A stretch of DNA of 64,000 nucleotides from Eledone cirrhosa (taxonomy: Eukaryota), in the NCBI GenBank assembly GCA_964016885.1, contig OZ024742.1, forward strand, positions 126,418,001-126,482,000. The letters are read 5' to 3'. Every line of letters starts with the position of its first letter. Positions within the stretch are counted from its first letter, which is position 1. Below the pieces are notes generated by a model that did no database searches, had not been told where the DNA came from, and worked only from the letters and a program-made list of their open reading frames with translations. A program made the position numbers and the translations under genes. Of this stretch, positions 1-64,000 are shown piece after piece.

Positions 1-205
1 CCTTTTACATTATGCATATGTGTGCGTGTGAGTGTGTATCATTTTAAATGTGTCTTAAGGTAAACCTAATGTTTTAGTTGACATTGCAAGGCTTGACAAA
101 TGTATGACAAATTCTTGATGTGATCTCTTTAGCAAACAGAAAAAAAGTGAATGACTCGACGTGGTTTCAAACCTTGTTGGGTTCATATCGCACACACACA
201 CACAC

Positions 206-242
<37 letters not shown>

Positions 243-776
243 TGGTAGTGAATATCCAATGTTTTGATGAAAAGCAAAACTGACCCCATCAGTATTTGAA
301 CTCAGAATATAAAGGGAAGTAACTAAATTTCATAAGGCATTTTGTTCAATGCACTACCGATTTTCCTAATAATAATAATAATAATAATAATCCTTTATTT
401 GCCACAAGGGCAACAAAGATACCACATTACAATAATAATCATAATTAAAGTGAGCAAAGGGCAACAATAAAACTTCTGAAGAGGGTGGGGGGCTTATGAT
501 GGTAATGGTTGTTGTTTCTTTTATTCTTATTATATCTCAATAAACACAATAATAGTAGTAGTAATAGTAATAGTATTCTTAAAGTTCTTGTTGCTAGGAT
601 GGCTGGCTGTTTTTTTTCTGTTTTTTTTATGGGGTGGGGGATGAGGGGTATTGTTATATAGATGGGATCTGGTAGTATAGACACAAACTTTGGGTGACGG
701 TAGGGTCCTGAATTAAAGAAAAGAACAGCAGTGTGGTGAGGTGACCGATCCTTCTTATAGATGTACAGGGAATTTC

Positions 777-817
<41 letters not shown>

Positions 818-1076
818 GTATGGGTGCATGTATGTGTGTGTCTATGTATGTGTGTGTGAGTTTGAATGTGTATGGATGCGTAGCAATTGTAGAATGTTGT
901 AGTAGTAATGGTTGTTGTATTTAAAGGAAGATATAGCCTGGTGGAGGAGCAGAAGTAAGATGTTGAATCCATTGAAAGAAGGAGTGATGTAGAGAGAACA
1001 CTGTTAGCAGATAAATAGATAGATAGATATATAAATCGTTTCTCGAGACATGGTTATTGCAACAAAAAGCCCGTTG

Positions 1077-1472
1077 TACTTTCATAACAATATATATTCA
1101 TATATATTGCACATTGACATCAAAAACTATACACATGTGTGTGTATGTATACATACATATACTTACATATATATATATATACATACATATAAACATTTCT
1201 ATATATATATATATATACATACATATATACATATAAATATGACAACATACTTTCATAACAATATATATTCATATATATTGCACATTGACATCAAAAACTA
1301 TACATATGTGTGTGTATGTATGTATACATACATATATATATACATATATATATATATACATGCATATACATATATATATATATGTACATACATATACATA
1401 TATATATATACATATACATATATATATATATAAACATTTATATATATATACATACATATAAATATGACAACA
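1077..1472. repeat. Tandem duplication of a ~170-220-bp segment
   Basis: tactttcataacaatatatattcatatatattgcacattgacatcaaaaactatac occurs at 1078 and 1248, each followed by (TA/CA) repeats and aaatatgacaaca. Confidence 0.85.
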
Positions 1473-4400
1473 TTTTGTAAATAAACATGTTTAGAAATAT
1501 AGAGAATCTTGTGCAGAAAAATAGCTATGAACACAACTTAGAAAATCAGACAGAAAAAGTCGCCAAGCATATTTTACAGAGAATCAAACTCAGTAACAGC
1601 TGCTGGCTACTTTTTCTATCTATAGAGGTATTTTACCCAATTTTCTAAGCTGTGTTTTCATAACCATTTTCCTGCATTCAAGATTTTCTACATTTCTCAA
1701 CATATATGTAATTTATATATATATATAAAATACAAATATAGTAACAAAAAAAAAAATAATAAAACATTCCACATTTTAATGATAATTATCAGTAATAATA
1801 ATAATATTAGTAATAATAATAATTGTAATAACCAAAATATTCATGATAATGATGACATATATATATATATATTTGAGCTTTTTCCTGATTTTGTCTTGTA
1901 TAATGTTTTCACTGATATAATTACTATATTTCCACTCCAATTTTAAACAAGTGGAAATATGTGTTTGGATGTGAATTTCACCTTTCTCTTTCACATTTAT
2001 ATTATTATTATTATTTGTTATGATTATTATTAATAATAATTATAATAATGATAACGAGGTTTCTCTTTTTATCATAATCAGCATCATCATCAAAATCATC
2101 AATGGTATATGATGTTATCTGCATCATAAAGATAGATTCTCATTATCATCATTTAGATTTATTTTGATTTCTGCAAATATGATTGTGTATGTGTGTGTGT
2201 GTAGGTGTGCATGTGTATGTGTGTGTGTAGGTGTGCATGTGTATGTGTGTGTGTATGGAATAGCTGTCATAAGTGATAAAATATTTAAAGATCTTGATTT
2301 TAATTTTTTTTTTTAATTTTTCATTTTACACAGGAAATCACTAAAAGAACAACAATTGACTGAGGAGATGTCTTGCCCCCAGAGAAATGAAGAGATAGAA
2401 GGTAGGGTGGGATACTCCATGACAGAGAGAGAGAGAGAGAGAGAGAAGAATGTGTGGAAGAGAAAGAGTGAGAGAAGTGAATTGGAAAGAGATTGGTTAG
2501 GAAGATAAAAACAACAATAATACTGAGGCAGAAAACTTAAAATTTAGTTGGTTATATCAAGCTTAGTACATGACTGGTACTTTATTTTATTGACCCCACC
2601 CCCTCCTCGTTCCTGGAGAGATGAAAGGGAAAATTGACTTAACTGGAATTTGAACTCAGAACATAAAGAACTAAGTAAATACAAGATATTTTATCCAACT
2701 CTTTAACAATTCTTCTAATCCACTGCTCTAACTCTACTCTTAATAATAATAATAATAATAGTTTTAAGGTATTTGAATTGATGCCCAGAATATAACTGGT
2801 ATGTATCATATCAGACCCAGAGGAATAAGTACTGAAGTTGAATTTGGTGGGATTGAAACAGAGCATGAAGAAAAAAAAACTAATGCAAGGTTTTTAGACC
2901 TCACTTTGCCATTTCTGAGCACTTTTTAATACATGTTTTATAAATAAGCAAGAAGCCCCAGATGTTCAAAGGTAATGAGAATTTGTGGAATTCATGCATT
3001 TCACAATATTACAGAAAGTCTTGTTATGCTGTTAAATCAATATTGATGACATCAACAACTTTCCTTTCACTAAAGTAAGAATATCAGCAACAACATTGTA
3101 TGGGTTTGCATGTGTGTGTTTTATGTATTCATGTCTAATAATGCACATGTTGCAAACATGGCCACAATATATTTCATGGTATGAATTTGTAAACATGCAG
3201 TATAATCTATATACACACATTTACAGATGTCGACATGTAAATATATTTCTGTATGTAAGAAAAGTGTATGTGAGAATGTACACAGGAAAAGGTTTAAAAA
3301 CAAAAGATAGTAGATAGAAGGCTGCCAAGAGTATTTGAGGGAGTTACATATATAAGAGATATAGTCTCAATGGAGAGCCTGTCTGTTTCAACTTGTTCTC
3401 AAGTCTCATCAGAGAGTTGAGAACATCAAGTTCAAATGGACAGTCTCTTCATTAGGATTATACCTTTTCACAGAAACTCAACTTGCATTGAGTACTACTC
3501 TGATCTGTGATCGTCTGTCTTCAAACACTTCACTATATATATATATATTTTGATGTGTATATGAAAACATATAAACATATATAATATGTTTATATACAAT
3601 AATCCTATGGGTAGCCTCTCTGCCAAAGAAAAATGTCTTTGTAACAAAAACATTTTTTATTCTCTATTTCCCTCTGAATATATATAGTCACTATTTCAAA
3701 TAAATTGAGATTATCTCCCCCTTTCTTTGAGAGTTGCTAACGATTGCAAGTAAGATATTGTTTTTCTTCAACTAAGAGGCAAATTTCAACTAATTGAAAA
3801 TGTCTATTGTGTTCAGCATTCAGTACATGGCCCTTAAATTATACATAAAATTAATAAAATATGATAAAATGTTACCTCTTCATATACCTTTACTTTCCTA
3901 TCTCAAATTCATGGGTTGAGAAACTCTACCCCCCAAACAGGTAAAGTAACAGTCATAGAAAAATGGAGATAGATAAATGATTATTTTTTATTTAATAGCT
4001 TAATAAGAAGAGTATTAAAGACTCTTTTCAGGGCATCTGAGAATGGTAGATGGAAGGCAAAAATGTTATATTCAGACCAAAGACCTAATCTAGATGCTTG
4101 CAATAGAGTGAGCTGTTAAAAGCAGCCAAGGGCCAAATGATGAGAGAGAGGGAGAGACAGTGTGTATATGTTTAAGAAATAGGTCAATTTTTTCAACAGG
4201 ATACTCTCTCATTCTATTTCTCCCACCCTCATACCATGTAAACATGTTTTATTTGGTAACTATTAACATCTCAATGATTTAGCAGAATTCAAATGTTTAT
4301 TAGCATCTTTACTAATAGATAGATTAATACACATTTTCATAATCTAAGTAGAGACTTTAATGTGATGTAGTCACAGTGGTGTTTTGTACTTTCTAAAAAT

Positions 4401-5655
4401 ATCTTGTTAATGCAGTTGCATGCAATACAGGAGGTTAAGAGCTAATGTTTTTGTTTGTTGTTGTTGTCCTTATATCTTGCTTCCATTTGTATCTTATTAT
4501 TGTGACCATTATTATGTACTATCTTTTTTTATATTGTATCAGAACCGTTTCAATAATGGCTTTTCTCACATTGCATATAAAATTGTGATTATTTCCTCTC
4601 ATTTTTGTTATTATTATTACTATTATTATTATGTACTTTCTAAAAAAAAAAACAAAAAATAGGGTTTCTTTTATTATTTATCTATTTTATTATCCACTTA
4701 CATAATATTTGTTTGAAAATAAAAAAAAACGAAACATTTTGATAATAATGATAAAAAAAAAAGGTATTTTTTATTCATACATACATATATTTAATTGTTT
4801 CATAAGCTTTTTTTATTTTGTAAGGTTAGGGGGAGTTAATTCAATTCTTTTATTATTATTATATTATTATTAATAATAATCTTTTCTCCTTCAGGTCAAC
4901 AGAGTAGTCACAACCAAAAAAATTGCACAGCGTTCAGAAAAAAAGCTAACTGCAAACACTGCAGCTTTCAATACAATATTTGACACATTGTAGCTGCAGT
5001 CTATGGCTTTAAAACTGAACAAAATTCTTTTAAAAAAAAACAAAAACAAAAAAAAAACATAATTTTTTAAAAAGATTGTTTAAAAAAAGTGGCTGCAGAA
5101 AGGGAGACAATCAGAAAACAATGCGTTTCAAAAGGTGAGATAGGAAGAAAAAAAAAAATATATGTATATATATATATATATTGGAAAAAGAGGGGATCAG
5201 GGGAGGGGGTGTCCTTAAAGAATGTTTAAATCTGCACATTGTTTTTATAATTTTTTCCAATTTCTTTCTATTCTTTAAAAAAATAAAGAACAGAAAAAAA
5301 ACAACAACCCTAAACACCTATTTATATGTATGTGTGTGTATGTGTGTATATATATATATATATATCTATATCTATATATACATATAGTAAGATGTGCGCT
5401 AGCAGCCGAAGTGTATGATAGTTATGTCTGTATAAATACAGAGTGTGTAACCGAGACTGCAGCAATGTGTATAAATATATACACATATCTAATATGTAGG
5501 CGTGTAAACATGCCAGAAAATACAAATTTCCCTGTAAATTGAAAAAAAAAAAAAATTATAAACAACTTTAATCAATTTTTGGATCTTATTAAAACCTCAT
5601 CTGAAGACGTGTTTATCATCCAATCAACCTCAAGGAAACATGTATTTGATGGGTA

Positions 5656-5732
<77 letters not shown>

Positions 5733-6139
5733 AGTGCATGTATGTATATTCGATAAATGGATAGTTAGCTGCTTTGCTTTGTAGAGCATGTAATATTATG
5801 AACATGACTAAGTATTAAATTGTTTTCACAAATTAATTTTTCCAGTTTGTGGCTCGTTTATTCAAATTGCTTGTTTGTTAATTAGTAAGTTGTGCTTTTT
5901 AATTAACTTTATCTTAACATATATTGATTGTATGTAAATAATTGCCACCAAATTTTTTATTTCAATTTTATATTGGACATTATTTACACACATACATATT
6001 AGGTAGAAAGAAAGTTAGACACAATTGTTTGATGAGAATGTTTAACCAACCAAACAACAAAATCTTCGATAAGCTGGAAAAACTTGATGGAAAACTTTCT
6101 AAAAATTATATCATAGTCATGTTTTAATACATTTTATAC

Positions 6140-6179
<40 letters not shown>

Positions 6180-6543
6180 ATATATATGCATTCACATATA
6201 TAAGTTAAACACACACAAATATATATATATACATACACACACACACACTCATACACTGATACATACACATAGATAGATAGGTAGATATAATAATTATAAT
6301 AATAATATTAATTATAATTGTTAATGATTTTTCATTCCTTTAACCATTATTTTTTAAATTTTTTATTTATCATTTCATTTATTTATTTTTCTTTCTTGTC
6401 TCATCTTTGTTTCTAGTTTTTTATTTATTTATTCATTGATTGACATTTTTCTGTTTTTGTTTTGTTCTTTTTTTTTCCATTTCTCTCTTCTCTTCTTCTC
6501 TGTCATTTAATGCAAATGATGGTAAAGTGAGTTGTCAGCCAGC

Positions 6544-6672
6544 TCACATGTTGGTGTCTAGTATCGAATGCTTGGAGTTTCGTACATCCTCCGTCTCGTA
6601 GGCGTTGTACGTGGCGAATCTAGAATCCTTCAAGTGTGTGTAATTGGCACTGACCGCAATCAAAAAGTGAAT
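6544..6672 (-). CDS. M6: M6/PLP family last coding exon
   Basis: ttctttcag|ATT CAC...ATG TGA; IHFLIAVSANYTHLKDSRFATYNAYETEDVRNSKHSILDTNM*, comparable to PLP 'LTFMIAATYNFAVLK'. The 3'UTR continues toward lower coordinates; its end was not determined. Confidence 0.88.
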   Translation of the reverse strand: MHFLIAVSANYTHLKDSRFATYNAYETEDVRNSKHSILDTNM

Positions 6673-7289
6673 CTGAAAGAATAGAAATGAAAATATAACA
6701 ACAAAAATAATAATTGTATCAGAGGAACAGTAAATAAACAAGTTTAAAATGCCCTGTACATGCTGTGTATCAGGGTGGTGCTCCTATGACTCCAGGTACA
6801 ATGCGAGAAAATCTGGGTATAAGAGGAATTATCATATATACTTGTATATAAGCCAAGAAATTGGTGACTCCCACCAAAAAAAAGGTTGATTGTAAATCAG
6901 GGTGGACTTATATACGAAGTTAATATTTTGCTGATTTTAACCAACCTCAAAATACTTTGTAAATGAGGTGCTAAAATATTTTCACTTTAGAGGTGAATGT
7001 TACACCGATTTCATTTTGGAAGTGAAATTCATATTTCCTATAGTTTCATATGTTTTGAATGAGTATGGCCTTGAAAACAGTCGGAAATTGGAGTTGTGAA
7101 ACAAAACTATACTCTAGATGATACTTAAAACATTTTAAATAACAAAATATTAAAACTTCATAAATATATTCTCCTCTCATGAGAATTTCAAAACTGAACT
7201 AATCTAAACAATGTGTTGATTACTTGCTTCAACTTATAAACAGTGTTTGGATTTTTGAATATATCTCAGACATAAGATATGTGTATCTA

Positions 7290-7615
7290 TTTGAGTATCT
7301 ACGGTAGCTGAAGTGTGCAAAAAAGATTATTGCACTGATATTTACATGTAGACTTTATTGAATGACGATCATTGGGTGAAGAAGTGCCAGGTGATCAAAA
7401 TGGAAGGAAATATGGTAGAAGTAGATTGAGGAAAATCTGGAAAGAAGTGATGAAAACTGACCTCAAGATACTGAACCTCACAAAGAAGATGTCAAAAGAA
7501 AGAGATGAGTGGGGGGATGCTGTACCGAAGAGAACTCATATAACCACCCATGGAAGGATAGAAAAGTAGGAGGGATGCTGTACTGGAGAAGACTCATTTA
7601 ACCCATGGAAGCATC
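7290..7615 (+). mobile_element. RTE LINE 3' end fragment
   Basis: GRSRLRKIWKEVMKTDLKILNL...ERDEW matches the RTE C-terminal 'RGRPRKTW...DL...DR..W' pattern. Confidence 0.65.
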
Positions 7616-8845
7616 TTTTTTGACAGGTTCTTCCTGAGGCCAGCCCATACCTTATTTTAAATATGATATGATAGTTAGGACCATGCACTCCTGTCAACAG
7701 AGCATTTAGATAGATATTACACTACATTTCAAGGCTTAACATATTCCTTGGCAGACCCATCCCATGCTTAATCAGGTATATGAAAAAATACCAGAAGTAA
7801 ATACACGATTGATTCAATGTCATACAAGGTTTGCTGGTCACTGCTTTTATGCAAAAGATGAGATGGTTCAGACCTCCTGTTGTTGGAGATCTCTGCCAGA
7901 AAGCTCAGTTACCAGGATACCATAGAAAGAGACACTAGAATTGATTGATAAGGATGACCTAAAAACATTGATGGGAAATAGAGACTGTTGGCGTGAAGTT
8001 GTGTTTGCCGTCTCACCTAAGGGTGATGGATAAGGATGCTGTACTGGAGAGAACTCATTTAACCTATGGAAATATGGAAAAGTGGGAGGGCTGCTGTACT
8101 GAAGAGGACTCTTAATCCATGAAAGGATGGAAAAGTGAACATACAAATGATGATGATAATGTTTTCTAATTTATGCACAAGGCCAGCAATTTGGGGTCAG
8201 GGAAAGGGAAAAGTCAATTAAATTGACTCATGTACTTTATTTTATCAATGCTAGAAGGATGAAAAGCAAAGTTGACCTCAAGGGTCGGAACAAATATTGC
8301 TAAGCATTGACTGCCTATCAATATCCTTTAAATGGTTTCTAATTTAGGAACAAGGCCAGCAATTAGAGGGAAAGGGAAAGCAGGTTATATTACTTGACTT
8401 ATATTTTATTTTATTCAGCTTAAAAGGATAAAAGACAATGTTGACCTCAGCAGGATTTAAACTGAGAATGTAAAGAGCCAGAAATGATGATGATAATAAA
8501 AATAATATATATATCATCATCATCACATCCACTTTTCCATGCTTGTATGGGTTTTATATGTATCATCATCATTACTGTTTTACGTCCATTTTTCCACATT
8601 AGCATGGCTTAGATGGGTTGTCCTGTTGTGGCCAATGCCAGGTCAGGTGACGATGTCTTGCTCATACAGAACTGATTTTGGCTTGATTTCTACAGCTGGA
8701 TGCCCTTCCTAACACCAACCTTATTTACAGTGAGTACTGGGTGCTTTTTTACCATGGCGCCTACACGACCACTTTACATTGGGAAGGGGGAGGGGAGCAT
8801 ACTGTCCATATGCTCCAGCTTGTATCTGTGGGAAGTTGGGTCTAC

Positions 8846-8921
<76 letters not shown>

Positions 8922-9112
8922 CATATATACACACACAATTGTTTCTGCATTTGGCACTAGGCCAGCAATTTGAAGAGAGGGGAAAGTCAATTAGATCAGC
9001 CTGGTGCATTACTGTTAGTTTATTTTATAAGGATGAAAGGCAAAGTTAACTTTGGCAGGATTTGAGCTCAGAATGTAAAGAGCCAGATATGATAATAATT
9101 ATAAAAAATAAT

Positions 9113-9640
9113 AGGCAGAAGCTTAGCTAAGGTATGGCAAGCATGGTACGTGCTATGGTGCCACTTGGACTAGGTGCACTTTCTATTAATGTCAGATAAG
9201 ATATTGTCAGAGAGTGAAAAAAAGAAAGTTCTTCAGATGTATGATTTGTCTTTGATTATGATGGGTAAGAAGCACTATAGTCGCTGGATCATTTATATAA
9301 ATTATTAGGCTGAAAAAAACTAACTTTGACCACACCATAGACAAATTTGCATCAGTAAAAGCAAGGAAGATGCAGTTGTAATTTTTATGTATTGTTTTCA
9401 ATTAACACATCAACAAACATGATTGTATTGTTGAACTGATTTTATGATTATCTGAAAGATGTGCGTCAAATGTTTTGCCATAGGCACTATTTTACCTAGA
9501 TATGCCTCTGCTCTTAGTACACCAAAAAGACTTGATGAATTCTCTGCTGGGGCCATTTTTGTATTGGCATTGCTGACATATTTACCAGCTTTCCTCATAC
9601 AATTATTGGATAGATTTGCAGAAATGGTGAGTATTATGAA
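9113..9640 (-). mobile_element. Possible highly decayed hAT transposon end
   Basis: hAT-like terminal sequence near 9113-9180, and APAENSSS..VLRAEAYLG..HLTHI loosely resembles the hAT dimerisation motif (AERSFS.L...K.YLR). Weak. Confidence 0.3.
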
Positions 9641-9649
9641 CATTTTTCT

Positions 9650-9885
9650 CTGCCAATGGTATGTAATGTCATCTCTCCTGTTAATTATCTACATGAACAG
9701 GATTGACATGCGTAGTTGGGTTGGAAGTGGTATCATGACTGGCGGACGTAAAATCAGTTGACTAGAATTTGCAGACATGGTTTTACTTAACTCGACAGAA
9801 GGTGATCTCCGACTTGCACTTGATAGGCTTGATGCCGAGTGCTGCATGGCTGGAATGAAAATTAATGCTGCTACTTCTCCAAATT
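9650..9885 (+). mobile_element. RTE-clade LINE reverse transcriptase fragment
   Basis: LLIIYMNRI...KIS*LEFADMVLLNSTEGDLRLALDRLDAECCMAGMKIN (the FADD region, decayed). Confidence 0.75.
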
Positions 9886-10521
9886 GAGAGATCACAGCTC
9901 TGATACTAAAGGCATGGGATTAGAATGTCCCAGGAAAGAACTGCTGGACAGATTTTATAGGCAAAACCAAACAGCAAGAGACCCAGGTGTTGACCCCGAG
10001 CAAGATGGTTGAATAACATCCATGAGCTTGGCTGGTCTCACTTGGGGATCCAGCCGGATCAGTTGGAGATGGTTGTTTCTGACAGAACCTACTGGAAGGA
10101 GTGCTTCAGTGCTCTGCTTCCACGACTCTCTCAGGAATAAGTGGCAGAATAAAAATAAGAATGCTCTACACAAATCCACAAATGCAAAACCTTGAGCACA
10201 TCATCAGTGTTGTATCTTGAATTTACTGGGTGTTTGGAATCTTATAACATAAACCCTCATCCAGGTGACCTAACCAAGGTTGATTAACCCTCAGCCTGTG
10301 CCCAAGTGCTATACACACTACTGACCTCACTGGTCACTTCTCTTCAGCCATAGTCATCTAAATTCCCCGTTTGTTGCTTTCACATTGCTAAGGGGATGAA
10401 ATTAGAACTTTCAGCTGCTAACTTCCACTGGCATGCACCTGGTCCTCCACCCTTTCCTGTGGCAGTCCTACACCAACTCCTGGTATGAAAATGTTTAAAT
10501 TAAAAACTATGGGGTACTTAC

Positions 10522-10587
10522 CATGCTGATAGTCACCAGCACCGCTGATACATAGGTAAAGATATAGCAAGTGAACAGCTCTTTACC
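10522..10587 (-). CDS. M6: M6/PLP family exon (TM4)
   Basis: caattttcag|GGT AAA...AGC ATG|gtaagt; GKELFTCYIFTYVSAVLVTISM. 66 nt, phase 0 to 0. Confidence 0.85.
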
Positions 10588-10988
10588 CTGAAAATTGAAT
10601 AAAAATGGATAAAGGAACAATATAATAATTCATAGCTGAAAGGGTCCCCTTTCTTTTTATTATACAAAAAAATATTCAAATATATAGAAGTGTAAACAAC
10701 TGATCGATTTATGTAGCAGAGGGAAAATTTTAAATGTGATAAATGTGCGGCCCAATGTGAATGACCATAATAATAGTCAATCATAGTTAAGAAAATCAGG
10801 TAAAATACTCCTGGAGATAGATAAAATCAGACAGATGTTTTTGAGTTCCTCTGTTCACTTTCGTCTCATTGTCTCATGATCTGATTTTCTCAACTTTTAT
10901 AGTGATCAACTATTATTGTGGTCATTCATGTTAGGATGCATGTATCCCAAATTTAAATAAATGATTTTTGAAAGAAAACTTTGCTTAC

Positions 10989-11038
10989 ATCTTTCAGGAA
11001 CATCTCCAGATCTGGGTCACAAACCATTTTGTTGAGAC
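10989..11038 (-). CDS. M6: M6/PLP family exon (extracellular loop 2)
   Basis: ttcctttcag|GT CTC AAC...AAA GAT|gtaag; (G)LNKMVCDPDLEMFLKD, comparable to PLP 'GKVCGSNLLSICK'. 50 nt, phase 1 to 0, which joins both neighbouring exons in frame. Confidence 0.85.
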
Positions 11039-11647
11039 CTGAAAGGAAGGGAAAAAATTAAAAAGAGGGAAAAGGATAGTTAAAGGATAATTAATATTAA
11101 ATGGTATTTGATTGTTTAGACATGATACTGGACAAAATTAGATTTTATGCAGTAAGTTTACATTTTGTGTCATATCCTATATGTGCTTACATGGTAAATG
11201 ATGTTTAAAAGACAAACATTCATACATTGTTAAAAATAGCCATTACAAATGCTTCTCAGACTCATAGAATATCAAACACTGGGTCAAGGTACATGCCTTA
11301 AAGATTTACGCCCTTTTAAAATTTCCTTAAAATAAACTGATACTAAATAAATTAAATTGCTAGTATTAATAGTAGTATTAGCATTAGTAGTAGTGGTTGA
11401 GGTGGTAATAGTAGTAGTATAATGTTTTAGGCTGTTGCCCTTCATCAAAATGTAGAAGACAACAAAGGATTTGTTATTCTGGGCAGTGGTACATGAAACA
11501 GATGGCAACCAGAAATGATAAGAATGTGCTAAAACTGGATTCTGACATAAGTAGGGTAGTGGAGAGTTCAATACAAGAAAATACAATGACACTATATAGC
11601 CAGCTGTTGGGATGGGCAACACAAACTAAACAAGAACAAACTCACAG

Positions 11648-12018
11648 GCACATGGCTTAATGGTTAGAGCATTGGCCTTGCAATCGAAAGGTTGGGAGTT
11701 CAATTCTCAGACCGGGTGATGTGTTGTTTCCTTGAGCAAGACACTTTATTTCACATTGCTCCAGCTGTAGAAATGAGATGATAGGACTAGGGTCCCTATC
11801 ATTCCACTGCAAAAGTGGTCGTGGAAGTGCCACGGCAAAAAAGCACCCAGCCCACACTGTAAAGTGGACATGTAGGCGCCACGGAAAAAAAAGCACCCAG
11901 CACTCACTGTAAATGAGGTTGGTGTTAGGAAGGGCATCCAGCTGTAGAAATCAAGCCAGAATCAGTTCCTGTCCCACCCTTGCAAGCAGGGAAAAGCAGA
12001 CGTAAAATGAAATGAATG
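11648..12018 (+). mobile_element. tRNA-derived SINE family B with RTE-like tail
   Basis: Head TGGCTTAATGGTTAGAGC...GAGTTCAATTCTC, central ccttgagcaagacactttatttcacattgctccag, tail ggtgttaggaagggcatccagctgtagaaa...gcagacgtaaaatgaaatga. Partial copies at ~8568, 32318, 39100 and 47160. Confidence 0.85.
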
Positions 12019-12648
12019 ATAGTCAAAGTGGCAGATGCAAAGATATAAATATACACACACTTGTCAATGTACATGGAAAACAGAACTTGTCTTCTATTAT
12101 AATTCCATGTGATTCAAAAATTGGATCAATTGGAGCCGGTTGCTTTTGACAGGACTGCCAGAAGGAGTGTTTGAGACTCTTCCCCCATGACCCTCTCAGG
12201 AATAAGTGAATGAAAAAGAAGAGAAGACACTATGTGTAGCCCAGTTTTTACAATAGGTACACCATATTCCTGAGTGTCATAAAAGCTGATTAAAGGAGTT
12301 AGCATCAGGAAAGGCAACCAATACTGTTCTCAAAAGGTCCCATTTAACCCATAGCAATATGGAAAAGCAGTCAGAAAAGCCATGATTATGATGATAGATA
12401 TAGGAATAAAAATTGATTTCAATACTTGACTGGTATTATATTAACGACTGCCAGAATCACGAAATGCAAAGTTGACCTCAGCATTATTTGAACTCAGAGT
12501 CATAACTAAATACAACTAGTATTTAGACTGATGCTTTCATGATTCTGCCAATCTCTCACCAATTGGTGGAGTTGCAGAAGCAGTAGAGTGACAGAGTAAA
12601 TATCTTGTGTAAATAAGCATCTCTTCATGCTTTGTCTTACACATTTAA

Positions 12649-12856
12649 CCCTTTAGCATTTAAACCGGCTGTATCCGGCCAGAATTTTCTCACATCTCTC
12701 TGTTCAAACCAGCCATAACTGGCTACTCATACTGATGTTAATGTATTGATCTCAAAATAAATAACATCAAAATCTCGTAGATTCGATATTATGCGAGATA
12801 AAGCCTTTAACACAAAAATACAAAAGTATATATAGAGTAATGTAAATGCTAAAGGG
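12649..12856. mobile_element. piggyBac-type MITE
   Basis: 14-bp TIRs CCCTTTAGCATTTA / TAAATGCTAAAGGG with TTAA on both sides (12645-48, 12857-60). Confidence 0.8.
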
Positions 12857-13976
12857 TTAAGCTGTCATTTGTTCAGGGTCAATAAAACATTGGACACTCC
12901 ACTAAAAACTACTGAAGGTTTAGTTGGTGGTGATAAAGTAGGAAATACCACCCAAGTAGACTATGCTAGGATTTGAACTCACAACACAAAGAACCAAAAC
13001 AAATGGTGCAAGGCATCTCATCTGACATTTTAACAATTATGACAATCCACTACCTTGCACTGGTGAAGTGAAGGAATGATCGACAAGATCCTAGACCTCA
13101 TTTGCTTATAAAATGAGATGGAACTCATTGGACCAAGGAAACAAAGTTTCCATTGGTCTTTCCATTGCTGATACTATCTACCAGTTACAACTCCTGGTAG
13201 AAGGAAATAAGTAAAATAAAGTGTTTTGCCGAAGGACATAACACATTGCCTGCTCTGGGAATAGAATTTTCAACCTCACAATTGCGAATCCAATTCTCTA
13301 ATCACTAAGCCACACTGAAATTGAAAGGATGAAAAATATATCTGACTTTGGTATGGTTTGAACAGAGTTAGAGAGACAAAAATGATGGTTTTTAACTTCC
13401 TCTTGAGTCATCCCTCAATTGAAGATGAAGATTTTGCTTTTTCTGATGGCTAGAATATATGCAGCTCACTATGCCAACTGGAGCAGTTGTGCCAACCCAT
13501 TGTTGAATTAATAGTGGATCATCTGTGAAGCCACTGGTGTTTACGGCACCGAGGTTATCTAATTAAACTGATGGTTGTCGCACAAACTACTGCTTACTAC
13601 GAGACAAGCAGGATTATTATTGAGGCTTGCTCCTCTAAATCTGACCTGTTCTGCGAAGCTATCACATGGCAGCTGTATCGTGTAGGATGTGGCTCTTCCC
13701 TACATAGAAAATCAACAATTATTTCAGAAACTAAAATACTAAATTATTGAAAACTAAGTTGTGCAATTATGCAAATAAAGAAAGTGCCATGAGGACTGTA
13801 TCAACTGCGCTAATGCTGATGTTGTGATAAAATGTACTCAGAAGTGTGTGGGAACAAATGTATATATGATGCAGGATTATATATAAGTGAGATGAGGGCC
13901 CTTCTAGCTATTGTTCACTAATGACAGTCTGAAGAGTGAAGACCAGGCCAACCTTAGCTAGCAGGGAAAGCAAATG

Positions 13977-15050
13977 TTGAGAGAGAGAGAGAATGTGAGA
14001 GAGAGAGAGAATGTGAGAGAGAGAGTGAGAGTGAGAGTGAAAGAATGTGAGTAAGAGTGTGAGAGTGAAAGAATGTGAGTAAGAGTGTGAGAGTGAAAGA
14101 ATGTGAGTAAGAGTGTGAGAGTGAAAGAATGTGAGTAAGAGTGTGAGAGAGAAAGAATGTGAGTGAGTGTAAGTGAGAGTGTGAGAAAGAGAGTGAGTGA
14201 GAGAGAAAGAGTGAGTGAGAGAGAAAGAGTGAGTGAGTGTGTGAGAGAGTGAGTGAGTGTGAGAGAGTGAGTGAGTGTGAGAGAGAGAGAGTGAGTGAGT
14301 GAGTGTGAGAGAGAGAGAGAGTGAGAGAGAGTGAGTGTGAGAGATAGTGAGTGTGAGAGATGTGAGTGTGAGAGAGAGTGAGTGTGAGAGATGTGAGTGT
14401 GAGAGAGAGTGAGTGTGAGAGAGAGTGAGTGTGAGAGAGTGTGTGAGAGAGTGAGTGTGAGAGAGTGAGTGTGAGAGAGTGAGTGTGAGAGAGAGTGAGT
14501 GTGAGAGAGAGTGAGTGTGAGAGAGAGTGAGTGTGAGAGAGAGAGAGTGTGAGTGTGAGAGAGAGTGAGTGTGAGTGTGAGAGAGTGTGAGTGTGAGAGA
14601 GAGTGAGTGTGAGAGAGAGTGAGTGTGAGTGTGAGAGAGAGTGAGTGTGAGTGTGAGAGAGAGTGAGTGTGAGAGAGAGTGAGTGTGAGAGAGTGTGAGT
14701 GTGAGAGAGTGTGAGTGTGAGAGAGTGTGAGTGTGAGAGAGTGTGAGTGTGAGAGAGTGTGAGTGTGAGAGAGTGTGAGTGTGAGAGAGTGTGAGTGTGA
14801 GAGAGTGTGAGTGTGAGAGAGTGTGAGTGTGAGAGAGTGTGAGTGTGAGAGAGAGAGAGTGAGTGAGAGAGTGAGAGTGAGTGAGAGTGTGAGAGAAAGA
14901 GAGTGAGTGAGAGTGTGAGAGAGAAAGAGAGTGAGTGAGAGTGTGAGAGAGAAAGAGAGTGAGTGAGAGTGTGAGAGAGAAAGAGAGTGAGTGAGAGTGT
15001 GAGAGAGAAAGAGTGAGTGAGAGTGTGAGAGAGAAAGGATGTGAGTGAGA
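13977..15050. repeat. (GA/GT) compound microsatellite abutting an exon donor site
   Basis: GAGTGTGAGA-type repeats ending at the cttac donor (15051-15055). Confidence 0.95.
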
Positions 15051-15055
15051 CTTAC

Positions 15056-15191
15056 CATAATACTTAAGTTCAATGCAGTCTCCCTTGTTGAAGTCAGTGG
15101 ATAGAATGAATGTACTGACCAATAATGGCATAACGGCAAGGGAACTGGCAGCTACCCAGACCACAGCCAGGAAATAGGCAAGAAACAGCAC
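15056..15191 (-). CDS. M6: M6/PLP family exon (TM3 + start of extracellular loop 2)
   Basis: tatttccag|GTG...TAT TAT G|gtaag; VLFLAYFLAVVWVAASSLAVMPLLVSTFILSTDFNKGDCIELKYYG. CIELKYYG matches the family motif C-x-D-(L/A)-R-x-(Y/F)-G. 136 nt, phase 0 to 1. Confidence 0.88.
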
Positions 15192-15206
15192 CTGGAAATA
15201 TAGAAA

Positions 15207-15237
<31 letters not shown>

Positions 15238-15680
15238 AAGCATTTAATGAAAATTATATACAATTATGTGTATCAATTAATATGGTAAAAACTGATTCCT
15301 AAAGAATATACAGCTGTTTTGGGCAGACAAGAAATGATGCCAATTACCATTATTGGTGGATTGGCAGCATTGGCAGAGTGTCAGACACTATACTTTGCAA
15401 CATAGTGTTATGGCCCTTTATGTTCTGAGTTCAAATCCTGCTGAGGTTAACTTTGCCTTTCATCCTTATGGGGTCGATAAAATGAAGTACTGGGGTAATT
15501 GCTGACATTGTGACATTAGATAACAGGTACCAGTAAGACACGGGACCCATCATCAGTATACAGTGTCTTACTAAATACACATAGCTCTTCCGGCATGCAT
15601 TCAATATATATATATATATAGGGGGATTCTTGATATATATTGGGATGTGACCACAGTTAAAAAAGTAGAGTGTAAACATA

Positions 15681-15866
15681 GTGGATTGGCAGTTTCGGTA
15701 GAGGGTCGGACGCCATGCTTTCCAGCATAGTTACGTCCCTTTACGATCCGAGTTCAAATCCCGCCGAGGTTGACTTTGCCTTTCATCCTTACGGGGGTCG
15801 ATAAAATAAAGTACCAGTAATGCACTGGGTAATTGCTGGCCTTGTGCCTAAAGTAGAAACAATTAT
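15681..15866 (+). mobile_element. tRNA-derived SINE family A (representative copy)
   Basis: A-box-like TGGCAGTTTCGGTAG and B-box GAGTTCAAATCCC, followed by ctttgcctttcatccttacggggtcgataaaataaagtaccag...ccttgtgcctaaagtagaaac. Other copies: + strand ~15356, 34790, 43407, 43682, 59370; - strand ~270, 2570, 8160, 8335, 8937, 12420, 47706, 47933, 54301, 54461, 54651, 60620. Confidence 0.85.
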
Positions 15867-16022
15867 AGAAATTACTTCTTCATTACTAGAACTATTTCAC
15901 ATGTGCAGTAAATCATCAGGAAAGTAAATCAGGAAATTCCTGATGATTTCTTATGAATGAAACAGTTCTAGTCCAGTAGAAATCATTTCTATAATAATAA
16001 CAATAACATATATGTATATATG

Positions 16023-16056
<34 letters not shown>

Positions 16057-16196
16057 TGCACCCAAACAGGTTTGTCTGTGTCTAGAGGGGTGGTGGTTAT
16101 AGATTTGTTCATTAAGGATTGAGATAATTTGATAAATGAGTCAAAGAAAAAATTGCAATAAAATTAACATTAATTCAGTACATATTTACTCTCAAG

Positions 16197-16237
<41 letters not shown>

Positions 16238-16748
16238 CACATAAACAAAACCGTTATTGCTCCAGCCAGTTCATTCACCATCGATAACTACCTGAAATAT
16301 ACATACACATATATACACTATATATAGATGTATATGCAAACAAGCAAGTACATGATGCATGTACAAATATATGTGTATGTAATGGATATTAAATCTAGAT
16401 GATGAATGTATGCATGTATATATATTATATCATATATATATATATATATATATATATAACAAAGGAATTGTGGTAAGGAACCAGATGGACCATAACGCAC
16501 CAGAGTACTCAATACTTAGTCCAGAAATAGCTGTCGAAACGGCTTGAGCTCTGCCGTCGGGGTCATACTTTTTCCTATATATATATAAGTATGGGGCGCG
16601 CGCGCGTGCGTGCGTGCAAAATGAATATGTATGAATATATATTATATCATATATATATATATATATATATATCATATATATATTATATCATATATATATA
16701 TATATATATATAAGTATGGTGTGTGTGTAAAATGAATGTTAAATGCTG

Positions 16749-16782
<34 letters not shown>

Positions 16783-16976
16783 AATGAGTAGGACCCCGAC
16801 GGCTGAGCTCAAGCCGTTTCGACGGCTAATTCTGGACTCTACTACCCTAAGTATTGAGTACTTTGAGTACTTTGGTGCGTTATGGTCCATCTGGTTCCTT
16901 GCCACAACTCCTTCGTTATATATGTGTATATATATATATGTTCAGCATTTAACATTCATTTTACACACACACCATA

Positions 16977-17036
<60 letters not shown>

Positions 17037-17103
17037 AACAGGGAAAAGAAAGTACTAGAAATAGAGAAAGAGCAGGAGAGGGATAAGAAAGAGAGGAGGA
17101 TAG

Positions 17104-17452
17104 GGTAGTGGTGATGGCAATGGTAGTAGTAGTGGTGGCTGTGTTGATACTGGTAATAGTAGTAGTAGTAGTGGTCGTCGTCGTCGTAATAATAGTAGTG
17201 GTGGTGGTGGTGGTACTGGTAGTAGTAGTGGTGGTGGTAGTGGTGGTAGTAGTAGTGGTGGTGGTGGTAGTAGTGGTGGTGGTGGTGGTGGTCGTAGTAA
17301 TAGTAGTGGTGGTGGTGATACTGGTAGTAGTAATGGTGGTGGTAGTAGTAGTGGTGGTGGTAGTAGTGGTGGTGGTGGTGGTGGTGGTGGTGGTGGTGGT
17401 GGTGGTGGTAGTAGTGGTGGTGGTGGTGATACTGGTAGTAGTAGTGGTGGTG
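17104..17452. repeat. (GTG/GTA)n trinucleotide repeat
   Basis: Direct reading; the poly-V and poly-T ORFs here are artefacts. Confidence 0.95.
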
Positions 17453-17747
17453 AAATGAAGTGAGTAAAAGCTAAGGAATTCAGCTAAACAGTGAAAGTAG
17501 GTTAGAGAACAACTGTGTGTGTCTTCCAATTTCCAGTAAATTCCTTGGAACAGTTTCATTGGAGATCACAATCAATATCTTACCTTCTCCCCCCTCCTCC
17601 TCCCCACGATTGTTCTACATCCATCCCTCTCCCTCTTTCTCTCTCTCCCTCTCCTTCTCCTTCTCTCTATCTTGGTCTCTGTCTTGCAACCTTCTTATCT
17701 CAACTCTCACTAACTCATCTTACCATTTCTCCTCTCCTCTTTCTAAC

Positions 17748-18952
17748 ACTTCTTACAATCTCTCTAACTTCTTACAGTCTCTCTAACTTCTTACAGTCTC
17801 TCTAACTTCTTACAATCTCTCTACCTTCTTCCCATCAATCTCTCTCTAACTCTTCTTACAATCTCTAACTTCTTACCATCTCTCTCTAACTTCTTACCAT
17901 CTCTCTCTAACTTCTTACCATCTCTCTCTAACTTCTTACCATCTCTCTCTAACTTCTTACCATCTCTCTCTAACTTCTTACCATCTCTCTCTAACTTCTT
18001 ACCATCTCTCTCTAACTCTTCTTACCATCTCTCTCTAACTCTTCTTACAATCTCTCTCTAACTCTTCTTACAATCTCTCTCTAACTCTTCTTACAATCTC
18101 TCTCTAACTCTTCTTACAATCTCTCTAACTCTTCTTACAATCTCTCTACCTTCTTCCCATCAATCTCTCTCTAACTCTTCTTACAATCTCTAACTTCTTA
18201 CCATCTCTCTCTAACGCTTCTTACAATCTCTCTAGCTTCTTACAATCTCTCTCTCTAACTCTTCTTACAATCTCTAGCTTCTTACAATCTCTCTCTAACT
18301 CTTCTTACAATCTCTCTAACTTCTTCCCATCTCTCTCTCTCTAACTCTACTTACAATCTCTCTAACTTCTTCCCATCTCTCTCTCTCTTCTTACAATCTC
18401 TCTAGCTTCTTACAATCTCTCTAGCTTCTTACAATCTCTCTAGCTTCTTACAATCTCTCTAGCTTCTTACAATCTCTCTAGCTTCTTACAATCTCTCTAG
18501 CTTCTTACAATCTCTCTAGCTTCTTACAATCTCTCTAGCTTCTTACAATCTCTCTAGCTTCTTACAATCTCTCTAGCTTCTTACAATCTCTCTAGCTTCT
18601 TACAATCTCTCTAGCTTCTTACAATCTCTCTAGCTTCTTACAATCTCTCTAGCTTCTTACAATCTCTCTAGCTTCTTACAATCTCTCTAGCTTCTTACAA
18701 ACTCTCTCTCTCTAACACTTCTTACCATCTCTCTCTCTAACTCTTCTTACCATCTCTCTCTCTAACTCTTCTTACCATCTCTCTCTCTAACTCTTCTTAC
18801 CATCTCTCTCTCTAACTCTTCTTACCATCTCTCTCTCTAACTCTTCTTACCATCTCTCTCTCTAACTCTTCTTACCATCTCTCTCTCTCTCTAACTTCTT
18901 CCCATCTCTCTCTCTCTAACTCTTCTTACCATCTCTCTCTCTCTAACTCTTA
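17748..18952. repeat. ~19-25-bp minisatellite (CTCTCTARCTTCTTACMAT)
   Basis: Direct reading; homogeneous 19-bp ctctctagcttcttacaat run at ~18398-18700. Confidence 0.95.
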
Positions 18953-19126
18953 TTACCACCACCTTTCTCTCACTGTTCATCTCATCTCACAATATATCTC
19001 AACACTCCCTCTCCTCTGCTCTATCCCCTTTCACTATTTCTATCACTTTTCTTTGCCTCAATTTGCTCTAACTTTCTTTCACTCCTTCTCACACTCTTAT
19101 CCTCCTCTGCTCATTCATATTTCTCT

Positions 19127-22100
19127 CCCTATCTCTCTACATCTCCTGTGCTACATCTCTCATATTCCCTATCTCTCTACATCTCCCGTGCTACATCTCT
19201 CCCATTCCCTATCTCTCTACATCAATCTCTACATCTCTCCCATTCCCTATCTCTCTACATCAATCTCTACATCTACCATGCTACATCTCTCACATTCCCT
19301 ATCTCTCTACATCTCTCTACATCTACCATGCTACATCTCTCACATTCCCTATCTCTCTACATCTCTACATCTCCCATGCTACATCTCTCACATTCCCTAT
19401 CTCTCTACATCTCTCTATCTACCGTGCTACATCTCTCCCATTCCCTATCTCTCTACATCAATCTCTACATCTACCGTGCTATATCTCTCACATTCCTTAT
19501 CTCTACATCTCTCTACATCTACCATGCTACATCTCTCACATTCCCTATCTCTCTACATCTACCGTGCTACATCTCTCCCATTCCCTATCTCTCTACATCT
19601 ACCGTGCTACATCTCTCCCATTCCCTATCTCTCTACATCTCTCTACATCTCCCTACATCTCTCTACATCTACCGTGCTACATCTCTCCCATTCCCTATCT
19701 CTCTACATCAATCTCTACATCTACCATGCTACATCTCTCCCATTCCCTATCTCTCTACATCTACCATGCTACATCTCTCACATTCCCTATCTCTCTACAT
19801 CTCTCTACATCTACCGTGCTACATCTCTCCCATTCCCTATCTCTCTACATCAATCTCTACATCTACCGTGCTACATCTCTCCCATTCCCTATCTCTCTAC
19901 ATCAATCTCTACATCTACCGTGCTATATCTCTCACATTCCTTATCTCTACATCTACCATGCTACATCTCTCACATTCCCTATCTCTCTACATCTACCGTG
20001 CTACATCTCTCCCATTCCCTATCTCTCTACATCTCTCTACATCTACCGTGCTACATCTCTCCCATTCCCTATCTCTCTACATCTCTCTACATCTCTCTAC
20101 ATCTCTCTACATCTACCGTGCTACATCTCTCCCATTCCCTATCTCTCTACATCAATCTCTACATCTACTGTGCTACATCTCTCCCATTCCCTATCTCTCT
20201 ACATCTACCATGCTACATCTCTCACATTCCCTATCTCTCTACATCTCTCTACATCTACCGTGCTACATCTCTCCCATTCCCTATCTCTCTACATCTCTCT
20301 ACATCTACCGTGCTACATCTCTCCCATTCCCTATCTCTCTACATCAATCTCTACATCTACCATGCTACATCTCTCCCATTCCCCATCTCTCTACATCTCT
20401 CTACATCTACCGTGCTACATCTCTCCCATTCCCTATCTCTCTACATCAATCTCTACATCTACCGTGCTACATCTCTCCCATTCTCTATCTCTCTACATCT
20501 CTCTACATCTACCGTGCTACATCTCTCACATTCCCTATCTCTCTACATCAATCTCTACATCTACCATGCTACATCTCTCACATTCCCTATCTCTCTACAT
20601 CTACCGTGCTACATCTCTCACATTCCCTATCTCTCTACATCTACTGTGCTACATCTCTCACATTCCCCATCTCTCTACATCAATCTCTACATCTACCGTG
20701 CTACATCTCTCCCATTCCCTATCTCTCTACATCTACCGTGCTACATCTCTCACATTCCCTATCTCTCTACATCTCTCTACATCTACCGTGCTACATCTAC
20801 CATGCTATATCTCTCACATTCCCTATCTCTCTACATCTACCGTGCTACATCTCTCACATTCCCTATCTCTCTACATCTCTCTACATCAATCTCTACATCT
20901 ACCGTGCTATATCTCTCACATTCCCTATCTCTCTACATCTACCATGCTACATCTCTCACATTCCCTATCTCTCTACATCTACCATGCTACATCTCTCACA
21001 TTCCCTATCTCTCTACATCTCTCTACATCTACCATGCTACATCTCTCACATTCCCTATCTCTCTACATCTCTCTAACTCTACCATGCTACATCTCTCACA
21101 TTCCCTATCTCTCTACATCTACCATGCTACATCTTTCACATTCCCTATCTCTCTACATCTACCATGCTACACCTCTCACATTCCCTATCTCTCTACATCT
21201 ACCATGCTACATCTCTCACATTCCCTATCTCTCTACATCTCTCTACATCTACCATGCTACATCTCTCACATTCCCTATCTCTCTACATCTACCGTGCTAC
21301 ATCTCTCACATTCCCTATTTCTCTACATCTACCATGCTACATCTCTCACATTCCCTATCTCTCTACATCTCTCTACATCTACCGTGCTATATCTCTCACA
21401 TTCCCTATCTCTCTACATCTACCGTGCTACATCTCTCACATTCCCTATCTCTCTACATCTCTCTACATCAATCTCTACATCTACCATGCTACATCTCTCA
21501 CATTCCCTATTTCTCTACATCTACCATGCTACATCTCTGACATTCCCTATCTCTCTACATCTCTCTACATCAATCTCTACATCTACTGTGCTACATCTCT
21601 CACATTCCCTATCTCTCTACATCTACCATGCTACATCTCTCACATTCCCTATCTCTCTACATCTCTCTACATCAATCTCTACATCTACCGTGCTACATCT
21701 CCCACATTCCCTATCTCTCTACATCTCTCTACATCTACCATGCTACATCTCTCACATTCCCTATCTCTCTACATCTACCATGCTACATCTCTCACATTCC
21801 CTATCTCTCTACATCTACCATGCTACATCTCTCACATTCCCTATCTCTCTACATCTCTCTACATCTACCGTGCTACATCTCTCACATTCCCTATCTCTCT
21901 ACATCTCTCTACATCTACCGTGCTATATCTCTCACATTCCCTATCTCTCTACATCTACCATGCTACATCTCTCACATTCCCTATCTCTCTACATCTCTCT
22001 ACATCTACCGTGCTACATCTCTCACATTCCCTATCTCTCTACATCAATCTCTACATCTACCGTGCTACATCTCTCACATTCCCTATCTCTCTACATCTCT

Positions 22101-25100
22101 CACATTCCCTATCTCTCTACATCTCTCTACATCTACCGTGCTACATCTTTCACATTCCCTATCTCTCTACATCTACCATGCTACATCTCTCACATTCCCT
22201 ATCTCTCTACATCTACCATGCTACATCTCTCACATTCCCTATCTCTCTACATCAATCTCTACATCTACCGTGCTACATATCTCACATTCCCTATCTCTCT
22301 ACATCTACCGTGCTACATATCTCACATTCCCTATCTCTCTACATCAATCTCTACATCTACCGTGCTACATATCTCACATTCCCTATCTCTCTACATCTAC
22401 CGTGCTACATCTCTCCCATTCTCTATCTCTCTACATCTCTCTACATCTACCGTGCTACATCTCTCACATTCCCTATCTCTCTACATCAATCTCTACATCT
22501 ACCATGCTACATCTCTCACATTCCCTATCTCTCTACATCTACCGTGCTACATCTCTCACATTCCCTATCTCTCTACATCTACTGTGCTACATCTCTCACA
22601 TTCCCCATCTCTCTACATCAATCTCTACATCTACCGTGCTACATCTCTCCCATTCCCTATCTCTCTACATCTACCGTGCTACATCTCTCACATTCCCTAT
22701 CTCTCTACATCTACCGTGCTACATCTCTCACATTCCCTATCTCTCTACATCTCTCTACATCTACCGTGCTACATCTACCATGCTATATCTCTCACATTCC
22801 CTATCTCTCTACATGTCTCTACATCAATCTCTACATCTACCGTGCTATATCTCTCACATTCCCTATCTCTCTACATCTACCATGCTACATCTCTCACATT
22901 CCCTATCTCTCTACATCTACCATGCTACATCTCTCACATTCCCTATCTCTCTACATCTCTCTACATCTACCATGTTACATCTCTCACATTCCCTATCTCT
23001 CTACATCTCTCTACATCTACCATGCTACATCTCTCACATTCCCTATCTCTCTACATCTACCATGCTACATCTCTCACATTCCCTATCTCTCTACATCTAC
23101 CATGCTACACCTCTCACATTCCCTATCTCTCTACATCTACCATGCTACATCTCTCACATTCCCTATCTCTCTACATCTCTCTACATCTACCATGCTACAT
23201 CTCTCACATTCCCTATCTCTCTACATCTACCATGCTACATCTCTCACATTCCCTATCTCTCTACATCTCTCTACATCTACCGTGCTATATCTCTCACATT
23301 CCCTATCTCTCTACATCTACCGTGCTACATCTCTCACATTCCCTATTTCTCTACATCTACCATGCTACATCTCTCACATTCCCTATTTCTCTACATCTAC
23401 CATGCTACATCTCTCACATTCCCTATCTCTCTACATCTCTCTACATCAATCTCTACATCTACTGTGCTACATCTCTCACATTCCCTATCTCTCTACATCT
23501 ACCATGCTACATCTCTCACATTCCCTATCTCTCTACATCTCTCTACATCAATCTCTACATCTACCGTGCTACATCTCTCACATTCCCTATCTCTCTACAT
23601 CTCTCTACATCTACCATGCTACATCTCTCACATTCCCTATCTCTCTACATCTACCATGCTACATCTCTCACATTCCCTATCTCTCTACATCTCTCTACAT
23701 CTACCGTGCTACATCTACCATGCTATATCTCTCACATTCCCTATCTCTCTACATCTACCGTGCTACATCTCTCACATTCCCTATCTCTCTACATCTCTCT
23801 ACATCAATCTCTACATCTACCGTGCTATATCTCTCACATTCCCTATCTCTCTACATCTACCATGCTACATCTCTCACATTCCCTATCTCTCTACATCTAC
23901 CATGCTACATCTCTCACATTCCCTATCTCTCTACATCTCTACATCTACCATGCTACATCTCTCACATTCCCTATCTCTCTACATCTCTCTACATCTACCA
24001 TGCTACATCTCTCACATTCCCTATCTCTCTACATCTACCATGCTACATCTCTCACATTCCCTATCTCTCTACATCTACCATGCTACACCTCTCACATTCC
24101 CTATCTCTCTACATCTCTCACATTCCCTATCTCTCTACATCTCTCTACATCTACCATGCTACATCTCTCACATTCCCTATCTCTCTACATCTACCGTGCT
24201 ACATCTCTCACATTCCCTATTTCTCTACATCTACCATGCTACATCTCTCACATTCCCTATCTCTCTACATCTCTCTACATCTACCGTGCTATATCTCTCA
24301 CATTCCCTATCTCTCTACATCTACCGTGCTACATCTCTCACATTCCCTATCTCTCTACATCTCTCTACATCAATCTCTACATCTACCATGCTACATCTCT
24401 CACATTCCCTATTTCTCTACATCTACCATGCTACATCTCTCACATTCCCTATCTCTCTACATCTCTCTACATCAATCTCTACATCTACTGTGCTACATCT
24501 CTCACATTCCCTATCTCTCTACATCTACCATGCTACATCTCTCACATTCCCTATCTCTCTACATCTCTCTACATCAATCTCTACATCTACCGTGCTACAT
24601 CTCCCACATTCCCTATCTCTCTACATCTCTCTACATCTACCATGCTACATCTCTCACATTCCCTATCTCTCTACATCTCTCTACATCTACCATGCTACAT
24701 CTCTCACATTCCCTATCTCTCTACATCTACCATGCTACATCTCTCACATTCCCTATCTCTCTACATCTCTCTACATCTACCGTGCTACATCTCTCACATT
24801 CCCTATCTCTCTACATCTCTCTACATCTACCGTGCTATATCTCTCACATTCCCTATCTCTCTACATCTACCATGCTACATCTCTCACATTCCCTATCTCT
24901 CTACATCTCTCTACATCTACCGTGCTACATCTCTCACATTCCCTATCTCTCTACATCAATCTCTACATCTACCGTGCTACATCTCTCACATTCCCTATCT
25001 CTCTACATCTCTCACATTCCCTATCTCTCTACATCTCTCTACATCTACCGTGCTACATCTTTCACATTCCCTATCTCTCTACATCTACCATGCTACATCT

Positions 25101-28100
25101 CTCACATTCCCTATCTCTCTACATCTACCATGCTACATCTCTCACATTCCCTATCTCTCTACATCAATCTCTACATCTACCGTGCTACATATCTCACATT
25201 CCCTATCTCTCTACATCAATCTCTACATCTACCGTGCTACATATCTCACATTCCCTATCTCTCTACATCTACCGTGCTACATCTCTCCCATTCTCTATCT
25301 CTCTACATCTCTCTACATCTACCGTGCTACATCTCTCACATTCCCTATCTCTCTACATCAATCTCTACATCTACCATGCTACATCTCTCACATTCCCTAT
25401 CTCTCTACATCTACCGTGCTACATCTCTCACATTCCCTATCTCTCTACATCTACTGTGCTACATCTCTCACATTCCCCATCTCTCTACATCAATCTCTAC
25501 ATCTACCGTGCTACATCTCTCCCATTCCCTATCTCTCTACATCTACCGTGCTACATCTCTCACATTCCCTATCTCTCTACATCTCTCTACATCTACCGTG
25601 CTACATCTACCATGCTATATCTCTCACATTCCCTATCTCTCTACATGTCTCTACATCAATCTCTACATCTACCGTGCTATATCTCTCACATTCCCTATCT
25701 CTCTACATCTACCATGCTACATCTCTCACATTCCCTATCTCTCTACATCTACCATGCTACATCTCTCACATTCCCTATCTCTCTACATCTCTCTACATCT
25801 GCCATGCTACATCTCTCACATTCCCTATCTCTCTACATCTCTCTACATCTACCATGCTACATCTCTCACATTCCCTATCTCTCTACATCTACCATGCTAC
25901 ATCTCTCACATTCCCTATCTCTCTACATCTACCATGCTACACCTCTCACATTCCCTATCTCTCTACATCTACCATGCTACATCTCTCACATTCCCTATCT
26001 CTCTACATCTCTCTACATCTACCATGCTACATCTCTCACATTCCCTATCTCTCTACATCTACCATGCTACATCTCTCACATTCCCTATTTCTCTACATCT
26101 ACCATGCTACATCTCTCACATTCCCTATCTCTCTACATCTCTCTACATCTACCGTGCTATATCTCTCACATTCCCTATCTCTCTACATCTACCGTGCTAC
26201 ATCTCTCACATTCCCTATTTCTCTACATCTACCATGCTACATCTCTCACATTCCCTATCTCTCTACATCTACCATGCTACATCTCTCACATTCCCTATCT
26301 CTCTACATCTCTCTACATCAATCTCTACATCTACTGTGCTACATCTCTCACATTCCCTATCTCTCTACATCTCTCTACATCTACCATGCTACATCTCTCA
26401 CATTCCCTATCTCTCTACATCTACCGTGCTACATCTCTCACATTCCCTATTTCTCTACATCTACCATGCTACATCTCTCACATTCCCTATCTCTCTACAT
26501 CTCTCTACATCTACCGTGCTATATCTCTCACATTCCCTATCTCTCTACATCTACCGTGCTACATCTCTCACATTCCCTATCTCTCTACATCTCTCTACAT
26601 CAATCTCTACATCTACCATGCTACATCTCTCACATTCCCTATTTCTCTACATCTACCATGCTACATCTCTCACATTCCCTATCTCTCTACATCTCTCTAC
26701 ATCAATCTCTACATCTACTGTGCTACATCTCTCACATTCCCTATCTCTCTACATCTACCATGCTACATCTCTCACATTCCCTATCTCTCTACATCTCTCT
26801 ACATCAATCTCTACATCTACCGTGCTACATCTCCCACATTCCCTATCTCTCTACATCTCTCTACATCTACCATGCTACATCTCTCACATTCCCTATCTCT
26901 CTACATCTCTCTACATCTACCATGCTACATCTCTCACATTCCCTATCTCTCTACATCTACCATGCTACATCTCTCACATTCCCTATCTCTCTACATCTCT
27001 CTACATCTACCGTGCTACATCTCTCACATTCCCTATCTCTCTACATCTCTCTACATCTACCGTGCTATATCTCTCACATTCCCTATCTCTCTACATCTAC
27101 CATGCTACATCTCTCACATTCCCTATCTCTCTACATCTCTACATCTACCGTGCTACATCTCTCACATTCCCTATCTCTCTACATCAATCTCTACATCTAC
27201 CGTGCTACATCTCTCACATTCCCTATCTCTCTACATCTCTCACATTCCCTATCTCTCTACATCTCTCTACATCTACCGTGCTACATCTTTCACATTCCCT
27301 ATCTCTCTACATCTACCATGCTACATCTCTCACATTCCCTATCTCTCTACATCTACCATGCTACATCTCTCACATTCCCTATCTCTCTACATCAATCTCT
27401 ACATCTACCGTGCTACATATCTCACATTCCCTATCTCTCTACATCAATCTCTACATCTACCGTGCTACATATCTCACATTCCCTATCTCTCTACATCAAT
27501 CTCTACATCTACCGTGCTACATATCTCACATTCCCTATCTCTCTACATCTACCGTGCTACATCTCTCCCATTCTCTATCTCTCTACATCTCTCTACATCT
27601 ACCGTGCTACATCTCTCACATTCCCTATCTCTCTACATCAATCTCTACATCTACCATGCTACATCTCTCACATTCCCTATCTCTCTACATCTACCGTGCT
27701 ACATCTCTCACATTCCCTATCTCTCTACATCTACTGTGCTACATCTCTCACATTCCCCATCTCTCTACATCAATCTCTACATCTACCGTGCTACATCTCT
27801 CCCATTCCCTATCTCTCTACATCTACCGTGCTACATCTCTCACATTCCCTATCTCTCTACATCTCTCTACATCTACCGTGCTACATCTACCATGCTATAT
27901 CTCTCACATTCCCTATCTCTCTACATGTCTCTACATCAATCTCTACATCTACCGTGCTATATCTCTCACATTCCCTATCTCTCTACATCTACCATGCTAC
28001 ATCTCTCACATTACCTATCTCTCTACATCTACCATGCTACATCTCTCACATTCCCTATCTCTCTACATCTCTCTACATCTGCCATGCTACATCTCTCACA

Positions 28101-30838
28101 TTCCCTATCTCTCTACATCTCTCTACATCTACCATGCTACATCTCTCACATTCCCTATCTCTCTACATCTACCATGCTACATCTCTCACATTCCCTATCT
28201 CTCTACATCTACCATGCTACACCTCTCACATTCCCTATCTCTCTACATCTACCATGCTACATCTCTCACATTCCCTATCTCTCTACATCTCTCTACATCT
28301 ACCATGCTACATCTCTCACATTCCCTATCTCTCTACATCTACCATGCTACATCTCTCACATTCCCTATTTCTCTACATCTACCATGCTACATCTCTCACA
28401 TTCCCTATCTCTCTACATCTCTCTACATCTACCGTGCTATATCTCTCACATTCCCTATCTCTCTACATCTACCGTGCTACATCTCTCACATTCCCTATTT
28501 CTCTACATCTACCATGCTACATCTCTCACATTCCCTATCTCTCTACATCTACCATGCTACATCTCTCACATTCCCTATCTCTCTACATCTCTCTACATCA
28601 ATCTCTACATCTACTGTGCTACATCTCTCACATTCCCTATCTCTCTACATCTACCATGCTACATCTCTCACATTCCCTATCTCTCTACATCTCTCTACAT
28701 CAATCTCTACATCTACCGTGCTACATCTCTCACATTCCCTATCTCTCTACATCTCTCTACATCTACCATGCTACATCTCTCACATTCCCTATCTCTCTAC
28801 ATCTACCATGCTACATCTCTCACATTCCCTATCTCTCTACATCTCTCTACATCTACCATGCTACATCTCTCACATTCCCTATCTCTCTACATCTACCATG
28901 CTACATCTCTCATATTCCCTATCTCTCTACATCACTCTACATCTACCGTGCTACATCTCTCACATTCCCTATCTCTCTACATCTCTCTACATCTACCGTG
29001 CTATATCTCTCACATTCCCTATCTCTCTACATCTACCATGCTACATCTCTCACATTCCCTATCTCTCTACATCAATCTCTACATCTACCGTGCTACATCT
29101 CTCACATTCCCTATCTCTCTACATCTCTCACATTCCCTATCTCTCTACATCTCTCTACATCTACCGTGCTACATCTTTCACATTCCCTATCTCTCTACAT
29201 CTACCATGCTACATCTCTCACATTCCCTATCTCTCTACATCTACCATGCTACATCTCTCACATTCCCTATCTCTCTACATCTACCATGCTACATCTCTCA
29301 CATTCCCTATCTCTCTACATCTACCATGCTACATCTCTCACATTCCCTATCTCTCTACATCTACCATGCTACATCTCTCACATTCCCTATCTCTCTACAT
29401 CTCTCTACATCTACCGTGCTACATCTCTCACATTCCCTATCTCTCTACATCTCTCTACATCTCTCTACATCTACCATGTTACATCTCTCACATTCCCTAT
29501 CTCTCTACATCTCTCTACATCTACCATGCTACATCTCTCCCATTCCCTATCTCTCTACATCTCTCTACATCTACCGTGCTACATCTCTCCCATTCCCTAT
29601 CTCTCTACATCAATCTCTACATCTACCATGCTACATCTCTCACATTCCCTATCTCTCTACATCAATCTCTACATCTACCGTGCTACATCTCTCACATTCC
29701 CTATCTCTCTACATCTCTCTACATCTATCATGCTACATCTCTCACATTCCCTATCTCTCTACATCTCTCTACATCTCTCACATTCCCTATCTCTCTACAT
29801 CTCTCTACATCTACCATGCTACATCTCTCACATTCCCTATCTCTCTACATCTCTCTACATCTACCATGCTACATCTCTCACATTCCCTATCTCTCTACAT
29901 CTCTCTACATCTCTCTACATCTACCATGCTACATCTCTCACATTCCCTATCTCTCTACATCTCTCTACATCTATCATGCTACATCTCTCACATTCCCTAT
30001 CTCTCTACATCTCTCTACATCTCTCACATTCCCTATCTCTCTACATCTCTCTACATCTACCATGCTACATCTCTCACATTCCCTATCTCTCTACATCTCT
30101 CTACATCTACCATGCTACATCTCTCACATTCCCTATCTCTCTACATCTCTCTACATCTCTCACATTCCCTATCTCTCTACATCTCTCTACATCTACCATG
30201 CTACATCTCTCACATTCCCTATCTCTCTACATCTCTCTACATCTCTCACATTCCCTATCTCTCTACATCTCTCTACATCTACCATGCTACATCTCTCACA
30301 TTCCCTATCTCTCTACATCTCTCTACATCTACCGTGCTACATCTCTCACATTCCCTATCTCTCTACATCTCTCTACATCTACCGTGCTACATCTCTCACA
30401 TTCCCTATCTCTCTACATCTCTCTACATCTACCGTGCTACATCTCTCACATTCCCTATCTCTCTACATCTCTCTACATCTACCATGCTACATCTCTCACA
30501 TTCCCTATCTCTCTACATCTCTCTACATCTACCATGCTACATCTCTCACATTCCCTATCTCTCTACATCTACCATGCTACATCTCTCACATTCCCTATCT
30601 CTCTACATCTACCGTGCTACATCTCTCACATTCCCTATCTCTCTACATCTACCATGCTACATCTCTCACATTCCCTATCTCTCTACATCTACCATGCTAC
30701 ATCTCTCACATTCCCTATCTCTCTACATCTCCCGTGCTACATCTCTCACATTCCCTATCTCTCTACATCTACCATGCTACATCTCTCACATTCCCTATCT
30801 CTCTACATCTCTCTACATCTACCATGCTACATCTCTCT
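19127..30838. repeat. 11.7-kb intronic satellite with a ~40-bp core monomer built from 10-bp subunits
   Basis: Core CTACATCTACCRTGCTACATCTCTCACATTCCCTATCTCT, with optional CTACATCTCT or CTACATCAATCT insertions. The + strand almost lacks stop codons, which explains the multi-kb ORFs in all three frames. Confidence 0.98.
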
Positions 30839-31492
30839 ATACCTGTCTCATTCACTATCTCTACACTTACCTCACTACACTTACCTCACTACACTTACAC
30901 CTATCAATCAATCCCAATAATATTCATTCTCTCCATTCTTATACTTTCTTTCCTTTTCTAACACTACACTTTCTCTTTTCTTCCTCCATTCCCATGTACA
31001 CCCTCTCCTTCCCACCACTTCTTTTGTATAGTCCTTCTCCCTCTTTTATTATTTCATTTCCATCCCTCTCTTTCTCCCCCTCTCTCTCAATCATTTCCAT
31101 CCCTCTCTTTCACCCCCTCCTCTCTCTATCATTTCTATCTCTCTCTTACCCCCCGCCCCCCCTCTTCTTTCTCTTTCATTTCATCTTTTTCTCCCTTACA
31201 TGTATTTTTTCCTTCAATATTTTGAAATGAATATCTTCAATACAACACACTTTCTAAATATCACATGCATACACACAGACACAAAACGTGTGCATATAAA
31301 CACAAATGCACATACAAGCATAGATGCACACATACACGCACACAAACATGTATACACCTCTAATTGAAATTGATATTTAATCAATCCAGCATATGAATAA
31401 AGTTACTACACTTTACATTTTTTGAGTGGAGTTCTTTATTATTTTTAAAATTATACACCACACACATTATAATATATACATATATATATATA

Positions 31493-31910
31493 AATTCAAA
31501 ATATTAACAAAATAGATATTCTTGTGATCAATTATATTTTATTATACATATTTCAGAGGTACTGAGTTAAGTTCAACAGTACGTCCTCATCAGATAAAAT
31601 AAGATGATGCATGACATACCCTGACATAGATGATTAAGATTCAGTCACTACCATGACTGAATCTTAACCATCTACTATGTCAGGGTATGTCATGCATCAT
31701 CTTATTTTATCTGATGAGGACGTACTGTTGAACTTAACTCAGTACCTCTGAAATATGTATAATAAAATATAATTGATCACAAGAATATCTATTTTGTTAA
31801 TATTTTGAATTAATATTAATAACTCTGGAAAACCTTTAACTGTTGAGTGCTTCCAATCTATTGTAAAACTCATTCTTTGATGTATTCATTGAACCTTGTT
31901 TAACTTTTAA
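31493..31910 (+). mobile_element. Fold-back element with hammerhead cores (Penelope-like terminus)
   Basis: Arms 31493-31647 and 31654-31811 differ by one mismatch and one 3-nt indel. A ~100-bp tail contains GTTGAGTGC. (TA)n on both sides. Confidence 0.8.
31703..31769 (+). ncRNA. Type-I hammerhead ribozyme motif (mirror copy on the - strand at 31535-31601)
   Basis: tattttat-CTGATGA-gga c gtactg..cagtac c tct-GAAA-tatgt-ATA^ataaaata: 8-bp stem I, extended stem II, short quasi-palindromic stem III; predicted cleavage after 31761. Confidence 0.75.
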
Positions 31911-32587
31911 ATATATATATATATATATATTTTTTTTCTTCTCTTTTTCCACACATATAATACAGTACACCTTCTATACTACTCTACTCCATACCTTAAT
32001 ATGACCATCTCTATATTACATTCCACCACAAAATAAAATACCTCTTCTATTCGAGGTATATGAACACAAACACACGAAGGACCTCAAATTCAAATTGACA
32101 TCTTGGAGTTATTTCCCTTTGTTATAATGTTTTTGTAAACATGCAATTTTAGCAAGCTTTACTTTTAACGGTATCTTATAAACTCATATAAACACCTGAA
32201 GAAATGTCACTAATTTGATGCCTCTTGTATTCTGGAGGTTTGGTCAAATTTGGGCCTTGAAACCTTGGGTAGCGCTTGTGTTCTGTCTGAACATAAATAT
32301 ATCATAAATATGTAAAGTGGCCATGTAGGTGACATGACAAAAAGCACCCAGTCTGCACTGTAAAGTGGTCGTGTAGGAGACACAATAAAAGGGCTCCCAG
32401 TCCACACTGTAAATGTGGTTGCCATTCGGAAGGGCATCCAGCCGTGGAAAACCTGCCAGAAACAGTTCTATACGAGCAAGACACGGTCACCCAACCAATC
32501 TTGGCTCAAGTAGGACAAACTTGTCCAACCCATGCTAACATGGAAGATGGATGTCAAACGATGATGATGATATATATATATATATAA

Positions 32588-33150
32588 GCTGAGAGTAAAC
32601 ATAGGAAAAACTAAAGTATTGGTTAGTAGGAACAGAGACAGGACCCTGTTTCCATCAGGGAAGTGGCCCTACTTGAAATACAGAAAAGGAGACGGCAGAA
32701 AATCTACATGGGGTTCACAATGCAAATCTTAGATACACAGGAGGTGTAGTGGGATAGAAGGCAGACTAACAGGAAAGGAAGTTTTCATAGGTACTAGATT
32801 CACAAAGGTAATTGATAGGAAGAGGATCAGTGATATAAACCTTTTCCAATCACATGAAAGTGGTTGATAGCTTCTGCTACCTAGATGAACTAATTACAGT
32901 AAAGTAGGGTGTTCCGAGAACATAATAGTTGTTGACAAGAAAAGGTTTCTCCCTACAACTGAATGATGCCTGTGTGTGAAGTGTGATGATGTATGCTAGT
33001 GAAACATGGGCAGTAACTGCAGAGGACATGTATTGGTTAAAGAGAAATGAAGCAACCATGCTTTATTGGATGTGCAATGTAAATGTGAAAAAACAGCAAA
33101 ACTTGGGTGAACTGAGGGAGAAACTAAGTTTAAGAGGAATCAGAAGTGGT
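32588..33150 (+). mobile_element. RTE-clade LINE fragment (C-terminal part of ORF), decayed
   Basis: LRVNIGKTKVLVS..., IHRRCSGI, SVMMYASETWAVTAEDMYWLKRNEATMLYWMC...ELREKL. Confidence 0.8.
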
Positions 33151-34099
33151 AACCATACTCATCACATTTGACCAATTGTGGGTTGGTGAGGCTATTGAAC
33201 CCATAGTTGGGGTGGATGGCTGTTGACTGAGGAGTTCATCTGATCTTTTAACAGCTCTTGTTTTTTGTGCTACTGGGGTTCCACTTACCCTCCTCACCAG
33301 ACCAGGGACTGTTGAGGGAGCCAGTTTAGTCATCAACCAGTTGACCATGAAGCAGGTTGTACTGGGTTAGATGGTACCAGTAGCAAGTAGAAGCCTGACC
33401 CGACTTGAAGATTATTTACTAAATCCATAGAAATAATTTATTTTCATTAGCTCAGTGTCTCCACATAACAGATAATCTCATAACATTCAGTAAAGAACAT
33501 CCCAATAATATCAGCTCTCTCCTCCTCAACTTCCAACTGAACATCACAAAATGTGGTAAGTCAACATCAACTTATACTATATTGAGGTTAGCAGGATCAG
33601 ATTTAGACCGGGAAGGGAGAGTGTGTGCTCATATAACACACACACCCAAGCAGAGAAAGGGAGAAAAGAAGGGGCCCAAAGAATTGCTGTTCCTCTCCCT
33701 GATAAATCTGGCCTTTGAGGCCAGTAGGGACCTTGTTCACTACAAATCTACTCCTCTGCAACAGTAGTACAAGAGGATATATATGAAATGAAGTCATCAA
33801 CATCCAAAAGAAATGCAGTGGCATCATGAACACAACTTCCTACACTAGACAATTCTGAGAGGTGTTGGAAACTAACAGTTCTCTAAAATATTTCACCAAC
33901 CAACTACATGGCCCTCAGGCCTAGAAAACTGAATAACTCCTCAAATACTTGCTTCCTAAAACTACCAACCTCAGAGAAAGCATCACCAGTGCTAGCCACA
34001 GGTCTATTCATAAGGTATATACATATATAAGCGAGATGAAAATCCTGGCCCTGTCCTAGAGATCAGCAGCCTTGGTAGCAGGGAAAGAGGACATTAAAA

Positions 34100-34136
<37 letters not shown>

Positions 34137-34533
34137 CATACATACACATCATGAATGAAACGCACAGTTATAGACCATTATAAGCCCTACAGGTTCATTC
34201 TGTCATTACCAGAGTCAGGTTAGATCAATACAGATTGAACCTTGAGCTGATCAATAGTGAAACGTGTGCCACTACCCAATAAATGCAATGAAAACATAAA
34301 TTGTACTTTTATTATTAATATTTATATATATATATATACATACACACACATACATATATATATTTAGTAGACTCTTATAGAATGAAAACTTTTGTGCATA
34401 TATATATATATATTTTTTTCATGCTGGCATTGTATGTGTGTGTATCTATATTTGCATGTATATTAGTGTGAGTGGAGATCAAATATGTAAATGTAACATT
34501 TATTGAACAGATATTATTGGATAAAGAAATATA

Positions 34534-34584
<51 letters not shown>

Positions 34585-34789
34585 CAAGAAGAGTCAGAGG
34601 TAAAAAAATGGAACAGAAGAGAATGAAGGAGTAATTGAGTAGAAGAGACAGAAAAATTGTATAATATATATGAATGAAAGAGGTGGGGGAACAATGAAAT
34701 CCCAGAGAGAAATCATTCCATAGAATTATTTTCTCCACCCCATGCCTCTTATTTCCAATTTATCTATCATTATTGTTATTAAATAGGGC

Positions 34790-34976
34790 AGTGAATCGGC
34801 AGTATCGGTAGAGGGTTGGACGCCATGTTTTCCAGCATAGTTCCGTCCCTTTACGATCTGAGTTCAAATCCCGCCGAGGTTAACTTTGCCTTTCATCCTT
34901 ACGGGGTCGATAAAATAAAGTACCAGTAATGTACTGGGTTATTGCTGGCCTTGTGCCTAAAGTAGAAACAATTATT
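34790..34976 (+). mobile_element. SINE family A copy
   Basis: Near-identical to 15681-15866. Confidence 0.85.
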
Positions 34977-35199
34977 GTTATTAAATTCTTGTTATTCTTA
35001 CTGTTATTGTTTCTACCACTGGTATTTCATTAGTGTAGTAATAATAGTAGTAATTGTTGTTTCTACCACTGGTATTTCATTACTGTTGTTAATATTATTA
35101 TAGGTATTGTGTTTTTTGTCATTTCAAATTTTTTTTATTTCTTATCTATTTACTTTGCATAATTCAATACATTTCATACAATTGACTCTGTGTGGAGTG

Positions 35200-35548
35200 G
35201 GAGAGAGAGAGACAGTACGAGTGTGAGCGAGAGAGTAAGAGAGAGAGAGTGAGAGAGAGCAATAGAGAGAGATAGTGAGAACGATAGAGAGAGATAGTGA
35301 GACCGATAGAGAGAGATAATGAGAACGATAGAGAGGGATAGTGAGAACGATAGAGAGAGAGATAGAGAGAGAGAGATAGATAGAGAGAGGGAGATAGAGA
35401 GAGAGAGGGAGATATAGAGAGATAGAGAGAGAGGGAGATATAGAGAGATAGAGAGAGAGGGAGATAGAGAGAGATAGAGGGAGATAGAGAGAGATAGAGA
35501 GAGAGGGAGATAGAGAGAGATAGAGAGAGAGGGAGATAGAGAGAGAGG

Positions 35549-35585
<37 letters not shown>

Positions 35586-35649
35586 GGAGAGAGAGAGAGA
35601 TAGAGAGAGAGGGAGATAGAGAGAGATAGAGATAGAGAGAGATAGAGAG

Positions 35650-35693
<44 letters not shown>

Positions 35694-35865
35694 GGAGATA
35701 GAGAGAGATAGAGAGAGAGGGAGATAGAGAGAGATAGAGAGAGAGAGATAGAGAGAGAGAGATAGAGCGATAGAGAGAGCGATAGAGAGAGAGCGATAGA
35801 GAGAGCGATAGAGAGAGAGAGCGATAGAGAGAGAGAGCGATAGAGAGAGAGCGATAGAGAGAGAG

Positions 35866-35936
<71 letters not shown>

Positions 35937-36195
35937 TAGAGAGAGAGCGATAGAGAGAGAGCGATAGAGAGAGAGCGATAGAGAGAGAGCGATAGAGAGA
36001 GAGCGATAGAGAGAGAGCGATAGAGAGAGAGAGAGAGAGAGAGAGCGATAGAGAGAGAGAGAGATAGAGAGAGAGAGCGATAGAGAGAGAGAGAGCGATA
36101 GAGAGAGAGAGAGCGATAGAGAGAGAGAGAGCGATAGAGAGAGAGAGAGCGATAGAGAGAGAGAGCGATAGAGAGCGATAGAGAGAGAGAGCGAT

Positions 36196-36238
<43 letters not shown>

Positions 36239-37222
36239 TAGACAGAGAGATAGAGCGATAGACAGAGAGATAGAGCGATAGAGAGAGAGAGCGATAGACA
36301 GAGAGATATATTTCTTTATTAGCCACAGGGGCACAAAAGAAGGGGACAAATACAAAGGGGGAAGTTTACATACAATAAAAACGTGTAAAATGTTATCACA
36401 GATGGAATTTAAAAGTTAGTCGATTTTCCCCAATAGAGGGAAACAGTTTATATGGGTAACACATACCCCCGAAAAAAAATGTGCAACCCTCATCTCCAGG
36501 AGTACGAAGAGCTTGTACTCCTTTCCTCTCCTCCTCATTTTCCTCAACCTACAGGCTGATATAGAGAGAAGGCCCATTCACTCGGGCCATTCTCGCCACT
36601 TTCACCCACCTTTCATAGAGCGATAGACAGAGAGATAGAGTGATAGACAGAGAGATAGAGCGATAGACAGAGAGATAGAGTGATAGACAGAGAGATAGAC
36701 AGAGAGATAGAGTGATAGACAGAGAGATAGACAGAGAGATAGAGCGATAGACAGAGAGATAGAGCGATAGAGAGAGAGAGCGAGCTAGAGAGAGCGATAG
36801 AGAGAGAGAGAGCGAGCTAGAGAGAGCGATAGAGAGAGAGAGAGCGAGCTAGAGAGAGCGCTAGAGAGAGAGAGAGCGCGAGCTAGAGAGAGCGATAGAG
36901 CGAGCTAGAGAGAGCGATAGAGCGAGCTAGAGAGAGCGATAGAGCGAGCTAGAGAGAGCGATAGAGCGAGCTAGAGAGAGCGATAGAGAGAGAGCGATAG
37001 AGAGAGAGCGATAGAGAGAGAGCGATAGAGAGAGAGCGATAGAGAGAGAGAGCGATAGAGCGAGCTAGAGAGAGCGATAGAGCGAGCTAGAGAGAGCGAT
37101 AGAGAGAGAGCGATAGAGTGAGAGAGCGATAGAGTGAGAGAGCGATAGAGTGAGAGAGCGATAGAGTGAGAGAGCGATAGAGTGATAGAGTGAGAGAGAT
37201 AGAGTGAGAGAGTGAGAGATAG

Positions 37223-37255
<33 letters not shown>

Positions 37256-37262
37256 TAGAGCA

Positions 37263-37305
<43 letters not shown>

Positions 37306-37571
37306 TAGAGAGATAGAGAGATAGAGAGAGAGATAGAGATAGAGCGATAGAGAGGTAGATAGAGCGATAGAGCAATAGAGAGAGATAGAGCAATAGAGAG
37401 AGATAGAGCAATAGAGAGAGATAGAGCAATAGAGAGAGATAGAGCAATAGAGAGAGATAGAGCAATAGAGAGAGATAGAGAGAGCAATAGAGAGAGATAG
37501 AGAGAGCAATAGAGAGAGATAGAGAGAGATATAGAGAGAGATAGAGAGAGATATAGAGAGAGATAGAGAGA
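35200..37571. repeat. (GA)n/GATA/GCGATA compound satellite interrupted by a LINE tail at 36311-36616
   Basis: Direct reading. Confidence 0.95.
36311..36616 (-). mobile_element. Second, shorter copy of the same LINE 3' end
   Basis: Reverse complement of 58889-59195 with only a few differences. Confidence 0.8.
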
Positions 37572-40078
37572 GGCAGAAGTCACAGAAGAATTAAATATTT
37601 AAATATATATATTAAAGACAATTGATGATGATGATGATGAGGTGTGGGTGGTGGAAAGAGGGGGGGGGGATAATGCTATGAAGATAATAGTAGAAATTAT
37701 GTGAGTTGTGGCAGTGGTGGTGGGGAAGTTAAAGATAGTGCTGCTGATGGTGAAGGCTGGGAGGATGTTGATGATGTTGATCATGATGATGATGATGATG
37801 AATATAGCAATGGTAGCTGTGATAGTGATGGTGGGGAAGGTAAATATGATGATACAAGTGATTTTGATGCTGAAAACAATGATGATGATAATGTTGATGA
37901 TGGTAATAATGGCGATGGTGGTGATGATGAAGAGAATGATGGAGATGGTGTAGTACTGGGGATAAGATGGTGATGACAAAAATGGTTGTGTTGATGGTGA
38001 TGATATAAACAATGACAAGAATAGCAGTTTCGGTGGTAGTGTTATTTCAAGCAGATGATGTAACCACATATAGGCACCACTTATTGATTCATACTTCATG
38101 GTGTTCAATATATATGAGGTTTATTTTCCCCATCAGTAGGAAACCTGACTCAGATAACGTTCTTTCTTTTTCCTCAACATCCATTCATTCCCCTCTTCTT
38201 TTCTTCTTTATTTTCCCCCCTCCTCTCTCCTTTACTTCATCTTCTATTCTATCTCCATTATCTGATTCAGATAACATCCACAGATCTAGTACCTATGTAT
38301 TTTTGCCAAATCAATGAACTGAATCTAAGCGTTAATGTTTTTGCTATGAAATAGTGAAGTATGAAATACTTTCTTTTCATCCTCATGAAAATAAAATAAA
38401 ATGGACAAATGAGAATGGTGCTTGTTGAAGAAAATTGGTTTTTGCAGTTATTATTATGTGCATGTGTTTCGCATTTACTTGCATGAAATTTATGGCATTG
38501 CTGCAGCATGGCCAATATCAATTGTTTAATCCTTTCTATACAAACTTGCCTGAAATAACCCAGAATTCAATGATATAAGGAAAGGAGGGAGATATCTGTT
38601 AATCAGAGACTGGGACTGAATGTTTGAAATAAACTGGAGTCTACTAAAGGCACCCAAGAACCATAGTGTTAGACCAAGTGACTTATTAAATCTAATACTC
38701 AAATGAGTCACAATAGGATTTGAACTCTGAATGTAAAGAGCCAGAATAAATACTACAAAGCATTTTTTCAGATACTCTAATGATTTTGCCAATTTGTTGA
38801 TATGAAACAATCTGGTTGTAATTTGGTGTTGGTAGTGGTGGTGATATTGAGGGGTGTGTGTGTGTGCACATCTTGCTTGCATATGTTCCCACTTTAGGTG
38901 CATTTTATCATGACACCAGCACTAGGGGGATTGTCATATCTAAAGTGTCTTCTCAACCCTTTTTTGGTAAGTTTTCTATGGCTCGATGTTCTTCATATCA
39001 CCAAACACTTTACAGAGTGTACTGGCTGAGCTTATGTCACCAATACTAGAGAAATTGTAGTACTCTTGACACAACTGAAGAAACCTCATGACATTTTGGC
39101 ATGGTTTCTACAGCTGGATGCTCTTCCTGTCTTCAACTATCTTACAGGCTGTACTGATTGCATTTTTTCATGACACCAGCACTAGGGAGGTTGTTGGTCA
39201 TAGACTCAACTGAAGAGCACTCTCTTCCCCTTTGGAAAAGTACCCCTTTGTCAGCTTCAATGATGAATGTTACAGTCATTCAATCAATGTAGCATTCTAC
39301 TTATGAAATTAACATGTAAATGGCTGAGCAGTCCACAGAAATGGGCACTCATAACAATTCTCAGGGAGATTCAGTGTGATGCAGTATGACAAAGCTAGAT
39401 CTCTCAGTGACAGCTATAATCCATCCAACACGCTACCAAACAGTTTCCATTTTATCCAGTTTCACTAACTCTGGGCTATGGTAAATGGCACTTGCTTAAG
39501 ATGTCCCGCAGTGGGATTGAACTTGAGGCCTAATGATTTTGAAGTAAGCTTCTTAACCACTTGGCCATATTTTGTCCACTTGATCTGTTGAACAAGTTAC
39601 TGGACATAAAGGAAAACACCATTTGTTCAGTCTGGTGCAAATGTAAACACATACAGGGCTTCCAATCAGTCTTAATCTACTAAATTCTATGAAATTTCAG
39701 CCACAAGTTATTGGTCAACACTTGGTTATAATAGAAGACATTTACAGAACATCTATTGAGTCAGTGTTGTTGTATGGATCAGGTACATGGACCCTCCCTA
39801 ACATAAGGACTTGAGAAGAAACTATATAGTACATACACTAAAATACTTAGGGTTGTACAAAACAAACTGGCATCAATGTATTGCATATGAAAGTTTATAT
39901 GGAAACTTGCCCAAGATAACTACAATTGCTCAAAGACAGTTATGATTTGCAGGACATTGCTGGAGAAATAAGCTCGCAGTTTTATAATAGTGATTTAATC
40001 AACTTTCCCCTCCCCCAAAATTGTTGCCCTTGTGCCTAAATCAAACTATTATCAAAATAAATTAAACTGCTAACTTAC

Positions 40079-40238
40079 AAAGACATTGAGTCCTCTGGCA
40101 CACATGTTCTTCTTGGATGTATTGAATACATATCGATTAGTTGGATCAGATGAGAGGTGAGCAACGACAAGAAACAGTGTTCCGAGCACAAACATGATGA
40201 CCACCACACCAATAACTGTGAACTCCATGAACCACCAA
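40079..40238 (-). CDS. M6: Proteolipid protein M6/PLP-DM20 family, first exon seen (TM2 + intracellular loop); gene is 5'-partial
   Basis: ttcttttcag|T TGG TGG...GTC TTT|gtaag; encodes WWFMEFTVIGVVVIMFVLGTLFLVVAHLSSDPTNRYVFNTSKKNMCARGLNVF, which aligns by eye with PLP/M6 'YVIYG...[33 protein letters not shown]'. 160 nt, phase 2 to 0. Confidence 0.85.
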
Positions 40239-42240
40239 CTGAAAAGAAACAAGTGTTAGATGTTAGATACAAAGAGAGAGAGAGAAAGAGATGAGTATAT
40301 AAACGAATGAAAAAGGAACTCAATACTGAGGAACAAGCATCAAAACAATCAGGAATTTATGTTCTCAAATTGTTTATACAGACAAAATACACACACACAT
40401 TATATATATATATATATATTAAAATAACAGATTAAAGTTTAAGGGTGAAAGCAGCGATTCTTTGCTTAAACTTTAATCTGTTATTTTAATAAATATTTGC
40501 TCTACGGTTCTTATATATTTGATATATATTTATCCTTATCGAGCCCTCTTTGGATTTTAGTCTTCAAATTTATTATTACTATATATATATATATATATAT
40601 GTATGTAAAAGGTAAACAGAAATAGCATAATCAGTACAGTATAATGGAAGGAATATATTAGGTTAATGGTTGAAATAGCAGGAAGAGGGTCTAACGTTTC
40701 GGATGCTCGTCCTTTATCAGAAGAAAGAAGGAGACACTATATATATATATATATATTACACAATATATAGCAAGGATAACACACTAGAGAGAGAGAGTGT
40801 GTGTGTGCTATTAATAAACAGGGAAACCACCAGTGTATGGAATCTAAACTACAGAAGGTGAGGTAGACATAATAATTAAAAATATAAATCAAAATGAGTA
40901 TACCCACCTCTATAACTATATATCACACACGTACAAATCCCAAGAGATTTGTTTTGCCAAAAAATTAGTGACCGAAATGGAAATACCTATGGTTCATCAG
41001 CGTGTGTTAAGTAAATACATTCCAGACAGCTCTAAGAAGATTTAAGATAACCGTTTTGCAACATGTGGTAGAGAGAGGTGAATGCATGCAAAGGACAGTG
41101 AACCAGTGGTCTTTGTGGAACGGGCGGCTAGAAATGGCAGCCCAAAACCACTCAAAGAAAAGTGCTTAACCAATCTGTTACAAGGAGCAAAATGTCAAAA
41201 TAAATTAACGGAGCCATAGACTCGTGTTAGTCCCTGTAAATTATGTGCTCAAAGGAAAAGGAATCCTGGGCTCTTCAAATCCTTATTTATTAATAGCACA
41301 CACTCTCTCTCTCTCTCTCTAGTGTGTTATCCTTTCTACATATTGTATTTTGAAGAGGCCAGGATTCCTTTTCCCTTGAGCACATAATTTACAGGGACTA
41401 ACGCGAGTCTATGACTCCATTAATTTATTTTGATATATATATACATATATATATATACATCTGTAGGGAGTATGTGGAAGAGTAGGAATGTATTTCCTTG
41501 CCAGAAATTCCCAAATTAAAATGCTATGTGAGCAGCATTTAAATCATTATAGTGGTGCAGAACTAAATCATTATAGTGGTGCAGTACCCAATCCCCTGCA
41601 ATGTCCTTTCAAACTCACTCAACCTGTTTTTGAAGTCATTCAAAGACATCTTTGTAGAAGGTGTGATTAATTTCCTGACCTACAGATAAAAACTCTTTGT
41701 GAACAAAACCATGGTTGTTGAAAACATTATAATTCTTTGGATGAGGAGAATTTTCCATGTCACATCTCACTTTGCTGTTTTGTCTCAAGATCATACTTGA
41801 TCATAGTTGAACACTCATGATTCTAAAAATCTAAAATCTGATTTGAGCCCAAGGCTCATCAGGCCAGTGCTTATCCTGGTTTCCGTGGTGTTAAGTGACT
41901 GAAAGTTCAAGACTACTCCATGGACAGGATACCTGTCCATCATGGGGTTAAACTCCCAGCTACAGCTGGTACTCATTTTCAGATGAGTATATTTTGATAA
42001 ATTGTTCAATATTTCCCTGCATCTTAAACATAACAGAGCTTATAAACACGTCTGTACATAAAAAGTTATAACTCGTGACCGACTCAATTCATCATATTGA
42101 AACAAGTATATATGGATAGCCAATGTCATAATCAACACATGTATATACATCAACAGGATGCTGCGTTACCATGTTGTACATAGGAAAATCAGTACCTTTA
42201 CTTTGGGGCTAAACCTCGTGTGCGTGTGTATATATATTTA

Positions 42241-42570
42241 TCATTTCATTTTACGTCCGCTTTTTCCCTGCTTCCAAGGGTGGGACGGGAACTGATTCTG
42301 GCTTGATTTCTACAGCTGGATGCCCTTCCTAACACCAACCTCATTTACAGTGAGTGTTGGGTGCTTTTTTGCCGTGGCACCTCCACGACCACTTTGCAGT
42401 GGAATGATATGGACCCAAGTCCCTATCATCTCATTTCTACAGCTGAGTAAACTGGAGCAATGTGAAATAAAGTGTCTTGCTCAAGGAAACAACACATCAC
42501 CCGGTCTGAGAATTGAACTCACAACCTTTCGATTGCAAGGTCAATGCTCTAACCACTAAGCCATGTGCCT
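42241..42570 (-). mobile_element. SINE family B copy
   Basis: Close reverse complement of 11648-12018. Confidence 0.85.
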
Positions 42571-42745
42571 CCATTTATGTATGTATGTATGTATATATAT
42601 ATATGTATATATATGTATATATATATATGTATATATATATATATTTTTTCTAATAAACAGAATTTTTCTTAAATTCTAAAAAAATTGCTTCAGATTTAAG
42701 TTATTTTGCAAAGAGAAATTCATAAACAATGCATTTTGTACTGCT

Positions 42746-42849
42746 AACAATGAGTTTTGTACTAGGACTGTAACAATGAGTTTTGTACTAGGACTGTAAC
42801 AATGAGTTTTGTACTAGGACTGTAACAATGAGTTTTGTACTAGGACTGC
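42746..42849. repeat. 26-bp tandem repeat x4
   Basis: Unit aacaatgagttttgtactaggactgt. Confidence 0.9.
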
Positions 42850-42999
42850 AGTAATATAAATAGGCCATGTGGATATTTAAAACTTGTAAATGTGGACCAG
42901 CACAGCTGCAAAGAAATAAAAAATCTGAAGTTATGCTAGAGAATATACAGCCATAAAACTTAAGAGACTGCTCTAGGAAGAACACTGGGTAAGCAAGCA

Positions 43000-43310
43000 A
43001 CAACAGCTAAAATATAAGCTAGATGTTAAATATGTCTAGCTACTTAGGAAGGAAAGAAAGTGGACATAAGAAATTTGCCTATATTCTGTGATTAAAGGTC
43101 CTGATGCAGGAAGTGCTCTGGATTGATACTGTAGGGAGAGATACAAACAAAGAGATCAGCTATTGAAATTGACAGCTGTACAAGTGAAAGAGCCCTTAAG
43201 GATATGAAGACAAAGAAAGCAGTTAGACCATCAAGGAGAGTTGCTGAGGCACTGGAAATATTGAGCAAAGTAAGACCCATACTAGTCATTTGCATAATCA
43301 ACCAGATTAT
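43000..43310 (+). mobile_element. RTE LINE fragment upstream of the RT domain
   Basis: RALKDMKTKKAVRPSRRVAEALEIL resembles 'ALKKMKxGKAxGPSGxxAE'. Confidence 0.5.
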
Positions 43311-43406
43311 TGCTGTTGCTGTTTAGTCCATATTGTATTTTTTCAGATGGTGTATCTAGGGATATAATATTCAATGCATTATTTTAAAGATGGGGGAGGG
43401 GGGGGG

Positions 43407-43893
43407 GAATTGGCAGTATCGGTAGAGTGTCAGACACCATGTTTTGCAGCATAGAGTTATAGCCCTTTGCGTTCTGAGTTCAAATCCCTCTGAGGCTAAC
43501 TTTGCCTTTCATCCTTACGGGGTTGATAAAATAAAGCACCAGTTATGCACTGGGGTAATTGCTGGCCTTGTGCCAAAAGAAGAAACAATTATTTTAAAGA
43601 TGCTGAAGTGTATTTTGAGCAAGATTTGGTTGCTATTTCTAGCAGGTCAAGTGAGACTATCATTGATTGCTACTCCAAGGGTGGTGGATTGGCAGAATTG
43701 GTAGAGCATTGGACAATATGCTTTATTGCATTTAGTTTCAACCATTTATGCTCTGATTCAAATCCTGCTGAGGTTAGCTTTATCTTTCATCCTTTGAGGG
43801 TTGATAAAATAAAGTATCAGTAATGCACTAGGGTCAATTTATTCAACTTTCCCTTTCCATTCAAATTGCTGGCCTTATGCCAAATATAGAAAC
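43407..43893 (+). mobile_element. Two SINE family A copies
   Basis: Same head, central and tail motifs at 43407-43591 and 43682-43893. Confidence 0.8.
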
Positions 43894-46800
43894 AGCTGCC
43901 TACTACTACAGGGGAAAAAGAGAGATGTTCTAGAAAGATGAAAATACAGAGGTATCAAGTTGATGGTACAAGTTATAAAAGAAACAGGAGAAAGAAATAG
44001 AGATGAGATGTAGTTCAGGCCTGTAACAGGAAGAAATACCACCAATACACTTAGTGAGATGGAGGAGTAGGTAGCAAGTAAAGGCTCATGAAATGAATTC
44101 TTTCATATAGTTGGAAAACTACTGCCATAGTCAGAACAGAGAAAAGACTTATTACATTTGCAGGCAAATAAGGAATTTTGAAAGGATAGGTTGTATGAAG
44201 TGCAATGTTGCATAGTTGTCGAAATGAGCTCTGAATGCAGGGGATAAATATTAAATCAATGTTTGTATGGGAGAGTTACAATATATTGTATAGCCCAAGT
44301 AATTATTTTATCATTCTCAAAGATGAAAAACAAGGTTAACCTTGTGGGATTAGAACCTAAGATATAAGGGGAGAAGGCTAAACAATGTAAACTATTTAGT
44401 TTGGGTCTCTCACAGAACTGTCAATTTCTGCAATGTGAGTATAAAACAGTGTTTAAAGAAAAATATACATATTTTTTGAAGTTGTACTTGTTAGACCAAT
44501 GGCTTGATCTGAGACTGTATTTTGAAACTGAAAGAACTAAAAAGTAATATCAGTTTCTGTGTTCTTAACCCTTTCATTTTTTTTTTTTTATTCCCATAAC
44601 TCCTGGGAAAGTCATGGGATGTCATATTGACATACTGCGATTCTAGAGCATATTTTAAAACCTGGTGGAGCCCATCTCCTTTCCAGGTTTAAATACAGCA
44701 GATTTCTTCCAGAAAAGGATAGTGAGAGAATGGAAATGAAAAAGAGATATAGAGGAAGTGAAAAAGAGATATAGAGGAAGAATCAACCCCAGTACTAGAC
44801 TGGTAATTTTTTTTAACAACCTTGAGTTAAAGTTGACCTCAAACCCTTTCATTACCATATTTCTAATGAAAGACACTGCCAATGATTTTCAAACATTTTG
44901 AAAGTAATCATGAATTTTGAAGAACTTTGTAATATAATTAACTTCCTCATTTATATAAAAAACTATTGTAATTTTATTTAAGAACCTCTAATACATGGTG
45001 TAATGTGGTTGGTGATATGAAGAACATCTAGCTGTAGAAGGCTTGCTAAACAAAGGGTTGGGAGGACCTTTCAGTTGTGACAAAAACATAAGAATTTCTC
45101 TAAAACATGATAAAATGCACTCAGTAAAATGTGGAATCTTATGTAAGCAAGATGCAAACACTCAGCCTGTATGGGAGCTCAGTAGTCCTTCTCCAGTACT
45201 GACTGTCTTTGAAGACACATCCAACTCTTACTAGTGGGGAAAGTGGATATTAAATGATAATGATGAACCTTCGTTATGTTCCAAACACCAGCTTAATAGC
45301 TGAAAGTTCTTAAATAAAATTACAATAGAATTTTAGATAAATATAAACACTTTAAAATATACAATATTATATAATACAACAAGGAGCATTTTTAGGTGGT
45401 TTGGTGTCAAAAGGGTTAAATGGCTTAAAGGGGTTTTCCATGAAGAACATTTTTCTCTTTAATCCAATGTAAAGTTTTAAGAAAATGGAACTAGCCAATT
45501 AAGATTACTACTAGTATATAACTGGTACTTGTGAGCCGATATGACCACTGGACTTGGTATAACAACCAAATTTCAAAATAATACAAACTGTCTAAAAAAA
45601 AAAAAAGGAAGGATACATTGCTCAAAGTACCCCCAGATACATAATTTGAATATAAAAGATGAGATGGTCATATTTGGTTGGGATACTTGACGTACAATTG
45701 TAATGTCAGTTTTATTACTGGACAGGCTGCTGCATTGAGTTCTTGAGCAAAACACTTTATTTCACATTGCTCCAGTTCACACAGCTGAGATGAATACCAG
45801 TAGTAGTTGGAGAGTTAATCCTGCAATAGACAAGTGCCTTATCCAGGGAGAGTCTTGTTCTCTCAGCTGCTTAATGCAAAAAAAACAAACAAAAAACCAT
45901 AAATAATCTTTTGCCTAATGAGCATTCGGCTTAGAGCAGACTTTTGACAATAGGTTTTTTTTTTTTTTTTATCAAGGCTGATCTCAAGTTAAATGATACA
46001 TAGACGAAACCCCTACAATCTACACAAAGAATGGCCAAATCATCCATATTTTATTGAGAAATACAGTTCTAGATATATTATTGCACTCACAGTTCATGTT
46101 TTTCTTGTAAGCATTGACTTGATGTTCAAAGAGGGCATCATCTGCCCTGGATTAACCATTAAGTAAAATAAGTATGTGCTTAGGACCTTATGTAAAGAGG
46201 GACCCTATAGAAGTCTTTTCCCCCTAGTATAGTGCAAAGCAGATTTTTCCATTTACTGTATATGGAAGCACTATTATCTTTTCAGTGTTTAGGGCCTCTA
46301 AATGTATTAAACTAACCCTGTGCACCATTAACAATCAAGGGAGAGAGGAGGGGAGACTGCAATGATCATAGGGACTTCCCCTTTTCTGTTGACATGAAAT
46401 AAAAGGTCAGCTTTGATAAAGAAGACCTTTGATCAAAGGCATTTTAAAACCATGACCATCTAACCTTTAGTATGTTTTACACATATATTATCTAATGTGT
46501 GATTTTTTTTTAGGAATATAATATTTAACACGCGATACTAAACTGCCCCTGGTTTTCTGCTATAAAACCACTGGTTTTAAAATATGTATTGCAGTTAATA
46601 TAAAGAATGGTGTGCTCTTCCACGGAGATGCTATATAATAGCTCATAAAACAGGGTGAAGACCCTTAAAAGTGTCCTCGAGATAGCTAAGTATACACAAT
46701 GCTTCTTTGTTTGCATACAGTGTTTGTTGATGTCTGAAAGCTGTAATTCAGTTATCTAATTTAAGGGGGAGAGACGGGAGGGAGAGAGACGGAGATATTT

Positions 46801-47159
46801 TGATGGCTTTCCCTCTTCAGTCTGACGAGTAGAGAAGCCGGGGTTAGTCGCTAAATACACAAGGTTGCTACTGGAGAAGATGTCATAGCATGTAACATTA
46901 CAGATGAGGGGCCTACCACTGTTGAATGGGAAGATTATGTTATGTTATTTGACCTTTTGTCGTTTCCTTGGCCCATCTACACAAACGATAATTGGACTAT
47001 CTCATTATTTTGGCCCATGTGATGTGCAGCCGATTGTTTCACTTGGTGAATTGATAGTAGTTTTAGTTTTTGTTTCTAATTTTTCTTTCTCTTGCTTGGG
47101 TCATATATTTTGTGCGTTGTATTTGTGAGGTTCTTAGCAGTAGTTAATTGTATTTGTTA

Positions 47160-47404
47160 TCATCATTTCATTTTACATCCACTTTTCCCTGCTTGCAAGG
47201 GTGGGACGGGAACTGAGTCTGGCTTGATTTCTACAGCTGGATGCCCTTCCTAACACCAACCTCATTTACAGTGAGTGCTGGGTGCTTTTTTGCCGTGGCA
47301 CCTCCACGACCACTTTGCAGTGGAATAATATGGACACCAGTCCCTATCATCTCATTTCTACAGCTGAGTAAACTGGAGCAATGTGAAATAAAGTGTCCTG
47401 CTCA
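47160..47404 (-). mobile_element. SINE family B copy, 5'-truncated
   Basis: Nearly identical to 42241-42484. Confidence 0.85.
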
Positions 47405-47705
47405 ATATGTGTTAATATTTTCATTCTAAAAGAATTGTGAGCAATTTGTAATGTTATTTATGTATATATTGAAAACTTAATAAAATTCCTTACTTGATAT
47501 AAAAAAAGAGCTGGTGTTAGGAACTCAAATTAAACATTATGATAGGTTTTAACATAAATCTAAACACTTTAAAACAAAGATTTGTATCTTTGAGCCAAAG
47601 AAGGTCCCAAGCAAAAGGGATAAGAACATATATTGTGGTGAGGATGTATTCAGACTATGTGTATTCATTGATTTCATAGTTAACAACGTTACTATACCTC
47701 TTTTA

Positions 47706-48120
47706 TAAATAATTTTTTCTACTTTAGGGACAAGGCCAGCAATTTGAAGAGGAGGGGAAAGTCGATTAAATCGATCCCAGTGCGTTACTGGTACTTTATT
47801 TTATCAACCCTGTAAGGATGAAAGGCAAAGCTAACCTCGGCAGGATTTGATTCAGAACGTAAAGGGCCATAACTATGCTGCAAAGCATGGCGTCTGACGC
47901 TCTACCGATATTGCCAATCAACCTCTTTTCTAAATAATTGTTTCTACTTTTGGCACAAGGCCAGCAATTACCCAGTGCATTACTGGTACTTTATTTTATC
48001 GACCCCGTAAGGATGAAAGGCAAAGTTAACCTCGGCAGGATTTGATCTCAGAATGGCAGGGGCCGTAACTAATGCGTCAAAGCATGGTGTCCGACCCTCT
48101 ACCGATACTGCCAATCCACC
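47706..48120 (-). mobile_element. Two tandem SINE family A copies
   Basis: Reverse complements of the family A motifs. Confidence 0.85.
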
Positions 48121-48545
48121 ACCCCTCTTTTCTAAATAATGCTCCCTAATGTGAATCAAACCTAGGGCAATAAACATACATTATCAATAATAAAACCTCC
48201 CGATGACTATCAGAGGTTGAACCAATCGAAATGTAGTTTAAATATAAATATTGGAAATATATGCTGTAAAGATGATGGGTTAACGGTCTGTGTCTTAATA
48301 GCATGTGGTAGTATTCACATATTTGGGGTCATATAGTCCTACATATCTTTTCCCACGACTGTTCCTAACTGTTACATCTGACTGCAGCTATTAATCTTTG
48401 CTTTCCATCAAAGTATGTATGTTGTCATTCAATCTCATTCCCCCAAACGTCCGTCACTATGTATCTAAGGTCATGTACGAGATGCCAAGACAGTGTGTGT
48501 ATGTATGTACACATACATACAGACACACACATACATCTCTCTCTC

Positions 48546-48551
48546 GAGAGA

Positions 48552-48585
<34 letters not shown>

Positions 48586-48644
48586 AAGAGAGAGAGAGAA
48601 AGAGAGAGAGAGAGAAAGAGAGAGAGAGAAAGAGAGAGAGAGAA

Positions 48645-48683
<39 letters not shown>

Positions 48684-48687
48684 AAGG

Positions 48688-48719
<32 letters not shown>

Positions 48720-49261
48720 AAGGGAGAGAGAAAGGGAGAGAGAAAGGGAGAGAGAAATGGAGAGAGAAAGGAGAGAGAGAGAAAGAGAAAGAAAGAAAGA
48801 GAGAAAGAAATAGAGAAAGAGAGAGAAAGAAAGAGAGAGAAGATATAGAAAGAGAAAGAAAGAGAGAGAAAGAAAGAAAGAGAGAGAGAAAGAAAGAGAG
48901 AAAGAGAGAGAGAAAAGAGAGAGAAGATATAGAAAGAGAAAGAAAGAGAGAGAGAAAGAAAGAGAGAGAGAAAGAAAGAGAGAGAGAAAGAAAGAGAGAG
49001 AGAAAGAAAGAGAGAGAGAGAAAGAAAGAGAGAGAGAAAGAAAGAGAAAGAAAGAGAAAGAAAGAGAGAAAGAAAGAAATAGAAAGAAAAGAGGGAAAGA
49101 GAAAGAAAGAGGGAGAGGGAGAGAAAGAAAGAGGGAGAGAGAGAAAGAAGGAGAGAGAGAAAGAGAAGGAGAAAGAGAAAGAGAAAGAGAGAGAGAGAAA
49201 GAGAGAGAGAGAGAAAGAGAGAGAGAGAAAGAGAAAGAGAAAGAGAGAGAGAGAGAGAGAA

Positions 49262-49300
<39 letters not shown>
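48546..49300. repeat. (GA/GAAA)n purine tract
   Basis: Direct reading; the E/R/K-rich ORF is an artefact. Confidence 0.95.
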
Positions 49301-49302
<2 letters not shown>

Positions 49303-50499
49303 CCTTTTCAGATACAAGACCCTCTCTAAACATCTCAGATCACATCAAAAAGCAGGCTATCTGGGCGAATGATAAAGCCTCATTCACACTAATTTAACTC
49401 TTTTAGAAGTTATCGTTTCAAATACTTGCAACAGTGTATGTGCTCTAAGTTGGATCTTCGTTGATTCCAACAACCTATTGTCCAGTTGCGCCCTCTTACT
49501 TCCTTAGTTCCGAAATAAACCCTGCACCTGAATTCTTAAACATCTCCTTCCTTCATTCTTCAGCATATTTTCCTCTTCCCAAGTTCCTAAATATTCCTTT
49601 TCTTCTTTCTTCAATGTATTTATCTATGTCTAAGTACTCCCTCCACTCTTAGCTCCTAAATGTACCCTCCCTCCATACTTCAACGTACTTTACCCATCCT
49701 TAGTTCCTAAATGTACCCCTTTCCCTTGGTTAGTTCCTAAATGCGTGCCTACCGCCATTTTGTTAGTTGTTTTTATGCAGTTAATTCCCAATCTGAAGAT
49801 CTGCAGATTAATGTCTACAAGGACGTTTGTGGTGGAGCGGAAATTGTGTGCGTGTGTGTAGGGGATCTAGTCCGAATGTTCACAACGAAATGAACTCCGA
49901 TAAATGCACGATAAAATATACTTCTTGTGTATACAAAAACTGAACATAAAATCTTAAAACCATAGAACACAGAACCACAATTCACAGACATTTAGACGTC
50001 AAGGGACTTCCTGTTAGGAGACCACAGCTATAAAATATTTAATTTGGTTCATCGTTATCTACAACGAACACTAGTTCCATACACTTGGAAATCGAAATTG
50101 GATTCGAACAGATCATAGACACATCGTCGGTTCTAGAAAACACGCAGGCAGAAACGCCTTCATGTATAACTAGCAGTTTAGCCCGGCGTTGCTCGGGTTT
50201 GTTCATTTGCTATGAAAAGTTACAAACAGGTAAACGTAGCTTGAAAGCGCATAAGCTTATCAATTAAGTGCATAAAGCAGTTGAACCGGTTATTAATAGT
50301 TACGAACCAATTAGCATTTTGGACAATCAATGATGGGTTAATAATCTTCCAATAGCGAATTTAGTAGACCAAAGTTGCAAGATGGTGCCCTGATGCCGCT
50401 GGGTGTCAGATCTGTCCGCTATGGGTGACCCTACCAGTTTTCCAGACGGCATAACTCCAACACCTCCAACACCTGCATTAACATCTATAGCACTTCTTT

Positions 50500-53345
50500 G
50501 TAAACGATATTGCGTGTCATCCCTTGAGGAGTGTAAGCAAAATGTCCATTCCTGCTCCCTACGCGGGAACAGGCAACATAAAGTTGGCCATGGGGGAGAA
50601 GCATGGCTCCCCCAAATGGATGCCCGCCACCGACAATGTTTGCCCTTGTGACTTGTTAATGGACATGGCAAAACATGGTCTCACCGGAAATCGAACGGGA
50701 TATCTGACGCCGAGGGGAAAGGTTCATCCTTGGAATAAAAACATTCTCCCCTCTCCCGCACCCCGTTACAATGGTGGCCTTAATCAAGTGGGGCGTCAGT
50801 GACTTGACGACCATGCGAGTACCGTTACACTGCTTTGGTGGACGCAAGTTCCTTATTAGCATAATGGGACAGCCAACTCTAAGCTTAAAAATGCGAGGTG
50901 GGAGCCCTGGGGGCTCAAGGGAATTTAATAACTCAACCGAATAATTAACGATATCGTCGGAGTCTGACGTCCGGTCAATAGATTTGAAGATGTGTTCTTT
51001 ACCGGGAATTTTCTCAATCAGCTGCTCGTTAATAAAATTAACCATGGTATTTTTCGGAGAGCAAGGATGGCTCTTTCGCTGAGCCATTCGAGGTTTTTAA
51101 AGTTAGATGAGACATTAGGAAAAACTGCTTCCCAAAGGTCAGAAGGGCTGCTCACAATGTTGCACAGGGAGTGGATTGCTATGTCGCCCTTGTCATGCGC
51201 AGGGACCTTGCCCTCACCAAGTGCTAAAATATTCTGAGCAAATGCTGCAGACATGTCACCATGCAAATGAGCACGCATATTTGTGCTCAGGTACAAACTC
51301 TTCACATGGAGCCACAACATGGACGACTTAAGACAGGCACGTACGTACTTCATCAGCTCTTGTCCCTTTGGGGATGACAGGCAGCGTTTGCCGAAAATCC
51401 CGATAGCAGAAGGGTTACGCCACCCATAGGAGACGTAGAATCCCCAATGTCTTTCAGGGTACTGTCCAATGCCTCAAGGGCACCCTTGTGCATTCATCCC
51501 AAACAATGAGGCAACATTTTTTGAGAACCAGAGCTTCGTGTGAACTCTTGCTGATATTGCATGTTGGTGTCTTAGTTTTTACTAAATTCAAAGGGAGTTT
51601 AAATGTTGAATGTGCTGTCCTGCCTCCCGGCAGCAAAGTAGCAGCGATCCCGGACGATGCAACGGCCAACGCAATTTTTTCTCTCCTGAAGAATCTTAGC
51701 GAGAATCAATTTCGTTACATAAGTTTTTCCGGTACCCCCAGGAGCATCGAGAAAGTAAATACCCCCAGTCTGATTTTGAACTGCGTCAATGATAGTTAAA
51801 TAGGCCAACCTTTGGTCCGACAGGAGTTTGGGCTCATTTTCCTCTAAGTATTGGGAAAGAGATTCGATGTCATATGCTGTTTCCCGCAACACATCCGGGG
51901 CCAACGTGTTAGCTTCCTCTCTGACGGTTGACGGCAAGCCATACGTCGCCAACTCACTCCCATCCATGTCGAGGAGGGCGTCCTCGATATCAATGAGTGC
52001 TCTGTTGTAGATAATGTCCCGGTAACCAACTTCCACTGAAGTATACTGCAGATGAGCCAGGCGCAGGAAGTCCTCAGACATGAAGTCTCTGTACTTGACC
52101 CATAAAGATTTGGGATCGCCCAATTCACACTTTTGAAGCAAAATAGCAAAGAGTTCCCGTAGACCTTTACTTGATTTCAACAAAGCACACTTTCCTAAAG
52201 TGGAATCCCATTGCGAATCAACTAAAAGACCACGCTTAAAGCAGGCTTCCCGGTACGTATCACATATTTCTCCATCAACAGTTTTGATGTCCTGAAAACT
52301 TTGTGAGCCTACAACTTTATGCAGAAGAAGGCGGAGATGAAAGCACTCATGCTGACTTGGGGGTACAGTGTAAACCCTTCCAAGACAGCTGTCAAATTTT
52401 ACACCAGGATGTTTTTCAGCAGCCTGACCTGACTTTCGACCATATAAAGTAGGATGGAACCTGGGAGTACACAATTGTTTGCGCAAATGTATCGAACTGG
52501 CAAAGTTTGAAGAAACCCGTCAGAGTGGTCTCTTTCGGATCGGCGGCCAACTTGGCGGCGGTTTGGTCCGTAAAGTAAACCCTTTGCCCATTTTCCAAAT
52601 GTACCTCAAGCTGTACGATAGCGAGGTGACGTTGGTGTAGGGGTAAACCAAATAGGTGCCAAAAAGCTTCATTGCTACTGATGTACGGCCCCGCCAAGTA
52701 TTGTGACCTCGTCCCTGCTATTTTCAGCTTGAAATGCGAACATTGCGGCATCAGAGCCCTTATTTACATATTTGCATATTTTATCGACTTGACGGAGTTG
52801 CAAAACTCAACGTTGATGTGGGCATTGAACATCTTCAAGAGAAGCGGGCAGTAAGGGACCACCCATCTATTGTCGACTTGACCTCCCGTTACTGTTGTGG
52901 TGAAGCCACCGTTCTCGGGCCGTCTCCCCTTGTACAGGGGGTACCCGTCGCCACCAGTCTGAGTCTGGTCAACAAATTTCTGGGGGTATCCCTTACTGCA
53001 CGACCTCCGCTTTCAGATACGTGTGATGCTCATTAGGACCTGACGCACACGGACCATGAATCATGTTACCTTTGACGATGTCATGTAATTCCTTGTCAGT
53101 TGCTGGGTTAGGGATTTCAGCCGAAATGAAGCTGTCTATGGCATTTGAATTGATTTTATCAGCTAACCAAATCAAAATGTGAGCATGTGGCAGCCCTCAT
53201 TTTTGCCATTCGACGGTGAACATGTTATATTTTACAGCTCCAAATACCTGACCTTTTTGATTAAAGCCATGAGTTTAGCCAGTTTCAGTCTGAACACTCT
53301 GGCAATGAGGTCATGTCTGTTCGAATAATTTTGCCCAGGAAAAAG
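50500..53345 (-). pseudogene. Helitron RepHel (HUH replicase + PIF1-type helicase) pseudogene
   Basis: HUH motif VEWQK*GLPHAHILIWL (~53215-53165, Arg codon now TGA) and AHINVEFCNSVKSIKY/CKYVNKGSD (frameshifted). Helicase motifs FLDAPGGTGKT, AVASSGIAATLLPGGRTAHS, IVWDEC, GDFRQTLPVIP, LSTNMR, PIMLIRNL..QCNGTR, FAMSINKSQGQT, HGQLYVACSRV are spread over several frames. Confidence 0.93.
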
Positions 53346-53897
53346 TTCACGGGTTACATTCCGATTCATATGTCTATAGCATTAATCTGTTATATGAAGT
53401 GTTATTTTGCGGGTTGTTATTTGCAATAAGCCGATTGAAAATGCTCCAGGTAAGCCGTATGTCAATACGGAACGCTCGACTGCAGTGTTCTCATATAGGG
53501 AGTGAAGAGCGACAGAGAGAGTAAAGCAGTTAAATTATAGAGAGGGGGAATATACGGAACGCTCCATTTGATCATATACATTGTTTCTCTCTCTGCAGTG
53601 TTGTCATATAGGGAGTAAGAGCGACAGAGAGTTTGTTGTTTTATAAATTCATCTGTTGCTTTTGAATATGTTATTTGATGTAAAATGTAAGTGTAAAGTG
53701 TAACGTTGAGAGAGCAGTATGTATTTAGTGTTATCGGCTTTTTAAATTTTGATATTTGATGTATGAGTGTCGTTATAACTGGGTTGTTGTATAAAATGAT
53801 GTGTTGCTTAGGTTTCAAAGTTTGTGTCGCGTTCCTTCAAAAGAAATTTGCCGTTGTTCTAAATTGTAATGGTGATAGAGTAGTAGACGGAGGTAGT

Positions 53898-54027
53898 AAC
53901 CTTTTAAAGAGAGTTGCAGAGGAGATTGAGGGTGGAGTAGAGAGAGTGATGAACCTTTTAAAGAGAGTTGCAGAGGAGATTGAGATTGGAGTAGAGGAAA
54001 GGATGAACCTTTTAAAGAGAGTTGCAA
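53898..54027. repeat. 54-bp tandem repeat (~2.4 copies) inside the Helitron 5' region
   Basis: aaccttttaaagagagttgca recurs at 53898, 53952 and 54006. Confidence 0.85.
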
Positions 54028-54300
54028 CATGTATGTAGTTTCATATATTTTTGATGGTAGTAGTGAGAGGAATGAAGCGTGTAAGAGAGAGGGTTATAAC
54101 ATGTATTTAGTTTTATCGAATTCTTTTCATAGAAGCAGGACATTTTTGGCAAAAATAATTACGCGTTGACCTGCCCTGGTAAATTTGGAGCACATTGAAA
54201 GAAAAATCATCAAAATCGGTAGAGAAATGTGGAAATGCATAAAAATCATACACACACACAGACAGACAGACATCTACCGTTTTATATATATAGAGATGGT

Positions 54301-54837
54301 TTCTGATTAATTTTGAGGGATGTTTAAGTCAATTAAATCAAATCCAGTGTGTTACTGGTACTTTACTTTATCGACCCCGTAGTGATGAGAGCTAAAGCTA
54401 ACCCATAGCGATATTTGGACTCGGAACGTAAAGGGACGTAGCAACATGCCATATGTTTATAGATAATTGTTTCTACTTTTGGCACAAGGCCAGCAATTTG
54501 AAGAGATGGGGGGAAATCGATTAAATCGATCCCAATTATGTAACTGGTACATTATTTTATCGACTCCGTAAGGATGAATGGCAAATGTAACTTCGGTGGG
54601 ATTTGACCTCGGAACACAAAGGGACGTAATTATCTGGCATATATGTTTATAAATAATTGTTTCTACTTTTGGCACATGGCCAGCAATTACCCAGTGCATT
54701 ACTGGTACTTTATTTTATTGACCCCGGAAGGATGAAAGGCAAAGTTAATCTCGGCGGGATTTGAACTCAGATCATACAAGGAGGTAACTCTATGCTTCAA
54801 AACATGGCATCCGACCCTCTACCGATACTGCCAATCC
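54301..54837 (-). mobile_element. Three tandem SINE family A copies next to the Helitron 5' end
   Basis: ctggtacttta...gacccc...gatga recurs three times. Confidence 0.8.
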
Positions 54838-55338
54838 TATAAATAATTATCGTATATAAGTCTTGCTATTTTTACATGTAGTTTTAGGACCAACCGTTTA
54901 CACACACACAGAGTTTAACAAATCTGAAACACTGACATATTGGAACGTGTGTGCGGGTGTGTGGGTGTGCGCGTGGGTGTGTGTGTGTGGGTGTGTGTGT
55001 GGGTGTGTGTGTGTGTGGGGGGGGGGCTGCGAAGTAGTGTGATGGTGATTAAACGTCGATCATAGCCAAATTATTTCGAATATTTATATATTTTTATTTT
55101 ACCATTTTTCTCATTACTAATATTATTATTTTTTTTTGTCACAAAACAGGATGGGGAAACAATTATTACTAATTTGGAGTTTTACATATGTCCGTGACCT
55201 GCACATTTTTTCTCGGAAAGTAAGACATGGTAAATGGGAAATTAAATTAGCGGAAAGCAATTGTTAGTGACACACACACGTATGTTTCTTTGGTTTAAGC
55301 AAAAGGCCAATATCTGTTAGGAAGGCGTATAAACGAAT

Positions 55339-55391
<53 letters not shown>

Positions 55392-56439
55392 CCCGGGTTC
55401 AATCGGGGGTAACCACAGTAAGGTACTCATGATGATTTCCTTCGAATGAAACAGTTCTAGTCCTGTAAAAGTCATTTCTATAATAAAATGAATATACGTA
55501 TATTCTTCTAACATCATTGAATATCTTTTTTGACATTGGTCGCCTCTCGATTTACACTGGGATCTCTCTCTCACACACACATATACACACGTTGTTGGTC
55601 TTCCGTGGCTTGCTCTTTTGAATTGCAGCTACAACTCATTTTGTCAGCTAAGTGGATTAGAGCAACATGAAGTGTCTTGCTCAAGGATATAATGCATTGC
55701 CAAGAATCGACCTCCTGTCATTGCACTCGTGAACTTAACATGTACACAAGCGGTGCTTGAACTTTTGAAATGCTGAGAGTATGAGTTTCATAGAAAATGT
55801 ATGAAAACGGATGTAGTTGGTTACTATAAATAACTTTGAAAATCGGGTAAAACCTCTAATAGACGAAAAAAGACGAAAAAAGACGAAAAAAGACGATTAC
55901 AACCACCTGGTCGACAATGCTGGTGCCTATGTAAGATTTTAAAACTAAACTTCTACCATTATACTGGTCAAAATATAATTTGTTTTATGAGAATCGACTA
56001 ATAATTAATAAAGTTATTAAAATTTTCAACAGGAAGTTTCTATCCAGCCACTATGTATATATGGCTGCTGGAAACTTCTTTTGGCAGAGACGTTGGAGCG
56101 GAGGACAAAATACCTGACGGTATTTGTTCCAGTTCTTTAGCTTATGAGATCAAATCCCGTTGTAAGTTATTTTGGTGGTAAACTTCATCCATGGTCCGGT
56201 TTATCACCAACATCTGGTCCTTTTGTGATTTAAGTGGAGACTATTCTGTTAAAGCATTCGGACCAGGTTTCCAAACTTGTGGGTACCATCATCCTTCCGC
56301 ACCTTTAGAAACGGAAGCCCCGATAAGAGTCATAGGTACTGCTCTTCCCTCTCTGAGTAAAAAATTAAAAGAAAACCGACTTCCTCCAATTGAGCCAGTT
56401 TTTGGTTTTGAGCTATAAACGTTTTCCTTCACACCTCCC

Positions 56440-56676
56440 CTCCCTCACAGAAAAAAAAATTGCATGGACGTAAGTTAGGGTTTCTTGATGACCAGTCATG
56501 TGGATTTTGATAACCCAACCAACATCCTGGAAATTGGACATCAAACGATTCGTGCAAAACGAGGAGAGGCGCTATCGTGCAAGAATATGAGGTCATTGAT
56601 GTTGTCCCAAGTGGTCAGAGTAAGCCAATCATCAGCTTCAATTTTCAATAGGGAGTTTCTTTTCACCCAGCCTGTA
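56440..56676 (-). mobile_element. Decayed Tc1/mariner transposon fragment
   Basis: Minus strand begins TA-CAGGCTGGGTGAAAAGAAACTCCC (TIR-like). It then encodes IFLHDSASPRFARIV...QFPGCWLG...DWSSRNPNLRPCNFFL*G, comparable to 'FQQDGAPPH...WPPRSPDLTPCDFFLWG'. Confidence 0.7.
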
Positions 56677-57399
56677 TATGACCGCTTCATAAATTTATGA
56701 TGGTGAAAGTGACAGAAGAGACTGACTGTTCAACTGAGTAAATAAATACCACATATATTTGTTTGAACACATTAATGTCTTCACAATTTCTCTGACGAGC
56801 ATACTCTTCGCCGATATAAAGGGATCGGGAAGAAATCACAACTAAATAAGGTACTCAATACATTTGTAGAGAAGATACATATTTCATATAGACATTCCTG
56901 ATGATTTCATACGAATGAAACAGTTCTGTAGAAGTCATTTCTATATTACACACACACACACAAGTAAATTACACACACACACACCTAGTAAGGTTTGTGC
57001 AAAACTGAGGAAATATTTTATGAACAGGGATTAATCAATCATCGAACCTTCTCCACTTTCAGCCTTTATTAAAACTTCTGCAAAACACACATCCATACAA
57101 ACCAGAGTATAGTGTGTGTGTTTATATATAAATATATATCTACAGATTTCTGTACACAAACACACACACGTGTGTATGTGTGTGAATCTTCAACCTATTC
57201 GTATTTATCGTTGTTGTGGTATAAGTATGGCCACTGATTTCGGTCACTTTTCTTGGTGTCACCCTTTAACTTTGTTTATTCTGGACGATAATGTATTAAC
57301 CTCTTGCTCCATTGAGTGCTTTGTAACCGCCACAAACAATTCGATTAGTATCTGGTATATTATAGCTACAACTTCCTCTCTCTCTTTCATTATATATAT

Positions 57400-57446
<47 letters not shown>

Positions 57447-58128
57447 CGAATGACAGAAATATATCAAACAGGAGGTAATAAAAATCAAAAAATCAAAATA
57501 AAAAAAAAAATAAAAAAATCAAACACCACACACACACATTGTGTATATACGTACTGTGTAACACAAGAGACTTGGGAGGCTATTTACGACTCCAACACCA
57601 TTAATACTGTAACCCCGCTCCTTCCACACATACTCATCCACAAATAAACATAATAGATCCCATCATCGATTACTTTTATCATACTATACTAAAGCATCGG
57701 GGTGTGCGTGTGCGTGCGTGCGTATGTGCGTATGTATGTGCGTATGTATGTGCGTATGTATGTGCGTATGTATGTGCGTATGTGCGTATGTGCGTATGTG
57801 CGTATGTATGTATGTGCGTATGTATGTATGTATGATTAATGATAGACACCTTCTCTGTCATTGATTAATATCTTACAAGTAAAATGATTGCTGAGGAAAA
57901 TCAGTAAAGTTACGTTTATTGTAAAAGGTACTTTGTAGTGAGATAGCGTGGGAGAGTGTGTATTTGTATCTCGATACTGTAGTCTGTGTGAAGTGTGATA
58001 ATGTAGTGTGTGTGGACACTGTATGTAATCTCTTCAATTGCTTTCACTAAGATAGTTTAACCAGTTTAATAATCGCATTTGTCTGTAAATATAGAACCAG
58101 ACATATTCTAGAGTTCACACATATATAT

Positions 58129-58685
58129 CAACACATACATACACACCATATATACCTATATATATTATATTAAGAGTCACTAACATACATACACACCATA
58201 TATACCTATCTATATTATATTAAGAATCACTAACATACATACACACCATATATACCTATCTATATTATATTAAGAATCACTCACATACATACACACCATA
58301 TATACCTATCTATATTATATTAAGAGTCACTAACATACATACACACCATATATACCTATCTATATTATATTAAGAGTCACTAACATACATACACACCATA
58401 TATACCTATCTATATTATATTAAGAATCACTAACATACATACATACACACCATATATACCTATCTATATTATATTAAGAGTCACTAACATACATACACAC
58501 CATATATACCTATCTATATTATATTAAGATTTTATATTTTTTACACGACTGTATGTAAAATCCCCGGCATGTCTTTGTATTGTCCCCTTTCTTGTTGCGC
58601 CCTTGTGGCTAATAAAGAAATCTATCTATATTATATTAAGAGTCACTAACATACATACACACCATATATACCTATCTATATTATA
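58129..58685. repeat. 50-bp tandem repeat (~9 units) interrupted by LINE tails
   Basis: Unit taacatacatacacaccatatatacctatctatattatattaagartcac. Confidence 0.95.
58530..58621 (+). mobile_element. Very short related LINE tail with a 20-bp TSD
   Basis: Ends ...gcccttgtggctaataaagaaat; flanked by ctatctatattatattaaga at 58510-58529 and 58622-58641. Confidence 0.75.
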
Positions 58686-59196
58686 ACCGCCACCATCCTT
58701 CAAAAACGAAGGAGAGGCGGTTTTCCTTTGTGTGATAGCTATGGCGAAAGAGGTTGTATGGTGGACAAGGTTGAAAGGGCTGAGGTCAGACACCTTTCTC
58801 TCCGGCCAACAACTGATTCTTTTTTTCAAATACCACTTTGGAAGAAGAATCAGAATGGAGAGAGAGGTGCTGTACCCCAGCAAGTTTTATGAAAGGTGGG
58901 TGAAAGTGGCGAGAATGGCCCGAGTGAATGGGCCTTCTCTCTATATCAGCCTGTAGGTTGAGGAAAAGGAGGAGGAGAAGAAAGGAGTACAAGCTCTTCG
59001 TACTCCTGGAGATGAGGGTTGCACATTTTTTTTCGGGTGTATGTGTTACCCATATAAACTGTCTCCCTCTATTGGGGAAAATCGACTAACTTTTAAATTC
59101 CATCTGTGATAACATTTTACACGTTTTTATTGTATGTAAACTTCCCCCTTTGTATTTGTCCCCTTCTTTTGTGCCCCTGTGGCTAATAAAGAAATT
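58686..59196 (+). mobile_element. 5'-truncated L1/Tx1-like LINE (ORF2 C-terminus + 3'UTR)
   Basis: Peptide AMAKEVVWWTRLK...FFKYHFGRRIRMEREVL...FYERW resembles Tx1-type ORF2 C-termini; ends in gtggctAATAAAgaaat. A near-identical copy lies at 36311-36616. The clade assignment is by eye. Confidence 0.7.
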
Positions 59197-59482
59197 TAAA
59201 AAAAATATATATATATATATATTATATTAAGAGTCACTACTGTCCGATTGTCACACGAACGCTAAAATCTAACAAATTCGTTCTAAAATATTTTCATTCA
59301 TGCCAAAATTTATGATAATGGTGTATTCTGGCTTTTTCACTCTTTCTAGTCACCGACAATATATAGGTTGCGAATTAGTAGAGTAGTTAACACATCGGAG
59401 AGAATGCTATCTCAGTTCAAATCCTGCCGTAGTCAACTTTACCTTTCATCCTTTCAATGTCAATAAAAAAAGTACCAGTCCA

Positions 59483-59532
<50 letters not shown>

Positions 59533-59680
59533 TTTGAGTATATGTTGGTTGTATACCATCACCTCAGTATGCATATTGGAGCACTCGACGAAGAGGTCAC
59601 GGACTGCCTGAAGAGGTCACAGCCAAACGAAGCCAAATTTTAAACATTTGACTTATTTATTTTATATATATATATATATA

Positions 59681-60123
59681 TACGATATTAAACAATGGAA
59701 ACTACATTTATAAAACCATATTTATTTCATTATATATATTTCAGGGATATCATATTAAAAATATGGTATGCCCTCTTCAGACAAAATACAATATATATAA
59801 ACAGTTTTATAAATAAATTTGACATACCTTAAAATTTTACAACTTCCATTTAAAAAGTTTTTAACAACTTTTTAAATGGAAGTTGTAAAATTTTAAGGTA
59901 TGTCAAATTTATTTATAAAACTGTTTATATATTGTATTTTGTCTGAAGAGGGCATACCATATTTTTAATATGATATTCCTGAAATATATATAATGAAATA
60001 AATATGGTTTTATAAATGTAGTTTCCATTGTTTAATATCGTAAAATACTCCAAAACTTGTTGAGTGCTTTTATATCAGTTATAAAATATTTACTCGTAAC
60101 CCAACAATTTTAAATAAAACTTT

Positions 60124-60126
<3 letters not shown>
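59681..60126 (+). mobile_element. Fold-back element with hammerhead cores
   Basis: Arms 59681-59859 and 59866-60042 are near-perfect; tail with GTTGAGTGC (60059-67); (TA)n flanks. Confidence 0.8.
59936..59999 (+). ncRNA. Type-I hammerhead ribozyme motif (mirror copy on the - strand at ~59722-59787)
   Basis: attttgt-CTGAAGA-ggg..catatt ttt aatatg..cct-GAAA-tatat-ATA^atgaaat. Confidence 0.7.
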
Positions 60127-60163
<37 letters not shown>

Positions 60164-61210
60164 GTGTGCAGTCATTGTAAAAAAAAAAACTTTGGAAAGC
60201 TTTGTTCTAGACATATAGACAGCCGGACGGATATACGGATATCCAGACAGACAAAAGGATAGGTAGACATAGATATAAATTGGTGGGAAAATTGTTATGT
60301 GCCATAGTTGACCTTTTCAAATGTATTGACCTCATATCAGTAACCTGCCTTGTGTGGAGTGATTAACCTAGTTTTGTCTTTAAATATTTTCCTTGTCATC
60401 GTTGTTATTTCCGTCAATGAGATTACTTTCAGCATTGTATGTATGTATGGACCCGTAACTCCGGAGTCGTAGGCACACCATATTGACGTACGGTGTTTCT
60501 AGGGCCTTTTAAAAACCTGGAGGAGCCCATCTCTCCCCAAGGCCCGAGTACAACGGATTTCTTCCAGAGAAGGATAGAGAGAGACAGAGAGGTAAGTGAG
60601 AAAGAGATACAGAGGAAGAATAGAGTCCAGTACTTGACTGGTACTATTTTTATTGACCTTGAATAGATGAAAGGCAAAGTTAACCTCGGCGGGAATTGAA
60701 CTCAGAGAACAGAGAGTCAGAACGAATATCGCAATGCTTTCTAACAGCTCTGCCAATACGCTACCAACATCAGGCAAAGAAACTGAATATTTTCAAATTT
60801 GCTGCAGATGGAAACATTCAAATCTAATGATTGGAAGCAATTATTACAGTATTTAAGCTTTTTAATCAGACCGAGCTCAGTATTTAGTGATCCGTTAAAT
60901 AGACCCATGAAGAATCAGCAGGAGACAGTTTGTGACAAAGTTCACCCTTGGAATTACATATATTATATAACTACTTTTTGCCAGATGAATAAACTGAATC
61001 AACAAAGTATTGCCGTGAATCGAACTCACTACCTTACGATTGTAAGCTGAATACCCCCCCCCCCCACACACACACTTTCAAAGTTTTTATAGGTTTTGAA
61101 GAGCTCAGATTATCATACCTGATAGTCCCCAGGGAAATATGTATAACAGTGTTTTAAATAAACCTAAATCAACTGAATATGTCCTCCGATCTTTATATAT
61201 ATATATATAT

Positions 61211-61785
61211 GGTATTAGGATTGGTGCTCTGAAATAGCGATGTATACATGAATGTATGTATAGTATATTTGGCAATATACCGTATGTTTAATTAAAAACA
61301 TTTAGAACACCATACGCTATCAGTTTTAAAGTAGTGACTATGTCACTTCTTTTCGGCGAAAGAAGGGAGAGAAGCTCAGTCTGTTTCACGCTGGTTGGCA
61401 TTCATCAGAGCTATCAGTTTTCTTCTAAATGTTTTAAATTAAACATACGGTATATTGCCAAATATACTATACATACATTCATGTATACATCGCTATTTCA
61501 GAGCACCAATCCTAATACCTAATTTTTGCTGGACCGGCAATCGCTCTGTATAATCAGCTCCTGATGATTACTGGAATTCTATAAGAATCCAGCTACTATA
61601 ATTTTCGGCGAAAGCAGGGGAGTACGTGGCTCTGATGAACGCCAACCAGCGTGAAACAGACTCTCAGCTTCTCCTCCTTCTTTCGCCGAAAAGAAGTGAC
61701 TTAGTCACTACTTTAAAACCGATAGCGTATGGTCTTCTAAATGTTTTTAATTAAACATACGGTATATTGCCAAATATACTATACA
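61211..61785. mobile_element. Compound double fold-back element with hammerhead cores
   Basis: 61211-61306 is inverted at 61423-61519, and 61257-61411 is inverted at 61629-61785. Confidence 0.75.
61628..61669 (+). ncRNA. Minimal hammerhead ribozyme motif, possibly mutated in stem III
   Basis: ggct-CTGATGA-acgc caacca gcgt-GAAA-cagact-CTC^agct. An inverted copy at 61373-61411 lacks the cleavage-site TC. Confidence 0.65.
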
Positions 61786-61900
61786 CACACACACACACAC
61801 ACACATATTTATATTAGAAAGTAAGTCCATATAATCATTTGATAAAATATATACAGTATTTCTTCTCCCAATCAGCATAATCAACCACATAAAAAAAATC

Positions 61901-61931
<31 letters not shown>

Positions 61932-62203
61932 ATTAAACGAGTTTAAAATGTACCTATGAAGAAACAATAGATAAATAGCTAAATAGATAAATAGCTATTT
62001 TATCCGCGATCCACAGCCACAGAAGATTTACCTAGTATTTCTAATAGCCCGTAGAAATTGACTAGACATATAACTAACCATACCCAATTAGGTACAAAAT
62101 CAAAGTTAGAAGAAAAAATATACATAAACATACCAAAATCATGTTTCTACCCCCGGGGGTTTCATTCGCTTTTTGGAAATATCCGATCATCGATAAATCA
62201 TGG

Positions 62204-62244
<41 letters not shown>

Positions 62245-62246
<2 letters not shown>

Positions 62247-62441
62247 GGGTGTTTTAAAAAATTTGATATCATTTGAGATATAAATATCCCAGCAACTAAA
62301 ATCTAAGACAATTAGGCTGTAGAGCACCATAAGATTTATTCTTCAAAATCTGACATAACACTAATTCACAATATATATTTTAATGTGACAACCATGATAT
62401 CAAATTTTGATTTTGAAGAGACCATGTTTTTGAAACACCAT

Positions 62442-62442
<1 letters not shown>
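62245..62442. mobile_element. Tc1/mariner-type MITE
   Basis: TA-TAGGGTGTTTTAAAAA ... TTTTTGAAACACCATG-TA imperfect TIRs with TA flanks. Confidence 0.6.
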
Positions 62443-62489
<47 letters not shown>

Positions 62490-62856
62490 CCTTTTACATA
62501 TTCTCTTGTGTCCATGGTCAGTAGATTTAGCTCTCTATTCCGTTCAGCTGTCTGCTTTGTGTAATAATCTGTGAGTTTTACAACACTATACCGAGTTAAA
62601 ATAATCTTGCAGGAAAAAAAATACTTTCTGTAGATCAACATCTTATCCTGGGTGCAGGGATTAGTCTCAGCTGTTTAACTGATTAACTCTGCAACCGGAA
62701 AACGGAGATAAACTTCAGCTTATGTGTCGTTGTGATGCAGTAAAGAACTATACATTTAGCTTATTTTGAGACACATGATATACGTACATACATATACATT
62801 ATAGACAGATATATACATCAAGCGTACTTCTATTGCGTGTGTGTATATATATATAT

Positions 62857-63215
62857 AGAAAAAAAGATGAAATCGAAAATGCAACTGGAGTCTTATTTAA
62901 AAAAAATATATATATATTTATTTGGTTCCTTTACCGGTTTCGCAGTTCTTCTGCTTTTCAAAAATAGGGTTGAGATGGAGGGTCTGTGGTTTTTCTCACA
63001 TCAGATGTGAGAAAAACCACAGACCCTCCATCTCAACTCTACTTTTGAAAAGCAGAAGAACTGCGAAACCGGTGAAGGAACCAAATAAATATATTTTTTT
63101 TAAAAATAAGACTCCAGTTGCATTTTCGATTTCATCTTTTTTTCTTTATACTTTCACTCGTGTAGGACACCTCGGTTACTTTTCATTTTGTAAAAAAACA
63201 TCACTTTCTAATATA
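62857..63215 (+). mobile_element. Fold-back element (~145-bp arms centred on 63003) plus tail, inserted in (TA)n
   Basis: Direct inverted repeat 62857-63002 / 63004-63145. Confidence 0.8.
62929..62964 (-). ncRNA. Minimal hammerhead motif with U3-A8 variant core
   Basis: Minus strand ttt-TTGAAAA-gcag aagaa ctgc-GAAA-ccg-GTA^aag, inside the 62857-63145 palindrome. Confidence 0.55.
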
Positions 63216-64000
63216 ATATATATATATATACACGCAATAGAGGTACGCTTGATGTATCTATCTGTCTATAATGTATATATATATATATATACATATATAT
63301 AGTAGAGTAGACTAGAATATATATTTGCCTGATCCAGAAACCTTTTCTTCCGAAGATCACCTAATGCATTTTATAAGCTATTTTATAGCATCCCCGCACA
63401 ACATTCTTTATACTAACTTTATCGCCCTAACGCTCCGTAAAAGTCCGAGAGATTGGTTTCGTATACATGATGTTTGTTCACATTTAAAGGCTGTGATTCA
63501 ATTATCTAATTTAAGATGGTAAGAGTTGCCACGGTGCCTTGGTTTAATGGTGTAAGTGCTTAGCTGGTCTCGAGGATATAGAGGGTATGGTTCCTAATAG
63601 AGGCCTATGGCAACTTCTTTTTCCGTCTTTAAAGGTTCATATCCATCCTATTTTATAAGCTATTTTATAGCATTTCTGCTCATGAGCACTATTCTTTATA
63701 TGAATGTTTTTTTTTCTGTTTCCTCAGGAGGGAATGTTAGTGCTCATGATTTTTCTCAAGGTCTCTGAGAGCGGAGGTAATTCAACCGGGTAATAGATTA
63801 CTTCTACCACCGAAGTAGGTCCAGGCGAGATTTGGGCTAAGAATGCGAAGAGGCAGAACAAATACCACAAGGTATCCCATCCGAAAATTTCGGCATCCCA
63901 TCGCTTCAGACATATACTTTATCTCTCTCGGAGATCTGCAGCAGAGTGGACTCCGCTAAAAGCAACCAAGGTGCCAGATTCATGGTTAGTTTCTCAGATT

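Follow-up and report, generated by a model that had tools for sequence, protein, structure and literature searches.

The window, a stretch of 64,000 nt from the genome of Eledone cirrhosa, contains fold-backs beside (TA)n runs, some with hammerhead ribozyme cores in their arms, which raises the question of what these insertions are and how their inverted arms are made. A sequence-only reading had described about ten loci of one common architecture. Fold-backs were verified at 3354-3468, 15862-15995, 16436-16939, 31488-31816, 40412-40496, 41192-41436, 59681-60042, 61211-61789 and 62852-63150, with self-complementarity of 70-98%. They mostly adjoin (TA)n, and their tails, 56-91 nt in length, lie on one side only. 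The fold-backs, the (TA)n and the one-sided tails of that description were confirmed, and several of its loci proved to be misdescribed.

Insertions in the window

The features are listed here with family and clade names as assigned in the next section.

3341..3533: Family A, old fold-back with arms 73% alike; tail with a Hydra-type hairpin at 3476-3493
3412 (-): core of a degenerate Family A hammerhead
15862..15997: old fold-back (70%) of Family I, copy B, its cores at 15940 (+) and 15919 (-) decayed
16458..16578: Family C (Hydra), insertion 1, in which a short arm with a tail (-) meets a tail-less arm (+)
16778..16917: Family C (Hydra), insertion 2, a different subfamily in the orientation opposite to insertion 1
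31488..31908: Family D (Hydra) fold-back, centred on the predicted start site, with a 91-nt tail
31488-31647 (-) and 31645-31908 (+): tail-less and tail-bearing arms of the Family D fold-back
31703..31769 (+): intact type I hammerhead motif of Family D, self-complementary helix III, dimer type
31535..31601 (-): mirror hammerhead motif of Family D
31822..31848 (+): Family D tail hairpin, ACTC...TT-GAGT, directly behind the proximal end
40412..40578: Family E (Hydra) fold-back, arms short, tail of 81 nt, without the family's CAGAAGA core
40600..40734 (-): lone arm of Family F (Neptune type), with a tail and a G8 mutation in the core
40756..41438 (-): Family G, retrozyme-like tandem repeat, non-coding, ~470 nt per unit, present as more than one unit
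41000 and 41303-41438: mutated hammerhead core and inverted piece of Family G
55385..55488: Family I, copy H, lacking the first base of the core; its tail (-) adjoins a tail-less arm (+)
56820..56948: Family I, tail (-) and a tail-less arm (+) starting at helix I, core at 56898
59530..59662: fragment, flanked by TA runs, of another family with hammerheads; absent from the earlier list
59681..60126: Family J (Hydra) fold-back with a tail of 87 nt; the arm at 59681-59863 (-) is tail-less, the arm at 59862-60126 (+) carries the tail
59935..60000 (+): intact type I hammerhead motif of Family J, palindromic helix III
59723..59788 (-): mirror hammerhead motif of Family J
60047..60065 (+): hairpin in the Family J tail, following the proximal end
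61211..61789: Family K, retrozyme-like non-coding unit of ~315 nt, in copies longer than one unit that are arranged head-to-head
61632 (+) and 61408 (-): Family K cores, each with a damaged helix III
62852..63211: fold-back of Family L (Neptune type) with a U3:A8 core, centred on the predicted start site, tail of ~62 nt

A tail is visible on neither arm of the Family I copy at 15862..15997, and the tail-less arm of Family C insertion 1 begins within hammerhead loop II. The stretch 16458-16920, previously read as one locus, comprises two separate insertions, both without the 5' half of the core. Cores had been said to lie usually in the arms; CTGANGA...GAAA was found at six of the 11 listed loci, and a strictly intact ribozyme only at 31493 (Family D) and 59681 (Family J), in both arms of each. 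The copy at 40408 starts downstream of the Family E core, and only one arm, its core mutated, is present at 40685-40725. There is no core inside 41193-41434; the mutated core of this unit lies at 41000 on the minus strand. At 55430 and 56898, in place of the supposed palindromes, a tail meets an inverted arm that it barely overlaps, and the core at 62857 is UUGAAAA (U3:A8) instead of CTGANGA. The insertion density of the window is typical, as seven families gave 7.5 insertions per 64 kb in genome samples, and the proposed frequency of about one per 6 kb agrees with about one per 6-9 kb found here.

Families and their coding elements

Judged by sequence, six families (C, D, E, F, J and L) are the 3' ends of coding Penelope-like elements (PLEs) with the same termini, which bears out the Penelope-like origin suggested earlier, as well as the presence of many families of different ages. 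Families J, D, C and E were assigned to the Hydra clade by motifs and open reading frame (ORF) alignment, and L and F to the Neptune type by motifs, not by a tree. A 749-aa ORF lies between two Family J repeats, preceded by an inverted copy (L091, L092), and carries YRDD and VYxC...YVG. It had no match in Pfam; among its Atlas feature matches (0.95-0.98), some clusters have GIY-YIG and RVT_1 on 18-77% of their members. Its 60 best full-length genome matches were at 91-100%, and 38 of these 60 were free of stops. The ORFs of D, C and E align to it at 36-56%; they are placed in repeat-ORF-repeat order in Family D (L095), upstream of the repeat in Family C (L250 and L255), and linked to the repeat in Family E (L237). 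By-eye comparison with the alignment in PMC8557442 identified the Hydra motifs RWR, DKT, CNCRDRYKC, CDLC and CRH in Family J and CNCRNKPDC, CNLC and CLH in Family D. Pseudo-LTRs from partial tandems, an inverted 5'-truncated copy and a one-sided tail are present (L091, L092, L095; end analysis), as are, in the Hydra-type families, a hammerhead within the pseudo-LTR and insertion in (TA)n.

These features resemble those reported for C-terminal endonuclease PLEs of the Hydra clade, namely a single RT and GIY-YIG ORF, RWK-like, DKT and CxCX5C motifs, CxxC and CxH on either side of conserved E and N without CCHH, a hammerhead close to the 3' end, insertion into (TA)n, partial tandems and a one-sided tail (PMC8557442). 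Hydra elements with hammerheads in (TA)n have indeed been described there from an octopus (Hydra-1_Obim, Octopus bimaculoides), an inverted 5'-truncated copy is known in Penelope-13_HM, and the tail hairpin is also visible in the coral element Hydra-2_Amil. However, the Hydra-type units here are 3.8-4.4 kb long with 3' UTRs of 0.9-1.9 kb and tails of 72-91 nt, compared to generally <3 kb for units and 30-40 bp for PLE tails in that report. The clade as described there also differs from the present set, which comprises several distinct families, each with candidates in the thousands, and shows a hard 5' boundary as well as U3:A8 and A4 cores.

Family L is linked to coding sequence in L096, L098 and L099, and an RT thumb and endonuclease lie upstream of Family F in L205. 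In both, a CX2-5CxxC linker followed by a C-terminal GIY-YIG lies upstream of the hammerhead on the same strand (L098, L099, L080, L087; L205), and every copy seen has frame breaks. As in Neptune-type PLEs (PMC8557442), a CX4CxxC linker precedes the C-terminal GIY-YIG, and the minimal hammerheads have a palindromic helix III.

For Family I, a same-strand RT/endonuclease ORF match was found in 0 of 61 copies; two inverted endonuclease fragments, different from each other, adjoin long copies. No coding partner was found for Family A among its two genome matches, one of which is the window copy. Both families carry the Hydra tail hairpin, and Family I has the P and T ends described below. No linked ORF was found in the 8 copies of Family G or the 28 of Family K, in which one neighbouring ORF is unlinked and the units are spaced by 314 and 316 nt. 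These two families appear to be non-coding, retrozyme-like tandem units. With unit lengths of ~470 nt (G) and ~315 nt (K), set against a range of about 170-470 nt, more-than-unit tandems and one type I hammerhead per unit, they resemble metazoan non-LTR retrozymes (PMC7229834; bioRxiv 10.64898/2026.07.22.740005). Unlike retrozymes, they occur mostly as one to two units placed head-to-head. The proposal that the whole set is non-coding thus holds only for the tandem units at 41193 (G) and 61211 (K), and not for the six coding-linked families.

Hammerhead motifs and the proposed lock

A strict type I descriptor gave 4 matches in the window, compared to a mean of 0.15 and a maximum of 2 in 100 dinucleotide shuffles, and 140 matches in evenly spaced genome samples of 1.2 Mb, compared to 0-10 in 5 shuffles; both counts exceed chance. 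Rfam returned no hammerhead match at E<=5. Core positions 3 and 8 covary, with C3:G8 in 115 and U3:A8 in 14 matches against seven uncompensated pairs (C3-A8 in 1, U3-G8 in 6). Variant cores also occur in Family C (U3:A8) and Family E (A4). A TA run lies within 250 nt downstream of 126 of the 140 hammerheads, compared to 26% of control positions. Loop III is <=2 nt in 103 of the 140, in line with the type I hammerheads with palindromic helix III proposed earlier; at the sequence level they are type I, mostly of the dimer-requiring type. They resemble minimal metazoan PLE hammerheads in the dimer-type helix III, the extra base after A9 and the U3:A8 variant, and hammerhead pairs 100-700 bp apart on opposite strands have been ascribed to truncated PLEs (PMC4209133).

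The strict motif occurs about once per 7-9 kb, which extrapolates to roughly 4 × 10^5 genome-wide, whereas 2,000-9,000 per genome were published with a different descriptor (PMC4209133) and 126,247 for the axolotl (PMC7229834). If the estimate holds, this would be the densest hammerhead set among the published genome counts compared, and could supply perfect double-stranded RNA of 150-180 bp in large amounts. Supply of such RNA to ADAR or Dicer from the predicted hairpins is physically possible.

The sequence-only reading had further proposed that independent non-coding fold-back subfamilies spread as units, and that the inverted arm is kept since it locks the ribozyme and protects the host pre-mRNA. 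Perfect hairpins, with predicted folding energies of -223 to -263 kcal/mol, would indeed sequester the core, two families (G and K) consist of non-coding units, and some junctions recur (three alike in Family L; three Family C junctions seen 3 times each). However, six families have coding partners, and the junctions mostly differ, with 15 distinct ones among 21 Family C fold-backs, which indicates that the inversion is made at each insertion. Only 46 of the 140 intact ribozymes have an upstream antisense core, so that two thirds have no partner to lock them, and many fold-backs, including most of Family C, miss half the core. Dimer-type ribozymes are also poor at cleaving alone (PMC4209133). 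A search for host exons in the window gave no Pfam match for any of 105 candidate ORFs, with which an intron location is still compatible. We consider this explanation very improbable. A MITE or fold-back DNA element was rejected as well: neither the inner breakpoints nor the junctions are constant, the inverted arm is absent from many copies, and the tail is at one end.

Fixed ends and a proposed copying model

Each family has two fixed 3' ends, proximal (P) and distal (T), 56-91 nt apart, and the stretch between them is the tail. Twin hairpins, one behind P and one behind T, were observed in J and D, and the Hydra tail hairpin was absent from L and F. A P arm is paired with a T arm in 45 of 50 fold-backs from the 1.2-Mb samples, where P+P and T+T did not occur; an overlapping wider set gave 86 of 93 with one P+P, and query-selected loci included T+T fold-backs (3 in D, 1 in L). 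The tail-less arm extends further 5' than the tail-bearing arm in 18 of 45 fold-backs, so neither arm is a fold-back copy of the other.

Both nicking and extension of the two target strands on uncut RNA, and two internal start sites that bracket the tail, have been reported for a Penelope enzyme, that of the Anolis Poseidon element PAc (PMC11167929). In PAc, unlike here, synthesis starts at an AC-rich loop within the ORF, and the account of PAc in that source does not describe the pairing of two starts in one insertion or run-off at the transcription start. We think it likely that the insertions are 5'-truncated coding PLEs (with two non-coding passengers) in (TA)n, and that fold-backs arose as both nicked target strands primed reverse transcription on one uncut RNA, with run-off at the predicted transcription start. 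A Hydra-type enzyme would be positioned by the small twin hairpins, one following P and the other following T, and the two cDNAs, derived from the 5' pseudo-LTR of one RNA, would be joined head to head. The T-primed copy would stall near P to leave a tail and an inverted arm, or alternatively displace the P-primed copy to give a full palindrome. The hairpin lock on the ribozyme would be a by-product of this geometry.

The arms could instead derive from two RNA molecules in a complex with dimeric protein, with priming at P on one molecule and at T on the other. A Penelope protein is a predicted dimer (PMC11167929), T+T cases occur, and in 22 of 45 fold-backs both arms are complete copies of the same stretch, for which a single RNA would need strand displacement. 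However, strict P+T pairing would then require a built-in asymmetry, and in short cases the tail-bearing arm stops <=43 nt from P (15 of 18), as expected on meeting a P-primed duplex. Subfamily marks are common to both arms in 18 of 19 Family C fold-backs, compared to 45% expected, which also speaks against two RNAs, although this concordance could stem from gene conversion or one active source locus. We regard a two-RNA origin as unlikely.

The element identity is ordinary, and the value of the data lies in the end statistics, of which those at the 5' boundary are the new part of this work. Among 243 unselected arms, 104 start within 14 nt (-3 to +10) of one family-specific point and only 21 in the 40 nt upstream, so that the pile-up is one-sided; it is weak in Family E (12 of 55). 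These positions come from BLAST edges, which microhomology blurs. The ribozyme cut site is the start of only 2 of the 243 arms and is spanned by 207, and cut RNA is therefore rarely the linear template. The boundary is an initiator-like A, set within a few bases after the pile-up was seen, with a TATA-like box 29-33 nt upstream in four of six families (L, D, I, C); the two features coincide at 0.2-0.9% of background positions. Families J and E have the initiator-like motif and no TATA box in the reference copies. Among nine other families, with few copies and poor references, one has a loose pile-up without TATA at -30.

The pile-up may represent run-off ('strong-stop') cDNAs from uncut RNA and would mark a Pol II start site (TATA and initiator) within the pseudo-LTR, where the Penelope promoter is located (PMC2377424). 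The truncated copies, starting downstream of the TATA box without their own promoter, would be dead ends. With paired priming kept, the pile-up could also reflect a sequence- or structure-dependent RT stop or a processed RNA end at a splice acceptor. YAG is found at the boundaries of L, I, C and E, TATA is missing in J and E, and the I and E boundaries lie at helix I, where an intron of D. virilis ends (PMC4209133). However, D and J have no AG there, the A of AG is often retained at junctions, and short copies have no joined upstream exon. In addition, the D, J and L boundaries lie 5' of the ribozyme helices and not at the 3' entry, and the TATA spacing in four families also points to a transcription start; we find such a stop or processed end distinctly unlikely.

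Run-off alone does not explain full-length elements, as the 5' repeats of the three examined extend 439-969 nt upstream of T, beyond the boundary. Retrovirus-like replication is a further reading, with rather less than even chances: synthesis would start near the RNA 5' end, the strong-stop cDNA would end at the transcription start, and a jump to the identical stretch of the 3' pseudo-LTR would regenerate the promoter-bearing repeat. Fold-backs would then be pairs that failed to jump, leaving the ~4 × 10^5 hammerhead motifs. Such regular ends would offer a direct test of how PLEs replicate: very many insertions share the three fixed landmarks P, T and 5' boundary, which together with at least 38 stop-free ORFs of one family make the copying model directly testable. 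Retroviral strong-stop DNA is primed near the RNA 5' end and runs off at the start site, and in LINE-1 twin priming two nicks prime on one RNA and produce an inversion. In the model proposed here, by contrast, target DNA would act as primer at two internal sites whose positions are fixed, and overlap between the arms is often complete.

Fold-backs of the window and their coding partners

The sequence-only reading had placed about ten loci in one class of fold-backs (two inverted arms) with hammerhead ribozyme cores. Self-comparison of the window, which belongs to an assembly of 3.0 Gb, showed nine of the listed loci to be fold-backs (70-98%), the remaining loci being of other build.

Families by position in the window
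3341: family A
15862: family B (same family as H and I)
16458: family C
31493: family D
40408: family E
40685: family F
41193: family G
55430: family H (same family as B and I)
56898: family I (same family as B and H)
59681: family J
61211: family K
62857: family L

The interval 16458-16920, listed as one locus, consists of two distinct C insertions, and F has one arm only. In H and I, a tail abuts an inverted arm and the two scarcely overlap. The core of G lies outside the coordinates listed for that locus. The hammerhead cores themselves were confirmed in part: a strict type I descriptor detected 4 motifs in the window vs 0.15 per shuffle, located in both arms of D and J, and the cores elsewhere were decayed, variant or partial. 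An Rfam scan of the window found no hammerhead, its matches being hairpin and microsatellite look-alikes only.

The L fold-back is nested within an older 76-nt inverted pair (89%) at 62779-62854 and 63216-63291. Degenerate, older inverted repeats without a hammerhead core occupy 1487-1703, 10729-10957 and 44949-45342, and a 311-nt pair with 98% complementarity (36307-36617 and 58888-59198) is separated by 22 kb. The long ORFs of the window were rejected as genes: they represent a ~13-kb satellite with related 19-, 40- and 50-nt units (17738-30862), which yields very long artefact ORFs, and a disrupted Rep/Pif1 helicase of Helitron type on the minus strand at 50656-52519, matched by Pfam PIF1 and Pif1_2B.

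The proposal that these are independent non-coding subfamilies derived from Penelope-like elements (PLEs) conflicts with the coding PLE partners found for J, D, E, C, L and F. PLEs sharing the termini, which had been suggested as a search target, do exist. In genome locus L091, a stop-free 749-aa J ORF is flanked by a pair of J repeats spaced at 3.86 kb, with an inverted truncated copy upstream; L092 is organised like it, and D is arranged as repeat-ORF-repeat in L095. Hydra-type ORFs were also found upstream of E in L237 and of C in L250 and L255, and families L and F sit downstream of Neptune-type endonucleases. The best 60 genome matches of the J ORF were full length (91-100%), and 38 of these were stop-free. 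The Hydra-type (J) ORF had no match in Pfam and PDB, and comparison of its protein with the Atlas gave look-alikes at 0.95-0.98. The J protein motifs (RWR, DKT, YRDD, CxCX5C, CxxC and CxH) agree with the signature of the Hydra clade in the accessible part of PMC8557442; the supplement of that paper includes Hydra-1_Obim, for which it gives (TA)n as target. No linked coding partner was found among the genome copies of I, A, G and K. Families G (~470 nt) and K (~315 nt) form more-than-unit tandems without a linked ORF, resembling retrozymes as described in the accessible parts of PMC7229834 and bioRxiv 10.64898/2026.07.22.740005.

The element type is known. The accessible parts of two papers already describe octopus Hydra elements, tails and inverted ends (PMC8557442), as well as the U3:A8 core and minimal hammerheads that form opposite-strand pairs and are attributed to truncated PLEs (both PMC4209133). 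Active Penelope families are named in the accessible part of a 2026 Octopus vulgaris repeat annotation, which is silent there on ribozymes. Our literature search, which covered papers outside subscription, found none on octopus-type fold-backs, twin priming in PLEs, a TATA-initiator site as 5' boundary or a genome-wide hammerhead count of this kind.

Paired 3' ends

Two fixed 3' ends were observed per family, a distal end (T) and a proximal end (P) 56-91 nt upstream, with the tail between them. Of 50 fold-backs in evenly spaced genome stretches, 45 comprised one P arm and one T arm, none was P+P or T+T, and 5 had an unclassified end. The same pairing was present in 86/93 fold-backs of a wider set overlapping the even sample, and 4 T+T fold-backs occurred among query-selected loci. 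Within the 45 P+T fold-backs, the P arm reached further 5' in 18, the arms were equal within 15 nt in 22, and the T arm was longer in 5. Since the tail-less arm extends further 5' than the tail-bearing arm in 18/45, neither can have been copied from the other, indicating two priming events; a self-priming hairpin from one cDNA is ruled out for these cases. Of 18 short T arms, 15 ended no more than 43 nt from P. Subfamily marks were common to both arms in 18/19 family C fold-backs, compared to an expected 45%. Copying of a MITE or fold-back as a unit was ruled out by the varied junctions, of which 15 were distinct among 21 in C; those in D, J and L also differed.

A hairpin (ACTC...TT-GAGT) lies directly 3' of P in J, D, C, I and A, and a twin hairpin with compensatory changes (GCTC...TT-GAGC) follows T in the ORF-linked J and D copies; the tail hairpin was absent in families L and F. 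The Penelope enzyme described in the accessible part of PMC11167929 extends both strands on an uncut RNA template, and its two start sites bracketing the tail agree with the P and T ends observed here.

The 5' boundary and a proposed copying route

The 5' ends were compared in 243 unselected arms of six families, ending at P or T. Starts at -3 to +10 of one family-specific point, the boundary, accounted for 104/243 arms (L, 15/23; C, 57/98; I, 15/30; D, 3/9; E, 12/55; J, 2/28), with 21/243 in the preceding 40 nt and 31/243 further upstream. Among query-selected D copies, 18/29 began within 12 nt (counted per locus; one tandem locus would inflate the peak). The boundary was an A within a YYANW context in 6/6 families. 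In L, D, I and C it is preceded, at a distance of 29-33 nt, by a TATA-like box, which the J and E references lack. The combination of TATA box and boundary motif was found at 0.2-0.9% of background positions, and its occurrence in four of six families, with about 7 positions of freedom each, is unlikely by chance (rough estimate, ~1e-4). From sequence, we predict that the boundary is a transcription start site. In D. virilis, the Penelope promoter is located within the pseudo-LTR and precedes the ribozyme, according to the accessible parts of PMC4209133 and PMC2377424. The ribozyme cut site is spanned by 207/243 arms and is the starting point of only 2/243; the templates were therefore uncut, and ribozyme-cut RNA is rejected as the linear template.

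The 5' boundary and the paired ends provide a useful mechanistic lead. Transcription would start in the 5' pseudo-LTR, the protein would bind near the repeat-ORF junction, and both (TA)n strands would be nicked, with priming at P from one nicked end and at T from the opposite one. Either both cDNAs would extend as far as the RNA 5' end, or the copy primed at T would halt on meeting the P duplex; head-to-head joining of the two cDNAs would follow. The stumps have no TATA box and would be dead. The 5' repeats of the three full-length elements examined reach past the boundary, which calls for a jump to the 3' repeat, circular RNA or read-through transcripts; if the T hairpin occurs solely before the ORF, long tail-bearing copies would also have to pass the RNA 5' end by one of these candidate ways. 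A circular RNA template is proposed in the accessible part of PMC4209133.

In L018, L007, L091, L104 and L152, different families are stacked side by side in one TA tract, each insertion being edged by new TA. At L007:571-1463, a D-arm piece of 84-92 nt that starts at the 5' boundary is present as nine tandem copies, inverted relative to the main copy; priming anew several times at the RNA end may have produced them. In other hammerhead families (L237, L242 and L279; L080, L094 and L209), the core is preceded by the octamer ATGCAAAT or by a GCGCATGCGC motif, both of which are possible promoter elements.

Hammerhead motifs in the genome

A first look at the genome gave at least 1811 candidates for D, 2133 for J, 597 for L, 2429 for K, 805 for I, 1194 for G and 2 for A (lower bounds, with 40 scored per family). 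In 120 evenly spaced 10-kb stretches (1.2 Mb), the descriptor detected 140 motifs, as opposed to 0, 3, 6, 10 and 5 after shuffling. The weighted genome-wide estimate was 4.1e5 motifs (bootstrap 2.5-6.4e5, small chromosomes being represented by 21 stretches), with the two arms of one fold-back counted separately. The axolotl count of 126,247 in the accessible part of PMC7229834 is lower, although the descriptors differ. Seven of the window families contributed 140 insertions per 1.2 Mb, or 7.5 per 64 kb, and thus the window is typical of the genome.

A TA run lay within 250 nt downstream of 126/140 motifs (control, 26%), loop III was 2 nt or shorter in 103/140, and among same-family neighbouring motifs the divergent arrangement (17 cases) outnumbered the convergent one (2 cases). 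Core covariation was clear: positions 3 and 8, which pair in the core, were C3:G8 in 115 motifs and U3:A8 in 14, vs C3-A8 in 1 and U3-G8 in 6. Eleven motifs had A at position 4, nine of them with helix III of family E. This core, CAGAAGA, is family-wide in E (L074, L197, L205, L207, L219, L222, L235 and L237), and its hammerhead has three sound helices with a monomer-type helix III. The accessible part of PMC3088659 mentions U4C and not U4A.

The inverted arm had been suggested to lock the ribozyme and so protect host pre-mRNA, a function that is unsupported. Computed folds predicted hairpin energies of -257 (D), -263 (J) and -223 (L) kcal/mol. An antisense core was present in the upstream 1.5 kb for only 46/140 intact ribozymes, and most of the ribozymes were of the minimal dimer type, which is weak as a monomer according to the accessible part of PMC4209133. 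No host exon was found among 105 candidate ORFs of the window, chosen by GC from 240.

In monomer folding, C and I formed helix III and D and J did not. Dimer cleavage is reportedly the subject of Lunse et al. 2017. The full family C motif at L201:5905-6005 folds as a three-way junction, and the predicted start site falls within its loop II; the 5' repeat of a family C transcript would then carry only half a ribozyme.

Follow-up and report, generated by a model that had tools for sequence, protein, structure and literature searches.

Penelope-like elements (PLEs) typically come with an inverted, 5′-truncated copy and a tail on one side only, the tail being given in the papers' text as 30–40 bp long (PMC8557442). 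In the parts of the literature consulted, this tail is bounded by two start sites of reverse transcription, both strands of the target are cut and extended (PMC11167929), and head-to-head junctions with palindromes are attributed to self-priming (PMC3846280). Minimal hammerhead ribozymes of metazoan PLEs occur as dual copies on opposite strands, 100–700 bp apart; they are inactive when monomeric and weakly active when dimeric (PMC4209133), and the hammerhead of Anolis needs the element's own protein (PMC11167929). Members of the Hydra clade, one of them from octopus, use (TA)n as target (Craig 2021 supplement, PMC8557442), and in Penelope-13_HM an inverted 5′ copy places a hammerhead on both strands. 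The same source describes (TA)n as a target also of Naiads, which are without canonical hammerheads, and a bias toward microsatellites also for Neptune. Recently active Penelope families have been reported from O. vulgaris (30 families; PMC13282606).

Here, we analysed a near-perfect hairpin in an intron of an M6-like gene, within a 64,000-base stretch of octopus DNA (hereafter, the window). We read it as a copy of an abundant octopus repeat, most likely a 5′-truncated, head-to-head PLE fold-back and probably a member of the Hydra clade. Its hammerhead is expected to stay zipped into the duplex, leaving M6 uncut; we put the probability of this reading as a whole at about 0.82. Derivation from a PLE is well supported, and placement in the Hydra clade, made by resemblance, appears somewhat better than an even bet, with Neptune as the alternative clade. 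The original prediction had anticipated the capture of the ribozyme, which our models bear out, and had missed the retroelement insertion.

The left arm (31493–31647, minus strand; 155 nt) repeats the element's 3′ end in inverted form and without a tail, and the right arm (31654–31811, plus strand; 158 nt) is that 3′ end in its family state. The two meet at a fold-back junction (31645–31656), a natural 3-bp mini inverted repeat around a 6-nt loop. In agreement with the first description, the arms differ by one mismatch (31633/31668) and one 3-nt indel, both within 25 bp of the tip, with 0 differences over the outer 134 bp. The mismatch reads as a G·U pair on the minus strand and the RNA is wholly paired save for a 3-nt bulge, resulting in a fold z-score of −42 (equally stable shuffles, 0/100). 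The hairpin had been drawn as extending to 31910; its last stretch, 31812–31909 on the plus strand, is instead a one-sided 98-nt tail present at the right end only. This is longer than the published 30–40 bp, and tails of the Hydra type may run to ~90–100 nt. The flanking target sequence is (TA)n-rich on the left (31463–31492) and (TA)n on the right (31910–31930), and both element ends sit in tracts in which a target-site duplication would go unseen. The 'young' age first ascribed to the hairpin would follow from the identity of its arms alone.

Each arm carries a type I minimal hammerhead: one at 31535–31601 on the minus strand, i.e. in the sense of the M6 pre-mRNA, with a predicted cut after 31543, and an identical one at 31703–31769 on the plus strand, antisense in the pre-mRNA, with a predicted cut after 31761. 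Both point outwards, and the ribozyme lies in the terminal repeat of the element, in the element's own sense. The numbering and core motifs used are general knowledge and agree with PMC4209133. A descriptor search found the expected core in each arm, starting at 31593 (−) and 31711 (+) and accompanied by an 8-bp stem I and an AUA triplet. In the minus-strand copy, the core occupies 31593–31587 and the GAAA 31554–31551, and stem II comprises 9 pairs with a G·U closing pair and one C/C mismatch. The descriptor returned four motifs in the 64-kb window (the hairpin pair and a pair at 59.7–60.0 kb), as compared to a mean of 0.04 in 100 shuffles. The hammerhead is intact, as had been claimed, with respect to its core letters, but not with respect to helix III, an 8-nt self-complementary stretch with a monomer pairing probability of 0, nor to stem II, which in 3/3 distinct rows is closed by G·U instead of the canonical G10.1–C11.1. 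Both a G·U closing pair and a dimer-type helix III occur in published PLE ribozymes (PMC4209133; PMC8557442 supplement), the former in Penelope-13_HM and 17_HM (PMC8557442) and in Lottia rows of the PMC4209133 supplement; the literature searched yielded no cleavage rate for a G10.1·U11.1 pair. Rfam gave no match in the window at the gathering score. The 13 matches at E ≤ 10, among which the hammerhead family was absent, were to microRNA- and snoRNA-type models far under their cut-offs, which fit any long hairpin. By eye, no convincing start or end of an open reading frame (ORF) lies within an arm.

In fold models, the isolated 67-nt ribozyme formed stem II with a probability of 0.88–0.99 and stem I with 0.25–0.38, and in a free 160-nt arm the probability of stem I was 0.0 at 37 °C, suggesting that even when free the arm would be a poor ribozyme. 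A double-hammerhead dimer folded at −21.6 kcal/mol, 2.7 kcal/mol above the best cofold (−24.3 kcal/mol), which would make self-cleavage of a dimer energetically feasible. The ribozyme likely needs a same-sense partner and, given its conservation in the family, serves the life cycle of the element itself, likely as a dimer.

To place the hairpin among its relatives, reads of four sequencing runs (X1, X4, X5 and X14) were aligned to 31250–32150 at 85% likeness; X4 contributed only 7 contigs at low depth, and the unique flank was covered in X1 alone. There, summed contig depth was 1.6 × 10^5 to 5 × 10^5 over most element bins and ~3.5 on the unique flank, figures that give no copy number but assign the hairpin to a very abundant repeat family. 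Scans of other collections (two of metagenome contigs, one of viral contigs) gave 0 matches to this family. Immediately before 31645, loose ends formed one and the same consensus in 4/4 runs (agreement 0.83–1.0; 17, 4 and 1 supporting contigs, and 177 reads in X14). Other copies therefore extend further upstream, and the hairpin copy is 5′-truncated at about 31645; its fold-back joint does not occur in the 15 read joints listed (12 more were recorded). The loop and three letters on each side of it are ordinary family sequence. At the opposite end, 345 molecules of a depth of 607 in X14 stop at 31811, 177 loose ends at that position agree only to 0.36, as expected of diverse flanks, and 5 contigs of X1 pass from 31811 into (TA)n. 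The family hence has two 3′ ends, a short one at ~31811 and a long one at 31909, and the left arm terminates at the mirror site of the short end.

Wherever it was checked, the right arm shows the family state: X5 record 18 equals 31653–31729 with 0 differences, and at the left arm's 31633 the family letter accounts for 259.5 of a depth of 276.3 in X1, the left arm's own letter being derived. Among the 40 variants and 12 indels listed, those within the arms affect loop II or positions beyond the ribozyme, leaving its stems and core untouched (a further 107 variants and 4 indels were recorded). In some contigs, moreover, the sequence jumps backwards from 31618 to 31540 (X1, depth 138; X5, depth 29), suggesting that a subfamily carries ribozyme units of ~81 nt in tandem, possibly as a mini-retrozyme.

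The locus combines several features of PLEs, namely the inverted 5′-truncated copy, the one-sided 3′ tail, the type I hammerhead and a dispersed repeat with a common upstream continuation (4/4 runs). Insertion into (TA)n occurs together with a hammerhead, as in the Hydra clade. Resemblance to Hydra-clade PLEs, as far as they are described in PMC8557442 and its supplement, extends to the (TA)n target, the placement of a type I hammerhead close to the 3′ end, its U before GAAA (18/26 rows of the Craig supplement table by our own count) and its self-complementary helix III, and to an inverted 5′-truncated copy that brings the hammerhead onto both strands. The distances from stem I to the 3′ end fall into the same two ranges: across 24 families of the supplement they are 25–45 nt in 10, 80–150 nt in 11, and 58, 65 and 350 in the remaining three (Penelope-18_HMa, whose row is a 5′ copy, was excluded), and in the two elements of the window they are 42/140 and 42/127 nt to the short and long ends. 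In contrast to these PLEs, the hairpin has a stem II that is longer and keeps a C/C mismatch conserved, and a tail of ~90–100 nt, and no ORF was linked to its family; the clade itself is defined by reverse transcriptase (RT) phylogeny, DKT and RWK motifs and an EN domain without CCHH. Among 300 of the 488 filtered ORFs of the window, none encodes RT or GIY-YIG and only M6 and Helitron pieces were recognized; a copy lacking its 5′ part would hardly be expected to retain such an ORF. The Helitron (50659–53381, minus strand) is broken: its PIF1 helicase and Helitron N-terminal parts are spread over several frames. Neither the tail motif nor the ribozyme had a match in the Craig 2021 consensus file. 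Four short sequence terms gave no relevant match to a published octopus Naiad or Hydra consensus, in a search that line breaks may mask, and the published Hydra-1_Obim ribozyme differs in sequence from that of the hairpin.

With the metazoan PLE hammerheads of PMC4209133, the hairpin shares the dimer-type helix III, the long helix II and the occurrence in pairs on opposite strands at a spacing of 100–700 bp, yet its stem I is 8 bp of A–U pairs, as compared to 4–5 bp in theirs; octopus has 0 occurrences in the supplementary file searched. The inverted pLTRs of Adineta vaga Penelope (PMC3846280) likewise combine a one-sided tail with a palindromic junction, whereas the present insertion consists solely of two inverted ends.

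A second element of the same build lies 28 kb away, at 59681–60127 (arms 59681–59859 and 59866–60042, tail to ~60127, (TA)n flanks). It is homologous to the hairpin (alignment score 78; 0/500 shuffles as high), and the two tails are weakly homologous as well (5/500 shuffles as high). Compared with the ribozyme of the hairpin, its own has changed at 4 pairs of stem II in a compensatory manner and shows 2 wobble changes in stem I; the compensatory signal in stem II was reached by 6/500 shuffles and comes from only 3 distinct rows, with the G·U closing pair kept. Upstream of the ribozyme, both elements have conserved a splice-donor-like motif (31685 and ~59898); an intron can start within the terminal repeats of PLEs. 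A third fold-back with a tail (62852–63212) repeats the build with a U3–A8 hammerhead core but is unrelated in sequence to the first (314/500 shuffles as high); its right copy has a G at the cut site, and its outer flanks (62779–62854 and 63216–63291) are inverted copies, 89% alike. The centres of the three fold-backs measure 6, 6 and 1–3 nt, and together the three make up 980 of 64,000 bases (1.5%), in one window that was chosen for containing one of them.

Further repeats accompany these elements in the window. A complex tandem/inverted unit at 61211–61789 holds divergent hammerhead cores at 61408 (−) and 61632 (+), which by eye look like Hydra-clade ribozymes. Older, small hammerhead-like motifs at 15862–15995, 55427–55503 and 56891–56948 (one divergent pair and two solo copies) fit the Hydra pattern by eye, with a U before GAAA and a palindromic helix III. 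Two more inverted repeats (16436–16939 and 41192–41436), whose arms enclose microsatellite centres of 181 and 69 nt, show no clear ribozyme core. Finally, a repeat at 15680–15874, 34790–34983, 43396–43601, 47927–48141 and 54643–54837, which we take to be a tRNA-derived SINE, is present in both orientations, and its copies can pair in the pre-mRNA.

How might such an insertion arise? We propose that the element's endonuclease would nick the (TA)n tract, and that reverse transcription would start at the tailed long 3′ end (31909) and halt early, at ~31645. Using the natural 3-bp inverted repeat, the 3′ end of the new strand may then snap back and copy itself up to the tail-less short end (the mirror of 31811), before being attached to the opposite side of the target. 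The snap-back DNA hairpin at the tip is marginal by itself (−0.7 kcal/mol). Centres of 6, 6 and 1–3 nt favour snap-back over the joining of two independently truncated strands, although twin priming with microhomology joining is a possible route to a similar product. In contrast to the antisense-template proposal made for Adineta vaga (PMC3846280), the reads put the fold-back on the 3-bp repeat, which would again favour snap-back.

Among the alternatives, the one that survives best, at long odds nonetheless, holds the locus to be a palindromic non-autonomous unit, MITE- or retrozyme-like, that moves as a whole hairpin with the arms as its terminal repeats. Long near-perfect arms, TA flanks and high abundance would all fit a MITE, and heavy editing of palindromic MITEs has been described in Xenopus (PMC5625713). 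There, the palindromic Harbinger repeats resemble our locus in being self-contained, short-loop hairpins of 200–330 nt in transcripts, but they are DNA transposons with a palindromic consensus and are hyper-edited, editing of the present hairpin being hypothetical (PMC5625713). At our locus, however, the tail is one-sided, family reads run past the tip with other sequence in 4/4 runs, X1 depth is roughly ten times lower in the bin that covers the left half of the tip, and the compensatory changes keep ribozyme stems that a DNA transposon would not need. For a retrozyme-like unit speaks the joint from 31618 to 31540 with its hint of tandem ribozyme units in a subfamily. Non-LTR retrozymes are, like the hairpin, non-coding, PLE-derived and equipped with a type I hammerhead, but the units described are head-to-tail tandems with two same-sense ribozymes (10.64898/2026.07.22.740005), whereas this locus is head-to-head and leaves neither ribozyme free.

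Less probable still is an assembly artefact in which long reads formed a fold-back chimera. No contig of the four runs, and no read, spans the palindrome; contigs of this kind collapse palindromes, so that the gap is no proof. A chimera would hardly place both of its ends on family-defined ends in (TA)n with a tail on one side, nor account for three short-loop fold-backs in one window that share a build and differ in sequence. Moreover, about 17 of a depth of 276 in X1 bears the left arm's own letter at 31633.

The remaining two explanations concern the host gene and are very improbable. The gene was identified by a weak Pfam match leading to protein P0002, a Myelin_PLP member (PF01275) whose cluster is named Octopus M6-a-like protein, and five minus-strand exons with AG/GT borders were mapped in the window. 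The hairpin lies in a 24.9-kb intron (15192–40078, minus strand) between the exons at 40238–40079 and 15191–15056, 8.2 kb and 16.3 kb away from them. Using five isoforms, no exon upstream of 40238 was found in the window; the region above it is therefore probably intron, too. More than half of the intron that holds the hairpin is a 13-kb purine/pyrimidine-skewed satellite of 10–50-nt units (~17600–31200), which stops 300 bases short of the hairpin. With the gene on the minus strand, the minus-strand hammerhead is part of the M6 pre-mRNA and the antisense arm is transcribed first, as had been predicted from the letters.

The pairing and editing figures that follow come from nearest-neighbour models in which inosine is crudely treated as wholly non-pairing. 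During simulated nascent folding, the newly made arm paired with its mirror at 7/7 lengths (mean probability 0.93–0.99) and the probability of stem II was 0 at all of them; at 37 °C, forcing the ribozyme fold would cost 99 kcal/mol, and at 18 °C the cost would rise to 116 kcal/mol. This is in line with the predicted capture of the ribozyme in the duplex. The suggestion that editing might release it fared worse. With the six core and cut-site adenosines spared (12 draws per level), the mean penalty fell from 90 kcal/mol at 10% editing to 66 at 30% and 47 at 50%, the lowest value at 50% being 32 kcal/mol. Even with every A of the antisense arm edited, 20 kcal/mol would remain. The core, too, would be hit: all six of those adenosines survive in 1.6% of molecules at 50% editing.

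These figures weigh heavily against a switch in which ADAR unwinds the duplex and the hammerhead then cuts M6 pre-mRNA at 31543, thereby tuning neural M6 output. Such a switch could draw on the pre-mRNA strand carrying the core letters, stem I and an AUA site, on the stem II and partial stem I of the lone ribozyme, and on the hyper-editing of octopus, the strongest of 21 species, as editing unwinds long duplexes (PMC5625713). It would nonetheless face a penalty of 47–99 kcal/mol over all six editing settings and of 20 in the extreme one, a helix III unformed in the monomer, the absence of stem I in the 160-nt arm, and the monomer inactivity (PMC4209133) and protein dependence (PMC11167929) of the related ribozymes; the sole other sense copy of the same kind in the transcript is hairpin-locked as well. 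Equally remote is selective retention of a PLE stub whose dsRNA or donor-like motif affects M6 splicing or editing, since to the near-perfect intronic dsRNA in a neural gene and the donor-like motif in the left arm's sense strand (mirror of 31685) must be opposed an arm identity consistent with recent insertion, the distance to either exon and the lack of any sign that the site is conserved, its unique flank being covered by X1 alone.

By these models, the hammerhead probably has no effect on the M6 gene, and its likely fate would be that of a passive intronic dsRNA of ~155 bp, a likely ADAR substrate that is spliced out with the intron. Editing of the ubiquitous type is described for repeats and introns of squid (PMC9068888). 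Nor is the hairpin special to M6, because the lock holds on either strand; the family is also very abundant, and further head-to-head hammerhead pairs lie in the window. As a single locus it matters little, being a known insertion product whose editing-gated switch fails on energetics. The kind is likewise known already, the locus being, on the favoured reading, an ordinary PLE fold-back stub whose dimer-type hammerhead is self-locked.

More general is the tentative idea, which we consider rather doubtful, that Hydra-like Penelope fold-back stubs are a principal source of the long near-perfect dsRNA behind octopus hyper-editing, the fold-back acting as a safety catch. Ribozyme-bearing insertions could then build up in introns whichever way they point, whereas sense copies standing alone would be purged. 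Octopus ranks highest in hyper-editing and in near-perfect dsRNA (4.4 × 10^−3 of loci; Porath et al., PMC5625713). In that paper's repeat analysis, octopus was omitted and lizard Penelope was massively edited. Retrozymes have been reported to be depleted from Xenopus introns (10.64898/2026.07.22.740005). The text available for 10.1101/2020.01.19.911685 names no octopus repeat, and the open literature searched yielded no description of the octopus family or of a link between PLE fold-backs and octopus editing. An inversion point on a 3-bp repeat and two 3′ ends ~100 nt apart bear on how PLEs form their inverted ends and tails, and an abundant intronic family of 150–180-bp hairpins offers a testable candidate for the repeat behind octopus hyper-editing.
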